A DNA stretch of 64,000 nucleotides from a virus (Duplodnaviria; Caudoviricetes): IMG/VR virus record IMGVR_UViG_3300021431_000092, positions 37,738-101,737 of that record, one strand, 5' to 3'. A model generated the notes under the pieces. That model had not been told where the DNA came from. It saw only the letters and a program-made list of their open reading frames with translations, and did not search any database. Below are positions 1 to 64,000 of this stretch, one piece after another. Both the position numbers and the translations under genes were made by a program. How positions within the stretch are numbered: position 1 is the first letter of the stretch; the number at the start of each line of letters is the position of its first letter.

Positions 1-519
1 CAGGCTCTTATCGCTGGTTCGTTTGCGGATGCTACCAGATACAATAACGAGATGACATACATCAGCGATCTGGTATCTATGGCTAATTACTTCACAGAGA
101 GCGAGTACAACGAACTGTCGAATTATATTTTCGAGGGCGTTTATACAGATGAAAATGCGATCATTACAGACTTGATGAATCACGAAGAACAGCTTGCTGT
201 AATGTATGATATGTATTCTCGTGGGCTTAATAAATTGACGAATATTTCAGAGCCTGTATATGAGTTTACAGTTGATACAAACAGTTTCATTTTTTCAAAA
301 GTATTTGAAGAGCTAACAGAACAACTTGAGACAGGTTGCCTAATTAATGTCGAAATAAAGAGAGATAAAATCGAACTTTTATTCCTCACATCTATTGAGG
401 TGAACTACGAAGAGGGCACCTCATCACTGACATTTGGCAACCACCTGAGTAAATTCGATCCGAGAACACTGTTCAAAAGCGTTTTCGAAGGAGTCTCAGG
501 TTCTGTTGCAACAATATAA
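1..519 (+). CDS. C-terminal part of a phage minor tail protein (runs off the window edge)
   Basis: Frame is open from base 1; sits upstream of baseplate/fibre genes; C-terminal 'SIEVNYEEGTSSLTFGN' resembles tail-protein ends. Confidence 0.5.
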   Translation, partial: QALIAGSFADATRYNNEMTYISDLVSMANYFTESEYNELSNYIFEGVYTDENAIITDLMNHEEQLAVMYDMYSRGLNKLTNISEPVYEFTVDTNSFIFSKVFEELTEQLETGCLINVEIKRDKIELLFLTSIEVNYEEGTSSLTFGNHLSKFDPRTLFKSVFEGVSGSVATI

Positions 520-528
520 AGAATCGAG

Positions 529-1083
529 GTGTGTGTTTTGGCTAAGTACACTTTATATGATAAGAATGGAGATTTACTTGAGCGTCTTTATCAGTGGGAT
601 TTAGACAGGGTTGTGGCAGTGTCAAATGTAACTGCATGGAGTGGCGCGACTGTATTTATCCAGTTTGGAAACAGAAAGGTAGACGAAACTATTATAGTAG
701 AACCTACATTGTCAGATGGTAAATACATTGCGAACATCCCGAACTCTCTTTTATCCTATGCCGAAAATCTTAATGTGTATATTTCTCAAAGAACACAATC
801 GGGAGAAACGCTCGTCATTGATGAGATCAGAATTCCTGTTGTGCCGAAGAATATGCCAAGTGATTATATTTATGTCCCGAATACAGAGGATATCTCAGTT
901 CCCAATGGTCTTATTCTTGACGGGGAAATGTTGTATCTTTCTCGTAACGGCAGAAGAATTGGCGATGGGGTTTCGATTTCCGGTGGAGAGTCTGGCGGAA
1001 TAGGCATTGGCTCTGCAATCTTGGTGGCAGCAGGAAGCGGTAACCATGACACGGGAGTAATTTCAAGTTGGGAGAGTGTTTAA
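529..1083 (+). CDS. BppU-like baseplate upper protein
   Basis: 'LYQWD...IPNSLL...IPV..KxxPxDYIY' pattern typical of Firmicute siphophage baseplate proteins; tail context. Confidence 0.55.
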   Translation: MCVLAKYTLYDKNGDLLERLYQWDLDRVVAVSNVTAWSGATVFIQFGNRKVDETIIVEPTLSDGKYIANIPNSLLSYAENLNVYISQRTQSGETLVIDEIRIPVVPKNMPSDYIYVPNTEDISVPNGLILDGEMLYLSRNGRRIGDGVSISGGESGGIGIGSAILVAAGSGNHDTGVISSWESV

Positions 1084-1084
1084 C

Positions 1085-1726
1085 ATGGCAATCACAAAAA
1101 CATTTATCGGTATGGATTTCGATTTGTGGAAAGCGTTTCTGGATGACTCCGGTATGTTTTCATCGGTCGCAAAAGTTGATTCAGGCGGGGTTGTAACTCT
1201 AACATGCAATGACGAAAACGGTAACGCCGTTCTGACTATCTCAAAAACTGCTGCTGCAACTGTGGCTTTCAAAGCACGCACAACAGGCGGGCACGAAGTA
1301 ACGCCGGCATCGTATACCCTATCTGCTAACTATGATACTAATTACGGATATAAGTGCGCGAACGGAATTATGATCGGGATGAAGTCAAACAATGCCGAAT
1401 TGTTTTCTGTTCTCATTGTTCGAAATAACAGCGGCGCATTGACGTTCGTCCTGCCCAATTCAACTGCAAGCAGAACTTCTTTTTACTGTGTGACATACGA
1501 AGACACTTATCCGGTTCATTCATATGTAATCGGTAATAATAATTCAAACCAAACACAGATCGTTTCGTTCGTTACAAATGCGCCTGCTGGAACGATATCT
1601 TATACGCCGGATGCGTTCTATATTCCGTTTAGAGAGTATGCGGGAGGAGGTTATGCTAAGTTTACAATGAACGGCAAGATGTATATGACAGACGGGTATT
1701 GGGCTGTAAGAGATTCGGATACATAA
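1085..1726 (+). CDS. hypothetical tail-associated protein
   Basis: ORF with RBS inside tail cluster; beta-rich composition. Confidence 0.5.
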   Translation: MAITKTFIGMDFDLWKAFLDDSGMFSSVAKVDSGGVVTLTCNDENGNAVLTISKTAAATVAFKARTTGGHEVTPASYTLSANYDTNYGYKCANGIMIGMKSNNAELFSVLIVRNNSGALTFVLPNSTASRTSFYCVTYEDTYPVHSYVIGNNNSNQTQIVSFVTNAPAGTISYTPDAFYIPFREYAGGGYAKFTMNGKMYMTDGYWAVRDSDT

Positions 1727-1751
1727 CAACTAATGGGATGGAGTTGATATC

Positions 1752-1946
1752 ATGGCTGTAACAATTAATGATTATGGCAACGTGGCTAACAAGCCTACGG
1801 CTGTTTTGTACGGGCTGTCAACAGATACTAAGCCTGTAAGAGAAATAAACGATACGCCGATTGTAAACGGAAGTGTTTTTATTGAGATGGACACCGGAGA
1901 CGCTTTCTTTTATGACGAAGAGAATGAGCTTTGGAAGGAAGTTTGA
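1752..1946 (+). CDS. small conserved tail-region protein
   Basis: 'GLSTDTKP...NGSVFIEMDTG..FFYDEE..W' motif recurrent in phage tail modules. Confidence 0.5.
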   Translation: MAVTINDYGNVANKPTAVLYGLSTDTKPVREINDTPIVNGSVFIEMDTGDAFFYDEENELWKEV

Positions 1947-1957
1947 GGTGAGTATAT

Positions 1958-2980
1958 ATGGATGCAGCAACATATGTACTGTGTAGAGGATATGTTAAAA
2001 AGACCGCAGAGGCGTTGGGCGCTGTAAAAGGCGCCCCATGCACTATTAAGTCCATAGTCGATGGTAACGGCGGGCACACCGTAACATTCGAATGGGTTGG
2101 TGACAATGATGTTAAACAGACAACAACAATGTTTGTAAAAGATGGGACAGACGGTGTTTCTGTTGTTGGCGTAACAGTTGATGCAAACAATCATATCATT
2201 TGCACTATGTCTGATGGTACAACGATTGACGCTGGTGGTATCTCTGTTTCTGCTGAGACAACGTCTCCGATTACAACGACAACTTCTGTTGGTGGAATAA
2301 AAAGTGACACAACGTATCCTGCCGGAACCGGTATCGAAGATATTATAACTGATATGCTTGTTGAATATAAAATGCCAACGGTATCTATCAGTCTCGACCC
2401 GGGCAGGCTTGTATACGACGTTGTAAATGAAAGCATCTCTGAAATAACGATTACTGGTAACGTGGTAAAGGGCACAAAAGATATTGTTGAAGTTGTTTTC
2501 AGAGTCAATGGTGTAGTTTGGGAGACCGTAACGAATAATGTTAAAGATGGTGGCACGTTTAGTTATACGTGGGTTCCATCCTCTCCTGTTAATACAACGA
2601 CATCGTTCTCTGTGTCAGCTTTTGACGGCGATAAGGTTGCTGTTGCACCGTCGCAGATTAACTTTTATGCAAAAAGTTATTATGGCGTTGTGAGTAGCGA
2701 TGTTGCGTCTCCGGACGAGGCTCATATTAAAGAACTTTACGGCATCCTGAAGTCTACAAAAGAATATGCCGCAAGTCCTATATCCGCTGCTTATGCTAGA
2801 ATCGTATATGCATACCCGAAAAGCTTCGGAACTATTTCAAGTATTATAGACACATCTTACGGTCTTAACTACGAGGATAGTTTTACTTTGACAGAAGTAA
2901 AAGTAGATAACATCGACTACTATGTCTACACACAGACAGATCCGTCGTCAATCGAAAACATAAAACTTAGATTCGCGTAA
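1958..2980 (+). CDS. tail/structural protein with Ig-like beta domain
   Basis: Thr/Val-rich 340 aa ORF; 'YAYPKSFG' C-terminal domain; tail context. Confidence 0.5.
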   Translation: MDAATYVLCRGYVKKTAEALGAVKGAPCTIKSIVDGNGGHTVTFEWVGDNDVKQTTTMFVKDGTDGVSVVGVTVDANNHIICTMSDGTTIDAGGISVSAETTSPITTTTSVGGIKSDTTYPAGTGIEDIITDMLVEYKMPTVSISLDPGRLVYDVVNESISEITITGNVVKGTKDIVEVVFRVNGVVWETVTNNVKDGGTFSYTWVPSSPVNTTTSFSVSAFDGDKVAVAPSQINFYAKSYYGVVSSDVASPDEAHIKELYGILKSTKEYAASPISAAYARIVYAYPKSFGTISSIIDTSYGLNYEDSFTLTEVKVDNIDYYVYTQTDPSSIENIKLRFA

Positions 2981-2999
2981 GAAAGGAGAGTGAGTATGT

Positions 3000-4778
3000 A
3001 TGTCAATTAACATTTTGGATTCTTTTAATTATAAAGGAAGACGCCCTGATTTTGTGAGACAACAGTTCGGAACCATAGAGGCAATGAGAACATTCTCTGA
3101 AAACTACCTTCCTGATATGTATCTGTGTTACTGCCTTGAAGACGGAAAGGTATACCTGTACAACAAGGATAATGCAGTCGATCAAACAACTGGTCGGTGG
3201 AGACAGCTTGAGTCTGGTGGCGGCGGCGGAGATATGACAAATTATTACACCAAGACAGAGACAAACACGCTGCTCAACGGTAAACAGGACGTACTTGAGT
3301 ACGACAGTGTGCCTACGTTTGGAAGCACTAAGGTTATGACGTCTAATGCTATTGCAACTGCTCTTACTGGTAAACAGGATGCGCTGACGGTTGACAGTAC
3401 GCCTACTAGCGGAAGTAGTAACCCAGTTACATCTGGCGGCGTATATACCGCTCTTAGCGGTAAGCAGGCAACCCTGACATTCGATAGCGCTCCGACCGCA
3501 AACAGCGATAACCCTGTCAAATCAAATGGCATCAAGTCGTATGTTGATACTGCTGAAACAAATGCAAAAGCTGATTGGTTCTTAAGAGGCCCGATGATTG
3601 CAAGAGATACAGACTTTAATACACTTACAACTCAGGGACATTACTATGTTAATTCTAATGATTCCGCAAGTACCATGACAAATATACCAGTACCTTACGG
3701 CGGAAGACTTGAAATTACAACAATTATCGGTGATACAGCTTACCTTAGACAAACTTACTATGCGAATACAGACAGAACAGGTCTTATTTGCATCAGAAGA
3801 CAGAAGACCTCTACATCTGGTTGGTCTGACTGGGTAATATTATCAACTCATGAAGAGTGTGGCGCAATCGCAAACTTAGGCGCAAAGAATTTAAGTAGAG
3901 CGACATTTACATCTAATGATAACATTTATGGCATCGCTGTTACTGCTAATGCTGATGGCACTGTTACAGCAAATGGAACTGCTACTGCTCCTGCGATTTT
4001 ACAGAGTTCAACTTTTACACTTAAAGCAGGAACATATATTTTTAGCTGTTCAGAAAACCCACAAAGAGACTCTACTTATGATGCTTATGTTTATAACGTA
4101 GACGCTTCTACAACTATTGCCAGAGACAATCCTAATGATAGCCCCGGAACAACATTTACATTGGCACAAGATACTACTGTTCGTATCAATTTAAGAGTTG
4201 CAAATGGTTATACTGCAAATAATGTTGTATTTAAGCCTATGATTATGGATGCCGCAATTGTTGATGCGACTTATCAACCGCCTACTCCAACTAACGCAGA
4301 ACTTAATGATAGCAAAATTACAATGCTTAACATTCTTGGCGCTGGAACACGTATTACAGCAACATCTGAGGCTCCTCTTAACTTTGATGACGCACCTTTT
4401 ACTACTGTTGGTCGTTTCAACTGGTTAAGTGCTTCTGCCGCTTATATTACAAATTGTCCTTCATACATTAATGGAGAAGCAAAGGGTGGTTCGCTTGAGG
4501 TCTCTTATGTACAAGGCCCGGCTAGTGTTCTTCAAACTGTTTATCCTTCTGCGGGTGCTGATAGCCCTAGCATTTTCTGGCGGCGTTTCCGCTACGGTGG
4601 AGGAACAACATCAAATCCTTACAGATGGACAAACTGGTTTGCTTTCGCTGGAACAGAAGTTGTGCCGCCTAACGCACAAACAACAAATCTTGTTGGTGAA
4701 ATGAGAAGCGTTGCACCAAGCCTTGAAGAGTCTGATGTTGAAAATCCTGTTGAACTTCAAGAAGACGAAATGAGATAA
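3000..4778 (+). CDS. tail fibre / receptor-binding protein
   Basis: Three KQxxLxxDSxPTxxSxxxxxSxxxxxAL repeats; two pyocin-knob-like modules (DFNTLTTQGHYY...WSDW; NFDDAPFTTVGRF...WTNW). Confidence 0.7.
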   Translation: MSINILDSFNYKGRRPDFVRQQFGTIEAMRTFSENYLPDMYLCYCLEDGKVYLYNKDNAVDQTTGRWRQLESGGGGGDMTNYYTKTETNTLLNGKQDVLEYDSVPTFGSTKVMTSNAIATALTGKQDALTVDSTPTSGSSNPVTSGGVYTALSGKQATLTFDSAPTANSDNPVKSNGIKSYVDTAETNAKADWFLRGPMIARDTDFNTLTTQGHYYVNSNDSASTMTNIPVPYGGRLEITTIIGDTAYLRQTYYANTDRTGLICIRRQKTSTSGWSDWVILSTHEECGAIANLGAKNLSRATFTSNDNIYGIAVTANADGTVTANGTATAPAILQSSTFTLKAGTYIFSCSENPQRDSTYDAYVYNVDASTTIARDNPNDSPGTTFTLAQDTTVRINLRVANGYTANNVVFKPMIMDAAIVDATYQPPTPTNAELNDSKITMLNILGAGTRITATSEAPLNFDDAPFTTVGRFNWLSASAAYITNCPSYINGEAKGGSLEVSYVQGPASVLQTVYPSAGADSPSIFWRRFRYGGGTTSNPYRWTNWFAFAGTEVVPPNAQTTNLVGEMRSVAPSLEESDVENPVELQEDEMR

Positions 4779-4845
4779 CAACGAAATCGCGACAGTATCT
4801 AATGTGCTGTCGTAGTTATTTATTACTATGTTAGGGGGTGCAACA

Positions 4846-5187
4846 ATGGATAAGGAGACTATTATTTCTATTATTGGATCAAGCGGAATTATGGGCATTT
4901 TTACAAGTATTATTTTTTCAAAAATGAGAAAGTCTGCGGAAGATAGCAAGGCTCTTCGGCGTGGCGTACAGGCTTTACTCAGACACGAACTGTATGAAAT
5001 ATACTATGAGTACGCTCAGAACAGAAAATATGCACCAGTGTCTGTAAAAGAGGATTTTGAAAATATGTATGAACAGTACCATTCGCTCGGCGCGAACGGC
5101 GTTATGGATGGTATTCATGAGGAGTTCAAACTTCTTCCGACTGCGCCGCCGCAGGAAGGTGTGATGCCTAATGAACATCAAGGATAA
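4846..5187 (+). CDS. holin-associated membrane protein
   Basis: N-terminal hydrophobic helix, 'GVQALLR...YHSLGANG' family motif, directly before holin and lysin. Confidence 0.6.
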   Translation: MDKETIISIIGSSGIMGIFTSIIFSKMRKSAEDSKALRRGVQALLRHELYEIYYEYAQNRKYAPVSVKEDFENMYEQYHSLGANGVMDGIHEEFKLLPTAPPQEGVMPNEHQG

Positions 5188-5362
5188 ATTTGTAAAACTC
5201 GTCGACGTTAAGTCGATCATGACAATTATTTTGACCGTCATGTTTTGCATTCTTGCAGGAATGAAAGTAGTGTCTGGCGAACAATTCCTGACTGTTTATA
5301 CTGTTGTCGTCTCTTTTTTCTTTGGAGTAAAGAGCGGACAGGATCAGGGCAAGAAAGAATAA
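5171..5362 (+). CDS. holin (2 TM)
   Basis: 63 aa, two hydrophobic helices, 'VVSFFFG', charged C-terminus, upstream of endolysin. Confidence 0.7.
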   Translation: MNIKDKFVKLVDVKSIMTIILTVMFCILAGMKVVSGEQFLTVYTVVVSFFFGVKSGQDQGKKE

Positions 5363-5365
5363 ATC

Positions 5366-5400
5366 AAAAGTGCCCGATTTAATAGTCGGGCACTTTTTTT
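5366..5400 (+). terminator. intrinsic terminator between holin and endolysin
   Basis: AAAAGTGCCCGATT-TAAT-AGTCGGGCAC-TTTTTTT. Confidence 0.7.
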
Positions 5401-5417
5401 ATGAAAGGATGAATGTT

Positions 5418-6935
5418 ATGTCTGATTATTCACGTATGATTGACGTGTCTGCGCATCAGGCTAATATAGATTGGGGCGCTGTAAAGAATAGCGGCTCTGT
5501 TGATGCTGTTATTATGAGATGCGGAATTAGCACAAGAAAGAACGGAAATCTTGTACTTAATAAGGATAGTTGTTTTGATAAGAATTATAGAGGGGCAAAA
5601 GAAAACTTTATTCCTGTCGGAGTGTATTACTATTCACATGCGCTCAATACTAATGAAGCTGTAAAAGAGGCTGAATTTGTAATTGACATTTTGAAAAACG
5701 GACACTATGAATTTCCAGTGTATTATGACGTAGAAGAGAAAGAACAGCTCGGACTCGGAAAGACTGTCGTTTCAAACATTGTTCGCGCATTCTTATCCAA
5801 AGTCGAATCGGCCGGATATTGGGTTGGCATCTATGGTTCAAGGTACCCTCTCGTGGATTATATTGACGAAGATATAAGAAATAGATATGCAGTATGGGTT
5901 GCGCATATCGGAGTGCAGAAAACTTCTTATCCCGGCGCGTATGGCATGTGGCAGTATAGTTGGACTGGAAGAATCTCCGGCATCAATGGAGACGTTGATC
6001 TGGATCGTTGTTATGTAGATTATCCGAGCAAGATTAGATCTAAGGGACTGAATGGATTCACAGCGACCACACCAGCCTCTCAGGGAGAGCATAGGCAGAA
6101 TTATACTAATCCATATTCTATCCCAACGAGAACCTTGAGAAAGGGAGATAGCGGAGATGATGTTAGATGGATGCAGAATAGCCTTATTTATCTTGGTTAT
6201 AATTGTGGTAATTCTGGAGCTGACGGAAGTTTTGGGAATAATACAGATAGGGCGCTGAGGGCGTTTCAGTCTAATATGGGTCTTTCTGTCGATGGTGTGT
6301 GCGGCCCCGCAACAAGAGCCGCTATTATAAGCGCTACTGGTCAGTCTCAGCGGGAAGTAAAGCACAATACATTTACTCAGAGACTTACACGTCCAGAAGC
6401 TGGAAATAAGTTCTTTATCACTAGATCGGCAGGCGGATGGAGCACAGCAATTATTGGCAAGCCTACTGATAGCAAATGTAATGTCCTGTCTAATTGTGTG
6501 GGATATGCGTTCGGCAGATTCAATGAGATTTTGTATCAGACTCTTGATGCTAATAGTATTAGTAAGCTCTTTAAGGATAACGGTGGTAGTCTCGTAGATC
6601 TTCATCTTAATAAGGATATGCCGTTGCTTGCGCCTAGAAACGCTGAGAACTTCTATGACGTTGCTATCCAGCAGGGGCTTACTGTTTCTCAGACACCAAA
6701 GGTCGGCGCTATTATGTGCTGGCAGAAGGGCGCTACTAGGACAAGTTCAGATGGCGCAGGGCATGTCGCTGTTGTTGAAAGAGTTGTTTCGTCGACAGAG
6801 GTCGTCACAAGTGAATCTGGATATAACTGCTCCAACCCGTTCTGGACTCAAAACAGAAAGAAGAGTGGCGGTAATTGGGGTCAGTCAAGCGCATATAGAT
6901 TTCTTGGCTTCATTCTAAATCCTGCCGTAAAATAA
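5418..6935 (+). CDS. endolysin: GH25 muramidase + peptidoglycan-binding + CHAP
   Basis: IDVS..Q, YYDVE, WQYS, VDLD (GH25); GDSGDDVRWMQ..DG.FG..T..A...FQ..GL.VDG..G (PG_binding_1); NCVGYA and GHVAVVE (CHAP Cys/His). Confidence 0.9.
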   Translation: MSDYSRMIDVSAHQANIDWGAVKNSGSVDAVIMRCGISTRKNGNLVLNKDSCFDKNYRGAKENFIPVGVYYYSHALNTNEAVKEAEFVIDILKNGHYEFPVYYDVEEKEQLGLGKTVVSNIVRAFLSKVESAGYWVGIYGSRYPLVDYIDEDIRNRYAVWVAHIGVQKTSYPGAYGMWQYSWTGRISGINGDVDLDRCYVDYPSKIRSKGLNGFTATTPASQGEHRQNYTNPYSIPTRTLRKGDSGDDVRWMQNSLIYLGYNCGNSGADGSFGNNTDRALRAFQSNMGLSVDGVCGPATRAAIISATGQSQREVKHNTFTQRLTRPEAGNKFFITRSAGGWSTAIIGKPTDSKCNVLSNCVGYAFGRFNEILYQTLDANSISKLFKDNGGSLVDLHLNKDMPLLAPRNAENFYDVAIQQGLTVSQTPKVGAIMCWQKGATRTSSDGAGHVAVVERVVSSTEVVTSESGYNCSNPFWTQNRKKSGGNWGQSSAYRFLGFILNPAVK

Positions 6936-7030
6936 TAACTTCGATTTGTATTGTACCCATAAATAGGTTATAGGGTTACCCATTTACCACAACTTGGATA
7001 GGCGAAAGCCGAAAGAAAATGATTTGAAAT

Positions 7031-7080
7031 AAAAAAACGGGATGCATACAGCCTATCTGACTGTGCATCCCGTACTTTTT
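7031..7080. terminator. bidirectional terminator at the convergence of late and integrase units
   Basis: A7-CGGGATGCA...TGCATCCCGT-ACTTTTT. Confidence 0.7.
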
Positions 7081-7152
7081 CTGTATTAATGAGCGTACAT
7101 ACCGGTGTTTACGTGCCATTTCCCACTTCTGAATAACCATTAGTTATTGGAA

Positions 7153-7381
7153 ATATGACGCAACATATGACGCTGCGTTTATAAACATACGTATCTACGT
7201 TCATTTCATTTGATTGTAGGCGGGTTCGATTCCCCTCACCTGCTTATATGTATAAGTCACGTATTTGCGCGTTTTTCGCGTAGGTGCGTGACTTTTCTTT
7301 TTGTCAAAACCGCTCATATCTCATAATATCTGGTGATAAATCACCATATTTAGTGATCGCATATGACGCGAGATATGACGC
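7153..7381 (+). other. attP site: core 7222-7243 (tRNA-Leu-like 3' end) with arm-type repeats
   Basis: GGGTTCGATTCCCCTCACCTGC = T-loop plus acceptor 3' strand; ATATGACGC at 7153, 7165, 7361, 7373; adjacent to integrase 3' end. Confidence 0.8.
7254..7302 (+). terminator. terminator following the attP core (would end the restored tRNA transcript)
   Basis: AAGTCACGTATTTGCGCG-TTTTT-CGCGTAGGTGCGTGACTT followed by a T tract. Confidence 0.65.
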
Positions 7382-7428
7382 AAAATTCTAAAACGTCATA
7401 AAAAGTAGTCTAAAAAAGTAAGTTTATT

Positions 7429-8469
7429 TCATACGAGACTGTCGTCCGTATCCTCTAATGTCATATTAAACAGTTTCGTGTAGTAATCGTTCACTATATT
7501 TTCTGCGACGTCTCTGTCTGGCGTGAACGAATGTTGGTAGACATTTCGCATAGTTGTCGTAGTAGACCATCCACCTCTATCAGCCGCAACTCTATCCGTT
7601 ATTCCTAGACGGTTCATGTCTGACGCGGCTATATGTCTTAGGTCGTGGAATCTAATGTTTTTGTATCCTGCCTTTTCCATTAATCTTGTGAATTGAGAAT
7701 AAATTGCTTTGCCAGTAAGCTTCGTTGCATACTCTCCATCCTGAGCCAAGATCATCTCCTTGAGTTGCTTCGGGAGCTTTACAATGCGTCTGGTTGAATC
7801 TGTCTTGGTCAACTGCTTCTCTACGTGTTCTCTATTAATAGTAACGATCACGTTCTCTATATACAGCTCATCGCCATGTATGGCAGACTTTTTTATACCA
7901 CGAACCTCAGACAATCTTAGGCACAGCCAAAGCGCAAGCAACACTGGAAGCTCAACAGGCTTTCCGTGAACCGCCTTAAACACTTCCTCCGATGTCGGGA
8001 GATCTCTCTTCAACTTACGAGCTTTTCTCGGCAGTCTGATATTAAACACGAAGTCCGGTCTGTACATTGATATCGTCGATCTGAGCAGCCCATATACGTT
8101 GCATACGGTCTTTGCGCTTACTATAGCGCACTCAGAGTTTACCCACTTCTGTATGTCCTCTCTTGTTACACAGTCAATCTTGATACGCTCTATTCTAACG
8201 ATGTGGTTTCTGCGTATCTTCTGATAGCTGTCGATTGTGGACGGAGACAAGACATTTGACTTACTTTTGATGTATCTGTCAACGGCCTCGCCTATCGTCA
8301 TACATTGTTTTGACGCATGCTTCTGTGTCATGAATGCGAGTGCCAGATACTCTGCATTCTTTTTCGTGTCAGCCGTAATCGACTTGTATGACGGGTGTCC
8401 GAACTCGTCACGGCCTACATACACTCGCACTCTCCACTTTCCTGATGGCGTTTTCTTAGCTTTTGGCAT
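7429..8469 (-). CDS. int: tyrosine integrase
   Basis: N-terminal arm-binding domain (GKWRVRVY); LRLSE, FHDLRH, GW...Y catalytic motifs. Confidence 0.92.
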   Translation of the reverse strand: MPKAKKTPSGKWRVRVYVGRDEFGHPSYKSITADTKKNAEYLALAFMTQKHASKQCMTIGEAVDRYIKSKSNVLSPSTIDSYQKIRRNHIVRIERIKIDCVTREDIQKWVNSECAIVSAKTVCNVYGLLRSTISMYRPDFVFNIRLPRKARKLKRDLPTSEEVFKAVHGKPVELPVLLALWLCLRLSEVRGIKKSAIHGDELYIENVIVTINREHVEKQLTKTDSTRRIVKLPKQLKEMILAQDGEYATKLTGKAIYSQFTRLMEKAGYKNIRFHDLRHIAASDMNRLGITDRVAADRGGWSTTTTMRNVYQHSFTPDRDVAENIVNDYYTKLFNMTLEDTDDSLV

Positions 8470-8528
8470 AAGAATTCCTCCTTATAAATAGTATGCCGCA
8501 GACACGCTATGTTGCCTGCGGCTATGTA

Positions 8529-8765
8529 TCAGTCACAGGTGTAGGATGAGATTGCGCTTATCACTTTCTCTACTGGAAGATTAAGAGCCCGAAAGTATAT
8601 CCACATTCTGCCAATAGGCATTTGTTCCGGATGCGCTGCGTCTCTCGACACAGTGTTTGGATGCACACCAGCGATCTTTGCGAGATCTTTCTTGTGCATT
8701 CTATTCTTATAAAGAGAACTTTCGATCATACCCCATACTTCTGCCGACGGAGTTTGCATTCTCAT
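8529..8765 (-). CDS. small HTH protein (Xis/Cro-like)
   Basis: KKDLAKIAGVHPNTVSR helix-turn-helix next to integrase. Confidence 0.6.
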   Translation of the reverse strand: MRMQTPSAEVWGMIESSLYKNRMHKKDLAKIAGVHPNTVSRDAAHPEQMPIGRMWIYFRALNLPVEKVISAISSYTCD

Positions 8766-8777
8766 ACGCTCATCACC

Positions 8778-9221
8778 TTAATAAAAGCACACTTTTATTT
8801 CTATAGAGGTGTCTTCGAACACGCGGAATATAATTCCTTTTACGATACCCCATTCAAGCTTATCAAGGCCGCAACCAATCTTTGGCATTGCAACCTTATT
8901 GATTCCATGAAGCAGGCACTCGACCTTCATATCCTCAAGAGCGCCCTCTATAGAGTCGTATGTAGGCTTATGCCAATAGCGTTCCTTTGTGACAAGGTTG
9001 AACACACCGTCTTTATACAGACATGCATGTGTCTTACATAGCCTCTTCCACTCATCGTGAAAGTTAGGATACTCGCTAATCATCTTGTTCTTCATATCGA
9101 AGTGTTTGTTGAACTCAACCGCGATACCATTACCCATTCCGAAGTCCGCGCTTATACACTGTGCGAGAGAATAACCTCTGCCAACATCAAATAGGTTCAT
9201 TTTCTCTTCTGAATAAGTCAT
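8778..9221 (-). CDS. macrodomain ADP-ribosyl hydrolase (TARG1/DarG-like)
   Basis: LAQCISADFGMGNGIA..F, NLVTKE, MPKIGCGLDKLEW. Confidence 0.85.
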   Translation of the reverse strand: MTYSEEKMNLFDVGRGYSLAQCISADFGMGNGIAVEFNKHFDMKNKMISEYPNFHDEWKRLCKTHACLYKDGVFNLVTKERYWHKPTYDSIEGALEDMKVECLLHGINKVAMPKIGCGLDKLEWGIVKGIIFRVFEDTSIEIKVCFY

Positions 9222-9740
9222 ACGTTACCTCCATTCAATTTGTGGCACTAGATTGACCACTGCTTTTTTAGACCAGTCGAAAAATGTTCCGCATTCATCG
9301 CACGCTATATCTCTTTCGTTGATAATATTAGAGCACGTTGGACATATATACCGCACCTTATATCTTGCGTCCCATCCGTCATTGCCTTCGCTCCATACCG
9401 CTCTTGCCGAAGGTCTTACTTTTACAGGCTTATTATACCCCATATTACCACCACCTATGCTTCGGTTTTCTTTTTCGTTTGTAGCGTTTCGGTTTATACT
9501 TATTGGATGGTCTTATCTCAGAATAAATCAATCCTATTAGAATACAGATTAAAATCCATAAGCTCACGACTATACATATGTCGAATATCAATCCTGCCAC
9601 TCAACATTCATCTCCTTTTATCGCCTTTTTATCGCCTTTTATCTCCTTTTAGGGTGCAAATCAGTGTTTAATACGCTGAAATGCACCCTATTTTTTTATG
9701 ATTTTGTATATAAAATCACCGTTTTATTATTCGCAACTTA

Positions 9741-10220
9741 TTACTTAGTTCCAGTGCTTCCAAACCCTCCGTCACCGCGCTCTGTCTGTTCAAGTTCGTC
9801 GACCTCGTTGAACTCAACCGGAAGGAACGGAATTACAACAAGCTGTGCGATACGCTCGCCATTCTGAATGGTTTGATATTCTTCGCTATCGTTATGGAGA
9901 GCAACGATTATCTCCCCCGTAAAATCTGCGTCCACAACGCCTACAGAATTGGCAGGGCGAAGACTTCTCTTGATAGCAATTCCGCTGCGTGCAAAAATAG
10001 CACCAAAGTAGCCACGAGGAATGCTCGCACAAATACCAGTTCCAATCTTGACAGTTTCATGAGGCATAATAGTGAGTTCTTCCATATCAAGGTGCGCATA
10101 AAGATCATAGCCTGCTGCCTCAGCAGATCCTCTTGTCGGTATCTTTGCATTCTTATCGAGAAGCTTGATGTCAATTATTGCTGTATACCCGCCATCAATA
10201 TTATCAATTCCAACTCTCAT
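9741..10220 (-). CDS. dut: trimeric dUTPase
   Basis: AAGYDL, RSG, GVVDADF, RIAQLV, RGDGGFGSTG. Confidence 0.95.
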   Translation of the reverse strand: MRVGIDNIDGGYTAIIDIKLLDKNAKIPTRGSAEAAGYDLYAHLDMEELTIMPHETVKIGTGICASIPRGYFGAIFARSGIAIKRSLRPANSVGVVDADFTGEIIVALHNDSEEYQTIQNGERIAQLVVIPFLPVEFNEVDELEQTERGDGGFGSTGTK

Positions 10221-10222
10221 TA

Positions 10223-10732
10223 TTATTTCCCTCCATTGATACGTTTTTTTGCTGCCTCATAATCTTCAACCAAGAACTCATAGAAGACAACATCGTGATA
10301 TTTTCCATCGAAGTAAGCACTTCTTGTCAGTCTGCCGACTATCTTACCGCCATATCGTTCAGCAAATTTGTCGTACACCTTACATACTGGATTGTCTGTA
10401 AATGCCCAGAACTCACATCTCTGTGCTCCGTTCTCAAACATATACTTCACTCGATCGAGTGCATCGGCAATGAGCGGGAATGCGTAGTCTCTAAACGATA
10501 TCAGACCGAATTGCGTCATAGACTTGCTGCCGTCATTGTAGTTATAGGAGAAAAACCCGTCTACCTCTCCGTTGCTATCAAGATGTACAAAGTCGTGTCT
10601 CCAATCAGTATTTTCAGGAACCGAGAATTCGTTATGTTCTCCGCCGAAATACCAGCGATATTTTGGATCATACCAGCATGAAATGAGCTTTCTTTTAAGC
10701 TCTTCTCTGTAGAGTTGTGCTGGATAAAGCAT
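10223..10732 (-). CDS. GNAT-like acetyltransferase
   Basis: 'DNP...YDKF...GG..VG......DGKYHD...YE' resembles RimJ/RimL-type C-terminus. Confidence 0.55.
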   Translation of the reverse strand: MLYPAQLYREELKRKLISCWYDPKYRWYFGGEHNEFSVPENTDWRHDFVHLDSNGEVDGFFSYNYNDGSKSMTQFGLISFRDYAFPLIADALDRVKYMFENGAQRCEFWAFTDNPVCKVYDKFAERYGGKIVGRLTRSAYFDGKYHDVVFYEFLVEDYEAAKKRINGGK

Positions 10733-10748
10733 TCAAAACAACCTTTCT

Positions 10749-11036
10749 TTATATTTGTACTGTGAACGTGAATCTTGCATCAGACGTTCCGTCTTCATTA
10801 TAAATTCTAATGGAACTAGACGCTAATTTATCGTCGTTCCATTTTTGAATGGCGCCGTTTTTTGTTGTATCACCTACAGAATGCGGTCTGATTTTGCACC
10901 CCTTGTTCTCACATGACACGAAGTACGATGTAGCGTTGCAACTGTTAATCACGTTTGTAAAATCAAATTCAAGGATTGTAGGCATCTTGCCGCAATATCT
11001 ACACGGTTTTGGTTCGATAAAACAGCCCATTGTCAC
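10749..11036 (-). CDS. Lar-like zinc-finger protein
   Basis: KPCRYCG...C...C...AIQKWN. Confidence 0.55.
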   Translation of the reverse strand: MTMGCFIEPKPCRYCGKMPTILEFDFTNVINSCNATSYFVSCENKGCKIRPHSVGDTTKNGAIQKWNDDKLASSSIRIYNEDGTSDARFTFTVQI

Positions 11037-11353
11037 ACCTCAGCATTCCGCATATGTTTACCGCAATTCGGACAGTATCTTGTTTTGGATTCATTCTTTT
11101 TATGACACGCAGAACATTCTTCTCTGTGTTCATGACCATCATGTGTCATTGAGCCACCAAGTATTACTGTTTTCCACTCTGCTTCTTCTCGTTCGACCTT
11201 CGGTGCGTTTTCAATATCATCCATAATAGCATCGCGCATTCTTTTCATGCCATCGTATTCTTCTTTGCTAAGGCATACACTCATTGATACACAATGGTCA
11301 AACACAGCTTCAATGAGGGCTTCTCTGCTTATCAAATCCTGATCCAATCATCT

Positions 11354-11548
11354 TCACTCCCCTGCAATCCATAAACCGCAGTGACACGCGCCTGCTTCTC
11401 CAGACGCAATCTGATCTCTGAAGTCTTTGCATTTACATTTTGTATCCTTTGTTTTCACAAGTTTACACGGACAGTAACCATTGTTCTCTTTAATACGCTT
11501 TTTTACCTCAGCGGCATACTCCTCATCTGGATTCTGATAAACTCTCAT
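11354..11548 (-). CDS. ferredoxin:thioredoxin reductase catalytic subunit-like
   Basis: GYCPC...CKC...ACHCGLW matches the CPC/CxC/CHC pattern. Confidence 0.75.
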   Translation of the reverse strand: MRVYQNPDEEYAAEVKKRIKENNGYCPCKLVKTKDTKCKCKDFRDQIASGEAGACHCGLWIAGE

Positions 11549-11722
11549 TATGTATCCGACTCCTCTCGACAATCAGAGTTCTCAATCTTCTTCATTGTAA
11601 TATCATGCAGGAACGAATCGATTCCATTGACTTCGATAAATTGAAAGAAGTAGTCGGTATCCACATAATACATACATCTAGCGTCACAAAAATCGCATCT
11701 TCCTTCTTCAAGGCATTTTCTA

Positions 11723-12814
11723 TTAAGACACATTTTTATAATCCTCCAAACACTGTTTTATAATATGTGTAATAACATCACAAGTCCATCCATTACCAAG
11801 CATCTTATACGCCTGAGTATTAGACACACACGAGAAGTCATACCACTCTGGGACTGTCTGAAGCCTCTTACACTCACTAACAGTAAGCTTTCGTATAGTG
11901 TATTTCCCGTCGTCAAGCTTAATAGGATACATACGTCCGTTTGCTTCGACCTGCCCGTTTATAACCGTATACACTCTTTTGTCAGACGGCGATGCACTAA
12001 CCGCATACAAACCAGTTTTACCACCAGATCCTCCGGCATTTGCTTTTATCCCACAAGCCTTTCCATTGACATCATATACTCTAAATGCTTGTCCATTTGT
12101 TTGAACCCCGTCGTTCTCGCGTGGAAGAACCCAAACTTTTATGGGTTCCGCGACAAGAGTTCTTCTAGCCTTTCCTAAAAACCCCTGAATGGACTGCCCT
12201 TTATATTCAGTTGCCGTTATAGCGTGTGATTTACTTGCTAACGGTATCGCCTGATCTATAATGTCTTTTAGCATAATTCCCTTATCTTCCGGCTGTGTTA
12301 TGTTTGCAGTTTTATACGTTCCGTCTACCTGTCTTACGCCAGCCCAATATAATCTATTTCTGTTTTGAGCCGACAGGAGAGCGCTGTTAATACATATAGG
12401 CTCAAAACCGAATGTCTTAGAGATGCTGTCCCTTATATCTTGGCTCATGCTTTTATTGTTCTCATAGATAAACATCTTTGGCTTGCATTCTTTGAGAGCT
12501 CTCACGTATTGCGAGAACAACTCCCATCCAATGCCTGATGCTATCATTTCTCTTCTGTCTGCGTGTTGAGCTATAGACCAATGAGTGCACGGCGAACCAC
12601 CAATAAGAAAATCATAACCACAAAATTCGCTAAAATCGGCAGTAAATACATCGCCATGTTCTTTAATTTCTGGAAAGTTGTGTGTTGCGGTTTTAATTGC
12701 ATACTTGTCAATTTCAAACGCATCATATTCATCAACCTGAACTCCTGCGTTTTTCATAGCAATCATGCCACAAGCCATGCCGTCGAATAAACTTAATATT
12801 CTCAAGCATATCAC
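11723..12814 (-). CDS. C5 cytosine DNA methyltransferase
   Basis: LSLFDG, GGSPC, YENN, QNRNRLYW, LGNGW. Confidence 0.92.
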   Translation of the reverse strand: MICLRILSLFDGMACGMIAMKNAGVQVDEYDAFEIDKYAIKTATHNFPEIKEHGDVFTADFSEFCGYDFLIGGSPCTHWSIAQHADRREMIASGIGWELFSQYVRALKECKPKMFIYENNKSMSQDIRDSISKTFGFEPICINSALLSAQNRNRLYWAGVRQVDGTYKTANITQPEDKGIMLKDIIDQAIPLASKSHAITATEYKGQSIQGFLGKARRTLVAEPIKVWVLPRENDGVQTNGQAFRVYDVNGKACGIKANAGGSGGKTGLYAVSASPSDKRVYTVINGQVEANGRMYPIKLDDGKYTIRKLTVSECKRLQTVPEWYDFSCVSNTQAYKMLGNGWTCDVITHIIKQCLEDYKNVS

Positions 12815-13152
12815 TTACTTCCGCCGTCAGAACCGCCATCGATGGTATTCATCAAAATGGCAAGCACAACAATCATGGCAATGACAAGTACGATAGTTTT
12901 TGCATCCACTCAGGCATCATCCTTAACAGAAATGACTTCCATAATCTGTTCCCAGTTGTTGACATCCGCTTCAAGTTTAAGCCATTCTTGAAAACCCGTG
13001 ATACAATCAGGTTTGTATTCTGTATCTGCACACGACTTTTTTATACAAGCGAGACATCTTGCAACAGTCGTGAGTTTACGAAGTCTCTCCGGAGACAATG
13101 TTTTTACAACGTCATAATTCGTAGCTTTTCTTCCCAAAAATATCACCTCTTA

Positions 13153-13638
13153 TTAACAGATCCTCTTCGCATATTGGTTGTCGCTTGCTAAATGCACACC
13201 AAGAACTTCATCGAAACGCCCTTCTTGGTTTGGAATAAAGCGTCCAAATTTTATTACTATATTGCCAAACCGTGATAGTTCGTACAATTTATCAGCAACT
13301 TCTTCTTCTTTGTATCCAGTGTAGATTACTACATCATCATTACACGCAAACTCATTTCTTAGAATGTATATGAAGTTCTTCATCTCTTCGTATTGCAGAA
13401 ACGGTTCAAGCAAACCGAACACGATCGCGTGTGTAATTGTATTGGATAAATACTTTTTTATCACTGCTCGGTCGTCTACCGTGGAAACTTTTGTAGTATG
13501 CCATACATTGTTTATGCACACCGATGGGGAGAATCCCCCATCGGTGCAGCATTTTCCATCGCAGTCGACACAACCAATAAACATTGATGACTTTTTGTAG
13601 TTTGTAAAGTCTTCAGTTACGATTGTTCGAACTCGCAT
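13153..13638 (-). CDS. nrdG: anaerobic RNR activase-like protein
   Basis: CVDCDGKC cluster, GLLEPF, IYTGY, GRF, LASDNQ; adjacent to nrdD. Confidence 0.8.
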   Translation of the reverse strand: MRVRTIVTEDFTNYKKSSMFIGCVDCDGKCCTDGGFSPSVCINNVWHTTKVSTVDDRAVIKKYLSNTITHAIVFGLLEPFLQYEEMKNFIYILRNEFACNDDVVIYTGYKEEEVADKLYELSRFGNIVIKFGRFIPNQEGRFDEVLGVHLASDNQYAKRIC

Positions 13639-15410
13639 TCGATATCACCAACTGTAATCTGTGCTCTATCTTCAAACTCGGCTCTCTTTCCTTTGTTGAA
13701 GTTATCAATGCATCTGAGATAGCCTGTGATTCTCTGATAAAGCTTGAGTCTCTTCTTGCAGATAGGGCATTTATCGACGATTTCTTTGACGTAACCATGC
13801 TCTTCACAATATCTTGAGATCGGTGAGAGACTCATGTACGGCACACGATACTTAGTGAACATGCCGCGAACAATTTCCTTTGCCTTTTCGCCGCTAATTG
13901 CACCCTCAAGATAGCAATGAATGACCGTTCCGCCGGTAAACTGTGTCTGAAGATCGTCCTGATGTGCGAAAGTTGAGTCGATATCCTTGATGAGAGACAC
14001 CGGAATGTGACAACTGTTCGTGTAATACACGTCAGAACCACTTCCCTGAGTGAAAATATCTGGATATGTGCGCTTATCAATGAGTGCGAGACGATAACAT
14101 GTCGATTCAGCGGGTGTTGCTTCATAATTGTAGAGGTGTCCTGTCTCTTCCTGATATGTGATAAGCCGATTTCTGATAAATTCACCGACTTCTACGCAGA
14201 ATTTATGCGCCTCGTCGTCCAAAATGTTCTTGTGCATGAAGTTTTCGCACATTTCATTCATTCCGACAATGCCGATCGTTGAAAAATGGTTGTTGATCGA
14301 TCCAACATACTCCATGTATGCTGGAATCAGGCTCGTTCCGATCACGTTTTTCTCAAGCCACGCCCGTTTGAGCTCAAGACTGTCCTTTGCAATGTCAAGG
14401 TACTTGCTGAGTTCTTCGAAAAACCGCTCTTTATTGCCGCTTGACTCGTATGCAATACGCGGAAGGTTAATTGTGACAACTCCGATAGACCCGGTTGAGT
14501 CTCCAGAACCAAACAGACCGCCGTTTCTGTGTCTAAGTTCGCTCAGGTCGAGTCTGAGACGGCAGCACATGGATCTCACGTCGCTAATATCGAGCTCACT
14601 GTTGATGAAATTAGCGAAGTATGGAGTGCCGTACTTACCTGCGAGCTCCCAGAGGAGCTTGTTATTCGGATTATCCCAGTCGAAACGACTGTGGATATTA
14701 TATGTGGGAATTGGATAAGCAAAGAGTTTGCCCTCCGCGTCTCCCTCAAGCATAATCTCAAAGAAGATTCTGTTGAGGAGATCCATTTCCTGCTGACAAG
14801 AACCGTATGTGAAGCTCACCATGTCTCCGCCGATAATACAATACTCATCCATCATATCATCAGGAGGCGTGAGATCGAATGTGAGATTAAAGAATGCCGG
14901 TTCTGCGCCAGCTCTGCTATTAGAATTTACGCTGTAAATAAAGTTTTGAAGTGCCTGATACACCTCATCGTATGTAAGGCGATCCTGTTTAATAAACGGA
15001 GCCAGAAGTGTATCAAAACCATTGAATGCAACTGCGCCCATTATCTCGTTTTGATAGATAGTAACCAGATTTGCACACTGGTTCAGAACGCTATCAAAGT
15101 GTTTCGCTGGAGAAGACACAGGTACATTCTGAATACCCCTCACACCCTTGAGAAGAATCTCTTTAAGGGAATACCCACAACAGTATAGCGTCATTCCTCC
15201 GAGATCGTGGATATGAATATGACCATCAATGTATGCCTGAGCGATATTCTCGTCTGCGGAATACACTTCTCTTAGCCAATAATCCTTACTCACTTCTGCT
15301 GTGATATACTTATTCATTGCTCCAAAGCTAAACGGTGCGTTTGAATTCTCTTTTACGCGCCAATCTGCCTGCTTAAGATAAGGTTCAATAATACTCTTAC
15401 TACTTTTCAT
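13617..15410 (-). CDS. nrdD: class III ribonucleoside-triphosphate reductase
   Basis: HIHDL, SMCCRL, EATPAES, YYTNS, C-terminal Zn site and glycyl-radical RITGYL. Confidence 0.95.
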   Translation of the reverse strand: MKSSKSIIEPYLKQADWRVKENSNAPFSFGAMNKYITAEVSKDYWLREVYSADENIAQAYIDGHIHIHDLGGMTLYCCGYSLKEILLKGVRGIQNVPVSSPAKHFDSVLNQCANLVTIYQNEIMGAVAFNGFDTLLAPFIKQDRLTYDEVYQALQNFIYSVNSNSRAGAEPAFFNLTFDLTPPDDMMDEYCIIGGDMVSFTYGSCQQEMDLLNRIFFEIMLEGDAEGKLFAYPIPTYNIHSRFDWDNPNNKLLWELAGKYGTPYFANFINSELDISDVRSMCCRLRLDLSELRHRNGGLFGSGDSTGSIGVVTINLPRIAYESSGNKERFFEELSKYLDIAKDSLELKRAWLEKNVIGTSLIPAYMEYVGSINNHFSTIGIVGMNEMCENFMHKNILDDEAHKFCVEVGEFIRNRLITYQEETGHLYNYEATPAESTCYRLALIDKRTYPDIFTQGSGSDVYYTNSCHIPVSLIKDIDSTFAHQDDLQTQFTGGTVIHCYLEGAISGEKAKEIVRGMFTKYRVPYMSLSPISRYCEEHGYVKEIVDKCPICKKRLKLYQRITGYLRCIDNFNKGKRAEFEDRAQITVGDIECEFEQS

Positions 15411-15416
15411 ATCGAA

Positions 15417-15665
15417 TTACCGTCTTTCCCAATCAACAACCCACTTAACTGCGTTCTTAAAGTCCATAATTTCTCCATTTACTCCAAGAGCAGGAGCACT
15501 TTTCAGACCGAGCTTAAGCATTTCATCGACATCACTTACTGTCTCGTATGTGATTCCCGCCTGATCGAGCTTACGCTTCAGCATCTTACACTGCGGACAA
15601 CCTGTTGAATATAAAACCACGCTTTCATTTTCATTCATTGCACTCACCTCCCATATGTCTTTCAA
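15417..15665 (-). CDS. NrdH/glutaredoxin-like redoxin
   Basis: LYSTGCPQC...SAP. Confidence 0.8.
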   Translation of the reverse strand: MKDIWEVSAMNENESVVLYSTGCPQCKMLKRKLDQAGITYETVSDVDEMLKLGLKSAPALGVNGEIMDFKNAVKWVVDWERR

Positions 15666-16230
15666 TCAGCTTAATATATCTGTATACATCATCCCAATTT
15701 AACGCTCTTACGAATCGGAATATATCCCCATCTTCATCCGATCGAACGAAGCCACTGGATTCTTCGCCACGATTGTGCGGCGCGTCAAATAGGATGCAAT
15801 AACAGTCAACACCGTCAAAATTAAACGGTGCATCATCTATAAGCACATCGCCTTTTATCATATCTTTGCGCTGTGTTACGATGATGTTGTTGTGTTTAAT
15901 CATCGGCAAATTTGGTAGTATTAATTCAGTCCACTTTTTGCCGATAGTTGTTAGCATCGACGAGGTTACTATAAACACCTCGTGCCCGTCTGCTATAATT
16001 TTCTCTAGTGTTTCCCGTGCACCGGGGATGATCGATGCACGAGACCACACTTCTCCGCTGTCCAGTGGTGAATATATCTCATCGCGAGAAAGCGTCGGGA
16101 AGAACTCTGAAACATCCCATTTGCTGACGTCATCGTACTTCACAGTAGTACCATAACGCTCATTCAGCAAGTCCACCCACGCTCGTCCCGTGTTAATAAG
16201 AACGTCATCGAGGTCTACGAGTATTTTCAT
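15631..16230 (-). CDS. 5'(3')-deoxyribonucleotidase (HAD, NT5C)
   Basis: ILVDLDDVL, LIDD, FDAPHN. Confidence 0.85.
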   Translation of the reverse strand: MKILVDLDDVLINTGRAWVDLLNERYGTTVKYDDVSKWDVSEFFPTLSRDEIYSPLDSGEVWSRASIIPGARETLEKIIADGHEVFIVTSSMLTTIGKKWTELILPNLPMIKHNNIIVTQRKDMIKGDVLIDDAPFNFDGVDCYCILFDAPHNRGEESSGFVRSDEDGDIFRFVRALNWDDVYRYIKLIERHMGGECNE

Positions 16231-16251
16231 TAAAACCAGTCCTATGTGATT

Positions 16252-17100
16252 TTAGTCAAGCAGTTCGGCCATCGCCGCAGTCTCACTTCTCTCAGGCTTA
16301 AGCAGTTTGACATAGCCAAAACGAGGATGGCCAGCTAGCTTTGTAACCGCGATATCCATACCACTATTCTTTACGAAAATATCGGCGTCTCTCTGTTTAA
16401 GGTCGCCATCAAACCAGATTGCAGATCCTGTTCCGACTCGACTGATAAGGAGTTGCGTGTGTTCTTTTGTTAAATTCTCAGCCTCTGTTACAAAGATAAT
16501 AGAGTTCTTAATATCTCGGCCTCTCATAAAACCAAGATGTGCGATCTCTACCTTTCTATCCCTAATAAGCATCTCAAGACCGTACTCTCCGCCTACATGA
16601 TCGGCAAGCGGCATTGCGAAATTCCAAAGCTTCTCGTTCATCTCACCCGGAAGATATCCTATTGGTTTCGTGTTTTTAACCTCGATATTGTTTCGAACGA
16701 AGATAATCTTATCATATTTTCCGGACTCGACCATCTCAATGGCAGCGGCGCTAAACAGATACGTTTTGCCACTTCCGGTCTTTCCTGCTATGATTTTTAC
16801 TGTAATGTCGTCATTGTAAATCATATCGACAGCAAGTTCTTGCTGTGTGTTTCTCGGAGAAACCTTTTCTACAACATGATTGCGTTTAATACTTCTTCTC
16901 TTTACCTCGACGAATTTCTCTCCGTCCCATCTATACTTCGTATCGAGTTCTTCACCGTTGTGGTTGATAATGAGATATTCGTTTGTAAGGATTCCGAAGT
17001 TGTATGTCATTCCGTTTTCATAGAACTCAGCAAGCTCTTCGTCTGTCATATCGACAACCCTATATCCAGTGTATTCCTCACTCATTTTTTCACACCTCAC
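16252..17100 (-). CDS. phoH: PhoH-family ATPase
   Basis: GKTGSGKT, GYLPG, RGRD, EAEN, GDLKQ.D, RSE. Confidence 0.9.
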   Translation of the reverse strand: MRCEKMSEEYTGYRVVDMTDEELAEFYENGMTYNFGILTNEYLIINHNGEELDTKYRWDGEKFVEVKRRSIKRNHVVEKVSPRNTQQELAVDMIYNDDITVKIIAGKTGSGKTYLFSAAAIEMVESGKYDKIIFVRNNIEVKNTKPIGYLPGEMNEKLWNFAMPLADHVGGEYGLEMLIRDRKVEIAHLGFMRGRDIKNSIIFVTEAENLTKEHTQLLISRVGTGSAIWFDGDLKQRDADIFVKNSGMDIAVTKLAGHPRFGYVKLLKPERSETAAMAELLD

Positions 17101-17762
17101 ATAATGTCTTCGATTTCGCAGTCGACCGACAAAATCTCATCGACCACACCGAGCTCCTTCGCCTCATCTGCAAACATATACCACTCAGTCCTGAACTTTG
17201 CATCGTACAGCTCAGAAGAAATCTTTGTGCAAGCAAGAACCATAGCTTTGAGTCTGTTGTCTACGCGGTCATTAAACTCCATCAGATCTCTTGTCTTAGA
17301 TGCGCTTCCAGAAGCGGAAACCGAGCCATCGTGCATAAGGAATGTAGCGTTTCTGCTTGCGATTCTCTTATGCGCTACAATATAAATCATAAAACCCATA
17401 GAGTAGCATGTACCAAGATTAACTACATGGATCGGCGTCTTACTACACTGAATCAGATCGATAAGCTTCAAACCAGCACTAACATCTCCGCCGGGAGTGT
17501 CGAGGTAAATTGTAATCGGCTTGCGCTCATTCGGATCAATATCATTATCCTCTCTGTTATAATGAATAATTGCCTTACAGAGATCCTCAATGCTAACAGC
17601 GTCAATCGCATCAGTGATGAAATGCTTTCTATCCTGATATTCCTTCAGGTAGAAGTAATCATCAATACCCATTCCCTTTTTGGCATTTGTGAATGCGTCG
17701 CTGATGTCGATTACGAAATCCGGATCGAACGTATTCTTAGTTTTGCCAGTATACTTACTCAT
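17097..17762 (-). CDS. ClpP-like serine protease
   Basis: TPGGDV, CYSMG (Ser), FLMHD (His), A.EA.ELG.VDEI. Confidence 0.85.
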   Translation of the reverse strand: MSKYTGKTKNTFDPDFVIDISDAFTNAKKGMGIDDYFYLKEYQDRKHFITDAIDAVSIEDLCKAIIHYNREDNDIDPNERKPITIYLDTPGGDVSAGLKLIDLIQCSKTPIHVVNLGTCYSMGFMIYIVAHKRIASRNATFLMHDGSVSASGSASKTRDLMEFNDRVDNRLKAMVLACTKISSELYDAKFRTEWYMFADEAKELGVVDEILSVDCEIEDIM

Positions 17763-17783
17763 AATTTTATCCTCCGTATGTAG

Positions 17784-18341
17784 TTATTTCTTCGAGCGGT
17801 ATTCCGCAAGTCTTTTCTGGTATGCCTCTGTGTTGACATAACCACAACAAACCTTTTCATCTTCTGGACAAAAACCACGATAGATGCATTCAGGAACGCA
17901 GACCGATGCGAGAATCGGATCGTGCTTTTCAAGTTCTGCGATTACCTCTTTCCACGCATCTCTCGTTTCTTTTGAAGCTTGACTACACAGTCTCTTGCGA
18001 CTTATGTTAATCAAGGCCTGTGCATTGGCGTCACACTCGTGATCTACCGGCGCACTCTGCGGGGAATCATTGCGGTTCACACCCGTTCTGTCTGATCTCT
18101 GCGTGCTTACATAATGCTCAATACCATACTTGTGCCGAACAAAATGAACAGAAACCCAGCTCATGATGTTCTTCCACTTCCAACCGACCTTGATTTTGCG
18201 AATCGGGCTGTGCTCTGCAAGCAGAATCGTTTTCTTCCAAGAATCAGACGGATATGTACCTTCTCCATCTCTCCTTATTGTTGTTCGCGCTGCGGCCTTT
18301 ACCTTTCCCCATACATCTTTGTAATCGAAAAACGCAAGCAT
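17784..18341 (-). CDS. thyX: divergent flavin-dependent thymidylate synthase
   Basis: EHSP, HFVRH...STQR, RLC.QA..E.R, VP.C.YRG.CPE. Confidence 0.7.
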   Translation of the reverse strand: MLAFFDYKDVWGKVKAAARTTIRRDGEGTYPSDSWKKTILLAEHSPIRKIKVGWKWKNIMSWVSVHFVRHKYGIEHYVSTQRSDRTGVNRNDSPQSAPVDHECDANAQALINISRKRLCSQASKETRDAWKEVIAELEKHDPILASVCVPECIYRGFCPEDEKVCCGYVNTEAYQKRLAEYRSKK

Positions 18342-18354
18342 AACTTCCTCCTTA

Positions 18355-18897
18355 CTATGTTGTAGGAAACAGTTTGAAAAACTCGTCAAGTTCATTGCTG
18401 TCAATCTTTTTTGTCGGATTATCTCTACAATGCCTGTAAACCTCTTTTGTAAACCACCCCACTTCTACTGTCATCCAGTCCGGACTGAGTATTTCCTTGC
18501 ATTTCTTTTTTGCATACCCAACAACATCATCGTATATATCATCTTCTACGAAGATATTGCCAACTCTTCCGACATGCCAATTCTTGGTAATAACACTATA
18601 TGTGCTATAAAATCTGACTTTTATACACGTTTTATAACTACATATTGTGTCATCATAGTCATTGAGACACAATATATTGTATATAGGCCGATGCATCCAG
18701 TATATATGTTGAAACGCATTATCATTTGTTAGTTCTGTTCGAAACTCATCAAAATACCAATCACATCTTCTCTGATTTGGTAATAACACGGCACACTCCG
18801 GTTTGTATAAAACATATTTATACTTACCATCACGGTGCATACGATCATTTAACTCGTAAACAACAGTGGATAGTTCTGATAACCTGTGAATATTCAT
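18355..18897 (-). CDS. hypothetical protein with C-terminal ELDxFF tag
   Basis: Ends IDSNELDEFFKLFPTT. Confidence 0.6.
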   Translation of the reverse strand: MNIHRLSELSTVVYELNDRMHRDGKYKYVLYKPECAVLLPNQRRCDWYFDEFRTELTNDNAFQHIYWMHRPIYNILCLNDYDDTICSYKTCIKVRFYSTYSVITKNWHVGRVGNIFVEDDIYDDVVGYAKKKCKEILSPDWMTVEVGWFTKEVYRHCRDNPTKKIDSNELDEFFKLFPTT

Positions 18898-18907
18898 GAT
18901 AAAAACC

Positions 18908-19402
18908 TCATACAAATGAATCAAAAAACTCATCCAGAGCAAGCGTATCTATCTTCTTTTCCTTTTCTGTTTTCTTTCTCCGCTTCCTATAAATATTTTG
19001 AACAAACCAATCTAATGATACGTATTTCTCCTCAAGCTGATAGGATTCGGCAAACCTAGAAAATATATCATCGTACATGTCGTCAGGAACAAATACACAA
19101 CTAGCAAGTTTAACAATATCTTCAGGCATTGATTTGGCACTGTAAAACCAAACTTTTACAGCCGGCGGCCCGTTATTAAAACCAAGTTGATATGCCCTAA
19201 CAGAGTATGGATAATTAGATACTGCTACGTTCCCATAAACACTCCTGTAGATATGACTGCGAATCATTTCATATCTTGCGTCAATCGCGGCACTATACGC
19301 AGCCTTCTTGCTATTCAAAAGTGCAAAATAGCTATTATCAATTCCCTGTTCAAAATCGCGACTTGTCTTTGCTTCGATGCATGAAATCCTGTGCAACTCC
19401 AT
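18908..19402 (-). CDS. hypothetical protein with C-terminal LDEFF tag (apparent paralog of 18355)
   Basis: Shares KV.FYS / FV.DD.YDD / WF...Y; ends IDTLALDEFFDSFV. Confidence 0.6.
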   Translation of the reverse strand: MELHRISCIEAKTSRDFEQGIDNSYFALLNSKKAAYSAAIDARYEMIRSHIYRSVYGNVAVSNYPYSVRAYQLGFNNGPPAVKVWFYSAKSMPEDIVKLASCVFVPDDMYDDIFSRFAESYQLEEKYVSLDWFVQNIYRKRRKKTEKEKKIDTLALDEFFDSFV

Positions 19403-19797
19403 TACCCATCACCCCCAAACTCGTTAAAGAAATTATCAAGCTCTCCGTTGAGATCCTCGTTAGAGCCAAAGCATAGGGGTTCCTTTGGCATTTTTTCAAG
19501 CTCTCTTATAGTCTCTAGCGCTCTAAGATATTCGTCGTCAATTACATTACCACGAGAATCGTACACCTGCTGTCCCATAAGCGATATACGATCTATACTA
19601 AAACTACTGTCAATTGGTATGCCGAGAAGCCTACGTTCCCATTCGCTGTATTCATACGTAGGAATTTCGTATGAAACAACAGGGGTGTTTATTATCGCCT
19701 CCTGCTCTCTCAGTTCATCCCACATAACCCAATCATCGGTGCGTACTATCTTGTATTCTAATGGCTTATTGTCATGCAATCTCAACATATAAATCAC
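19402..19797 (-). CDS. hypothetical protein with C-terminal ELDxFF tag
   Basis: Ends NGELDNFFNEFGGDG. Confidence 0.55.
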   Translation of the reverse strand: MIYMLRLHDNKPLEYKIVRTDDWVMWDELREQEAIINTPVVSYEIPTYEYSEWERRLLGIPIDSSFSIDRISLMGQQVYDSRGNVIDDEYLRALETIRELEKMPKEPLCFGSNEDLNGELDNFFNEFGGDG

Positions 19798-19798
19798 C

Positions 19799-20748
19799 TC
19801 ACATAAGCTTTTGGTAAGATGTCATCCTGAAGTATTCGCCATCGCGTTCATAATGCAGACATACAATCAGATCATCTTTGCTTATAGATCCACAAGATTC
19901 AACAGTCCTGTTAAAAACCGTGAACCGAGACTCCTTCCCGCTACCTATAGATCTCGTAACAACTGAATAACCAAACTGTTTACCATCCTTTTTACGTTTC
20001 AAAGGATATATATTTGTCACATAAAGCTTCGGCCTATCCTCTTGTCTGCCTGAAACAAACCCCATATACCCCATTATTTCTGTGAAGTTTCGCGCCTTCA
20101 AAACCACGCTCAAATCTTCCATGCCAGCCGCTTTAATTGCGTCTTCAGCCTCTTTCAGAATTGAATCGATATCCAGAAGCGTATAGCTCTTCGCTTCTGC
20201 TCCTGCCTTTGTGACTCCGACTGCATACTTCTTAACGATCGGCTCAAGCGGCGTTCCGTCAACCTTTTCCCTCTGAACTTTCTTTGCCTCTCCCTGTTTG
20301 AAGACCTCGTAGAACAGCTCTGTAATTCTAAATAGCTCTCTTTGGTTGCCAAATTCAGAAAAGAAATCTATCTTAATCAGAATATCAAGCTGTCTTGAAT
20401 CGATCGATGTCTCCGTTAATGCGTTCAACACGTCTACGAATCTGTCATATTTATGCTCTTTTGATAACTCATACAACTCATCGGCCACTTTACTGCCGAT
20501 GTACTTTACAGACGCAAGACCTTTTGAGATCATGTTTTCTTCTTTGTTAAAGAAGTATCCACTTCTCGACGTTCCCCACTTAGGCATCGTCACTCTGATC
20601 TTTCGCTTATGAGCATATGCCGTTCCGTTAATAATGTCATCATCGTTTGCCGCGTTATTTAGGAATGATGTTATAAACTCAAATGGATAGTAGTATCTGA
20701 AATACGCACAAAGATATCCGAGCAGACAATATGCGATACTATGATTGT
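19799..20748 (-). CDS. dnaE: DNA polymerase III alpha, exon 2
   Basis: Frame continues upstream of the listed ORF as (Y)NHSIAYCLLGYLCAYFRYYYPFEF; HhH GLASVKYIG; C-terminal OB-like region. Confidence 0.9.
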
Positions 20749-21726
20749 CGTCAATTCCGCCATTTCTGACAGGACAGACTATATCTTCTATGGAATATCT
20801 ATTACCAACATTCCACAGCCGCGCGCTTCGGGCAATGCCCTACTCTACTTGCTTCTTCTCATAGATATTTCTTCTATGATATGCTTTCGATAGTCGTTAC
20901 ACTTTTATCAATCAATTGCACTTGAATGGAATTCATATCCTTTGTATATCCGGTGTATGCGTCCGTGAATCGCTGCGCTTACATTACTAATATTCAGGTT
21001 GTTATCTCTTGCAAACTTTGATATATTTGTGATACTCTCTCTTGAACCGTCTGGTTTTATCACATATACATAACCTAATTTTGTATGAGCTTTAACCTTT
21101 CCAACGTCTCCGCGCCTTGCATTCTCTGACACCGTAACCCATTCACAGTTGCTTGGAGTATAATCTCCATTAGAATCGAGTCTATCTATTGAAAGACCGT
21201 CTTTATATCCGTTCGAAATAGCCCACCTTTTGAACGCATCATATCCACCAAGTAGCCATTCGTCGCACATTACAACGCCTTTACCACCATAGCACTCATA
21301 TCTCGGATTGTTTGGGTTATAACACCTTTGCTTTATACCATGATAAATATGATATAGTTTTTCATTCCTAACTCCAGACTCCCTACATTTATTACAGAAC
21401 TCAGTTTTTCTGCGCTTCAATGCATTCCTGTCGACCCACACTTCATTGCCGCAATCACACACACATAGCCAACTCGTCTTCCTGTTCGGCAACTCTCCTG
21501 TTTGCTTGTATTTATCAGTGACAGTTAAACTCCCAAACTTCTTACCAACAATATCAAGCTTCACATGCTTCACGATCATCACCCCCTTATTATTTTTTAA
21601 TAATATGCTATTGATTGATACTTAGCACGGTATTACCATATCCACTTCGGACTTAGGCTCTCTTACCACCTTAACCTCTCGGTTTAGTTGACCGTTTTCA
21701 CGCGGTTTTGATTGGGCAAATCAATC
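20749..21726 (-). mobile_element. group I intron (978 nt) in dnaE
   Basis: P1 exon UUGGGU pairs with GCCCAA (U.G at 5' splice site); R GUAACGACUA, S AAGAUAUAGUC; terminal G; splicing gives FG-Y-NHS in frame. Confidence 0.92.
20908..21582 (-). CDS. intron-encoded HNH homing endonuclease
   Basis: WLCVCDCG, YGGKG, SIDRLDSNGDYTPSNCEW...N; probable C-terminal DNA-binding domain. Confidence 0.88.
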   Translation of the reverse strand: MMIVKHVKLDIVGKKFGSLTVTDKYKQTGELPNRKTSWLCVCDCGNEVWVDRNALKRRKTEFCNKCRESGVRNEKLYHIYHGIKQRCYNPNNPRYECYGGKGVVMCDEWLLGGYDAFKRWAISNGYKDGLSIDRLDSNGDYTPSNCEWVTVSENARRGDVGKVKAHTKLGYVYVIKPDGSRESITNISKFARDNNLNISNVSAAIHGRIHRIYKGYEFHSSAID

Positions 21727-23914
21727 ACCCAAACTGATAACTTGCGCTATCTTCTATGACCTGTAAGAACTCCTTAGCTTCTTGCTCCGCCTGCTCTCTC
21801 GGCTTGTCTGATTTGCTACAATACCCTTCTAAGATTGATGGCATCGCCGCATCCAATCTGTCTCTTTGCTTACGCCCAATCGCTCTTCTTATGTTGTCAG
21901 CGGCGCTTCCTGATAGACCGCATATCTGTTGCAGGAATGCAATCGTGTCTTCTTGATAAACCAGATATCCGAGGTTGTTTTCAAGTAACTTATCGATTAT
22001 AGGTGACGGATTTTTGTGAATCTTGCGAGACAATAAATCGTCTCTATATGAGGCTCCAGTCGGTCTGATACATGCTGTAACAAGACTCATGTCAAATATG
22101 TTTCTAGGTCGCATTTTCTTCAAGCAATCGAAAGCAAAGGGACTTTCAAACTGGAAAAGCATCGCATTACTTGTCATCATATCATCCCATACCGCTTCGT
22201 CATTCCAGTCTATCTCATTTGTTTTCGGGTATTTTATTCCTATCAGATCACACGCATCTCTTATTCTTGTGACGGTTGATAAGATCAGGAAGTCGTACTT
22301 TGCAAGACCAGTATAGTCATGTATGTTTTCCATATCCAACATCAAGCACGGCTCCCCGTCTTTGTTGAAAACACCATAGTTATCTCTCAGCGTTATAGGG
22401 CTGATAACCATACCGGCCGGATGAACCGACTGCGAAATGATGACGTTGAGAAGCCCGTCGTAGTAGTAGAATAAGTCAGGGTATTTCTTCTTTGTTCCTT
22501 CAGGATCGGAGTCAAACTCCGCTTTTATTTCTGCAATATTCTTTAGGCTGTACGGATTGTCGCTGCTGTTTCCGCCCATCATATCTATCCATCTTGAAGA
22601 GAGGCATCTTCCGACTTCATCTATGACACCCTTCTCCTTGATAGTTCCGAACGAAGCTACGCGAGCTGTTTTCTCAATACCAAACCTATCTATAATGTGC
22701 TTGAAAATTGCTGGACGATCTGTCTCAACGCAATCGATATCGATATCTCCTATCTCCTCTCGATCCTCATTACAAAACCGAGAAAAAACAGTATGCCATG
22801 TTTCTGGATTAAGGTCAATAATATCTGTTACATATGCGACTCGCGAACCACCGACAGAACCTCTTGCTGTTCCAATGGCCATTCCTTGATCCTTACACCA
22901 TGAAATCAATTCGCTCATGGAAAGCATGAACCCATCCATCTTGAGCTTCTGAAAAACGCGCATTTCCTCATCAATCGAAGCTCTGAATGCATTTTTCTGC
23001 GACTCCGAGATAACGCCGGAATCGAGTTTGTCTTGAAACTTTCTCTCAACAGTTTCAACAAACTTCTTTGAATCCTCTTCTCTTGTACCGTACAATATTG
23101 GATACTTGATTGAGGTGTCTAAAATGATTTCATCTGTCATCTCAACGAGTCTATTCGTATTCTCAATTGCTTCAAGATACACAGCCTCTGGCAGAGCAGC
23201 TTGGCGAGAGAACATCTCAACTAGCTCAGGATACGTTTTGTATGTCAGGTCAAAAGAATCCTCGTCGCCGTAACTCTTTCTCTTTGCCTCAAGCAAAACC
23301 TGCCTACACTCTGCCATGTATTTCGAAGAGCTGTGTGTGTCAGTACCCGCTATCAGAGGGGTTCCAAGTTGTTTCGAGAGATCAAATAGTCGTTTATTAA
23401 ACAATACCTGATCCTCATGTGAATGCCCCTGAATTTCAAGAAAATCATACTTTTGAGCAAGCTCCATATATCTTGGATGTGTAGTCGGTAGTCTGTTTAA
23501 TGGAGAAGCGAGACATGCACTCGTTGAGATTATATTATCAGACATATTCAGGAACTCATCAAAACTGATTCGATTTACATAATAGAAATGATCTTCATCG
23601 CATGATCTACTAACGAGCTCGTTCAGCTCTCTGAGACCATCCATATTTCTGGCCATCAATACAACATGGTAGTTATCTCTTACTTTATTATCAAGAGATT
23701 CTGTCAGGTATAATTCTACGCTATGTATGTATTTAATACCGGCCTTTTTACATGCTCCCCATTTTTCAGTCCAGTTAAGTGGCTTGCCGTGCTCTGAAAT
23801 AGATAATGCTTTTGCACCATCTCTTACGGCCAGCTCAATATAGTCCTGATATTTTGTTGCGCTATCTAACAAGCTATAATATGAATGGCAATGATACATC
23901 GTGTAAGACTTCAT
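21727..23914 (-). CDS. dnaE: DNA polymerase III alpha, exon 1
   Basis: PHP HCHSYYSLLD, RGSVGGS, DIDID, HPAG, KYDFL, FQFES, YQE. Confidence 0.95.
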
Positions 23915-24355
23915 TTAACCACCCCAATCGATATTGTCGAACACATCGTCAATTGTATCATCTCTTCTGATCCAATTTACCTCAATGTGTCCACATTTTC
24001 TACACCTCGATACTTCAACATCTACGTTTTTATGTACTTCAACCACATCATATATACACGGATCAAGTTCGCTACGTCCGTCAGGCTTGATTGAAATGCC
24101 ATTGTGATATTCACACTTACTCTTCTTCATATTTACCAGACGTTTCATCGACAACAACCATGCGAATATTAAAATTCGACACGACTTTTGTGTCCTTCAA
24201 ACGCCTATTCACCTCTCTTTCGACTTCTCTATCGAACCTTCTGCTGTCTTTAGACCAAACCTTAGCAGAAATCCAAGCAAAAAAGCCAGAACAAGCTGCT
24301 GCAAAAGCCAAAATTTCAGCCGCCCACTTCAAAAATCCCACAAACAACATCTCCT

Positions 24356-25351
24356 TTACAGCCTGTAACGGCATTCATTATATAATTTTCTGAAAACAGA
24401 CTCTCCTTTGTCGACAGGAGCATCTTTTGCAGATAAAAGTCGCTTAAAATCGTATAAGTACGACACATTTACGTACTGTTTGAGCGTCTGGATGTTCTTG
24501 TCTGCCTTAACATCGATCTCTTCGTCGAGTGCAAACACAACAGGCACGCCGAGCCGCGCTAAAATCTTCATTTGAGACGGGTTTAAGTGCGAAGTTAGTA
24601 GCGCTCCTGTATTTTTGAAGCCAAATCCCCGTGCTAGAAGCACCGATTTCATTCCTTCGAACAAAATCACCTCATGTTTGTCACGGATTGCGTCTTTATT
24701 TTCATAAAGACCGTACAAAACAGCCATTTGGCCACCCCAACCATGCCTGTAACCGTACTTTGAGATGCCCTTTGCCTTAAAATCAGGATCAAGAGTCCTC
24801 ATTCCGACATTTACAAGCTGTCCGGCGTCATTTTTGATTGGGTAGACGATGCAGTTTGAAAAACTATCGTATTTTACGCCGAAAAACTTCATCGCCTCGT
24901 CAGTAATACCCTCATCTCTCCAAATTTGAAGCTTCTCAGGTCTGTTCTCGTACCGATCCATGTAATTATCTGGCAGAGCGTGTATAAAACCCGTCTTTTG
25001 TTGTCGTTTTTTCGCCTTAAAAGCGCTACAAACCTTAGTTGCGCTCATTTTTTCAGCAAATTTGACTTCTCCATCGTCATCTTCTGAGATACCAGCGTAC
25101 TTTTTCAGTATTTTCACTGCCTTCCACGCCGGTACATTGTGGTACTTCTGAATAAAGAACAAAACCGATCCGCCTTGACCGCTTGAGAAGTCGTAGAACT
25201 TATTTGTCTCTCTTCTTACAGAAAACGACGGTGTGTTTTCGTCTTTGAACGGGGAGAGCCCCCAATATTCCCCGTTCTTTTCTTCAAGGTCGACATATTG
25301 ACCGATGTACTCGACAATATCAACCGACTCGATAAGTTTCGTCAAGTCCAT
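24356..25351 (-). CDS. dnaG: DnaG-type primase (Zn-less ZBD + TOPRIM)
   Basis: GLSPFKDENTPSF; LFEGMKS; ALDEE. Confidence 0.85.
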   Translation of the reverse strand: MDLTKLIESVDIVEYIGQYVDLEEKNGEYWGLSPFKDENTPSFSVRRETNKFYDFSSGQGGSVLFFIQKYHNVPAWKAVKILKKYAGISEDDDGEVKFAEKMSATKVCSAFKAKKRQQKTGFIHALPDNYMDRYENRPEKLQIWRDEGITDEAMKFFGVKYDSFSNCIVYPIKNDAGQLVNVGMRTLDPDFKAKGISKYGYRHGWGGQMAVLYGLYENKDAIRDKHEVILFEGMKSVLLARGFGFKNTGALLTSHLNPSQMKILARLGVPVVFALDEEIDVKADKNIQTLKQYVNVSYLYDFKRLLSAKDAPVDKGESVFRKLYNECRYRL

Positions 25352-25368
25352 CGAATCATCACCTCGCT

Positions 25369-25924
25369 TTAGACCTCATTCCCCCAGCAATCCCATCCGT
25401 CTCGCTCGCTCCGAGCATACATTTCGAGCTTGTTAAGATTGGGGTAGAGTCTTTCAATAATTTCATATGCAATCTGCGGCTTCTGACTATGTTTTTTAAC
25501 CTGCTCTGTAAAGACTGTATGAATTTTGCCTCTTTCTTCTGTGGCTACAGGTGTAAGTTTACCTTTATACATATAGAGAAGATACTCATGACCAAATCTT
25601 ACTGTAAACGCCGCAGGAATACCAGTTACCTTATTCCAAATCATCCTTGCATGAAGTTTATAACCAAGATCCTCTGCTATTCGCTGTGCTTCGAATAGAA
25701 ATTTATCGATTGTCCAAAGGAACATGACACTGTTGTCTGTTGTGTGCGAAACCGCAGTTGATATGTGGCCTTTTATCTCGTCAATAGTACACGTACTATA
25801 GTCAAGGCCAGTTCCACTTGTGTTTGGCCTAACGGACTTCCGCCCCCTTATTTTGTTTCCACGGCGGGTCTATGTATAGTAGACCATACACGTTTTCAGT
25901 CCTACTAAGATCATCTATTACCAT
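25369..25924 (-). pseudogene. MT-A70 family adenine methyltransferase, frameshifted in a G5 tract
   Basis: ATG at 25924 reads ...YIDPPWKQNKG then stop; shifting frame at 25843-25847 continues RKSVRPN...MFLW...HSQKP...LEMYAR...WGNE. Confidence 0.8.
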
Positions 25925-25939
25925 CTCAACACCCCGTAA

Positions 25940-27286
25940 TCAATATGGCTCTTCGATAACATGCTGTCTCTCAGCCTGCTTGTATCTACAAAAACTTCCC
26001 TCAAAATCCATGTCAATCCATTCATTTTCCGTCATTTGCGGGCCGTTTCTGTTGAATAAAACCCTTAACTTCTTTGTTGCGCCCGTTCCATCAGACTGCA
26101 CCTGCTCAATTGGCTTATCCATAATAGAGATTACGGTCGACATCGATCGAGCTATTCTTGCCGAGTCTGCAATTCTTCCGGTTGCTGTTGTTTGCGCAGC
26201 GGTCAGACCACATATCCCCATCTCGCCCGCTATTTTGTTCTTCAAAATATCTGCGCAGTTTCCAAGATCTGCGTACACAGAGTACGCATCGTCCTTAGCA
26301 CTGTTAGCCTTAAGATAGTCAACGATAATGCAGTCGATATCAATAAGATGCTTGGCTTTCTTTGCTGCTAAATACATTGCGTTCGCTTCAAGGACTGGCG
26401 TGTATACATGAATCAATCTTCGTGTCTTAATCCATCGAACTGCATCTTCGATTGCCGCCGCTTCTTCAGCGCCATAATTACCAGACCTGAGTCTGCCGAA
26501 CGGAATCCCAGACAGATGTGATAGAAGTCTGATCGTCCATAGTTTGGTTGACAGTTCTGAGTCGATATACAAAACACCCTTATCCTTTTTCAACAGATCC
26601 ACACAGCACGTTAGAAGCATTGCACTCTTACCGGCTTTAGCAGGAGCGCAGAATGCAACGACCTCGCCGGGTTCCATGACGACATAGTTATTCAAAAGCG
26701 GGAACGGGAACTCAATTGCGTTCGTTCTTCCAGTTTGACGTTCTTTGATCTCTCCCCACAAGTCATCAATAACATCCTTGTATTCAGGCATATCTGAATT
26801 ATTTGTGAAGTCGAGCATCACACCGTCTATTGCTTCATAAATCTCCTTCTCTACATCCGGATTGTTTCTATCGAAACACAAAGCCTCGCAAGACCGCAGT
26901 GTCTGAAATGTGTCTCTTCTAAACGCCGCGTCCAAGATGTTGTGCGCTATCACTTTGTACTCTTCCGGACTATGCCTAGCGAGTATCTCACTCATTTCCA
27001 TAAACTCTTGGAGTTTTTCGATCGTCAGATCTTCTGCATACTTCCTCGTCGCTTCGGAAGCGTTCAGAACTTCTAAGATGTTGTATGGGTCGACAGTCTT
27101 AATACCGCGCCGTGCCAACTCGCATATTGCTGTATACACACATCGATTATTCTTGTCTGAGAAATGATTTGGGAGTAGGTTCTCACAGTAAAAGCACAGC
27201 TCTGGATTGTGAATCAAAGACGCAATTACTCCCGCCTCGCTCTCAAGAGAGTTAATGTCGTTCGCGTTCACTTCGTGCACCCCCAA
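25940..27286 (-). CDS. DnaB-like replicative helicase
   Basis: N-terminal DnaB domain, Walker A APAKAGKS, IDSE, IIVDYLK, AAQ, NRNG. Confidence 0.9.
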   Translation of the reverse strand: MGVHEVNANDINSLESEAGVIASLIHNPELCFYCENLLPNHFSDKNNRCVYTAICELARRGIKTVDPYNILEVLNASEATRKYAEDLTIEKLQEFMEMSEILARHSPEEYKVIAHNILDAAFRRDTFQTLRSCEALCFDRNNPDVEKEIYEAIDGVMLDFTNNSDMPEYKDVIDDLWGEIKERQTGRTNAIEFPFPLLNNYVVMEPGEVVAFCAPAKAGKSAMLLTCCVDLLKKDKGVLYIDSELSTKLWTIRLLSHLSGIPFGRLRSGNYGAEEAAAIEDAVRWIKTRRLIHVYTPVLEANAMYLAAKKAKHLIDIDCIIVDYLKANSAKDDAYSVYADLGNCADILKNKIAGEMGICGLTAAQTTATGRIADSARIARSMSTVISIMDKPIEQVQSDGTGATKKLRVLFNRNGPQMTENEWIDMDFEGSFCRYKQAERQHVIEEPY

Positions 27287-28061
27287 AAGCTATTTCATAA
27301 TAAGGGCACTGCCCTTTATAGCCGCATAAATTCGTGCAGTAAAACCAGTCAATGTTTGGATAAAATTTATCAGCAGTCTCAATCTTTCTTATCGAATCAA
27401 CAGCCCAGCCTTTAGCGTTCTCGAACGCGCTCTTGTTGAACTCTTCTTCAATAAACTCACCTGACTTGAAGCAATTAAAACATAACTTCTTAGGCAGTTT
27501 TCCAAACCGTTGTTCAATACCAACAGCATAAAGGTAAAGCTGTTTAAGAAACTCGTCTAACTCTGCATCCTTTAGTGTCGGTTTTTTACGTCTGCTTCTT
27601 TGTTTCAGGTCTCTCGATTTGTGATCGACAATCACAAGCTCGTCTCCATCCATCCCGATATAATCAACGAATCCGACAAACTCATAATTATTTATATTAA
27701 ACTCAATCTTTTCTTCAACAGAAACCAGACTGTACGGAAACGGCTTGAAGTTCTGAAAGTAAGCCAACCCTGCATCCATGTATTTATCCACAATCTCTTG
27801 CTTTGGCCTTACACCTTCGACTGTATAATAAAATCCCATCAGGTAAGTCATGCTTAAATCCTGATGGGATATCTCGTCTCTATAGTATCTTTCAATTAAA
27901 TTGTGAATATACTTGCCATACGAGGCATAAAAATTCTGTTCTTCCTTGTCGCCATACAGATATTTCAAATACCAAGCATAGCGACAAGTATCAAACAATT
28001 TGATTCTGGAATAGCTCCACTGCATCGAATCTATGAGCGGCTTATAAACCGAGTCGCTCAT
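27252..28061 (-). CDS. PD-(D/E)xK exonuclease (RecB/Cas4-like, probable Fe-S)
   Basis: SYSRI...C, GFVD, VDHKS, QLYLY, C-terminal C..LC.....C. Confidence 0.85.
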   Translation of the reverse strand: MSDSVYKPLIDSMQWSYSRIKLFDTCRYAWYLKYLYGDKEEQNFYASYGKYIHNLIERYYRDEISHQDLSMTYLMGFYYTVEGVRPKQEIVDKYMDAGLAYFQNFKPFPYSLVSVEEKIEFNINNYEFVGFVDYIGMDGDELVIVDHKSRDLKQRSRRKKPTLKDAELDEFLKQLYLYAVGIEQRFGKLPKKLCFNCFKSGEFIEEEFNKSAFENAKGWAVDSIRKIETADKFYPNIDWFYCTNLCGYKGQCPYYEIAFGGARSERERH

Positions 28062-28071
28062 GAGGCATCAC

Positions 28072-28449
28072 TCAGAACGGAAGGTCATCGTCAGAAATCT
28101 GCTCTTCTGTATCTCCGCCGTCCTCTACGTGAACTTCTTCTTCCTTTTTCTCAGCGGGCTTCTGAAGTTCGAAACCAAAACATGTGTAGTTTACAAACTC
28201 CCTTTTCTTTTCCTTGTCGTATTTCGAAGACACATCTACATGACCAAGCTTGATGCGATCTTTTTCATGAAGCTCAAGAGCTTTCGCAGCATTATCTGCG
28301 CCAACGAACGCCACATATCCAGAGAAATCCTGAACATACGTACCAGTATCTCTGTCTTTTCTCGACGTTGTGATCCTAACTACAGTCATCGTGCGAGACT
28401 TACCGTCGACCTGCCAAACAGTTGCATATGCATCATTCCGAAACCCCAT
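28072..28449 (-). CDS. ssb: single-stranded DNA-binding protein
   Basis: OB-like body with acidic tail ending DDDLPF. Confidence 0.8.
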   Translation of the reverse strand: MGFRNDAYATVWQVDGKSRTMTVVRITTSRKDRDTGTYVQDFSGYVAFVGADNAAKALELHEKDRIKLGHVDVSSKYDKEKKREFVNYTCFGFELQKPAEKKEEEVHVEDGGDTEEQISDDDLPF

Positions 28450-28465
28450 AAATCATTCTCCTTTA

Positions 28466-29167
28466 TTATTCTTTTTCGCCAAGAAATTCTTTCTTAAAAT
28501 CGTCGAGCATTTTCTTTGCAAGGAGCGGTTCCTTAATACCTCTGATATTTCCGCTCTTAGCAAATCTTGTTGAAAACTCGTTTACCGCGTCTCTCTTATC
28601 AGGATTATCCGAAAGGAATGTGCGAGCCAAGAGTTCGAACGCCTTGACGATTTCTGCTGCCGTCTGGATGTCGTCAGCTTCCTGAGCTTCGTGCTGTTTC
28701 TTTCTGTACTGGTCGACGTCATTATCCTGAGCGATCTGGAAGTAAGAAAGAAGGAAGTATCTTGTCGTGTATGTAAGTGCAGAACCAAAAGCCTGTGACG
28801 GATCTGACTGAGCGCCAACTACATGCCACGGAACGATGATTCTTTCATTCGGATCGTCTTCGTTGACCCACGAGAAAACCATATCAGAGTCGTACAGGTA
28901 TTCATACGACACATCCTCGATCATATCGCCGCTCTTAGTTGGCTTAAACTTAGTCATTTTCTGAAGAGACACGGACGCAGAGTCATGTACAATCTCAGGC
29001 TCAAGTGCAACATGGTATTTCTCCATTCCGCCCTTTACTTTTGCAAGGATCTCATTAACGTCTGCGTACTTATAACCGTATCCGGATTTATCTTTCTTAA
29101 CAATATCAACAAGCTTCCTGATTTTTGCAAGCTTCTGATACAGATTAAGCTGTTCTGTTTCAGCCAT
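28466..29167 (-). CDS. ERF-family ssDNA annealing protein
   Basis: GYKYA, QAFGSALTYTTRY. Confidence 0.85.
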   Translation of the reverse strand: MAETEQLNLYQKLAKIRKLVDIVKKDKSGYGYKYADVNEILAKVKGGMEKYHVALEPEIVHDSASVSLQKMTKFKPTKSGDMIEDVSYEYLYDSDMVFSWVNEDDPNERIIVPWHVVGAQSDPSQAFGSALTYTTRYFLLSYFQIAQDNDVDQYRKKQHEAQEADDIQTAAEIVKAFELLARTFLSDNPDKRDAVNEFSTRFAKSGNIRGIKEPLLAKKMLDDFKKEFLGEKE

Positions 29168-29432
29168 TCTTTTCTCTCCCTATCATACTATAAATTTAGA
29201 ATTAAAACTCAAAGTCCTCGCAGCCTACGTGCTTACTGCCATTCTTAAACCAACCTCCGAGTTCGACGGCGCACTCATTACAAATGTCAAGGTCTTTCCA
29301 TCTGCCGCGCTCGAAACCGTTGTTTGTAAATACTGAGATCCGAACATTAGGAGCCTTTCTGCCCTCATCAAAATCGCAAAACTTACCGCATCTATCACAA
29401 CTGTACGCTTTCATTTTACAACCTCCTATGAT

Positions 29433-30002
29433 TTACTGCTTTTCATCAATGTATGTCGCCGCGCCGTCTGCTACATGGAGCAGCCACGCGAGCGGATATG
29501 CTTCAAAAGCCGAGCCAATAGACCGCGCATCGCCATCAAATGCCCCCATATGGCAGTGGATAGCAACGGCCTCTTCAGGCTTAAGCTTCATGAAGGTCTG
29601 TACAATATACACGGATTTGGCTCCGTGCCCGCCAAACTTAAACTTCTCATTATGAGTGTAAGCGTCGTAACTCTCCCATTGACCATGCTCGTTCTTTCGG
29701 TTTCTCTTCTCTACCCCATATAGATTCACCTTACATAAATCATGAAAGAGAGCGATGATCGCCACGGTTTCATCGTCCGCCTCAACTTCTGGGAACGCAA
29801 CAAGAAGCCTCTTAAGTTCCTTATATACATTCAGGCTATGCTGCAATAGCCCGCCCTCATAACTCCCATGAAACCTCGTACTTGCAGGGGCTGTATAGAA
29901 ATCACTTTTCTCCAGCCATCCAAGCAGATCGAGCACGCCATACCTCTTAATGTTTTCCTTGCAGAGTTGTAAAAACTCTGTTTTATTATTATCTATATTC
30001 AT
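29433..30002 (-). CDS. HD-domain hydrolase
   Basis: APASTRFH...GGL..HS, HDLCK, GHG.KS, HMG, LHVAD. Confidence 0.85.
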   Translation of the reverse strand: MNIDNNKTEFLQLCKENIKRYGVLDLLGWLEKSDFYTAPASTRFHGSYEGGLLQHSLNVYKELKRLLVAFPEVEADDETVAIIALFHDLCKVNLYGVEKRNRKNEHGQWESYDAYTHNEKFKFGGHGAKSVYIVQTFMKLKPEEAVAIHCHMGAFDGDARSIGSAFEAYPLAWLLHVADGAATYIDEKQ

Positions 30003-30079
30003 ATAACCTCCGTGTTCTAAACAGCACTACTAAATAGTGCTTATGCCTATTTGATAGACCCGCATTCGCGGGTCATTGT

Positions 30080-31033
30080 TTATTTTTGGAATGCAAATTT
30101 CCATGATTCATAATCTTTTTTATACGCTGTTGCAATGCGTGTTACTTTTGAATTCATTGTATGGTCTTTTGTTGCTTTGTATTCTCTCCCGTGCATAACA
30201 TTTTCTGCCACCCATCTAAAGTCAGGGTTAACCCCCATCTTCTCTAACTCATACAATCTAAAAAACAATCCGGACAGCCGTAATGTTTCATATGTGAATC
30301 TACAACTCACAATACCGTTCTTGTTTGCACTTTTCACCTTCCTAGATGCGTTTGTTAGCAAGAAAGAAATACCATCTTGACCATCAATACCTCTAAACAA
30401 AAGATCACCACTTGCCCTATCTCTCCATACATACTTCTCTCTAAAAGTTGGGTGATATAGTCTAAACTGCTTAATCTCTTTACAAGATAAAAGCGTATCT
30501 TTAGATTCTTCATATATCTGATATTCTTTTCCATTCAAGAACACAACCATATTATTAAAGTCAACCATATCTTCTGTCATCGACTTAATAGCGTCGCATT
30601 CTATTCCAGAAAATGCCATCCAGTATACAGACTTGTATATGATATCGGTCGTGCAGTCATCATCGTGTCTGAATATTTTATCTAATATATCAGACAAATG
30701 ACTTGGACTCGAAACCATCCTGTCTCTAAATTTATTTGTCTCGTCGATAGATACATAACGTAAATTGTTTTCTGCTCCACTAACGCCAGACTCGACAGCC
30801 CAATTTATATACCGCGACAATCTAGTAAGAGCATTCGCTCTTGACGATTGTCTCATTCCGAGACTTTGATCGCAAAAAAGTTGCAGTTCTGACGTAGAGA
30901 ATGTACACAAATCATACCCATATTCTTTTTCGAATGGCTCTGATTTACCAAATAAAGAGATGAACTCGGCAGAGTATCTATCATTAAATCCGCACTCTCT
31001 TAAAAATCTCTTTTTCAATTCTTCGTTAAACAT
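30080..31033 (-). CDS. MrpR (SPbeta YopR)-like lysogeny repressor with tyrosine-recombinase fold
   Basis: MFNEELKKRFL...E....DL..F....L......L..YI.WA N-terminus and degenerate 'LRLSG' catalytic region; recognised by eye. Confidence 0.65.
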   Translation of the reverse strand: MFNEELKKRFLRECGFNDRYSAEFISLFGKSEPFEKEYGYDLCTFSTSELQLFCDQSLGMRQSSRANALTRLSRYINWAVESGVSGAENNLRYVSIDETNKFRDRMVSSPSHLSDILDKIFRHDDDCTTDIIYKSVYWMAFSGIECDAIKSMTEDMVDFNNMVVFLNGKEYQIYEESKDTLLSCKEIKQFRLYHPTFREKYVWRDRASGDLLFRGIDGQDGISFLLTNASRKVKSANKNGIVSCRFTYETLRLSGLFFRLYELEKMGVNPDFRWVAENVMHGREYKATKDHTMNSKVTRIATAYKKDYESWKFAFQK

Positions 31034-31044
31034 AATAAGTGTGC

Positions 31045-31455
31045 CTATTCTTTATTCAATTTCATTGCGATATTCCAAGCCGAAACCAGCTCGTCTTGGT
31101 TTATAAAAGATATTCCGCCTGTCGCTATCAAACTCGCCTTCGCTATACTCGACATATATTGTTGATTTAATGTTGTAATATATCTAAATATTTTTGCCTT
31201 TGATATAATCTGTGGGTTTTCACAGAGCGCAATACTATCTTTTTCAATACCGGAGTCTGAACATGATATGAATACGTGTGTTGGCAAATGCAGCTTTTTT
31301 ATAGAGGATGTCAAAGGTATTGCTATAATATTATCGCTATGTTTATTGCCTCTATTATTCTGAAATACAACGCCCGGACGAACTCCCGCCTGTTCGTGCC
31401 CAACTCCACTAAACAACATTACATAAACGTCTCCAATACGTGGGATTAAACTCAT
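31045..31455 (-). CDS. PemK/MazF-family endoribonuclease
   Basis: GDVY, GHEQAGVRPGVVFQNN.GN, IPLTS, LPTHV, S.ALCE. Confidence 0.85.
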   Translation of the reverse strand: MSLIPRIGDVYVMLFSGVGHEQAGVRPGVVFQNNRGNKHSDNIIAIPLTSSIKKLHLPTHVFISCSDSGIEKDSIALCENPQIISKAKIFRYITTLNQQYMSSIAKASLIATGGISFINQDELVSAWNIAMKLNKE

Positions 31456-31477
31456 GCTGAATCCTTTCTACACATAT

Positions 31478-31506
31478 ATTATATCATAAATCCGCACGAT
31501 TGTCAA
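31478..31506 (-). promoter_or_regulatory. consensus sigmaA promoter for the mazF-like/mrpR-like unit
   Basis: TTGACA-17 nt-TATAAT with TG extension. Confidence 0.85.
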
Positions 31507-31890
31507 CACTTTTTTGTTGTGCTAAATATATTTTTATTATTTAACTTCGTACACAGCTATAACAAGCTCGCATTTTGTGCATCCGTTGATATAATTTACT
31601 GTCATAAAGTACGAAGATTCATCACGAGAGGACGCGACAGACTGTATTAAGTCAATTCCGTTTATAACGCTAATGCCAAATGTGCTGCTGCCACGGTCGT
31701 TGTAAAAGACAATTGCATCCGGATTATATGATACAAATATAAATTTATATTCCTGATTAAAATCAAACATAAAACGACTGTCGTTATTTTGATATTCTGA
31801 TCTTATTACGAACTTATACCCTTTCGAAAACCGCCTTTCTATTTCAGACAACCTTACTTTACTCATTCTTCTTTCCTCCTACAATTAAAC

Positions 31891-31904
31891 AGAACATTTG
31901 TTCT
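31891..31904. promoter_or_regulatory. LexA (DinR/Cheo) SOS box
   Basis: AGAAC-ATTT-GTTCT between the 31927 promoter and the RBS of ORF 31537-31866. Confidence 0.65.
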
Positions 31905-31926
31905 GCTGTTCTATTGTAATGCTGTT

Positions 31927-31955
31927 ATTATACCACATAATATCGAGTATGTCAA
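31927..31955 (-). promoter_or_regulatory. consensus sigmaA promoter
   Basis: TTGACA-17 nt-TATAAT. Confidence 0.85.
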
Positions 31956-33140
31956 TACTAGAATATAAATAACGACGCAAGCAACACCTGCGTCGTTATT
32001 ATACCCATCATCATGCTATTTATTTTTTGGCGACCCATATGCTTGGGAACACAAACTCTACGCCCATACACTCAATATCTGAGCCTTTTGATTTGTTTGT
32101 GAATGTCACACTAATCGCCCGTTCTATTAAATCGAGGTATGATTTCGGTTTGAATCCCTTTTCATACATAAAATCAAACAGATCTATTGTTATTGATATT
32201 TTATTACCACTAATAATATTTGCGGAGATAGCAGTTCCATCATGGTTTGATATAAACACATCAATAATTTCGCAATACTCTTTTAGTATATCAAATCGTT
32301 CTTTATCAACAATATATTCGTCGCCAATTAAATCTTCGCCTGCATTAACCACATCACTAACGACATCAAATGTTTTCATTTATCTGCCTCCACCATAACA
32401 CCATAAAAACCGACATTGAACTCCATTACTCCGCTTAGATATGGGACGATTTCAAAGTTATCTGCGACCCTCAACACTTTATCCGTTATGTCTTTAGGGT
32501 TATTAAATGTGATACTATTGGATACTATATTAATAAACCATCCATCTGCACACAACCCGCCGCTTTTTATCTGGATCGTCCTTGCTGTTTTTGAGAACTC
32601 TTTTTCTAAATACTTATACGCAGATACGAAATCCTTTACTCGCTTCATGTTTGGTTCATATTTTACTCCGTTCTTTTCGTCTTTCTCTTTTAGTTTCTTT
32701 AATACATCTAAAAATTGTGCTTCTGCCTCTTCGTTATACGCACTATCAATTGTTTTATCAAGGTGTACTGTAATACCCACTTATAATATCTCCTATTTAT
32801 TCCATAGCATTTTCAAGGTTCTCAATCGCATCAGCAATCGAACCGCCCGCCTTGCCTTGATCGAACTCTTCCTCAAGGTATTCAATCGCATCTTCAAGGT
32901 AATCGGCAGCATCTCCCAAGCATGACACCGCATCTTCAATCCTTTCATACCGTTCGCTTCCTTCAAGATTCTCAGGCATATTATCAAGACACTCCTGTTC
33001 TTCTTCGAGAACGTCTCTTGTGTCGTCAAGAGCCCTCTGGATCTCGTCAGCGTTGTTCTCGGCTCTTCTAAGGATCTCTATAATTGCGGCGATCGCTGCT
33101 CTTCTCTGCTTGTTCATAGTTACAAAACCGACCTTTCTAC

Positions 33141-33169
33141 ATTATAACATAAAATTCCAATTTTGTCAA
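33141..33169 (-). promoter_or_regulatory. consensus sigmaA promoter
   Basis: TTGACA-17 nt-TATAAT upstream of ORF 32797-33117. Confidence 0.85.
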
Positions 33170-33874
33170 CAAAATCAGGTGAATTTTGTTGTGTTATGTG
33201 CTAAATTAGATGTGTTTTCTGCGTAAAATATGTACATATCGAACACATTTCCGTGTTCCTCTTCACACCTGAAACCAAGTTTCTTAAATACGTTTGTTAC
33301 CGCTGACATTCCGCACCCACCATCCATGTGTGGTAGCATCGATCTATCTGCCCCGCTTACGCTGTACTCAAATTGACCACCCCTTTCGGCGTGTTCGTAC
33401 CAAACCTTCAGGATCGAATAGTTTTTATTCATCGCGGAAGCAACTGCGGCAGACTCTTTGTCATATCCACACCCAGTAGCAGATCCCGTTGTGATACAAG
33501 AACCGGCGCTTACTGTGGCTGTTGGGTTCAGCCCCCACGATCTGCTACGTTTCCACTCAACTGTGATTGTTATCTTTTCTGGATACTCGGCATCACTAGC
33601 ATTATCCATTTTTGCTTCAGCGGCAACAAGAGCTTTTCGCTCCTGAAGAGTTGCTCTTGCAAGCATCTTTTTAACCGCGACTTCAGGAAGAGGTTCGTCC
33701 TCGTCTTCTAAACAAACAGCGTCTCTCGCGACAGGAGTCATGAGGTTTCTCAATCCCCATGTTTTTAATGCTTCTCCGCACTTTGTAGTGCGTAAAATCT
33801 GTTCTGTTCTTGACAGACTAGCCTCGGCCTCTCGACCAAGCATCATGTTAAGATATGGATACATAACATCCTCC

Positions 33875-34642
33875 TTACTCCTCAAATACAATTCTACCAT
33901 CTACATAATCTCTTCTTGCTGTGAATACCGGGATATCGTTGTCAATCACCCACTTCGAACGAACACCTCCGTCATTGATTCTCACAACGCACGTACCTCG
34001 CTTCTTCGGAGTTTCGAGATCATTCCAATTCACACCCTTCTCTTCAAACATCTTGTCCTGAAGCGCTTTGCAACTTTCCCCCTGCAACTCTTTATGTGAA
34101 TAAAGAGATTGTGCAAGGCCAAGAATAGAGTTGCGTGTTGCATCTTGCTGTCTCCAGATCATGTAATTACAAACCTCTTCAACTGGAAGATTAAAACATC
34201 TCGCATCGAAGTACGGTGTCCCGCTCTGATATGCAGATCTATAGATCTCTGGAACAACATCTCCGTCTGTAAGATCGTCAACCATTGTATCAAATGCTCT
34301 GATAAAGAACGAAGATGCCATCGATGCACTAACAGAACAAATTTTCTGAACCTGATCGTCAAACCATGCGGCGGAGTTGAGGCGTTTGTAATCGCAGAGA
34401 ACCAGAGAGATTTCATCAGACTGCGTATACCCCATCACGCATCCTTGAATGTGCGAACAAAGATCAAATGTTGTCCACTTCATCGCCTCCATAAAAACAT
34501 TATCGAACGGCTTCTTAAACTTTCTGGTGAAGCTGTGGAAGTGACATCCGTCAATACGAATAACCACTGGCGTTCGCCGCATCAAATAATTCTTTGGTAC
34601 GGCTTCATAAGTTTTCATTCTGTCTCCAAGCGAATCCATCAT
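33875..34642 (-). CDS. tRNA(His) guanylyltransferase Thg1-like protein
   Basis: RMKTYE, RIDGCHFH.FT, YTQSDEISL, FDAR, WRQ.D..RN. Confidence 0.92.
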   Translation of the reverse strand: MMDSLGDRMKTYEAVPKNYLMRRTPVVIRIDGCHFHSFTRKFKKPFDNVFMEAMKWTTFDLCSHIQGCVMGYTQSDEISLVLCDYKRLNSAAWFDDQVQKICSVSASMASSFFIRAFDTMVDDLTDGDVVPEIYRSAYQSGTPYFDARCFNLPVEEVCNYMIWRQQDATRNSILGLAQSLYSHKELQGESCKALQDKMFEEKGVNWNDLETPKKRGTCVVRINDGGVRSKWVIDNDIPVFTARRDYVDGRIVFEE

Positions 34643-35146
34643 TCTTCCTCCTCATAATACATTCTTAATCCCGTCGGTGTAGTTGCTTTCCCGACTTTCT
34701 TCAACTTTCCGTCATCAACAAGATATAAATAATAAAAGTCACGAGCTGGCTTACTCGTGACTAAATAAACATAACCGCATTTTGTTTGTATCCTTTCCCA
34801 AAGGATTTCACCCTTTGGCATCTTAATATCCTTATTCATAATCAATACTCCTCTGGATACAAAATAGTTGTGCAATACCGGTCACTTTCTGTTATGATCC
34901 AAATCTTGACATTACCTTGTTTGTATGCAGCCAAAATACGATCGCCGCTCTCTACCGCTTCATCGTTTAGATTGGCATCATCTTTGTCTAGCTCGCCCCA
35001 ATCCCCGAAAACATATCGTTTTAGAGATCGCGCCACGAAATCTGCAAAAGCTTGGGACTGTTCCATAGACTCAGAGATTCCAGCGGTTATATATATCTTT
35101 CCTGTTTCAAACTTCTCCATAAATCCTCCTATGTAAATTGATTACC

Positions 35147-35279
35147 GTGCTATCTCTCGCAGCGAGACCAATGAACAGATTTTCTGTTTGTCTCGAAACA
35201 GAAAATCTGAAAATAATCGTTTTGAAACGCCTGCCTTTGGCGAGGCGCGGAACACGAAAGTGATCCATATACATAGCAC
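35147..35279. ncRNA. candidate structured intergenic RNA
   Basis: Closing stem GTGCTAT/ATAGCAC enclosing a 14-bp hairpin, a GC hairpin and a GAAA-loop hairpin. Confidence 0.4.
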
Positions 35280-35299
35280 ATTGTTAATCGTTCTATGTA

Positions 35300-36130
35300 T
35301 CATAGAACAATATAGCAATCAATGTTTTCAACAACACCCTGCATTTCAAATGGACAATTGCTTGCATAGCCATAATAAAAATCGATTGTATTATTCGACG
35401 CACAGCAGTCATCAACATAATAATAACCTGTTAGACACGGAAGATTTGGGGACTCTAAGTAAACCATAGTTCTATCATTATGTTTGTATCCGTAGTACTC
35501 ATAAATATATCTGCACGCAATCGAGCCTTTAACAACTCCATCTCCAACCGAACAGTCGATCAGCCATCTACCAGATCCACCTCTAATACTACCTCTTCCA
35601 TAGCAGTAGTACGTTCCTCTTGAGAATGTCTTAACAAACTGCATATTACTCTGTTGCGTCTCAGATATAAATGTCTGTGTGCATGTTGAGCATTCATTTT
35701 GCTGCGTTTGGCACTCTTTTGTGACAACAGAAACGTCGCCGACAGATGTACGTGTCGTTGGAGTCGTAGTACCAGCGCTGTTATTAGTTGCAACAGTGGT
35801 CGTTTCTACCGGGCGACACACAGTTGTTACTGTCGTTAAAACCGTTGTAGGCTCGACATTATAGCTGTATGCCGTATCACTACTTGTAGCCGTATCGTTT
35901 GTTGAAGTCGTGCAAGAGCTTGAGGTTGTTGTTTTCGTTGCTACACACGTTGTTGCCCCTGTTGTTATCTCGCTTGTAGTTATCAATGCACTTGTTGTCG
36001 TCTCTGTGTCTTGAGTCTGATCGATATCTACAATCGTAATGCGCCTAAGAAAAAAGACAACGCAAAAAGCAAGTATAAATAAAAATAAAATAGTTAAGCC
36101 GATTAAATATGTATGTATTTTTTTAAGCAA
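35300..36130 (-). CDS. membrane-anchored Thr-rich protein with 3D-like C-terminal domain
   Basis: N-terminal TM helix, Thr/Ser stalk, TYY..GSGR..SIA..YYVDD..IDFY. Confidence 0.5.
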   Translation of the reverse strand: MLKKIHTYLIGLTILFLFILAFCVVFFLRRITIVDIDQTQDTETTTSALITTSEITTGATTCVATKTTTSSSCTTSTNDTATSSDTAYSYNVEPTTVLTTVTTVCRPVETTTVATNNSAGTTTPTTRTSVGDVSVVTKECQTQQNECSTCTQTFISETQQSNMQFVKTFSRGTYYCYGRGSIRGGSGRWLIDCSVGDGVVKGSIACRYIYEYYGYKHNDRTMVYLESPNLPCLTGYYYVDDCCASNNTIDFYYGYASNCPFEMQGVVENIDCYIVL

Positions 36131-36844
36131 ATCTTAACCCACCTTGTCTTCTTTGTATGATTCAATGTTATGAATCTGTTCAAGCAGTGCTTTATCAAAT
36201 TCTTCCTGCGAAATCTCATCGTATTCGTCAGATATGTGATCTACTCCTCTTCTGCAACACCAGATATTCATAAATGATACCTTTGGCAACCGATATTTTG
36301 TTGGAACGTCGTTTTCATGTGTTATCAAGACAATGGCGTGAAGCAAATATGGTTCAAACTTAATATGTCCACATGCATCTTGTGCTGCCATTGGAAGCCC
36401 AATTACTTTATAGTACGCACACTTATTTCCGATGGGCTTTGTTTTATAACACTTGCCGACGAACTGCGAAAACTCAGACCGAACAATCTCGATTTGTTCA
36501 TTCAAGATATTCTCTTCGTCCTTATAATACTTGGCTCTAATGTTTAACAGGTCGCCAAAAACATCGTGTAGACTTCTCATATACCCTCCTCAAAACCCCA
36601 GACGCGGCGCGTTATTGTTATGAAGAAACTCTTGCAAACACTCTGCGCAACCACTCATATGTTTGCACCACTCTTCTTTCTCATCTTCTATCATTGATGT
36701 CATGAAACTAATAATACACGCCGGAGCACCATTTTCTCCCATCGAGTCATTTAATGCAACCAGAAAATCGTACATGTTTTTCCCGGCAAGTATTTCTGCG
36801 TTTGTCCTTCTGCAAGGAACCTCGTCTCTTGCCACTCTATCACC

Positions 36845-37480
36845 TCACTGAAAATCTCTTGCCTTGATCTTAACGATTACTCTTCGACCAAAACGATCGA
36901 GGACTTCACATTCAGGCCGAGCAACGACGCCTTCCATTGGCGCCTTATCACTTACTGTCGAGGTGGCCGTGCTCTTCACGAACTCAACCGCCTCTTCAAT
37001 CGTGCCATAGCCAACAACCGGAACTACATCAACGCCGAACGCCGTCGCGATATCCTCTACGGACTCTCTTGTGAGCCATGTATCCTCGTACATCACGTCA
37101 AATAGGATGAAAGAAACATCGTCTCTGTAAAGAGCACCAACCTTTTGGATCTTCTTGCCATAACCCTCTCCATAAAAGGTTACATCTGCATCGCCAAACT
37201 TCTGTTCGAACAGCTCTTCTGTTTCCGGCGTCATAAATGTATTTGTAAGGTAGTTTACAAGATCGGCGGGGATTTGAGCCTTATCTGTCCGGCCTCCGAT
37301 TTCTACATTATGACCGTCCCAGTGGATTCTAATATTCGTACCGTCGATCTTTTCCGTCCAAATCCACTTTACATCTTTAAGCATCTCGACGGTTTTGTTT
37401 CTGAAATCTCCTTCGATTAGCTTTTTTGAGCCATCAACATCTCTGTTGTACACTGTTTCAATCTTGTGATACTCTTTCAT
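36845..37480 (-). CDS. RNA ligase (Rnl2-like nucleotidyltransferase)
   Basis: TEKIDGTN, YGEGYG, FILFDV, EGVV, IVKIK. Confidence 0.85.
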   Translation of the reverse strand: MKEYHKIETVYNRDVDGSKKLIEGDFRNKTVEMLKDVKWIWTEKIDGTNIRIHWDGHNVEIGGRTDKAQIPADLVNYLTNTFMTPETEELFEQKFGDADVTFYGEGYGKKIQKVGALYRDDVSFILFDVMYEDTWLTRESVEDIATAFGVDVVPVVGYGTIEEAVEFVKSTATSTVSDKAPMEGVVARPECEVLDRFGRRVIVKIKARDFQ

Positions 37481-37976
37481 TTGTATCCTCCTTTACAAAC
37501 TCTGCTCCGCAACCGAAGCAATACTTAAACGATGCTAATAAGAGTTCTGCATCCCTTCTGCTTTTGCACCCAAAAATCCTCCCACAACGAGTGCATGTAA
37601 GGTCGAAGTTTGTTCTTCTGGCTTCGTCATCGACAAGGTATACATATGTGAGCTCTGAATCTGGGATATTACCAGAACCAATCTTAACTTCTGGCGCGTC
37701 ATCAATATATTGTAGAGTAACAAGCCAGTCGCTAAGGTCATTGAATGAATCGGAATCCTTATGAATCGATTCATACAGATCCTCTTTGACAATAAAACTC
37801 ATCTTTTATAACACCTCACAGTATCATTCTCGCACCGCAGTGATTACAGCAATGGGCTTTACGAATGACGTCTACATGAACCACTACAACAGGAGTCCAC
37901 ACGTCATCATCTTTGAGTTGTTGTGTTGTAAAACTAGACTCCTCAACAGACCTCATATCAGCAATTTTGATATCAT

Positions 37977-38327
37977 TCATAATGAACTACTTTCAAAGTC
38001 TTCAAAGAATGAATTGAGTTCGTCTTCGTTGACGGTGTTTACATACGATATAACCCACTCTTCCTTACAGTACCACTTGTTTCTAATCTTTTCGCCGTCT
38101 TCATAGTAACGACGATCGAAAGTCACAACATATGTTGGGGTGGGACGATAAGAACCGGAGTTATCCACAAACGGCGATGTTGTAATGTCTGTAATAACAC
38201 CTGAAACACCGATATAATAATCCATGTCACCTGTGGTGTTCCAACCCCACTTGTTATCATCAGTAGGCTCAATAAGAGTCACTCTGTCCCCTATATCAAA
38301 CTGCATACAAACCTTAACCTCCCCCAT
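37977..38327 (-). CDS. SH3/KOW-like small protein with ELxxFF tag
   Basis: FDIGDRV...GW...M..YIG...WYC.E.W; ends DELNSFFEDFESSSL. Confidence 0.6.
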   Translation of the reverse strand: MGEVKVCMQFDIGDRVTLIEPTDDNKWGWNTTGDMDYYIGVSGVITDITTSPFVDNSGSYRPTPTYVVTFDRRYYEDGEKIRNKWYCKEEWVISYVNTVNEDELNSFFEDFESSSL

Positions 38328-38783
38328 ATATCTGGCAATCTCTCACTACACAAGATTCTTGTTCAGTCATTATCAGGCCTCCCGTTCCAATGCCCCTACT
38401 CCATGTGGTTTTCCGCATAAATATCCAGATCATCTTTTTCATCAAGTCTCGCACCGCAATTTCTACAATACGCATCGCCATAGCAGTCACTATCAGACCA
38501 CTGACCGCAGTAACTACACCACATATTATACGGTAGCGTCCCATCCTCCACATACTGCCTGTCCCTTTCTGCGAAAACCCAGTGTGCGTGCTTTTCAGAT
38601 GAGAAAAGTTCACTTGCTTTGCCCGCAACCTCCTCTAAAAAATAACGACTGGGCTCCCAACCCATAGCCTTCCTGTGGCATTCAGAACAGAATCCTTCTT
38701 CTACATCATCCTGAGTCCCTCTGCATGTATCACAGTACACCCCCGTAGCAAAATGACTAACAAGAAATTCCATAAACTTCTCT

Positions 38784-39095
38784 TTATCCGTCATAAATCA
38801 TCACCTCTTCATACTCAGAAAACATCTTATCAAGCTCATCAGAATCTGGGTAATACGGAGCTATCTTGCTTTTCAGGGTATCTATTCCATTTGGATGTTG
38901 CGACTCAGATATCGGATGAACAGCGCCTTTAGGCCACAAAATCCTCACAGTATACTCACTACTGTTATCATTCTTTGCAGATACAAATCCTATCGTACCA
39001 ACGGCAGGATGCCATCGCTCTGTTTTTCTGCCGTCCCCGTTTGTAAATATTACTTGCTGTCCATAACTATACACATCATACGACACACAATACAC
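38784..39095 (-). CDS. SH3-like small protein with ELDxMF tag
   Basis: PAVGTIGFV...ILWP; DSDELDKMFSEY near C-terminus. Confidence 0.55.
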   Translation of the reverse strand: MYCVSYDVYSYGQQVIFTNGDGRKTERWHPAVGTIGFVSAKNDNSSEYTVRILWPKGAVHPISESQHPNGIDTLKSKIAPYYPDSDELDKMFSEYEEVMIYDG

Positions 39096-39298
39096 CCCTT
39101 TTTATTTATTATAATGCATATACATAGCGTCTCTTTTGAGTTCAAAAGACGGACATTTTCTAATTAATTTGATCGCCCTGTACAAACCCTTCGCTCTTTC
39201 GATTTCTCCGCTGTTTCTCATCTGGACACATGCACCATAGAGCCTGTTTATTACCTGCTCCTTATCAAGAAACGCCGCAGTATCCTTCCGTTCGCCCA

Positions 39299-40114
39299 TC
39301 ACACCACATCCTTTTCAACAATCGCAGTTTCAACAACTGCCTTTGAAGTCCCAAGACCAAGATTAAGATCCTTGTACGCATCCATCATCTCGTCCTCAGT
39401 AATTCCTATGTAATCAAGTGTTTGTGCGACACTTGCGTGTCCCATCATCTTCTGTAAAAGCAAAAGTTTTCTCGGATCGTTACCAGAAATTAACATTTGA
39501 TGGTAACAAAATGTCTTTCTGAGTGTGTGAGTGCTCATCTTCATATCTAATCCGACCGCAGAAGCGATACTTTTCAGGATTCTATCTACGTTTCTTGCCG
39601 TTAGAGGTCTGTTCTTATCCTTACCGTTCGGAGACTCGCTCCTAAACATATAGTCGCTAAGCGAAACGCCAGCGACATGTTCAAGATAGAGTGTTACGGC
39701 GTCGATCACTGCCTGATTAACTGTTATGTATCTGTTTTTCTTACGCTTTCTCGTATTCCGTGTCTTCTTTTCAAAGATCGGAACTGTTTCTTTGAAGCAA
39801 AGATCATCTGAAATCAAGTCACAGAATCTCAGTTCGCGCAAGTCACTAACTCGTAGACCAAAATTGATGCCAACAATGAACAACATATAGTCTCTCCATC
39901 TACAACTGTCTATCAGATACCGACAAACCTTATCAATATCGGCAGGATTCTTAATCGGCTCTGCTGTTCTGTCTTCTGCGAGTTCAGAAGATGTGTCTTC
40001 TTTCGCGGGAGTAATCATGCCAACTCTAAGTCGCTGCGATTCGATAACCTGATGTGTTTTATTATCTTGATCGGAACCTGTTCGAATCATTGTTATCATA
40101 ACGAACACCTCCAA
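39299..40114 (-). CDS. second tyrosine recombinase (no arm-binding domain)
   Basis: GLRVSDL, EKKT, HTLRKTF, GH.....TLDY. Confidence 0.9.
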   Translation of the reverse strand: MEVFVMITMIRTGSDQDNKTHQVIESQRLRVGMITPAKEDTSSELAEDRTAEPIKNPADIDKVCRYLIDSCRWRDYMLFIVGINFGLRVSDLRELRFCDLISDDLCFKETVPIFEKKTRNTRKRKKNRYITVNQAVIDAVTLYLEHVAGVSLSDYMFRSESPNGKDKNRPLTARNVDRILKSIASAVGLDMKMSTHTLRKTFCYHQMLISGNDPRKLLLLQKMMGHASVAQTLDYIGITEDEMMDAYKDLNLGLGTSKAVVETAIVEKDVV

Positions 40115-40526
40115 TACCGCTACGAATAGTTAGTACCATTCGTAATAACAAATCTCCTCTTTATCAAAATCCGTTTCATCAAGAATAGTTTGAAGACCAT
40201 CTATCGTGTGGTTGATGTCATCAAAATACCACTCATCGTAATCTGTGCTCCCAAAAAAGAATCCACCCATAGTTGGGAGGACACTCTCTGCGAGGCTATG
40301 GTCTTCTTTGACTGCCTTGCAATCCTCAAGCAACTGCTCAAGCTGCGCTTTGGTTAATGCGTAATAAACACAATTATCTTCATCGCAGTATCCGGTGTGA
40401 TCGATGATCCATCTCCGGATGTGATTTGCCTTTCTCCAGTAAAATACTTCTTCCGTATTCGCACTCTCACCGGCTCCTGCCGATCTTCTTTCCAAGTACA
40501 TATCAAGTCCCATATGTATACTCCTT

Positions 40527-41705
40527 TCAACAATCCATCAACTGAACAACAGACTCAGCTACAATCTCTGCCGCCTTGATCGCTTCCTCTTCTGTATTAA
40601 ATTTTGAGAACGAGAACCGAACCGTATTATGCGCCTGCTCGTCATCAAGACCAATTGCTTTAAGAACCTTGCTGCTCTCTGTGCTATGCGCATTACATGC
40701 AGATCCGGCAGAAATGTACACATTTTTTGCGCTAAGAAGAAGAACAAGGCTTTGCGCGTCGACGCCATCAAACGTCATACTCACTATCTTTCCGACATCA
40801 CTCGGAGAAAAACCGTTATAATGGGTTTTTGCAAGCATCTCCTTGCCATTTATAGCAACAAGGCTTCCGAGTAGATGCGTATAAAACGACGATTTTATAT
40901 GCATAATATGATTCAAATCGGCCAATCTCTCATTTATTGCGATTTCAGCCGCGACACCGAGACCAACTATACCCGGAACATTTTCTGTGCCGCCACGCAG
41001 CCCAAATTCCTGCGAGTTGCTACCTGCAATCAAAGGAATTAACGTACTTCCGTCCTTGCAATACAAAACTCCGACGCCTTTCGGCCCGTGAAACTTGTGA
41101 GCAGACAACGACATAAAGTCGCAACCGAGTTTTTGTGTATCAAGATCAATCGTACCAACTGCCTGAACGCAATCCGTATGGAATAAGACCTTATCATAGT
41201 GACAGTGCTCCGCAATCTCACGAATATCATTTGTTGCGCATATCTCGTTGTTAGAAGCCATAACAGATACAAGCTTTATGTCAGGATTAACCATAAGTAT
41301 ATGGTCAATCGCCCCGGTAGGAACGGTTCCGCCTTCTTTGAACACAGGGATCTCAATCGGCATCCTCATTTTGAGCTTCATCGACGACATCTGTGCGTTC
41401 AAACGAACGCTCTCGTGCTCTGTAGCGGAGTGCGCAATCGCAGAGTGTTTATTAAGGCATGTAACACCATGCATAACGGTAGCATTTGACTCACTACCAC
41501 CGGACGTAAAGATGATTTGCTCAGGCTCACAATTCAACATATTTGCAACTGAGTTTCTCGCCTTATCAACCTCTTTCTTCGCCGAGAGACCAATCGAATG
41601 GATTGAGCCTGCGTTTGCAAAATTATCCCATTCATCCATCGCCTGCTTTACTCTTGGATCTATCTGCGTTGTCGCAGCATTATCGAGATATATCACATCT
41701 ACCAC
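40527..41705 (-). CDS. iscS: cysteine desulfurase (IscS/NifS group I)
   Basis: YLDNAATT, TSGGSES, HTDCVQ, SAHKFHGPKG, GTEN, SAGSAC. Confidence 0.93.
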   Translation of the reverse strand: MVDVIYLDNAATTQIDPRVKQAMDEWDNFANAGSIHSIGLSAKKEVDKARNSVANMLNCEPEQIIFTSGGSESNATVMHGVTCLNKHSAIAHSATEHESVRLNAQMSSMKLKMRMPIEIPVFKEGGTVPTGAIDHILMVNPDIKLVSVMASNNEICATNDIREIAEHCHYDKVLFHTDCVQAVGTIDLDTQKLGCDFMSLSAHKFHGPKGVGVLYCKDGSTLIPLIAGSNSQEFGLRGGTENVPGIVGLGVAAEIAINERLADLNHIMHIKSSFYTHLLGSLVAINGKEMLAKTHYNGFSPSDVGKIVSMTFDGVDAQSLVLLLSAKNVYISAGSACNAHSTESSKVLKAIGLDDEQAHNTVRFSFSKFNTEEEAIKAAEIVAESVVQLMDC

Positions 41706-42296
41706 CTCATGTTTATATCTTATGGTCTTTATCCACTATCGTTTTGCCACAATATGGGCATTTCATATAGGCGTAAAATTCGACGCATGGCGGTGAGATT
41801 CTTAACCCATCATCACCTCGACTTGCACCCCATTCACACCCACAATTTGTACACTCGAACAGGAACTCTTCTCTTTTAGATGAGCACCCTATTTTTGTAA
41901 TATTCACATCCCTCACCTCTTCTTAATTCCACATTTTGATACTCTTACCTTTCTTTTATGAACAACAGATCTGCTATATCTTATATTGTTTGCAAATTTC
42001 CACATGATATATTGAATTATATTGTAAATCGAAATCGACATTCTACACCGCCTTTAATTATTCGTTTTTATATACTCAATCATTCTGAAGTCAGGCTCCA
42101 ATTTAAGCCATTTGGTGAAGCCTTCTGCGCAGCAATCTGCATTCATCGTACAAATATTAGAAGCCTCGTAGTATGCGCAGTTAGCGCAATCTACATTGTT
42201 AAGGAACCGTCCGAGTTCCGCATCTGTCATGTTGTTAATTACTTCACGATTTGTTATCATAACAATGTAACCTCCAGAATTACACTAAGCTATATG

Positions 42297-42587
42297 TTAT
42301 TCATAAAATTCAGAAAACATATCGTCCAATTCCTTGCTTTCTGTAACACCTACACTGTCAACACGTTCAAGCCATTCAATATCAAAGAGCCATCCTAAGC
42401 TTGCCCATGTATTTGTGTCAGCTAATAAACAACTCCCATTTACTATGGTACTGACAAACGCTGTTGTTCCGATTAATTCGTCCATTTTTCTATTCCATCC
42501 AAGTAATTCAGAACCTATTTCCTTCCCGTCCAAAATACGAACGAGGTCGCCTGCATGTATCATAACGATGTTACCCCCAGAACGCAT
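42297..42587 (-). CDS. SH3/KOW-like small protein with ELDxMF tag
   Basis: AGDLV..GW...MD..IG..W.F..EWL; ends ELDDMFSEFYE. Confidence 0.6.
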   Translation of the reverse strand: MRSGGNIVMIHAGDLVRILDGKEIGSELLGWNRKMDELIGTTAFVSTIVNGSCLLADTNTWASLGWLFDIEWLERVDSVGVTESKELDDMFSEFYE

Positions 42588-43209
42588 TTTTCAACTTTTC
42601 AACAGCCCTCTTTTCAGAATGACTTACACCAGAGTATGTTATATTGAGTTCTTTTGCAATCTCTTGCCTAGAAGTTTCGACCCCATCAATAAGACCGTAC
42701 CTTCGCTTTACAACATACCCTTGTTCGTTTGATAGCGTTGTATTGATTAGATCTAACACGACGCTTTTGCACATAAGCCGATCAACATCTGCTTCAACAT
42801 CAATGCTGTCCGGAATAACCTCTTCGATCGTCAATGACGAGTCGTCGCTGACGATAATATCATCAAACGAACACTCTTTGCTAGTCTTTTTCTTCTGTCT
42901 GAAGTGTAGTTTGAGTATCTCATTTCTAATACACTGGATCGCAAACGCTGAGAATCGCACGCCTGATCTCACTTTATACGCATCGACCGCGTGCATTAGA
43001 CCAACCATACCACATGATATGATATCATCTCTATCTGTATCTGAAAACGAAAAGCCGCGAACAACATATGTTACAAGTTTCATATTATGTGTAATCAAAA
43101 CTTGCCTAGCAAACTCATCGCCGTTCTCCATTCTTGAGAATAAAATCGCTTCTTCTTTTGCAGAAAGCCTGTTTGGGAAGCTATCAACAGACCAATTCAT
43201 GCATCCCAT
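42571..43209 (-). CDS. sigma70-family factor (SigK/SigE-like)
   Basis: LITHNMKLV, DIISCGMVGL..AV..Y, FSAFAIQCIRNEI, region 4 QEIAKELNIT...VS..EKRA. Confidence 0.88.
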   Translation of the reverse strand: MGCMNWSVDSFPNRLSAKEEAILFSRMENGDEFARQVLITHNMKLVTYVVRGFSFSDTDRDDIISCGMVGLMHAVDAYKVRSGVRFSAFAIQCIRNEILKLHFRQKKKTSKECSFDDIIVSDDSSLTIEEVIPDSIDVEADVDRLMCKSVVLDLINTTLSNEQGYVVKRRYGLIDGVETSRQEIAKELNITYSGVSHSEKRAVEKLKNAFWG

Positions 43210-43496
43210 ACTTCATCACCATCCTTGTTATCAACATCAAACTCCTCGATACGAAGTTCTTCAAGTCTATAAAAGCTTTTTATTCCAGTACGCCCTTCGT
43301 CATCATAGCCCTCAATCTCAAGCATCAGACCATAACCTGTGTCAATTATGTTATTAATATACCCAAGTTCATATGTTGTCGACGTGAATTCATCTTCAAC
43401 AAGATGTGCTTCTTCCGGAGAGAACCTCTTATATACAAGATATCTGATTATAGTGTCCTTCATTTTTTCTGCCCACTCTTTTAACGAATAGACCAT
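43197..43496 (-). CDS. hypothetical acidic protein immediately downstream of ncRNA copy B
   Basis: ATG at 43496 with GAGGAGG RBS abutting the ncRNA closing stem. Confidence 0.6.
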   Translation of the reverse strand: MVYSLKEWAEKMKDTIIRYLVYKRFSPEEAHLVEDEFTSTTYELGYINNIIDTGYGLMLEIEGYDDEGRTGIKSFYRLEELRIEEFDVDNKDGDEVWDA

Positions 43497-43511
43497 AATA
43501 TATTCCTCCTC

Positions 43512-43839
43512 TACACACAATCAATGTAAGTGCGTTTGATCCGAACCTGCAAGTTAATCTTGGATTATAGAAGCTTAAATCGGTGGCGAGAGTTATTACT
43601 CGGTTGTTTGTTCTTTTGTACTTGTGAAAAAGTGCTTTTGCCCTAGTATTTTCTATGGAAAAGTGTGCGCTTTGGTGCTTGCAGATTTCTCTGATCGCTG
43701 TTTTAGCTTGGAGCGCGTGCATGTCTGATTAATAACGCAATCTTGAGGTGTCATCTTCCAAGTCTTTCATCGGATCAAATTGAGCATCTGGCCGTTTGGC
43801 GCAGACGATTGCCATAAAAGCAATATTTCATTGTGTGTA
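43512..43839 (-). ncRNA. retron-like msr/msd ncRNA, orphan copy B
   Basis: 10-bp a1/a2-like repeat TACACACAAT/ATTGTGTGTA, unpaired G at 43829 opposite G at 43522, two 5' hairpins; homologous to 48182-48494 with compensatory changes. Confidence 0.75.
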
Positions 43840-45801
43840 AACAAAATTATCTGTCGCTGAGATTCAGCGTATTGCGCTTCTTAAACGCGATCTTATACCT
43901 GTACTGTTGGTGATACTCATCAACCATACCAGTCTTTTCATTCAATCGGAATCTCAGCGCGAGTTTCTCATATGCTAAGACGTCATTGCCGATCCGCTCT
44001 TCATAGTGGATTTCCCAGATAAACTCCCTGATAAACACCTCCCACTCAAGAGATTTTTCTTTCTCCCACACATAACACCATTCAAGCTCGTACATCCGGT
44101 TGAAGTAACAACTTGCAACCCCGAACTCCCTGAAGATAGCTTGGAGCTGTTGAGTTGAAACATAACCAAGATCCATGATTCGCTCCGCTGCTCTGTTTAC
44201 TTTAGCAATTTCATGTTGCCGGAGCATCTCTCTGTCTGTGTCGTACATATTGTAACCACCTTTCATCTGAATTTATTTGGATATCTGCCTTTATGTATCA
44301 CATCAAACCAATTTGACTCGGTCTTAAGTGTGTCTCGCCTTCGCTGATTGAATTCATCAAGTTCTTTTTTGTATGACTTATATGTATCGCAATCATTCCA
44401 GCAGAGTTGATGCCTGTCGCTACATCCAAAACACGGCGATGTTGGCTTTGCCATTGTTATTCCTCCTTATCATGCCATTTCAAACCGCGTGCATCATACA
44501 GCGGAATCCAGTAAGCTTCGTAGAAATCAAAACCAGCTCCGTCAATTCCGAAGAACATGCCATACTCGTTATGCTCATAAATCCGAAATCCGAGTTCGGA
44601 CATTACTCTAACGCCATCGCCGTTCTCAATCCATTCGATATCGCAAGGATCGGAGAATTGCCAGAGATAGCCCCACATCGGGAGCTTGTCGTCGTACAAA
44701 ACATAGAAGTCATCACCAGAAACGTCAAGGACAACCCCGTCATCCATCTTAATCTTGTACTTATTGTTCTTGCTATCTGCCTTAACGACCTCGCCCTCGT
44801 CCGTTGTTGTGTCTTCGATGTCAACGCCGTCAACATAAACACGATCTCCGACAGCAGGCATTGTAACCTCACACCATCCGTCAGGTTCGTACTTCATCAG
44901 AACTGAAATGATATCAGTCCTGATGGCGTCGAATTCCTTAACGAACGAACGAACAGCATCTTCTTTTCTTTCGAACCTCATAAAATACTCCTTTCATTCG
45001 ACCGTATTTTTATGTCCTGAGTAATGATTGAAGTCATCCGTGAACTACGATTCATTCTGCATTGTCAGCACCTCCGTCCATTCGTGCGCCACATTTCGGA
45101 CAGAAGTCCGAAAACTTAGATGCACCGAATGCATTGTATAGGCTTTCCATATTGCATTCAGAGCAATAAATCTCCTGTCCCCTTACAATCCACCGCCCAT
45201 GCCGCACTTCCGGCTCGATTGTGGGCTGTTCTGCAAGAAATTTGTAATTATTGCACTTGTCAGTCACAAAGTCCGGATGTATCGAACGCATAGCCTCTTC
45301 GAACCCCTTACAATAGCCGCACGTTTCGCACATCTTTTTCAATGCTGCCTGTCTGTCAATCAGTTCCGGCATCTTCGTTCACCTCTCTCATATTCGTCTA
45401 AAAATTAATCGAGCAGATCAATTATTTCAAGTACCAGCTTATATGTTTCTTCATCCATTTTGCCATCGTCAGTATAGCCGTCCTCTAAAATACTGATTAC
45501 ATCAGCATCAAACGCAGATAAAATATATCTACCATTTAGAAAAGAAATAACTTCGTCACAAGTACAGAAATAATCCTCTGCCCCACTGTTTGCCCATCTG
45601 TCATAGGTACTAAGAATTGCAGAACGGACATAGAACTTATCCTTCTGATTATATCCAATAGCAATCTTAAACTTATAATCTTTAGATAAGTATTCCATGC
45701 ATCCATATCCAAGATCAATCCATCCATTCATTATTAGAAAATTATGAATTGTCTTGAGGTCGTTAACATAATGCATTATAATATCCACCTTTCATCTAAC
45801 T

Positions 45802-46155
45802 AGCAATGTCTTTCTACGGTCTCTTTTGTGAGGAGGTGCCCGAAGGCTCACAAAAGAGCAAAGAAACCGCTTAAATCACGGGCATGTTGTTACTCAGACC
45901 TTTGGCGCTGAGCCGCTACAGTGTAACGAATTAACACATTGCTTCTAAAAAACGAGGAGAGTCGACCGCCTTATTCGACAATCGACTCTCATAAAAAAGG
46001 AGGTACATCCAGATGGTTTTTGTTCGGTGCCCAGAACCTAGATGTATCATGGCTAACCAACAACCATTAGAAGCTCCGTGTCGATCCATACATCTAAACC
46101 GACACATCATAGCAACGAACGAAGTCAAGCCGCGTTCGCAGACTGCGAAGCAGTC
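45802..46155. ncRNA. candidate ~350 nt highly structured RNA downstream of tRNA(CAU)
   Basis: At least seven stems, e.g. CTCTTTTGTGAG/CTCACAAAAGAG, GAGAGTCGA/TCGACTCTC, AGCAATGT/ACATTGCT; no credible ORF. Confidence 0.5.
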
Positions 46156-46185
46156 CTACTCGACGCTACTTGTGGTAACGCCGGA

Positions 46186-46261
46186 TGGGCTCTGCCGGAC
46201 TCGAACCGGCGACCTACTGTTTATGAGACAGCAGCTCTAAAACCAACTGAGCTAAGAGCCC
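46186..46261 (-). tRNA. tRNA with CAU anticodon (Ile2 or elongator Met)
   Basis: Full cloverleaf GGGCUCU/AGAGCCC, loop CUCAUAA, T arm GCCGG-UUCGAGU-CCGGC; CCA not encoded. Confidence 0.9.
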
Positions 46262-46294
46262 GCATAAATAAAGGAGAGTAGCAAAGCCACTCTC

Positions 46295-46951
46295 CTACTC
46301 GCTCCACGGCCTTCTTCTGTATTCGGGGAGAACGAACTTCCAAAGAGTTACGTTGATCCCGTATCTGCCGTATGGATTCATTACATTACGCACCTCGTTT
46401 TTTACAGGACTATATGCGATGTCAGGCTTCGGTTTGACCGCCATTTGCACATCGACGCCCTCCTCTGGGTGCTTTTCGGTGAGATATTTTTCAATCAACT
46501 TGCAGAACTTAATCTGCCAGTCGTAGTTCTTCTCTCCTCCTATGCTAATGCCAGTAAAATATGTCATCTTGTCAATATAACCACGTCTTGCAAGCAATAA
46601 TCTCCATGCCCAACAAGCGTGGTTCGACTCCATGTACCACTGTTCGGTATGCATTGGTAAGAAAAACTTCTTTCTGTAATCCTCTCCGAAAATTGAGATC
46701 AGATCGTCATGTAGTTCCTCATACACCTCCTCTGCTCCTCTTTCATCAAGGCATTTTGATCGCAAGCTTTGTTCGAGATCGTGAGTCGCCCTAACTTTTA
46801 CTAAAAGTCTATCAACCTCATTTAACTCATGATCCTGCTTCGCTTTGAACTCAAGATATTTTTTTTGCGTGCGCGTCTTGAATAACACATATGCAAGATA
46901 TGGAGTGACCATAAGACCGATCAGAAATAGTGAGTAAAGAATATACCGCAT
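46295..46951 (-). CDS. membrane-anchored hypothetical protein
   Basis: N-terminal TM helix plus short coiled coil; has its own promoter. Confidence 0.6.
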   Translation of the reverse strand: MRYILYSLFLIGLMVTPYLAYVLFKTRTQKKYLEFKAKQDHELNEVDRLLVKVRATHDLEQSLRSKCLDERGAEEVYEELHDDLISIFGEDYRKKFFLPMHTEQWYMESNHACWAWRLLLARRGYIDKMTYFTGISIGGEKNYDWQIKFCKLIEKYLTEKHPEEGVDVQMAVKPKPDIAYSPVKNEVRNVMNPYGRYGINVTLWKFVLPEYRRRPWSE

Positions 46952-46978
46952 ATAACACCTCCAATTCGTGATAAATTT

Positions 46979-47007
46979 ATTATACCATCAATGGTATATT
47001 TTGTCAA
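46979..47007 (-). promoter_or_regulatory. consensus sigmaA promoter containing a palindromic operator
   Basis: TTGACA-17 nt-TATAAT; TATACCAT-CA-ATGGTATA at 46981-46998. Confidence 0.8.
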
Positions 47008-47014
47008 TAGTATA

Positions 47015-48166
47015 CTACATATTTCTCAAATCATCTTTAATACACCTTCTTATATCGATGCCATGTTTGGTAGATATATGATTTACGATTCTGTCTATTG
47101 TTTCCCCTTCTATTGCCTTGTAATATGCACGCAAGCCGTCAAGATGCTGTACGTCCTCCAGAGACCAGTTAATCCCTGCCTTTTTATTCTTGGCATACGC
47201 CGTAAGCATGGACTCGAACTGCCTTTTCTTGCTCCTACCAATTGTCATCTGATTATCCTTGTTCAGCATAATACCGAAGTTCCAGTTTGCGCCACTCGAA
47301 GATCCATATCTAGTTTTCTTCGTATTAAGTTGAAATGGGGCTCCGAACTGATTAAGGATAGACACGATTATCTCTTCGACGTCTTTGAATCTGAATGGAT
47401 TTCGAGACGAAATCAGGAAGTCGTCCGCATATCGAGTATAAACCATACCGAGCTCTCTAAGTTTCTTTGAAATCTCAAAATCAATCGGTATCATCATAAT
47501 GTTTGTGAGCATCGGAGACATCGGAGTACCCTGCGGTAACACACCATCCAAACAACAGAGCTCAAGTGCGTCTCTAAGTGCCGACTCTCCCGTTGTTGTT
47601 CTTAGCAGTATGGCGAACGGATAAATCTGTCTGAACATAGTGATAATAAAATCAATTGTTGTACTGCCGAAGAAGTTGTGCAGATCAAACTTACCGAACC
47701 ACTTCGACTTGTTTGTCTGATGCCGTTTTACGCATTCAATTGTATTGCGGTTATGAATATAAGCAAATGCGCTTGTATGGTACAGATAGTCTGCACCACA
47801 TTCAGATTCGAATATCGTTTTGAGCTCCCTCAAAGCATTCATAAGCTCATCATTTGGTGCATCAATTCGCCTCAGGCCACCTGAGCTTTTCGGAACGTGA
47901 AATGTCCGATATAAACTATGCCTGTCTGCCTCAAGCAAGTTCTTATGATTGCTATTAAACTGCGCAAGTCTCACTGCGATTTGGTAGACGCGCTGTGATA
48001 CATTTTTTCTTATTTCTTTCGGGACTCTGCTTACACATCGAGTAACTGTATTGCTCTTATTATTTGTAATAAGACCGCCATATTCTGCATCATCATCGCC
48101 AAACCAGAGGTCGTCGATGCTCATTTGTCTGTACTTTTGCGATGCAGGCGTGACTACATATAACAT
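47015..48166 (-). CDS. retron-like reverse transcriptase
   Basis: VPKSSGGLRRIDAP, SAFAY, KFDLHNFFGS, LPQGTPMSP, YTRYADD, LNTKKT; ATG at 48166 with AGAAAGGAG RBS. Confidence 0.92.
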   Translation of the reverse strand: MLYVVTPASQKYRQMSIDDLWFGDDDAEYGGLITNNKSNTVTRCVSRVPKEIRKNVSQRVYQIAVRLAQFNSNHKNLLEADRHSLYRTFHVPKSSGGLRRIDAPNDELMNALRELKTIFESECGADYLYHTSAFAYIHNRNTIECVKRHQTNKSKWFGKFDLHNFFGSTTIDFIITMFRQIYPFAILLRTTTGESALRDALELCCLDGVLPQGTPMSPMLTNIMMIPIDFEISKKLRELGMVYTRYADDFLISSRNPFRFKDVEEIIVSILNQFGAPFQLNTKKTRYGSSSGANWNFGIMLNKDNQMTIGRSKKRQFESMLTAYAKNKKAGINWSLEDVQHLDGLRAYYKAIEGETIDRIVNHISTKHGIDIRRCIKDDLRNM

Positions 48167-48181
48167 ACTTTCTCCTTTCTG

Positions 48182-48494
48182 CCGCAATCTGCGTGAGTGC
48201 TTACGATCAGACCTACGACGCCTGAATCTCCTTCAGATATTCTTCTATTCGCGTTGTTCATCTGAAATGATGCGAGTTCCTGATGTATTTGTGGATTTTC
48301 TTGTACTTTGGGCGTTTGTTTGCATCCTATCTGATGGAATATTTTTGTTGAGGCTGTATTCTACTCTTCTGGGGAGCAGCAACTCCAGCTTCGGATCCGC
48401 CGTGGAGTCCCTGAGGCGCCTCTTTCATCTGATCGAGTTGAAGCTCTGGCCACATAGGCGCAGAGCCGACTATAAAAGCCGAATTTCATTGCGG
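48182..48494 (-). ncRNA. retron-like msr/msd ncRNA, RT-proximal copy A
   Basis: CCGCAAT/ATTGCGG a1/a2-like repeat, G at 48487 opposite G at 48189, hairpins CGGCU/AGUCG and GCUCUG..CAGAGC, long-range CGAUCAGA/UCUGAUCG. Confidence 0.8.
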
Positions 48495-48809
48495 TTATTA
48501 AATTTCAATTAATACAAGCCCATCGCTTGATGGTAAATCCCTTTCACATATGTCGAAATACTTGACTGTTTCATTGAAATTGCTCATGATTTCTGTCACA
48601 ATCCCTTTGTAATCTGTACTGTCATAATCTGCATACTCCATAAAGGAGTTTACGAGATCTATGAGTTCATCTCTGTTGATCTGCTTGTCGCTAACAGCCG
48701 ATACGCAAATAGTAACATCCTCGTCATAGAAGTGGAATACAATGGTAGTGGCACGAGGAACTCCGTTCGGGGCAACACCGAAACATCGCATCACAATCAA
48801 TCACCTTCT

Positions 48810-49328
48810 TTACAATTCGTCAAAAAACGCATTAAGTTCTTCGCTATCCTTATAACGCAGTTGACTAACATATTCTACACGTTTTGGATTGCAATAACGT
48901 TCACCGCCTATGCCACATATAGGGTTAGTTGCATCAATAGATTCCAACGGCCAACGAACAACCAGATCTCCGTCGGGGCATACTCGCAACACCTCTCCGA
49001 CAGTACCAACTATTGGAAATATATACGGACTACGCTCGTGTGCATCTTCGTCTATGAATTTTACAAAGTCTCCCTCTCTTAATAACAGTTCAAGCCACGC
49101 AGACTTGAATTGATGATCTTGTATATCGCGCCCCTTATAATTTTCTGGGTTATCATTGCCATCAAATTTCAAACTTATCCATCCATCGTCCGATACTGAT
49201 TCCACGACAAACGTAGATCCACAGAACACCTTAGTCGAATTCGCAAACATCGTTCCGGCATCAACAACGGCTCTGTCGTTCGCATCTTTTACACGAACTC
49301 TCGATCCTATAACTGGTAGACGCTCCAT
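48810..49328 (-). CDS. tandem SH3-like protein with ELxxFF tag
   Basis: Two G(S/D)xV beta modules; ends DSEELNAFFDEL. Confidence 0.6.
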   Translation of the reverse strand: MERLPVIGSRVRVKDANDRAVVDAGTMFANSTKVFCGSTFVVESVSDDGWISLKFDGNDNPENYKGRDIQDHQFKSAWLELLLREGDFVKFIDEDAHERSPYIFPIVGTVGEVLRVCPDGDLVVRWPLESIDATNPICGIGGERYCNPKRVEYVSQLRYKDSEELNAFFDEL

Positions 49329-49332
49329 AAAA

Positions 49333-49650
49333 TCATCCTTTCATCTCTGCGAACAAAGCGTCGAGCTCAGCGCTCTCTTCAGTAATAACCGGTCTTGCAT
49401 AACAGAGGTCGAGCCTTTCAAACCGAATATTTTCATGATGCCATCCAGAGACGTGCATGTCTGATACAATCGCATCATTCCATTTGTCTATTCCGTCTTT
49501 AATTGTGTTGAAATCTGGTACGATAGCTACTACAAGACCGTCTGAAATTTCAGTGATTTTTACAATGACACCGTGATAGTTGCTTCTTGTGATTGGGTTT
49601 TTGTTGAATATAGCGATATCTCCAACCTGTATATCTCCAGCATTAATCAA
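49333..49650 (-). CDS. SH3-like small protein with ELD tag
   Basis: Paralog of 49647; ends EESAELDALFAEMKG. Confidence 0.6.
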   Translation of the reverse strand: MINAGDIQVGDIAIFNKNPITRSNYHGVIVKITEISDGLVVAIVPDFNTIKDGIDKWNDAIVSDMHVSGWHHENIRFERLDLCYARPVITEESAELDALFAEMKG

Positions 49651-49979
49651 GACAAAACACCTCCATCCATTTCAGAAAACATTTTGTCAAGCTCCGGGCT
49701 TTCGTCATATATTGTGCTTGTTTCATAATACGGATCAAGCCTGTCTACCGCAATGATCTCTTTATGTACTCTTCTCTGGTTATCGAAATCAAGTTCCGAA
49801 TTCCACTGTGCAATAGCACCGTACTCAACCTCATCTCTGTTTGGCGTGATCGCGCTTACATGGTTTTCATCATATACTTCAACGACCTTTACAATTGCCC
49901 CTATAAAAACAGGTGCTGTACTGGAATGTCTATTGAATACGGCGAGGTCGCCTAGATGCAGATCTTCAAGATTAAGCAT
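49647..49979 (-). CDS. SH3-like small protein with ELD tag
   Basis: GDLAVFN...G.IVK..E; ends DESPELDKMFSEMDGGVLS. Confidence 0.6.
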   Translation of the reverse strand: MLNLEDLHLGDLAVFNRHSSTAPVFIGAIVKVVEVYDENHVSAITPNRDEVEYGAIAQWNSELDFDNQRRVHKEIIAVDRLDPYYETSTIYDESPELDKMFSEMDGGVLS

Positions 49980-50471
49980 AATCTACCTCCTATCTTTTAT
50001 AAAAAGTGCCCTCAAAGGCATAAGCTACATTCGCCAATACACAGCAACAGTTCTAATCTTTTCTGAACCTCATGAAACTCGTCCTCTGAGACATTATATT
50101 TTTGCATCGTATCGCTCATTTTGCTATCATTTGATATGAACTCCATGCATCCACATCCGCATTCAGTCACGTTACACCTGCCGGTATCATCTGTTTCTCC
50201 GAAATCATTTATATCTGCGTCAACACCGTTAACGCGGAATACCTTTGTGCGGCACGGAAGCAACTTGTATGTTTCGATTTCGATGCTAAGCATAAAACCA
50301 CCCTTTCATAAATCACTTTCTTCTATGTCGGTGACTAAAAAATCGTCAGCCCACTCCACATCTTTATAACCGTATCCATTTGCAATCTCAAGCGCTCTCT
50401 GTTCCGAGTCTGCCTCAATATCAACACTGCCAACTAAAGCAAACGTGACGGTATATTTCATAGTATCACCT

Positions 50472-50786
50472 CTACATTTCTGTGAAATAACTGTCGAGTT
50501 CATTCGTATCTACGCTAAACTCCTCTTCGTGATTCGGAAGCGTAGCAAGTTCGCATTCACTATGCCACCATCTGTCGTCTCCCGTCGTTGATCCGTCAGG
50601 CCACTGTACAAGAACAGAGTTATCGTATTCGGCCGGAATATTTACAACACGTCCGACTGTTCCGATCTCAGGCTCCCATTCATATCCTCGTCTTTTGCCG
50701 TTGTAACCAACGAACTCGACCGTGTCGCCGAATTTTAACATAACATTATTCACCCCCAAAGTCTCCGAAGAAACTATCAAGCTCAT
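50472..50786 (-). CDS. SH3-like small protein with ELD tag
   Basis: PEIGTVGRV...LVQWP; ends VDTNELDSYFTEM. Confidence 0.6.
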   Translation of the reverse strand: MSLIVSSETLGVNNVMLKFGDTVEFVGYNGKRRGYEWEPEIGTVGRVVNIPAEYDNSVLVQWPDGSTTGDDRWWHSECELATLPNHEEEFSVDTNELDSYFTEM

Positions 50787-51036
50787 GAGTGTCTACTTCT
50801 AAAACGCCATAAAGTCTAAGCCAATCCTCGTCGAACCACCAGCGGTCTTCATCCTCTTCGAGCTTATATATAAATGTTCCATCATCCTCCTCATTTATTA
50901 TGTCGATTGTGAAGATTTCACCGACCATATCGTCCATATCATCCCACCATCCAATATTGTTTTCGTCATCGTTTACATTACCTATGACAACTACTTTGTC
51001 TCCTGCGTGAAATAACTGGGCATTCATCGTATCCAC
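50746..51036 (-). CDS. SH3/KOW-like small protein with ELD tag
   Basis: FHAGDKV..GW..MD..VG..WWFDEDWL; ends VDTHELDSFFGDFGGE. Confidence 0.6.
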   Translation of the reverse strand: MDTMNAQLFHAGDKVVVIGNVNDDENNIGWWDDMDDMVGEIFTIDIINEEDDGTFIYKLEEDEDRWWFDEDWLRLYGVLEVDTHELDSFFGDFGGE

Positions 51037-51039
51037 CCC

Positions 51040-51279
51040 TTATATAAAGCTTGAAAAGAACTCATCTAGCGGCGTTTGCCGCTGAATTTCTCCGTAACGG
51101 CACCAACCCATGCCGTCCCAGTTCCCGTCTTGATTCCACTGAATCAAAATTCCTCTGTTGTTGAAGCCCAAAACGGTTCCAACTGAGCCGTTCTGCGGAC
51201 AGAACTTGTATTTTGTACGCTTTTGTGATGTAAAAATCACTTTATCTCCGATTTTATATGCCACTCCGCAACACCTCAT
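51040..51279 (-). CDS. SH3-like small protein with LDEFF tag
   Basis: YKIGDKV..P..GSVGTV..ILIQW; ends PLDEFFSSFI. Confidence 0.55.
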   Translation of the reverse strand: MRCCGVAYKIGDKVIFTSQKRTKYKFCPQNGSVGTVLGFNNRGILIQWNQDGNWDGMGWCRYGEIQRQTPLDEFFSSFI

Positions 51280-51506
51280 CTCAGTGTAGTTCTGCCGGGA
51301 TGACAGTCGTCACACTCTTTGTAGTCTCTTTTTGCGAGCATATTCCAGTTCGAGATCGCATCATAAATATTACTCTTTGTATAAGAACTGTATCCACACA
51401 GCGGACATTTGACATCGAATAATCTTCCAGACTTTCCGGACTGTCTCACATCTGGTTGAGCGCCGCATCTTGGGCATTCTTCTACATTGATAATATCAGA
51501 CGCCAT
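51276..51506 (-). CDS. Lar-like zinc-finger protein
   Basis: CPRCG...CPLCG...AISNWN. Confidence 0.55.
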   Translation of the reverse strand: MASDIINVEECPRCGAQPDVRQSGKSGRLFDVKCPLCGYSSYTKSNIYDAISNWNMLAKRDYKECDDCHPGRTTLR

Positions 51507-51736
51507 AAGATCCTCCTTTTTGCTTGCGTTTGATTATTTCTTCCTTGCTTCTTCCGTAAAGCGGATTGGTTTTTCTTTTTCCAGCAACAAAAGCCGCCGT
51601 CCTATTCCTATCTCGTTCACGTCTCTCTTCAAGAGCTTCTACGATATGCCGAAGCAAATTGATGTCATCTGCGTCGACAGGGTCGAAGATCAGGTCTCTT
51701 GTTGTCAACTCCTTGAGAAACGCAAGCTCTTCATTT

Positions 51737-52045
51737 TTAATGTTCGGCACTATCATCACCTCCGAAGTTCGAGAAAAAATTGTCGAGTTCCTCAGTATCA
51801 ACCGGAGTCTCATCGTATGGGACAAGCCACGCCTCATTACAGTACCAGTGGTTCGTTAACTGAGTTCCGTCATCGTTAAACCTTTGTGCTGGAAATTCGA
51901 CCATATATGCAAGATTGTCTTCGCTATATATTTCTTTTACAACTCCCCAATCTCCGATAAAATAGTACATTGATTGACCCCATCCGCTACTATTATTTGG
52001 AGATGGCGCACACAGAACAACCCTGTCTCCGACATTAAATAACAA
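51737..52045 (-). CDS. SH3/KOW-like small protein with ELD tag (paralog of 37977)
   Basis: TTG start with AAAGGAG RBS; FNVGDRV...WYCNEAWL; VDTEELDNFFSNF. Confidence 0.6.
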   Translation of the reverse strand: MLFNVGDRVVLCAPSPNNSSGWGQSMYYFIGDWGVVKEIYSEDNLAYMVEFPAQRFNDDGTQLTNHWYCNEAWLVPYDETPVDTEELDNFFSNFGGDDSAEH

Positions 52046-52079
52046 TTTTAACACTCCTTTCGTAATATAAGATTCAGAA

Positions 52080-52154
52080 ATCAACCGGCCGGACTTGAAC
52101 CGACAACCTTCCACCGGATATGGCGGACGCTCTCCCTCCTTGAGCTACGGTTGA
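52080..52154 (-). tRNA. tRNA-like gene with aberrant 8-nt anticodon loop
   Basis: UCAACCG/CGGUUGA acceptor, GCUC/GAGC D stem, UUCAAGU T loop; loop CAUAUCCG. Confidence 0.6.
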
Positions 52155-53221
52155 CATGCGGCATAAATAACGGCGATAGACTCGGAACGTAAATACTATG
52201 CACATAGTCTATAAATATGTTTCTAAAAATTTTAATTTACATAAAGTCATACGCTATGCCACATCCGTCAAGCGGCACAACTCTACCGCCGCATGACGTA
52301 TAATCAGAGCTTGCGAGCCACCACATTTAAGGTGCCGGTTTCCATATCATGTATGGCTTTCCGGAATGTCGACTGCTCACGATTATCGCTGTGTCCGCGC
52401 TTATACCGCAATGCTATGCGGCATTTTGAAGAAGCATAAAGAAAACCGGCAGGGCGTTTTGCTCTGCCGGTTCTCTCTTTGCATTTTACATCTCAATGAT
52501 TCGATTTTCAAATTCATTTGCCGAGATACCTTTGTCATAATCTGAAAAGTTAGGAATATCCGTGATAATGATATGAGTTGCGTTTGCGGCTTCTGCCGGT
52601 TCGTATGCGTTCGATGCAGTTTGCTTGTGGTATCTCCACGGCGGAGTATTTACGCCGTTGATTACAGAAATGTGATATCCGTAATCGTTTTCGCCCGTAT
52701 CGCCTTTAATAAGCTGCTCTGCTGTTGCTGTAAGTGCGATCTCTCTTTGCGTTTTCCAGTTTGCCATTTTCCATACCTCCTTTTATGTTCCGGCAGAGGA
52801 TTGCCCCTGCCGGTTCTTTTTTTTATTCGTTTATCATGCTTGATACGGCTGATGCGAACCATTTAGAAGATGGAACATCTTTATGCTGTTTGATGTAATC
52901 ATCAAGTTTCAGCGTCTTGACTGCCTTGCCGTCATTGAACAGCGTATAAACATAACCGTCAAGCGCTGTCCATCTTTCGACTGCTGTCAGATGCTTGTCC
53001 ACATCGTGCTCGGATTCGATGTTTGTGATTGTCTGCTCTGCGGTCTGGTTTGTGCTGTGACCGTTTCGCTTAGCGATTGTTGTATCAAGCGTAATGTGTT
53101 CGATGATTTCAGAACTATTGACATCCACAAGGAACATATCTGTGCAATAGTCATTATAGCTGTACGGGCATTTTTTCAACCAAATTTTCATTTCCCTTAC
53201 CTCCTGCCTATCGGTATCTTT

Positions 53222-53250
53222 ATTGTATCATACCGGAGAGGGTTTGTCAA
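53222..53250 (-). promoter_or_regulatory. sigmaA promoter of a two-gene moron (52823-53191, 52486-52767)
   Basis: TTGACA-17 nt-TACAAT; each gene is followed by a CCGGCAG..CTGCCGG hairpin. Confidence 0.75.
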
Positions 53251-53285
53251 GCCATCTTTCCAGTTTTTACCATAGAAGTATTGTT

Positions 53286-53525
53286 TTATTCGAACTCACC
53301 AAACATATTGTCGAGTTCCGAGCCATCAACATTTGGTTCATCGAGTCCAGACTCTTTCAGATCAAAGTACCGTTCATTAACAGTCCATCCTCCGGGATTT
53401 ACACATATCATCCCGTCCGAAAGTACGTCAATAACCTCCCATTCTGTACCAGTTCTGGTGACAGAGTAATGCTCGCTTGCATATCTGTTGCCAATAATGA
53501 TATCACCTACATGAAACATAATCAC
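53286..53525 (-). CDS. SH3/KOW-like small protein with ELD tag
   Basis: FHVGDII...; ends VDGSELDNMFGEFE. Confidence 0.6.
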   Translation of the reverse strand: MIMFHVGDIIIGNRYASEHYSVTRTGTEWEVIDVLSDGMICVNPGGWTVNERYFDLKESGLDEPNVDGSELDNMFGEFE

Positions 53526-53566
53526 TCCTCCTTAAAATCATCTTGGATTATTTGGTTTATTATAGA

Positions 53567-53639
53567 AGCCGAAGGGCGGACTTGAACCGCCGACGCAGAG
53601 GTTAACTGCCTCCCGCTCTACCAACTGAGCTACTTCGGC
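53567..53639 (-). tRNA. tRNA with GUU (Asn) anticodon, atypical A33 and U73
   Basis: GCCGAAG/CUUCGGC acceptor, canonical D and T arms, loop CAGUUAA. Confidence 0.75.
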
Positions 53640-53692
53640 TACGGACTACACCGAGTCAGAGTCGGCTGCCCGTAATCCTCTAGCGAAAATCT

Positions 53693-53775
53693 GTGTAACA
53701 GCAAGATTTGAACCTTCATAGAACTACCTGTCAACGGTTTACGACCTAGCGTCTGCCATATTCCGCCATGCTACA
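53693..53775 (-). tRNA. degenerate class II (Leu/Tyr-like) pseudo-tRNA
   Basis: UGUAGCA/UGUUACA acceptor, GGCGGAAUAUGGCAGACGC D arm, GGUUCAAAUC; anticodon arm disrupted. Confidence 0.45.
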
Positions 53776-53804
53776 CAGAAACGGGATCTTATATGTGCTT
53801 CTTT

Positions 53805-53878
53805 TAGGCTTGGGCGGAGATCGAACCGCCGTCCCCTCTCCCCAGAAAGGAATTCTACCGTTGAACTACGCAAACCCA
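53805..53878 (-). tRNA. pseudo-tRNA (Gly-like body, GGG anticodon)
   Basis: GUAGUUCAACGGUAGAA D arm, GGCGG/CCGCC T stem with 8-nt loop, irregular acceptor junction. Confidence 0.5.
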
Positions 53879-53917
53879 CACATTTTAATCCTTCGCAGAG
53901 TATCATAACGCCCTACT

Positions 53918-53989
53918 ACCGAGGGAACGGATTTGAACCGATGTCTCAGCCCTCAAATGGCTGAATTCTTACCCCTAAACTACCCTCGT
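53918..53989 (-). tRNA. tRNA-Gln(UUG)-like
   Basis: CGAGGG/CCCUCG acceptor with 1:72 mismatch, CAGCC-AUUUGAG-GGCUG anticodon arm. Confidence 0.65.
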
Positions 53990-54009
53990 TTCAGGCATTA
54001 TTTGTGAAG

Positions 54010-54693
54010 TTATCCATCAAACTCGTCAAGGAACAGATTCGGCCCGTCGAAGTTATACTGGATAAACTTCTTTAGACCCTGTCCTTTTGTGAAATTGATG
54101 AAGTTGGATGTACCGAAACCGCAGATAATTCTAACGGTCTGACACACGCCCAACGTCACGCCGCATGCAGATACCGGAGTTTCATCTGCCGCTTCTTCAT
54201 GGCTGAACTGCATTGTAGACAAAAGATACTTTTTATTATCCTCTTTGCTCCAGTCGGCAGCGTAATGCTGAGCGCCTGTCAACAGTGTACGGAAGTCAAA
54301 CACCGCTTTAACGAACTTCGAAGGTATATGCTTTTCGACAAAATCCCTTCTTACTTCGATACTGTCGACGCAGAGGAACACATATCCGGATAGGAGTTTA
54401 CCCTGCCAGCCTTTTGGTTCAAGTTTCACATCTTTGCAGTCCGGATTAATTTCGCAGAGGATGTCCTTGAGCGCCTCGACCTTGCTCATACCGATATGCT
54501 TTTGTGTGAACATCTGGTTTGCAAGATTATGAGGTTCTACCTCATCAAAATCATAGAGCACAAAGTTTGTCAGGCCGCATCTTGCGAGATTTTCGGCGAC
54601 AGTCGATCCAACAGAACCACATCCGATGATGTGGATCTTTTGTTCGACTTTATCGGGCTGGAAATAGTCATAGAATTTTGCCGTACTAATCAT
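54010..54693 (-). CDS. E1/ThiF-family adenylating enzyme
   Basis: IIGCGSVGS, DFDEVEPHNLANQ, K..AL, CVDS, candidate catalytic TPVSACG. Confidence 0.9.
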   Translation of the reverse strand: MISTAKFYDYFQPDKVEQKIHIIGCGSVGSTVAENLARCGLTNFVLYDFDEVEPHNLANQMFTQKHIGMSKVEALKDILCEINPDCKDVKLEPKGWQGKLLSGYVFLCVDSIEVRRDFVEKHIPSKFVKAVFDFRTLLTGAQHYAADWSKEDNKKYLLSTMQFSHEEAADETPVSACGVTLGVCQTVRIICGFGTSNFINFTKGQGLKKFIQYNFDGPNLFLDEFDG

Positions 54694-54694
54694 C

Positions 54695-55162
54695 TTATGC
54701 CTCCTTCAACTCATGTACTTCGAAGCCGGACAACTCATCAAAACTCATACCCTCGTCGAGTTCAGGCTGTTGAGGATCTTCGTACACATATTCATCATCG
54801 CAGGTATCGTCGTCATCGTCATCGTCTTCCCATGCGTCATCCCATGCACCACGTTCATCCATGATTTCAACGACTTCCTGTTTCAGCCTGTCAAGATCTT
54901 CTTCTTCACACGGGGTATAATCGAAATATCCCTCTCGCAAAAAGAAGTCACATGCCGGCTTTTCGAGTCCGCTCAACGTGTCTCTGCAATCCTCCCAACT
55001 GCCCCAATCGCGATTATCAAAATTATCAAAATCAGATTGGACTTCATCGCTCCAGTCGTCATAATCAAAGTAGTCGTCCGTTACGTAAATATTTTCATTC
55101 TGACAGAAATCACGCAGCTCCCAGAACTGCGTGATACTATCCCAAAACTCCTCTCTTGTCAT
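54695..55162 (-). CDS. very acidic hypothetical protein within the Ubl operon
   Basis: Asp/Glu-rich including a poly-Asp run; tightly coupled to E1. Confidence 0.6.
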   Translation of the reverse strand: MTREEFWDSITQFWELRDFCQNENIYVTDDYFDYDDWSDEVQSDFDNFDNRDWGSWEDCRDTLSGLEKPACDFFLREGYFDYTPCEEEDLDRLKQEVVEIMDERGAWDDAWEDDDDDDDTCDDEYVYEDPQQPELDEGMSFDELSGFEVHELKEA

Positions 55163-55174
55163 ACGAACACCTCC

Positions 55175-56059
55175 TTAATAGTATTCGTCATAGCCGTAGC
55201 TCCACGCTCCATTAGCGTAGTGATATCCCGAATCGACTCCGTCAGCTCTCACCCCTGCTTTTACAGGTTCAGGACTGACTGCTGCTGCGGCGGTCTGCAC
55301 GGCAGATTTGCCAGATTTTGTCAAAGTAGGCTTTGCAGATGATTTTGTCGCAGACTGTGTGGATGCGGTTGTCTTTGTTCCCCAGTATGTAGAACCATAT
55401 CCGCTCTGGTAGCTATATGATTTTTTTGTAATCATCTTCTTTGCATCTTCCATGAGCTTGAGAAATCCCACACTGTCGTCCTGAATCACCTTAACATCAA
55501 CATCGCTGTTCTCGAAAAGTGTGTTTGCCGCCATATCATAGATCATGACCGTTCTCTGGTTTGACTTATTCCAGATCACGAATATATAAAACATGCTATG
55601 ATCGAGCTGGGCAACGAGGCTCTGCTGATGGTCGAGGTCTGTGGCAGACGGAGACGTAGCCATATTCACATGGCTGTGCCCCTGAAACTTCAGGTTATTG
55701 AATGTATCGTCGTCCAGAGAGTACAGCCATTCCTGATACTTCGTCTGGTCTGTGTTTACGGTCGCCCCAGATACTTCCTGCGGGTACACAAGGATGTCCG
55801 TGACAACAAAATTGCTCTCGCCGTCTTTAATTCTCTTTACAACACCGTGCCATGCAGCTTCGGTGTCGTATACTGCCACAAGATACTGCATTTTCGCCCA
55901 TGCAGTTTCTGTAAAGAACAGTGTTGCCCTAGACTCAACCTTTGCGAACTTCGGCTGATATGTTGCTTTATCAAAAGTCGTAAGGCCACGAATCCATTTG
56001 CCGAAATCTTCCATGATACTTGCGATCGCACCTTCGTCGATCTTAACTCTCTTCGCCAT
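55175..56059 (-). CDS. JAB/MPN metallopeptidase
   Basis: Upstream Glu (TEAAW), YPQ, GHSHVNMATSPSATD = HxH-x7-S-x2-D. Confidence 0.88.
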   Translation of the reverse strand: MAKRVKIDEGAIASIMEDFGKWIRGLTTFDKATYQPKFAKVESRATLFFTETAWAKMQYLVAVYDTEAAWHGVVKRIKDGESNFVVTDILVYPQEVSGATVNTDQTKYQEWLYSLDDDTFNNLKFQGHSHVNMATSPSATDLDHQQSLVAQLDHSMFYIFVIWNKSNQRTVMIYDMAANTLFENSDVDVKVIQDDSVGFLKLMEDAKKMITKKSYSYQSGYGSTYWGTKTTASTQSATKSSAKPTLTKSGKSAVQTAAAAVSPEPVKAGVRADGVDSGYHYANGAWSYGYDEYY

Positions 56060-57485
56060 CATGTTCCTCCTCTTCTGCGGACTCGCCGCCATTCAGATAC
56101 TTGACTGCATCTACTGGAGTCGCCTCCGTCCCGTCAGGGAGTAGAATACACTTTTTATCTGTCTCATACATGAGCTGACACCACTTTTCAAGCACTGTGG
56201 TATCATGCAAGTTGAATGACTGCGCAGATACTACGCACTGCTCCATGATGCCGATGTAGTTGTGATCCTGCATCATTCGATTCAAAACCTGTCGATAGTC
56301 ACCGAGGCAACTATACTGGTCAATATGTGTATTGGGGAAATAATTGAGCGCAGCAGAGCTATACTCTGCACGATCGACGCCATACACAGTGCGATCGGAG
56401 ATTGAGATTTTATACTGCGCACAGAACCGCAGTTTTACGCTTTGATCTACAAAAATCGCTTTGAAAAGCTTCGCGAAATCATCGCTCTTCATTCGAGGAC
56501 GGCTCCCGCGAGCCGTGTAGACATACGAATGTTTATTCCCCAGAAGCGTCTCAGCCATGTCTTCGTCCCAATACATGACTGTCGTGAGAACCTCAAATGT
56601 GAGATTGCTGCCGGAACGAGCTGTCATCCTTACTCGACCTTTGTTTTCGATGAAGTAATCACGAAGCTCATTTTCGTTTTCGTCATTGATTCTTGTCGCA
56701 AGACCAATCTCTCTTGTTCTCTCCTCTTCGACATCGCGGAGACACGAGTCTATTCTCCTCTGATGCTCATCGATATTTTCCATTAACGACTTGATACGCT
56801 TTCTTGAATCGTCGAGCGCGCCTTTCATCCACTCAGACTCAAACCCAGTAAGAGCTTCAAGCTTCATTGAGTAAAAGTCAAACTGAGATTCGAAAGCCGC
56901 CAGCGCCTCCGTAAAGTCATTACATCTATTCTTTCTGAGGCTCATCAGCAACGAGCGTTCTTCTGCGGTAAGCCCCTTTTCCTTCGGAAAATACCACGGA
57001 AGAAATGCTGCAAGAGAGCATGTGATGTAATGCATGCGAACGATGTCAAGCCGCCCGATAACAAGGATGCAGGATTTAATATCCTCATTCACGAAACAGC
57101 AGAGCTGGAAACTGCTCTCAAAGAATTTTGTCATTCTCTCGATCCGTGTCCACCCGCTGTATCTTTTGCAGAAGTTATCAATGAGCAGCGAAGGAAGCTC
57201 CGGCATCCTGCTCATGTTGATGACTGTGAGTGTGTTGCTGCAATCAGGAATATCTCCATAAACAACTCCCATTACTGTCTGTTCGCTGCTGTCTTCTATT
57301 GCGGATTTCGAATAGTCCTTTTCTCTATATCTAATATACAGAGATTCATCTCCCATTCTTGACGGGAGAATGGCACGAAGCACAGACTTCAATACCGTAT
57401 CGTATACGTCTTCGCCTGTAATTTTGAATGATCCTTCTACGTCCGGATCTGTGAATGCTGTTTGTCGGATTCTATCAGGAAACAT
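56043..57485 (-). CDS. coiled-coil protein with C-terminal prokaryotic E2-like domain
   Basis: ATG at 57485 with GAGGAGG RBS; central coiled coil; FPNTHIDQYSCLGDY resembles the E2 catalytic region. Confidence 0.65.
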   Translation of the reverse strand: MFPDRIRQTAFTDPDVEGSFKITGEDVYDTVLKSVLRAILPSRMGDESLYIRYREKDYSKSAIEDSSEQTVMGVVYGDIPDCSNTLTVINMSRMPELPSLLIDNFCKRYSGWTRIERMTKFFESSFQLCCFVNEDIKSCILVIGRLDIVRMHYITCSLAAFLPWYFPKEKGLTAEERSLLMSLRKNRCNDFTEALAAFESQFDFYSMKLEALTGFESEWMKGALDDSRKRIKSLMENIDEHQRRIDSCLRDVEEERTREIGLATRINDENENELRDYFIENKGRVRMTARSGSNLTFEVLTTVMYWDEDMAETLLGNKHSYVYTARGSRPRMKSDDFAKLFKAIFVDQSVKLRFCAQYKISISDRTVYGVDRAEYSSAALNYFPNTHIDQYSCLGDYRQVLNRMMQDHNYIGIMEQCVVSAQSFNLHDTTVLEKWCQLMYETDKKCILLPDGTEATPVDAVKYLNGGESAEEEEHDGEES

Positions 57486-57516
57486 ATCACATTCCTCCTC
57501 TAAAATATTGGTTTTA

Positions 57517-57559
57517 TGGTAGCCGTCTGCCGGAGTCGAACCGGCGATCCCTTGACGGC
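57517..57559 (-). ncRNA. mini tRNA-like element (acceptor + T arm + CCA)
   Basis: GCCGUC-AAGGGAUC-GCCGG-UUCGACU-CCGGC-A-GACGGC-UACCA. Confidence 0.55.
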
Positions 57560-57590
57560 AAAAACCCCGCTGATGGGGGACAGCGGGGTT
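57560..57590 (-). terminator. terminator-like hairpin between Ubl and E2-like genes
   Basis: AACCCCGCTG/CAGCGGGGTT 10-bp stem ending in a U5 run on the - strand. Confidence 0.55.
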
Positions 57591-57752
57591 GGTTTCAGGT
57601 TTCATTTATGCGGCTCGGTACGAAGCTTCGCATAAATATCGGATAAGAGGAACACCTTCTCATGGCTCGGAAGGCGCGGATCGCTTACGATATGCCTGAC
57701 CAGCTTTTCGCTTGCACCGCGAGCAATCAGCGCCGCGCCGATCTGCCTGAGT

Positions 57753-57986
57753 TTACTGACCGGCATTGTCTGCCTTTACCACGTTCAGCAGAGTAGCCTT
57801 CTCAGTAATACCCAGTTCTGCGAAGCTCTTATCGAGTTCGCCGCGCTGGAGCGGAGCGCCGTCAAGAGTTGTGACGCCGATACCATAATCGATTTCCTGC
57901 TCTTCGAGGAGCTGACGCGGTGTCTTTGCATCGTCGACCATCACTGTGTTTCTCTTCATATTGTTTCCAACTTTAATCATCAACAT
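57753..57986 (-). CDS. ubiquitin-like (beta-grasp) small protein
   Basis: 77 aa; T.RQLLE, LDG..L...LDKSF.ELGI....L pattern; C-terminus KADNAGQ; heads the E2-JAB-E1 cluster. Confidence 0.75.
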   Translation of the reverse strand: MLMIKVGNNMKRNTVMVDDAKTPRQLLEEQEIDYGIGVTTLDGAPLQRGELDKSFAELGITEKATLLNVVKADNAGQ

Positions 57987-58152
57987 AATAATTCTCCTTT
58001 TTCACTGTGTGGCTTTGCCACTTTGATTTATGTAAACCGGACTTTCCGGCTACATTCGAATGAACCGCCGCCGAATTTGGTTGCATCGGCGGCGGCGCCG
58101 TGATACTGCGGCTATGTAACCGCATCGGTTGCGGCTTTATGCCGCTGTCGAA

Positions 58153-58557
58153 TTACTCTACTTCGATTGCAGAGACGACGGCTGCCTTGCGAGCTGCGAT
58201 TTCCTCAATGACTGCCGGAAGTGCCTCTTCGATCAGGTTGAGGTTTGTGATTGCAATGCCGAACTTGTCAGCGACTTCTTCCTTCAGCTCTCCTCCCGTA
58301 GCGTCGCTACGGAAACCAATTGTAAGTGTTGCGTAACCATTGCCGTCGCGGCTCACACCGTCAAACGAAACGCCGACGTTGTTGATCTTACCAGTGCCGT
58401 CAGTCATGCCGATTGCGAAGAACGGAACCGTTTCATTACCATCCTTCTTTGTCAGGACGAGGGATTCCGGACGGTACTTCGCCGCGAGGCGAATGTCCTC
58501 TGCCTTAATTGCGGATGTGAGAATTGCTGCGTTACCTACGATCTGAATCTTTGCCAT
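58153..58557 (-). CDS. hypothetical protein upstream of Ubl
   Basis: 134 aa with strong RBS. Confidence 0.6.
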   Translation of the reverse strand: MAKIQIVGNAAILTSAIKAEDIRLAAKYRPESLVLTKKDGNETVPFFAIGMTDGTGKINNVGVSFDGVSRDGNGYATLTIGFRSDATGGELKEEVADKFGIAITNLNLIEEALPAVIEEIAARKAAVVSAIEVE

Positions 58558-58598
58558 AATAATTTACCTCCAAAGGTTTATTAAAATTTCACCATCTC

Positions 58599-58818
58599 GC
58601 TCCGGTCGATACGAAATCTAGAAACCATACTTTCAATCATGCCTACTTGGCTAAAGTGTTTCTGATTTGCAGCCAGACGATTTGGCGTTTGGGATAAGAC
58701 TGATACGCTCAATCTTTCAGAAGCGTTCCCGAAATCGACCCGCACCACAGGAGTGAGGCGGTGCGGGCATCTCGGAGCACTTAGGCTGTGGGAAAACCAA
58801 TAAAACCACAGTCAGTGC
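58599..58818. ncRNA. candidate multibranched RNA / structured leader
   Basis: GCTCCG/CGGAGC, GGTCGAT/ATCGACC, CCCGCACC/GGTGCGGG, GGCTGTGG/CCACAGTC stems. Confidence 0.4.
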
Positions 58819-58825
58819 AGAATTG

Positions 58826-59401
58826 TCATTCTGTTGTTGTTTTCATGGAATCCCCTTTTGCAAGAGATCCGTATGGATATTCGCTAAAGAATTGTTTGCC
58901 ATCTTCACCGACTAAGTACATCGGACGGTAAAGCGGAAGTTTATATTGTTTTCCAATTATATCGCAAAGAACCTCCTTTGCCGTGCTGACAGCCTTCTTG
59001 AACGCATCGTCGTCCACTTTGAGCCAATCAGCGCCGAGCATATCGGATATTGCATTGCTTATGATATCATCGAGTTCCGCCTCGCGCTCTTGAATATCGT
59101 ATTCTTCTGCGGCACTTTCGTCAATTTCTGTCACCTCAAGATCGTCATACTCGATACCAATATCGCTCAACGCGATCATATATTGTTCCATAGCATCGGT
59201 TTTGTTTATTGCCTCATATTCGTGCATCGGTTCTTCGCCGCAGAACACAGTGAATGTAGGGAGACCGTCATCATTTGTTATCCACACACTCCAGTTGTCT
59301 GACTGAGCGCATCTGTGATGCGCTTGTTCTAATTTCACTGCATTCTTTTCGAAGTATTCCCAGATTTCATCCGGAGATACTACGACCTCTTCGAATCCCA
59401 T
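58826..59401 (-). CDS. hypothetical acidic protein
   Basis: 191 aa ORF with GGAGG RBS. Confidence 0.55.
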   Translation of the reverse strand: MGFEEVVVSPDEIWEYFEKNAVKLEQAHHRCAQSDNWSVWITNDDGLPTFTVFCGEEPMHEYEAINKTDAMEQYMIALSDIGIEYDDLEVTEIDESAAEEYDIQEREAELDDIISNAISDMLGADWLKVDDDAFKKAVSTAKEVLCDIIGKQYKLPLYRPMYLVGEDGKQFFSEYPYGSLAKGDSMKTTTE

Positions 59402-61237
59402 TCAAAACCGCACCTCCTTACACAAAGATTAGCATTAGTATGAACGCAATGACTGCGGTTATTGCATAGCAAACCGCGTTTTTTTCGTAATTGTTCAACC
59501 AGAACACTCCTTTTTAATTAATATTTTGGTATGACACTAGCGTGATTTTCTTAGACCTCCTTGCCTTTTGAACGAACAGCCGACATCTGTACGCTGAATC
59601 GAAATTTAGCGAAACTCTGTCGCCGCGTTCATTTATGAACTTTACGACATACACCGTGTTCACCACCAGTCGCATTATTAATTGCATCGGCGATAAATCC
59701 GCCAACCATAAAGAAAACGAGGACTGCAACGAGGACTGCGAGGAGGACTGCAACTTCAGCCATAGCACACCTCCTCTGGGATCATCGCCTGATGGCCTGA
59801 TCCCCACCTCGCTGAAATTCTTTTCGATCCCAAACATCCGCTGATTGTGAGATCTTCGACATATGCTTTGAACGCTCCGTCTTCATTCACGAAAACCGGA
59901 TTAACTTTCTGGTCGTATCGCGCAAGAACGCATTTGACCATCTTTTTGAAAATATGGAAACTCATTTTATCACTCCTTAGATTTGTTTTGGTTTTGGGCT
60001 GATTAGCTCAAACAAACCGCTCATACCTCGCGGCGTATGAGCGGTTATTTTCAACCAACCAATAAAGCAGTTGCCGATAAATCCGGCGCACCAACTGCGC
60101 TGCCATATTAGGCGGATGCGGTACGCCGGATAACGGAACCCGGCTTTTTGGGGCGGGAAAAGCCGGAAACCCTATCGCAATCGCCCCTTCATACCATAAC
60201 ACACCGGATGATATTCAGGAACCATTGCGATCTTCTGCGCCGAATCGCTGGGTTCTGTAGGAAATACCACATAACCGTACCTCCATACGGTCACGCCGTC
60301 GAACCGAACCCACATCAGCGGATCGCAAGGCTCATACCACATTTAGAATAAACCTCCTTTATGAGATTACATGCAATTTACACCAGACTCTTTCAGAATC
60401 CAGTGCCATAGCGTATCGGCATATACGCCGACCGAACCGCACACTTGAATCATCGCACCCCGCATAAGCGGATCTGCGGCAATATTGTTACAAACTGCGA
60501 TTACGTCATCGCGGTTTGGCACAGAACCCCATTCCTTAAGAAAGGTCTGCGCTTCATTGCGCCAATTGAGACTCGTCTTTTCCATCGGCTATACCTCCGT
60601 TGATTACCGTATTTAAGATACGGCAGAGCGCGGCAAAACTGCGCACACTATAGTCATAGCGGATTGCACCGAATAAATCCGGAGCGAGATCGCGGAGACC
60701 GCTCAGATAGTAGTCCCCTAATTTGCCATCGAGTACGGAGCAGTGCTTTTTGAATTCTTCAAAATCTACACCAATACTGGAACAGTTTTTGAGAACCGCA
60801 CCGCCGAATGCATCCATTATGAGTTGTTCGTCAGGGATGGAAGCAAACATATTTGACATGATGCGCTCTGCCATATCGAGCCCTCCTTTCGTATTATTTA
60901 GACGATATTACCGAACATCGCCGAGCCATTCGATAGCGTCGCAGACAGCGGAATAAACCGCTTCAAACTCAGATACCGCATCAGCTCCTCCGATACATTC
61001 CTCAAAATCCACCTCTTTGCGATAGTCATACATTCTGTCTGCAATGAATCCGAGAATAGACCTTGATAACGGAATAACCTTATCCATACCATGATCGACA
61101 TCTGACAGGATAATTTCTGCTTTTCTAGGAACCGCCATAGCAATACTCCTTTTCAATGTATTTTGAAAACCGCGCTCATGCGCTCAATGAAACCGCCCAT
61201 ACCATGATGGGCGGTTCGATCAGCGTATGAAACCGCA

Positions 61238-62248
61238 TTATGCAGCCGCATCTGCCTTTGCCTTCTTAGATCTTGTTTTCTTGGTCTTCGGCTTTTCTTC
61301 CGATACCGGAGCGGGGTCGGGATCAGCGGGAGTTTCGGGAGCAGGTTCGGAAACCGCATCATCTTTCGTGAGCATTTCGATGAGCTTCTGCTTTTCCTCT
61401 GCTGTCATGCGGGAAACCTTATCAGCGGTAGCCTGATTGCTAAGCAGATTTTCCTGCCATTTCTTGCCGTCCTTCGTGAGATTCTTGGTTTCCACATCAT
61501 ACGCGCCGTTTGTCATGATTCTGCGAGACATATCGAACAGGAGCTTTACACACTGCCGCATATCAGCGGTTCTGACCTTATTGCGAGCGTTCTTATCGAC
61601 AGTTGTAAAACCGCAATCGAAATAGTTCGCATCGCAGGAGATAGCCTTCGCGCCATACTCCTCACCGATCATTGCGGAGATTACCTCTCTGATAACATCC
61701 AGAGTTTTGCGGGTAGACGGATTACCCGCCTTTTCACGAGCTTCCTTGCTCAGTTTGAAAAACTTTGCCAGATCCCTCTGATATGTCTCATCGTCTTTGC
61801 CGATATTGCAAGCAGTCGCACCGGTCTGATACAGGCATGCAAGTTCCGCCTTATACCGCCACGGGCGGGAGAGGTCTGTCGCCTTTTCCTTCGTACCCCA
61901 TACCTTCATCAGATCAATCAGGGATTCGTTCGGTTCGGTATACCATACCTTAGTTCCCTCGCGATCCTCAGACCGCACCGCAACTCCGATATAGGTAGAC
62001 CGCATGATGATTTTCCGCATCGCCGTAATACTGTCGACGCCGTCCATGCAGCGAAGGAGTTCGAGATCCTGAATGTGACCATTCAGTTCCTTCTTCAGAT
62101 CCTTCATTTCCTTTTCCAGCTTATTGAAAGTTGCGATTTCCTCGGCTTCGTTCATAGACTGCACGATAGCCTCAAGCTTTTCACGTTCCTGCGGAATCTG
62201 CACTTCAAGTTCTGCGATAGTCAGGAACTCTGTATTCTTCTTTGCCAT
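61238..62248 (-). CDS. early protein with coiled coil and Pro/Glu/Lys-rich tail
   Basis: ATG at 62248 with AAAGGAGG RBS. Confidence 0.65.
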   Translation of the reverse strand: MAKKNTEFLTIAELEVQIPQEREKLEAIVQSMNEAEEIATFNKLEKEMKDLKKELNGHIQDLELLRCMDGVDSITAMRKIIMRSTYIGVAVRSEDREGTKVWYTEPNESLIDLMKVWGTKEKATDLSRPWRYKAELACLYQTGATACNIGKDDETYQRDLAKFFKLSKEAREKAGNPSTRKTLDVIREVISAMIGEEYGAKAISCDANYFDCGFTTVDKNARNKVRTADMRQCVKLLFDMSRRIMTNGAYDVETKNLTKDGKKWQENLLSNQATADKVSRMTAEEKQKLIEMLTKDDAVSEPAPETPADPDPAPVSEEKPKTKKTRSKKAKADAAA

Positions 62249-62276
62249 GATAATACCTCCTTTGATATCTGGCTGA

Positions 62277-62923
62277 AAAACCGCACTATGGCGGCATGGT
62301 TTTTTATAGAGCCTTCGCTCATCTGAGCACACAAACGATTCTGCAAAACCGCACTGCCGCTTATGTACTCGGATGAGCGCATGAACTAAATCGCTCATGC
62401 GCCCTATAGCAAGGATGCAAAACCGCACAGTTTCGTAAAACCGCACCGCATCCATGATAAGCTTAATTGATTCGCAACAAATCCGAATGCATCAAATTCG
62501 CCTAGCGTATAAACACCAAGCGATACAGAAGTCTAAGCGCATAAGCGCCCGATTCCCATGCCGTCGGAAGTTGCAAAACCGCACTTTTATAGTGGTTACG
62601 ATCACTTCCACAATCCTACCTCATGCGGGCAATATGCCAGATCGACATATCATGTGTGGGGGTTTCACTAGCCCATACGCGCAAGCCTAACTCAAGCGCA
62701 CCAACGATACCGCATTACTGCTGATACCTCACCGCCGCCTTGTTTGTTATGCAATCAATGCATTGTTACAAAACCGTGCCGATTTGCAAAACCGCACAAT
62801 TCCGAAAAACCGCGCATATCTGCAAAACCGCACTATCTACGATTTGCATTATTGCAATGTGGGAGACAAGGTTCCCGCGATGCATACAATGAGTGTATGC
62901 TCCCTCAAGTTGTAAAACCGCAC
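62277..62923 (+). repeat. iteron-like AAAACCGCAC repeats
   Basis: Ten copies: 62277, 62345, 62419, 62437, 62575, 62770, 62788, 62806, 62824, 62914 (62770 and 62806 are variants). Confidence 0.8.
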
Positions 62924-63883
62924 TATGCGGGATTGAGCTATTGTCGTGATAGACATAATGTTCGCTATCACAAGACCAATGCGCTCAATAGAACGCACCG
63001 AACGTCCTTCGATGCGCTCGATCAGCGTATTGTGGCAGGCTCCTATTTTTACAATACTTCGCACAAACCAGATTTTTCGGTTCGCCTGCCATGAACCTTA
63101 TAATCCGGTTCATGTTGTAGCGACATCTCATGTCGCCTATCTGCAATTTTCCCACTTTACCCGATACCGGTTTACATGGGTAGGATGCAGACCTCCTTCG
63201 ATAATACCGTATGATTATCGAATCGAGAATGTAGTACATCGTATTGCTCCTTCTATGCTGAATTGATAGCATTCACTATCACAAGATCGTTCGGATTCAC
63301 TCCGAGCGATAGAGGAATAGTGCGCTCAATAGAGCACATCGAAAGTTATTCGGTGCGCTCGATCAGTGCATTATTCATTGATATATACGCCGCACGATTC
63401 CCGGCGCATATGCGATAATTCGAGCAATTCATTAAAAGTAATCCTGTCGTTATAGTTTTCATCGTTCCACCATATAACATGATGCTCGATTCGATAGATG
63501 ATACGATTAGGATACAATTTTCTGAATAGCTCGATCATCATTGTAATATCTTCGTATTGCATGATGATTCTCCTATTCGGGATTATTTGAGCAGCAATAG
63601 CACGCTCAATGAAGCGCACCCGGCGGGATGCGCTCGATCAGCGGGTTATTGTTTGAGAGATTTGCAGCCCCATGCGGATACTGCTACGCAGATAGCAATT
63701 GCTAATATAGTCATTATCAGCGTTATGCTATAGGGATCAATGGTTGTGGTATGCATTTGATAGGGGCAGTTTGCGTACTTATCCGTATAGCTTGCAGGTG
63801 CAAGGCTATCGAGATAGCACAGGAGTTTGATGATATTCGCCATGTCAATTCTCCTTCCGATGTTTATTCTCATATGACCGGTA

Positions 63884-64000
63884 AACGTGTCAACCGTCCG
63901 GCGGAATCTCTTCCGGAAGTAACCGGAACGTGTCAACCGTCCGGCGGAATCTCTTCCGGAAGTAACCGGAACGTGTCAACCGTCCGGCGGAATCTCTTCC
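63884..64000 (+). repeat. 43-bp perfect tandem repeat, at least 2.7 copies, runs off the window
   Basis: ACGTGTCAACC begins at 63885, 63928, 63971; the unit contains the palindrome CTTCCGGAAG. Confidence 0.9.

Follow-up and report, generated by a model that had tools for sequence, protein, structure and literature searches.

Fourteen small proteins with a shared C-terminal tail

The window analysed here is a 64,000-nucleotide stretch of DNA (positions 37,738–101,737 of the IMG/VR record IMGVR_UViG_3300021431_000092). It encodes fourteen minus-strand proteins that carry a tag of the type ELDxFFxEF at or near the C-terminus. The phage is uncultured, about 100 kb in size and from gut or rumen, and its genome record of 101,737 bp is 86% complete. 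A first-pass annotation had listed the fourteen peptides, and we found that each of its fourteen coordinates is the stop codon of a minus-strand ORF and that the peptides had been quoted correctly. The tagged genes, together with one possible degenerate copy, are as follows (each tail or end sequence runs up to the stop codon).

18355..18897, minus strand: tagged gene 1, about 180 aa, non-SH3, paralog of gene 2; tail KIDSNELDEFFKLFPTT, tag 18367-18393
18908..19402, minus strand: tagged gene 2, 164 aa, non-SH3; tail KIDTLALDEFFDSFV, tag 18914-18940
19402..19797, minus strand: tagged gene 3, 131 aa, unique body, directly downstream of the DnaE C-terminal fragment; tail NGELDNFFNEFGGDG, tag 19417-19443
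23915..24157, minus strand: possible degenerate 15th copy, an 80-aa Zn-ribbon-like ORF directly upstream of DnaE-N; end RRDDTIDDVFDNIDWGG
37977..38327, minus strand: SH3_15-like, tagged, 116 aa; tail NEDELNSFFEDFESSSL, tag 37995-38021
38784..39095, minus strand: SH3-like, tagged, 103 aa; tail DSDELDKMFSEYEEVMIYDG, tag 38811-38837
42297..42587, minus strand: SH3_15-like, tagged, 96 aa, just downstream of the phage sigma factor; tail ESKELDDMFSEFYE, tag 42306-42332
48810..49328, minus strand: two SH3-like domains, tagged, 172 aa; tail DSEELNAFFDEL, tag 48813-48839
49333..49650, minus strand: SH3-like, tagged, 105 aa; tail ESAELDALFAEMKG, tag 49342-49368
49647..49979, minus strand: SH3-like, tagged, 110 aa; tail ESPELDKMFSEMDGGVLS, tag 49668-49694
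50472..50786, minus strand: SH3_15-like, tagged, 104 aa; tail VDTNELDSYFTEM, tag 50475-50501
50746..51036, minus strand: SH3_15-like, tagged, 96 aa; tail VDTHELDSFFGDFGGE, tag 50758-50784
51040..51279, minus strand: SH3-like, tagged, 79 aa, the only basic protein among those tagged; tail RQTPLDEFFSSFI, tag 51046-51072
51737..52114, minus strand: SH3_15-like, tagged, longest ORF 125 aa; tail VDTEELDNFFSNFGGDDSAEH, tag 51764-51790
53286..53525, minus strand: SH3-like, tagged, 79 aa, first gene downstream of the Ubl/E1 cassette; tail VDGSELDNMFGEFE, tag 53292-53318

In a public collection, the product called for the gene at 51737..52114 is 102 aa long. The ORF at 23915..24157 finishes with the degenerate copy itself (TIDDVFDNIDWGG, up to the stop codon); at the equivalent position, related phages have a tagged gene.

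Motif enrichment and selection on the peptide

Defined as [EAP]L[DN]x[FMLY]Fxx[FYML], the motif occurs in exactly 14 proteins of the 101.7-kb phage genome. The regular expression [EAPDQ]L[DN].[FMLY]F..[FYML] likewise had exactly 14 matches in a six-frame translation of all 101,737 bp, every one of them on the minus (coding) strand, 0–8 residues before the stop, in ORFs of 81–197 aa. A motif HMM separated the same number of matches (14 at E ≤ 1.3e-3) from the next one (E = 0.97). Position 6 of the tag is F in all 14 copies of this genome. At position 1 the copies have E, A or P, and position 4 takes various polar residues (E, N, S, K, D or A). The preference upstream of the tag that had been described as (V/I)D(T/S)x or ESx is real, and takes the form [VI]D[TSG]x or [DE]Sx.

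For the shuffle tests, we used a looser expression (L[DN].[FMLY]F..[FYML]). Residue-shuffled proteins yielded a mean of 0.49 matches (maximum 5) versus 8 observed, in a protein set from a rough gene caller that contained only 8 of the 14 tagged genes, and codon-shuffled genomes yielded a mean of 2.6 (maximum 7) versus 15 observed in six-frame translation. The tag codons are synonymously mixed (GAA 7, GAG 5; CTT 6, CTC 5, with CTG, TTG and CTA; GAC 7, GAT 5; TTT and TTC), with Leu encoded by five different codons and third codon positions varying freely. The proposed enrichment over a shuffled background is therefore present (14 copies, compared to 0.5–2.6 expected from the shuffles) and, together with the free synonymous codons, it shows selection on the peptide.

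Bodies carrying the tag

Eleven of the 14 tagged bodies form one divergent SH3_15-like beta-barrel family, two (those at 18355 and 18908) are paralogs (E = 2e-6), and one stands alone; the SH3 profile matched the three non-SH3 bodies with hhalign probabilities of <1%. The tag is found on three unrelated body types within this genome, but the earlier statement that the bodies belong to several different families was overstated, given that 11 of the 14 are members of a single family. Much of the count therefore reflects gene duplication in the SH3_15-like paralogs.

The 11 bodies are related to SH3_15 at the profile level and have an SH3-like fold, although they remain below the Pfam threshold. 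The best window protein scored 18.3 bits on SH3_15 (PF18346; gathering threshold 24) and the others had no match. A profile of the 11 bodies matched 500 proteins at E ≤ 1e-3 and retrieved SH3_15 repeat proteins, and its top multi-repeat matches score up to 318 bits on SH3_15. An AlphaFold model of the 51737..52114 protein (pLDDT 85) aligns to the Mind bomb REP domain and to other SH3-like barrels, these alignments being weak (E = 6e-3 to 2e-2).

When the tagged bodies from this phage and its relatives were compared to Pfam and PHROGs, the only match was the weak one to SH3_15. A word-based homologue search returned the query as its sole match, the ESM Atlas returned only unnamed phage clusters, megablast against cultured phages and tblastn gave no match, and a literature search with the motif strings found nothing relevant. 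At the DNA level, a degenerate pattern scan of IMG/VR produced essentially chance matches, a stricter pattern had 0 matches in JGI metagenomes and one chance match in GTDB genomes, and a family search of IMG/VR and JGI contigs found 0 loci and 1 short locus, respectively.

Tail architecture and conservation

In the AlphaFold model of the 51737..52114 protein, the barrel (pLDDT above 90) is followed by a separate tail helix (residues 82–90) with a pLDDT of 56–66, a low value that is no proof that the helix is free. Tag positions 2, 5, 6 and 9 (L, F/M, F, F/M) would lie on one face of this predicted helix. The linkers between body and tag differ in length and sequence among the proteins. The information content in an alignment of 24 family sequences is about 2.7 bits per column for the tail, as much as for the barrel core, and about 1.3 for the linker. 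Orthologues with 48–93% identity keep the tag, whereas the trailing residues are lost or changed; conservation in orthologues was among the tests that the first-pass annotation had named. Its description of the tail as a portable module agrees with these results, because the tail is present on unrelated bodies here and in relatives, is kept in orthologues, and is modelled as a separate helix.

Sister tags in related phages

In six related phages of about 100 kb, [ED]LDxFLxxF is found on other bodies, most of them unrelated and encoded mainly by genes that flank the split DnaE polymerase; the DnaE-flanking bodies are mostly non-homologous based on BLAST. Of 18 tags in seven relatives, approximately 12 are no more than one or two genes away from DnaE, and eight genomes of the phage group have tagged genes flanking DnaE. 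Position 6 is never F in the approximately 17 tags of the FL-type genomes. The tail also has other versions among the relatives: in G009, ELLxWLDSLP is found on a body homologous to a G004 body that bears QLDEFLDSF, and in the complete genome G008, four BLAST-unrelated proteins end in PL[DN]LxxI[FY]x directly before the stop codon. No shared tails were seen around DnaE in C. difficile phage LIBA6276 or in MT835556.

The SH3 profile had no significant match among five tagged bodies of G005 (hhalign probability below 4% for those of the GDxV type) and no match to two tagged proteins of G001 or one of G002. Homology of the G005 GDxV bodies to the SH3 profile could not be shown, and we do not claim it. 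P0155 and P0029, two public proteins whose tags are of the FL and MF types, both have 39,815 bp as the length of their longest contig and therefore may share one contig, in which case the pattern of one tail version per genome would not be strict.

These versions could belong to a lineage-specific address system of co-evolving C-terminal tails in ~100-kb Firmicutes phages, in which each lineage would have its own tail (ELDxFFxEF, ELDxFLxxF, ELLxWLDSLP or PLDLxxIF) and one fast-evolving receptor, perhaps the DnaE replisome or a protease. The SH3_15-like modules would then be natural bifunctional adaptors for host or phage targets, forming a library that delivers these targets to the receptor. 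We regard this broad scheme as a long shot.

A probable docking tail and its candidate partners

Taken together, we read the ELDxFFxEF tail as a portable short linear motif, an acidic amphipathic helix with an [IL]xxFF core that is tethered by a variable linker and that probably docks the tagged proteins on one common partner. By analogy to T4 gp43, gp33 and gp55 on the gp45 clamp, or to PIP-box clients on PCNA, early or middle tagged proteins would place the helix in a hydrophobic groove of this partner. We infer both that the tail binds a partner and which partner this may be. Our leading guess, to which we give only a low probability, is a component of a DnaE-based replisome (the phage polymerase or the host sliding clamp), because tagged genes flank DnaE in eight genomes and the tag core equals the PIP [IL]xxFF core. 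The SH3_15-like bodies belong to a peptide-binding fold class and therefore may be adaptors that bring different targets to the shared partner.

None of the hubs proposed in the first-pass annotation was confirmed. Neither beta-clamp domains (PF00712, PF02768) nor, at E ≤ 1, PCNA/gp45-type clamps (PF00705, PF02916) had a match in the phage record (86% complete), and no clamp loader was found in the phage. The DnaE C-fragment has no canonical clamp-binding motif; its conserved FGNQREL[FL] segment is the end of the HhH domain and not a QxxLF site. When all ORFs were profiled across 10 relatives, the correlates of the tag were limited to the ClpP-like gene, NT5C, a 78-aa ORF and an MrpR-like recombinase, none of which is convincing as a hub.

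Alternative explanations

Given that 11 of the 14 bodies are one family, the tail could instead be a feature of the expanded SH3_15-like paralogs, used for self-packing or self-association and recombined into a few other proteins, in which case all the tagged proteins would share no external partner. The SH3-plus-tail architecture recurs in public metagenomes, with the tag on 32 of 62 small matches, and the two non-SH3 paralogs have W[FY]xxxxY-type residues before the linker, much like the SH3 members, both of which fit a family feature. This explanation is nevertheless unlikely: the tag is also found on bodies without detectable similarity, here and in relatives, neither the length nor the sequence of the linkers is constant, the model sets the helix apart from the barrel (with low confidence), the tail is conserved as much as the barrel core, and an acidic nine-residue helix would be a poor self-association element.

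It is less probable that the tail is a proteolysis signal or a protease-adaptor handle for the phage ClpP-like protease or host ClpC/ClpX, which would mark early proteins for timed removal or would dock adaptors, as SPO1 Gp53 does on ClpC. Of the hubs that had been proposed, the ClpP-like protease has a gene that correlates with the tag, with at least 46% identity in all seven genomes that have ELDxF[FL]-type tags, and absence or greater divergence (29–36%) in four genomes without such tags, but this correlation comes from eleven related genomes and is confounded by shared ancestry. The gene lies 0.6 kb downstream of the three DnaE-adjacent tagged genes in conserved synteny, and a ClpCP adaptor-like protein is known from a Firmicutes phage (bioRxiv 10.1101/569657); however, among PHROGs the ClpP-like protein best matches a head maturation protease (E = 3e-31), and the complete G008 genome, which has no ClpP-like gene, still has its own tail tag on four proteins. 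Furthermore, known Clp C-terminal degrons use the free terminus, whereas 0–8 variable residues follow the tag here.

We give very little weight to the idea that the tail is a handle for the Ubl E1/E2-like/JAB cassette at 54010-57986, in which JAB would trim behind a post-tag Gly-Gly and E1 would activate the new end. The region immediately downstream of the cassette contains nine of the 14 tagged genes, the phage Ubl contains ELDKSFAEL, and 'F/L/M-GG-[ED]' recurs after the tag in public homologues. Within this genome, however, GG follows only 4 of the 14 tags (immediately in three, as DGG in the fourth), several proteins end at the tag, and helices are also commonly capped by a Gly. Moreover, no correlation between the Ubl cassette and the tag is seen across the relatives: the cassette is conserved in G006 and G010, in which no tag was seen, and in G008 and G009, which have other tail versions, whereas G007 (an incomplete record) has a tag and no detectable cassette.

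Finally, a by-product of a DNA or RNA element at gene ends (RBS, promoter or a structure serving the next gene) is hardly credible even though the motif lies near downstream gene starts, because the synonymous variation, including five Leu codons, excludes the overlapping RBS or DNA constraint that the first-pass annotation had named as its refutation, the distance from motif to stop ranges from 0 to 24 nt with differing post-stop sequences, and orthologues preserve the tag as protein sequence.

Significance of a possible common docking tail

If one partner reads the tail as a docking signal, about a tenth of the genes of this phage, all 'hypothetical' today, would share one handle, and, once the hub is known, the SH3-like bodies would point to its clients. 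The different tail versions on equivalent genes of related phages are natural material for specificity swaps.

Comparison with known docking tails

T4 gp43, gp33 and gp55 have interchangeable hydrophobic-acidic C-termini that all bind gp45 (PMC2988020). The analogy to these tails, drawn in the first-pass annotation, is apt in its logic, because here as well short hydrophobic-plus-acidic C-terminal segments are present on unrelated proteins behind a divergent, variable linker. It does not extend to the receptor, given that the phage yielded neither a gp45-like clamp nor a clamp loader, and there are 14 putative clients rather than 3, mostly tiny SH3-like proteins, with L-D-x-F-F-x-x-F instead of the T4 form.

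With regard to sliding-clamp motifs, the PIP consensus is Qxx[I/L]xxFF and the bacterial beta-clamp motif is QL[SD]LF (PMC9690074). The tail resembles the PIP box in its L-x-x-[F/M]-F core (L-[DN]-x-[FMLY]-F in 14 of 14 tags, with exact LxxFF in 8), its acidic context and its frequently C-terminal position. It differs in that the residue three positions before Leu is never Q (T or S in many copies, or others), in an extra conserved hydrophobic residue at +3, and in the receptor, since no PCNA or gp45-type clamp was found and the host is bacterial. The clamp of a bacterial host is the beta clamp, and the tail does not fit QL[SD]LF, which has Q first and hydrophobic residues at positions 2, 4 and 5, because the tags start with E, A or P and are polar and variable at the fourth position.

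The acidic C-terminal tails of T7 gp2.5 and gp4 dock on T7 DNA polymerase. These tails, which combine acidic residues with an aromatic residue and are common to replication proteins, require the terminal Phe and carboxylate. The tails described here are also acidic and aromatic-containing, and their genes flank the polymerase gene, but 0–8 variable residues follow the motif. They differ as well from the SSB tip (DDDxPF), because the tags have no P-F end and need not be terminal, whereas the SSB encoded by this phage (28072-28449) terminates in an ordinary DDDLPF.

SPO1 Gp53, an adaptor-like phage protein for B. subtilis ClpCP (bioRxiv 10.1101/569657), is similar in that it is small, is made early by a Firmicutes phage, and both docks on a host hub and redirects it; it differs in being a single protein without a reported shared tail motif, and no similarity to the proteins here was seen. 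For the bodies, the closest known class is SH3_15, the Mind bomb REP domain (PF18346; PDB 4xi6, 4tse), to which the 11 barrels are similar in profile and model and whose REP domains bind peptides, although the phage proteins are below the Pfam threshold, single-domain, and extended by the C-terminal tail. The principle of a shared docking tail is established by T4 clamp tails, PIP boxes, and SSB and T7 tails; therefore, the novelty in this phage lies in the motif, its scale and its putative reader.

A portable C-terminal motif on small phage proteins

The ELDxFFxEF tail, carried by 14 small minus-strand proteins of this phage, is a real, protein-level, and portable C-terminal motif. Each coordinate at which the first-pass annotation had placed a tag corresponds to the stop codon of a minus-strand ORF with the quoted peptide at its end. 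In a six-frame translation of the whole genome, the motif regular expression matched exactly these 14 sites, always 0–8 residues from the stop, and a motif HMM recovered the 14 tags at E ≤1.3e-3, with the next match at E 0.97. Enrichment over a shuffled background, proposed earlier as a check, was found using a looser regular expression: residue shuffles gave a mean of 0.49 matches compared to 8 observed (the protein set came from a rough gene caller and contained only 8 of the 14 tagged genes), and codon-shuffled genomes gave a mean of 2.6 matches compared to 15 observed in six-frame translation. Synonymous codons are used almost evenly within the motif, and post-stop sequences differ among copies, ruling out an overlapping RBS/DNA element as the source of the motif and showing that constraint acts on the peptide.

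The tag was present in 32 of 62 small proteins from a profile search. Its conservation in orthologues, on which the earlier proposal had been made to depend, was evident, with the tag kept almost letter for letter at 48–93% identity. Residues following the tag were changed or absent in orthologues (e.g., ...EDFESSSL* vs. ...EDF*; ...SEYEEVMIYDG* vs. ...SEY*); therefore, the free C-terminus is not part of the signal.

Gene content and organization of the DnaE region

The source virus record is 101.7 kb in length (86% complete based on CheckV); the window covers its right-hand 64 kb, and the minus strand carries the genes from ~7.4 kb onward in the window. Its gene set comprises replication and nucleotide metabolism functions, as in large Firmicutes phages, including a DnaE-type polymerase split by an endonuclease gene, DnaG, DnaB, a PD-(D/E)XK nuclease, Erf, NrdD, PhoH, a ClpP-like protein, a sigma factor, and a reverse transcriptase, among others. 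Coordinates for part of this set are as follows.

17097–17762, minus: ClpP-like protein (Pfam CLP_protease, 87 bits)
19799–20593, minus: DnaE-C (HhH/OB part of the polymerase)
20908–21582, minus: HNH/I-HmuI-like endonuclease splitting the polymerase
21725–23914, minus: DnaE-N (PHP/palm part of the polymerase)
28072–28449, minus: SSB candidate, 125 aa, between Erf and the PD-(D/E)XK nuclease, ending in the canonical SSB tip DDDLPF

The nearest cultured relatives of the polymerase are found in Clostridioides and Bacillus phages (37–41% identity). We compared this phage to ten related genomes, fetched whole (G001–G010; 96–121 kb; GC 39–54%; conserved synteny), all of which keep the two-part DnaE layout (window 19799–23914, minus strand). 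In three of these (G004, G005, and G007), the N part is very different (34–35% identity) and the C part is similar (58–61%). The SSB candidate, identified by its position beside Erf and its DDDLPF tail rather than by family match (zero Pfam matches at the threshold used), is conserved in most relatives. Other genes on the minus strand include a PemK/MazF-like toxin-fold gene (window 31045–31455; Pfam 75.7 bits) kept in nine of ten relatives, and Thg1-like tRNA-His guanylyltransferase and RNA ligase genes (window 33875–34642 and 36845–37480) that point to a tRNA repair module.

Bodies of the tagged proteins

Alignment groups 11 of the 14 tagged proteins into a single divergent family (GDxV...G..G.V..I...W...W), in which a linker of variable length and sequence joins the body to the tail. 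A search of 1.84 billion representatives with a profile of the 11 bodies gave 500 protein hits at E ≤1e-3, and the long matches were SH3_15 (Mind bomb REP-type) repeat proteins. The AlphaFold model of a tagged SH3-like protein is a confident small beta-barrel (pLDDT above 90), with weak structural alignments to Mind bomb REP, KOW-type ribosomal proteins, and PsaE. Homologues with both SH3 body and tail were singletons (Logan and ENA assemblies), and this family is not described in PHROGs or Pfam. When 24 family members are aligned, information content across the nine columns of the tail is ~2.7 bits per column, equal to barrel core positions and twice the linker.

The remaining three tagged genes are consecutive and lie immediately downstream of DnaE-C. 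Two of them encode a paralogous pair (E 2e-6), and the SH3 profile is not matched by any of the three products (hhalign probability below 1%). The first-pass annotation had assigned the bodies to several different families; the number is three, and the tally of 14 comes mostly from duplication within a single family. With three exceptions, the 14 proteins are strongly acidic.

Tail versions in related phages

A sister tag, [ED]LDxFLxxF, was found in six of ten relatives (hereafter, FL-type genomes) on 1–6 proteins each, 2–10 residues from the end. In seven relatives (the six FL-type genomes and G009), which carry 18 tags between them, about 12 tags occur on the genes next to the polymerase, upstream of DnaE-N or downstream of DnaE-C. 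The same positions are held here by the three non-SH3 tagged genes and a degenerate tag copy, TIDDVFDNIDWGG, that ends an 80-aa ORF directly upstream of DnaE-N. The DnaE-flanking bodies in relatives are mostly unrelated to one another (BLAST); eight tagged bodies from G001, G002, and G005 gave zero significant matches to the SH3 profile, and GDxV-type tagged bodies of G005 reached an hhalign probability below 4% against it.

Other tail versions were found beyond the FL-type genomes. Two proteins encoded between primase and DnaE-N in G009 (IMG/VR 3300021399_000125, 57236–58780, plus strand) end in ...PPxELLxWLDSLP..., and the body of one is homologous to a G004 protein ending in QLDEFLDSF, showing that the tail version changed on an orthologous gene. 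The complete genome G008 (IMG/VR 3300024303_000028, with terminal repeats) has neither ELDxF[FL]-type nor ELLxWLDSLP tags; four small BLAST-unrelated proteins at its locus L056 (86694–93200, minus strand) end in (I/V)PL[DN]LxxI[FY]x*. No shared C-terminal tails were seen in G006 and G010. Sister versions on BLAST-unrelated bodies, together with the three body families here, bear out the earlier description of the tag as portable. All 14 copies here have F at motif position 6 and FL-type genomes never do, a split only suggestive of a lineage pattern given that paralogous copies are not independent and that an FL-type and an MF-type tag, on two public proteins, may occur together on one 39.8-kb contig. 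A 78-aa ORF (PKGExxW...TSKxxRDxYYLY...KxGKAKTP; window 34639–34875, minus strand) is present in five of six FL-type relatives and was undetected in the other four genomes.

Tag-like sequences in other proteins

The 77-aa ubiquitin-like protein of the E1/JAB cassette (window 57753–57986, minus strand) contains ELDKSFAEL 19 residues before its end, a weak tag-HMM match (E 6.5) at the site where ubiquitin has LSDYNI; this resemblance may be coincidental. Outside the window, a 353-aa Zn-ribbon protein (locus L107, genome 12097–13158, plus strand), encoded just upstream of the large terminase (phrog_3314), has the tail ...DEDLINDFFSEFDSADQ.... An acidic tail (DDE-hydrophobic-hydrophobic-x-D-hydrophobic-F) is kept at this spot in ten of ten relatives and resembles the tag (FFSEF) only in this phage. 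One possibility is a tail of the small-terminase kind, docking on TerL.

The tail as a probable docking helix and its candidate partners

Hydrophobic residues at tail positions 2, 5, 6, and 9 fall on one helix face amid acidic residues, and the AlphaFold model places a helix at residues 82–90 (pLDDT only 56–66) behind a low-confidence linker. These features, combined with portability, are the signature of a docking peptide. The tail is most likely a docking helix for one common partner, a reading we hold with moderate confidence; such a helix would bind the partner shared by all tagged proteins.

Only one observation, the recurrent flanking of DnaE by tagged genes, points positively to the replisome as that partner. 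Beta-clamp, PCNA, and gp45 models had zero matches in the phage record (86% complete), and a canonical clamp-binding site was not seen in the DnaE C-fragment.

Alternatively, the tail may dock as a protease adaptor on a Clp-type machine, a rival kept alive because SPO1 has an adaptor-like phage protein for ClpCP (bioRxiv 10.1101/569657). In a presence/absence comparison across the ten relatives, the ClpP-like gene stands out, being at least 46% identical in all ELDxF[FL]-tagged genomes and divergent or absent in others; however, eleven related genomes provide little power, and G008 has tail tags yet lacks this gene. PHROGs assigns the protein to 'head maturation protease' (best match, E 3e-31), which also argues against an adaptor target. 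The gene itself, though, is surrounded by nucleotide-metabolism genes at a long distance from the head genes, and no second protease was found in the interval from portal to capsid. The ClpP-like protein has a C-terminus (DC[DE][IL][DE]x[IV][IVM]*) that is kept in six relatives. The Ubl/E1/JAB cassette is a weaker candidate: nine tagged genes lie just downstream of it and Gly-Gly follows some tags, but GG occurs in only 4 of 14 and the cassette also occurs in relatives lacking ELDxF[FL]-type tags.

With regard to known docking peptides, the L-x-x-F-F core of the tail is the same as that of PIP boxes ([I/L]xxFF), but the tail lacks their Q, and it does not fit the bacterial clamp-binding motif QL[SD]LF (PMC9690074). 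The T4 precedent invoked by the first-pass annotation is real: gp43, gp33, and gp55 share hydrophobic-acidic, interchangeable C-termini behind divergent linkers that bind gp45 (PMC2988020). The phage tail would be a new version of an already known docking principle, distinguished here by the SH3_15-like expansion, anchoring beside DnaE, and lineage-specific tail versions.

Follow-up and report, generated by a model that had tools for sequence, protein, structure and literature searches.

A 102-kb gut phage genome encodes what resembles a ubiquitin-style tagging kit, with a ubiquitin-like protein (Ubl), an E1, an E2-like protein, a JAB peptidase and a partner protein. We analysed a 64,000-nt stretch of this genome (hereafter the window; IMG/VR record IMGVR_UViG_3300021431_000092, positions 37,738 to 101,737). 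Reading of its open reading frames (ORFs) placed six genes in one direction on the minus strand at 54010-58557, in the order 134-aa partner, Ubl, 480-aa protein, JAMM/JAB, hyper-acidic protein and E1. The original prediction had described five co-directional genes here as a complete operon. All five were found on the minus strand, but the operon proved larger than claimed, as a further conserved gene for a 134-aa protein belongs to the set. That the genes form one set was borne out by their tight packing (the E2-like/JAB, JAB/acidic and acidic/E1 pairs overlap or lie 1-12 nt apart) and their conservation as a block. We find the identical arrangement of genes in 49 IMG/VR contigs and 52 MAG contigs, which places the set far beyond chance. 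The block genes occur in 88-101 of the 101 loci and the next flanking families in at most 66 and at most 46; the block persists in about 100 loci, while its flanks vary.

The kit is located in the leftward early/replication arm of the phage genome. The phage is temperate: integrases are carried, and one copy lies inside a 359-kb bacterial contig. It is also rich in tRNA genes and tRNA-repair genes. A retron-type reverse transcriptase (RT; 47015-48187, minus strand; PADLOC retron RT_II-A, 2.9e-48) is parted from the E1 gene in the window by a 5.8-kb insertion that contains tRNA-like genes along with small genes of SH3-like type.

The Ubl (57753-57986, minus strand) is a 77-aa protein of beta-grasp/ThiS-like type. 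Its beta-grasp character, suggested earlier, agrees with the neighbours of its Atlas model, Multi_ubiq (TM 0.73) and ThiS/MoaD (TM 0.63-0.70), and with a profile-profile comparison by hhalign to 27 Clostridia ThiS sequences (probability 73.5%, p 3e-5, 43 columns). A search with the ThiS model PF02597 gave no match to the phage Ubl. Read directly from the DNA, the protein ends in ...KADNAGQ, that is, a conserved K-A-D-N-A followed in the window copy by a two-residue GQ extension. KxxNA is followed by a stop codon in 59 of 84 Ubl copies, and KADNA is the reading of 73 of the 81 copies that bear the motif. About 20 copies have non-conserved tails of 1-4 residues after KxxNA, and five are joined to the 134-aa partner exactly at the KxxNA end. 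Because 59 of 84 relatives stop exactly at KxxNA, the mature end of the Ubl is most likely Ala and the GQ of the window copy a removable tail. Short tails and fusions at one and the same point are, as far as these sequences can tell, the pattern of processed Ubl precursors. The JAB peptidase had been expected to trim either Q or GQ; the comparative data fit removal of GQ, exposing Ala, and speak against removal of Q, exposing Gly.

The partner protein, up134 (134 aa; 58153-58557, minus strand), is a conserved, immediate upstream neighbour of the Ubl, and tblastn found it in most loci. In some relatives it is joined head-to-tail to the C-terminus of the Ubl, the junction reading ...KADNA followed directly by AE... 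(L039:4119-4736, L039:4848-5480, L083:1606-2370, L091:4907-5518 and L084:5110-5754). Searches with up134 against Pfam, PDB and Atlas gave no match, and its profile had no similarity to the Ubl profile. Between the Ubl and E2-like genes, direct reading of the sequence revealed a terminator-like hairpin (57560-57588, minus strand; CCCCGCTG...CAGCGGGG at 57565-57588, then TTTTT), after which comes a tRNA-3'-half-like stretch. The hairpin could give a high ratio of Ubl to enzyme. A 54-aa ORF at 57602-57766 is probably not a gene, having no relative in any locus.

The E1 (54010-54693, minus strand) is a minimal ThiF-type protein of 227 aa with a single Rossmann domain. It matched Pfam ThiF (PF00899) at 1.1e-22 (80.8 bits against a cut-off of 28.1), and its family profile matched PDB E1s, UBA5 and MoeB at 1e-14 to 1e-17. 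The GCGSVGS loop is intact, and G24/G26/G29, Lys71, Asp110 and Cys177 are invariant. Judged by its Rossmann domain, GxGxxG loop and Mg-binding Asp, the protein can be assigned to the ThiF/E1 superfamily. As the original prediction had stated, it contains TPVSACG, and its sequence has no CxxC pair and no Zn site. Asn59, invariant in the E1 family, stands in the alignment where Uba1 and UBA5 have the Arg of the NLxRQ ATP-binding motif. E1 is the best conserved gene of the set, with 52-70% identity among relatives.

The JAMM/JAB metallopeptidase (55175-56092, minus strand) has a variable, low-complexity C-terminal tail and probably starts at the conserved Met12 (56059), overlapping the end of the E2-like gene. 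The predicted HxH-x7-S-x2-D motif is intact (E78...H139-S-H141-x7-S149-x2-D152) and conserved among relatives, with E..aWHG and QGHSHVNM...PS..D conserved at 95% or above in 43 JAB sequences; model matches were to the PADLOC JAB model (4e-4) and Pfam Prok-JAB (0.037). The hyper-acidic protein (155 aa; 54695-55162, minus strand; pI 4.05, 36% Asp+Glu) had also been counted as part of the set. It is present in the window, but it is not a core member: the slot between JAB and E1 holds an acidic ORF of 110-203 aa (pI 4.1, 28-41% Asp+Glu) in about half of the distinct loci, and this ORF is missing wherever the JAB-E1 gap is below 400 nt. Model searches gave no family match. The acidic protein is accessory and evolves fast.

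The gene for the 480-aa protein (56043-57485, minus strand) lies in an ORF of 520 aa (56043-57605); its real start is the ATG at 57485, which is preceded by a GAGGAGG ribosome-binding site and at which all E2-like homologues begin, with MF. The protein contains the motif PNTHIDQYSCLG. Its predicted layout consists of an N-terminal alpha/beta domain (residues ~1-210), a ~55-residue helix (215-267) and a C-terminal UBC/RWD-like domain (270-465). His387, Cys393 and Ser420 are invariant in the last of these, His387 and Cys393 across 108 diverse family members. A conserved Pro-Asn lies eight residues before the invariant Cys-Leu, a spacing that we take to be that of E2s such as UbcH5. DSSP assignment of the model m29647f39c1fd gave a helix at 2-11, strands at 16-22 and 25-33, an insert, strands at 82-92 and 97-100, Pro115-Asn116, Cys124, and then helices at 128-137, 141-153 and 160-172. 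The modelled C-terminal domain thus has the pattern of the UBC/RWD superfold: a helix, a four-stranded meander, a loop, helices and the (H)PN-Cys spacing. Its structural neighbours are mostly RWD and E2 folds, with the Bil E2 tied for second. The earlier suggestion that this protein is E2-like therefore stands, in that a UBC/RWD-like domain with an invariant Cys is predicted. Sequence models assigned the protein to no E2 family, with no Pfam match at E up to 0.1 (UQ_con, Prok-E2_A-E); PF14460 missed the homologue of a prophage-bearing genome (G011), and Foldseek returned no match. The kit is made up of families that carry no annotation, and the E2-like one by itself comprises about 2,400 cluster representatives.

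We compared the kit with known systems. Bil consists of BilABCD, that is, a Ubl, an E2, a JAB deubiquitinase and an E1 (Chambers et al., PMC10557695), and corresponds to class 6d of Iyer, Burroughs and Aravind 2006 (PMC1779556). In BilD, the E1, an inactive adenylation domain accompanies the active one, and there are also a Zn site and a mobile domain that bears the catalytic Cys (PMC10557695). The phage operon shares with Bil the JAB/JAMM deubiquitinase, with E78 and H-S-H-x7-S-x2-D conserved. However, Bil resides in bacterial defence islands, whereas this set is conserved in the early arm of a phage; the Bil Ubl has a universally conserved Gly where the phage Ubl ends in Ala after Asn; and the 227-aa phage E1 has one Rossmann domain, without the inactive adenylation domain, mobile Cys domain, Zn site or NLxRQ Arg. 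In addition, the E2 fold in the phage makes up the C-terminal third of a three-part 480-aa protein, and the phage set has the extra 134-aa partner and the retron RT linkage.

Defence-system profiles detected neither the Ubl nor the E2-like protein, and the JAB and E1 matched only generic CBASS JAB and E1-E2 models. ThiF-type E1 chemistry, an E2 fold and a JAB peptidase are common to the kit and to type II CBASS Cap2/Cap3, and the best PADLOC matches of the phage E1 are Cap2 E1-E2 models (8.7e-20), covering the Rossmann core only (residues 17-87). Cap2 is a fused E1-E2, whereas the phage E1 and E2-like proteins are encoded by separate genes and the modifier is a dedicated beta-grasp protein. 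No CD-NTase or effector accompanies the phage set, and PADLOC gave no CD-NTase match among the genes scanned. In CBASS, some CD-NTases may tolerate a C-terminal residue other than Gly. The PRTRC cassette of plasmids and ICEs (NCBIfam TIGR03735-03742) also combines a mobile carrier with a small ThiF-like E1, JAB-like and small Ubl-like proteins and several unknown proteins. Membership was rejected: E1 scored 21.7 bits against a PRTRC_ThiF cut-off of 144.75, no other PRTRC model matched any kit gene, and the phage set differs in having no ParB-related gene.

On balance we favour the reading that the gene set is a phage-encoded ubiquitin-like protein-conjugation system, while leaving considerable room for doubt. 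What we observed are the genes present, their motifs and fold predictions, the conserved Ubl end, the fusions and the synteny; all chemical steps and the existence of a target are inferred. The Ubl would at first carry a short tail (GQ in the window copy) or, in certain relatives, be produced as a fusion to the 134-aa partner, and the JAB metallopeptidase would cleave after ...K-A-D-N-A to leave a free C-terminal Ala. The E1, probably a homodimer, would adenylate this Ala and may hold the Ubl on the invariant Cys177. Transfer to the invariant Cys393 in the UBC/RWD-like domain would follow; the long helix of the 480-aa protein may serve in dimerisation or as a domain spacer, and its N-terminal alpha/beta domain may pick the target. 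The Ubl would finally reside on a lysine of the target protein, and the JAB may also undo the tag. No E3 and no target were identified for the kit. The match to no E2 sequence family, the empty Foldseek result, the Ala rather than Gly end and the E1 without the NLxRQ Arg and Zn site are likewise points against conjugation.

Alternatively, the Ubl could be a sulfur carrier in the manner of ThiS, MoaD or TtuB. The E1 would adenylate it, the phage IscS-like desulfurase would convert it to a thiocarboxylate that serves to make a thiolated nucleoside or cofactor, and the 480-aa protein would be a scaffold. The kit does resemble the ThiS-ThiF, MoaD-MoeB and TtuB-TtuC pairs in its minimal E1 (~230-250 aa) and ThiS-like beta-grasp protein, and a JAMM peptidase is also associated with Thermus TtuB-TtuC. 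Among NCBIfam models the E1 comes closest to the ThiS-pathway ThiF, though far under the cut-off; the phage has an Aminotran_5 (IscS/NifS-like) gene at 40527-41705, and nine of ten related records carry such a gene (all nine near-complete, the tenth 57% complete); and the abundance of tRNA and tRNA-repair genes would suit this role. However, that gene is unlinked, its place varying at distances of 10-40 kb from the kit, and the ORFs scanned included no PP-loop thiolase and no ThiG/MoaE-type partner. Known carriers end in Gly-Gly and the phage Ubl in Asn-Ala, the ThiS model does not detect this Ubl, and the E1 has neither a rhodanese domain nor a Zn site. Moreover, an E2-fold protein with an invariant Cys, and a JAB with precursor fusions, would be needless for sulfur transfer. 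The sulfur-carrier reading is weakened by these points, and we regard it as very improbable. It is also improbable that the 480-aa protein serves as an RWD-type adaptor without catalytic activity and that the E1 alone modifies the Ubl end, whether by MccB/PaaA/TcdA-like adenylation or cyclisation near the conserved Asn or by direct Urm1-like transfer without an E2. His387 and Cys393 are invariant across the family at E2 active-site spacing, the N-terminal peptide-clamp domain seen in MccB/PaaA is missing from the 227-aa E1, and the Bil E2 ranks high among the structural matches, all of which argue against this reading.

Another possibility, which keeps the chemistry of the conjugation reading, is that the kit makes up one functional unit with the retron-type RT and the ncRNAs of that RT; for example, the kit could be an effector arm under retron DNA control, or its target could be the RT or a protein bound to DNA. 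As a prophage-borne system, the unit would exclude other phages. The RT adjoins E1 downstream on the same strand in 93 of 101 kit-seeded loci (median gap 790 nt, mostly 217-2314 nt), and each of the 71 RT-seeded loci (from the best 80 of 225 RT relatives) that offer 7 kb or more of upstream sequence contains E1, JAB and the E2-like gene. Co-inheritance of a retron-type RT with the kit recalls that of RT and effector in retrons (RT, msr-msd ncRNA and effector), and the temperate nature of the phage and the retention of the block against less frequent flanking families also favour a single unit. Nevertheless, the loci may all belong to one broad phage lineage, in which ancestry or conserved synteny could explain the linkage, and the RT side samples only those best 80 relatives. 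In the window, moreover, the two lie 5.8 kb apart, with neither apparently lost. To our knowledge, Ubl machinery occurs in no known retron type, which also counts against a single unit. The kit differs from retrons further in being carried by a phage; PADLOC retron-effector models matched no kit gene, and the searched literature lists no Ubl, E1, E2 or JAB as a retron effector. We consider this unit a tentative proposal, with the odds somewhat against it. Rather unlikely, in our estimate, is that the kit and RT are a new kind of phage system in which reverse-transcribed DNA and Ubl tagging are mechanistically coupled. Retron DNA could gate E1/E2, or tagging could be directed at the RT-DNA complex or its bound proteins; the phage would employ such a system while infecting or as a prophage, to counter the defences of the host or competing phages.

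Returning to the conjugation reading, the position in the early/replication arm and the joining to RT in relatives suggest a role in phage-host or phage-phage conflict; we think that the kit acts during infection or from the prophage, and not in virion assembly. A literature search found no paper describing this phage kit. In the searched literature, the experimentally studied prokaryotic Ubl-E1-E2-JAB sets (CBASS Cap2/Cap3, Bil and Bub) are bacterial anti-phage weapons. Here, the virus itself encodes the tagging machinery, and a large group of temperate phages from the gut, with hosts of Clostridia type, has conserved it. The kit breaks several rules, with its Ala terminus, an E1 without the canonical Arg and Zn site, and an E2 fold within a 480-aa protein. 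The strict pairing with RT in relatives suggests that reverse transcription and protein tagging are connected in a way not yet explored. If proteins are indeed conjugated, this would be the first phage-encoded tagging system of such a kind found in the searched literature, and a new layer in the conflict between phages and their hosts or between phages.

Nearly all genes from ~7 kb to 64 kb of the window lie on the minus strand, which places the genes of the ubiquitin-like set in the early/replication arm. The virus record is 101,737 bp long and the window forms its right-hand 64 kb, where genes for an endolysin and integrases are also found, as are those for NrdD, a DNA polymerase, a DnaB-like helicase, a primase and a reverse transcriptase (RT) of retron type. 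The most upstream gene of the set encodes a 134-aa protein that we call the partner (58153-58557, minus strand) and is followed on the same strand by the gene for the 77-aa Ubl (57753-57986). Between the Ubl gene and that of the 480-aa E2-like protein, whose start ATG at 57485 is preceded by GAGGAGG, lie 267 nt of spacer that contain a terminator-like hairpin and a stretch like the 3' half of a tRNA. The JAB gene overlaps the end of the E2-like gene, the gene for an acidic protein begins 12 nt beyond JAB, and the E1 gene (54010-54693) follows after 1 nt, all on the minus strand. Past the hairpin 3' of the Ubl gene, positions 57517-57590 resemble a tRNA T-arm, acceptor 3' half and CCA; ARAGORN called no tRNA there. 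A 54-aa ORF in the spacer had no relative across any locus examined.

The order partner, Ubl, E2-like protein, JAB and E1 is common to nearly all related loci with enough flanking sequence. A profile of the E2-like protein recovered 49 IMG/VR contigs of 23-137 kb, and an E1 profile recovered 52 gut-MAG contigs, mostly from Clostridia bins. One E1 match sits within a 359-kb contig, so this copy is probably an integrated prophage. A DNA search of GenBank phages returned no match. At the protein level, only one record in a collection of 50,697 GenBank phages, the unannotated MT835544.1 (30343-31419), matched the 480-aa protein (27% identity); in BFVD, one uncharacterised protein matched. Only about half of the distinct loci have an acidic protein between JAB and E1; this protein, which the original prediction counted as part of a complete operon, is accessory. 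Upstream of the partner gene lies a different acidic protein (58826-59401; 191 aa, pI 4.1, no family), which 66 of the 101 loci share and which may also belong to the block. Another family (F6, ~220-270 aa) occurs in 51 loci (L013, L010, L047, L053 and others), often twice, and lies either ahead of the partner gene or in the interval from E1 to the RT; these changing positions suggest that the gene is mobile or homing.

Pfam, NCBIfam, PHROGs and PADLOC held nothing useful for the 480-aa protein, the partner or the acidic protein, and no model in these libraries detected the Ubl. Searches of the PDB with the 480-aa protein (single sequence and family profile), the partner profile and the Ubl profile gave coiled-coil noise or no match. 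A word-based search found just 16 relatives of the 480-aa protein. With a profile searched against 1.84 billion representatives, the number rose to 2,397 (1,097 at ≤1e-30), nearly all ~480 aa long and none with a Pfam domain.

Structure prediction was applied to the 480-aa protein at full length and then to its C-terminal domain. The full-length model (pLDDT 86.9) consists of an N-terminal alpha/beta domain, a single helix (residues 215-267) and a C-terminal domain. Because the helix dominated fold searches with the whole model, the VIA-align list being swamped by its 55 residues, the C-terminal domain was folded separately (residues 270-480, 108 sequences; pLDDT 94.4, pTM 0.87). Foldseek found no PDB match at E ≤0.001 for either model. 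The modeled domain runs from a helix through two strands, a helical insert and two further strands to a Pro-Asn loop, a Cys-Leu pair and three helices, with the Cys eight residues past Pro-Asn; this predicted topology is that of an E2. His387, Cys393 and Ser420 are invariant in the 108 sequences, and we infer that Cys393 would be the catalytic equivalent of the E2 Cys. The original prediction depended on a UBC fold in this protein, and both the modeled layout and the invariant residues support it. Sequences were also sought for a profile comparison with Prok-E2_D, which had 1 match in 301 genomes.

The Ubl probably has a ThiS-like beta-grasp fold, for which models and profiles give moderate support. 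The Atlas's own model of the protein (pLDDT 0.78) neighbors clusters of Multi_ubiq, ThiS and MoaD (TM 0.63-0.73), and hhalign matched the Ubl family profile to a ThiS profile built from 27 distinct Clostridia sequences over 43 core columns (probability 73.5%, p 3e-5). The stop codon comes directly after K-x-x-N-A in 59 of 84 Ubl copies. In ~20 others, 1-4 further residues follow that are not conserved (A, R, AA, YAA, GNDV and others), and the GQ of the window's Ubl is one such extension. The mature C-terminus is therefore predicted to be Ala.

Ubl and partner are fused directly at ...DNA-A in L039 (two copies), L083, L091 and L084, and L039, L043 and L060 have tandem duplicates of the pair, either free or fused. 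The fusions are reminiscent of ubiquitin-fusion precursors. They would give JAB an obligatory processing job and tie the partner to the system, to which it thus appears to belong; the five genes originally proposed as the complete set left it out. A relationship between the partner and Ubl or ThiS was rejected, as there was no profile relation and their joint clustering arose through the fusion proteins alone. The Atlas partner model was poor (pLDDT 0.40) and had no usable neighbor.

The E1 protein matched Pfam ThiF at 1.1e-22, and its family profile matched Uba1, UBA5 and MoeB at 1e-14 to 1e-17. A GCGSVGS loop, Lys71, Asp110 and Cys177 (within P-x-S-x-C) are invariant in 24 sequences. Two features are unusual: the CxxC pair is absent, and the Arg of the near-universal N-L-x-R-Q is replaced by an invariant Asn59. 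Lys6, Arg38, Arg115 and Arg135 are also invariant, and one of them may have taken over ATP binding, or the chemistry may differ. JAB matched the libraries weakly (Pfam 0.037, PADLOC 4e-4), and its Glu78 and H-S-H-x7-S-x2-D are at least 95% conserved in 43 sequences.

E1-E2-type conjugation with JAB maturation is the probable chemistry of this set. The 480-aa protein could instead be a non-catalytic RWD adaptor, but its invariant His and Cys speak against this and make it unlikely. We consider it very unlikely that Ubl and E1 form a sulfur-carrier system with the phage's IscS/NifS-like class-V aminotransferase (40527-41705; Pfam 6.7e-65). Of the 10 related phage records searched, the 9 near-complete ones all have a gene of this kind and the tenth does not, but these genomes are all kin, so the co-occurrence is uninformative, and the gene lies 10-40 kb from the set at varying positions. 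The Ubl also lacks Gly-Gly, E1 lacks a rhodanese domain, and sulfur transfer has no place for a UBC-like protein with an invariant Cys or for fusion precursors.

To profile the neighborhood, all ORFs of 101 loci were clustered into families. Block genes, the RT among them, occur in 88-101 of the 101 loci, and the next commonest flanking families in at most 66 and 46. The RT lies downstream of E1 on the same strand in 93 of 101 loci (median gap 790 nt), and six of the eight exceptions have <4 kb of sequence past E1. Seeding with an RT alignment recovered E1, JAB and the E2-like gene in all 71 loci whose upstream sequence reached 7 kb or more, among the best 80 of 225 relatives (gaps 286-1648 nt). 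This linkage could reflect either function or an arrangement conserved within a single phage lineage; the variable flanks favor the former. The window is an outlier, with 5,823 nt (48188-54009) between E1 and the RT (47015-48187) against 0.2-2.3 kb in relatives, so adjacency is not essential. The insertion carries tRNA-like and small SH3-like genes. ARAGORN made four tRNA calls in it (52079, 53565, 53805 and 53917), one with an odd anticodon loop, and several of its small proteins end in an ELDxFFxxFGG-like tail.

Elsewhere, the phage encodes a sigma-70-family factor (42571-43209) and three tyrosine-recombinase-type genes (7429-8469, 39299-40114 and 30080-31033), one with an MrpR-like N-terminal domain. 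A tRNA-repair-like toolkit (29433-37480) comprises an RNA ligase (36845-37480), a Thg1-like 3'-5' nucleotidyltransferase (33875-34642) and an HD-domain protein (29433-30002).

Bil (PMC10557695, PMC1779556) is the closest working model for the set, followed by CBASS Cap2/Cap3, but feature-by-feature membership tests place it outside Bil, CBASS Cap2/Cap3 and PRTRC. The literature searched contained no paper on a phage-encoded set of this kind and none on a retron joined to Ubl machinery. We conclude that these phages carry a real and conserved ubiquitin-like system of their own, undescribed in that literature.
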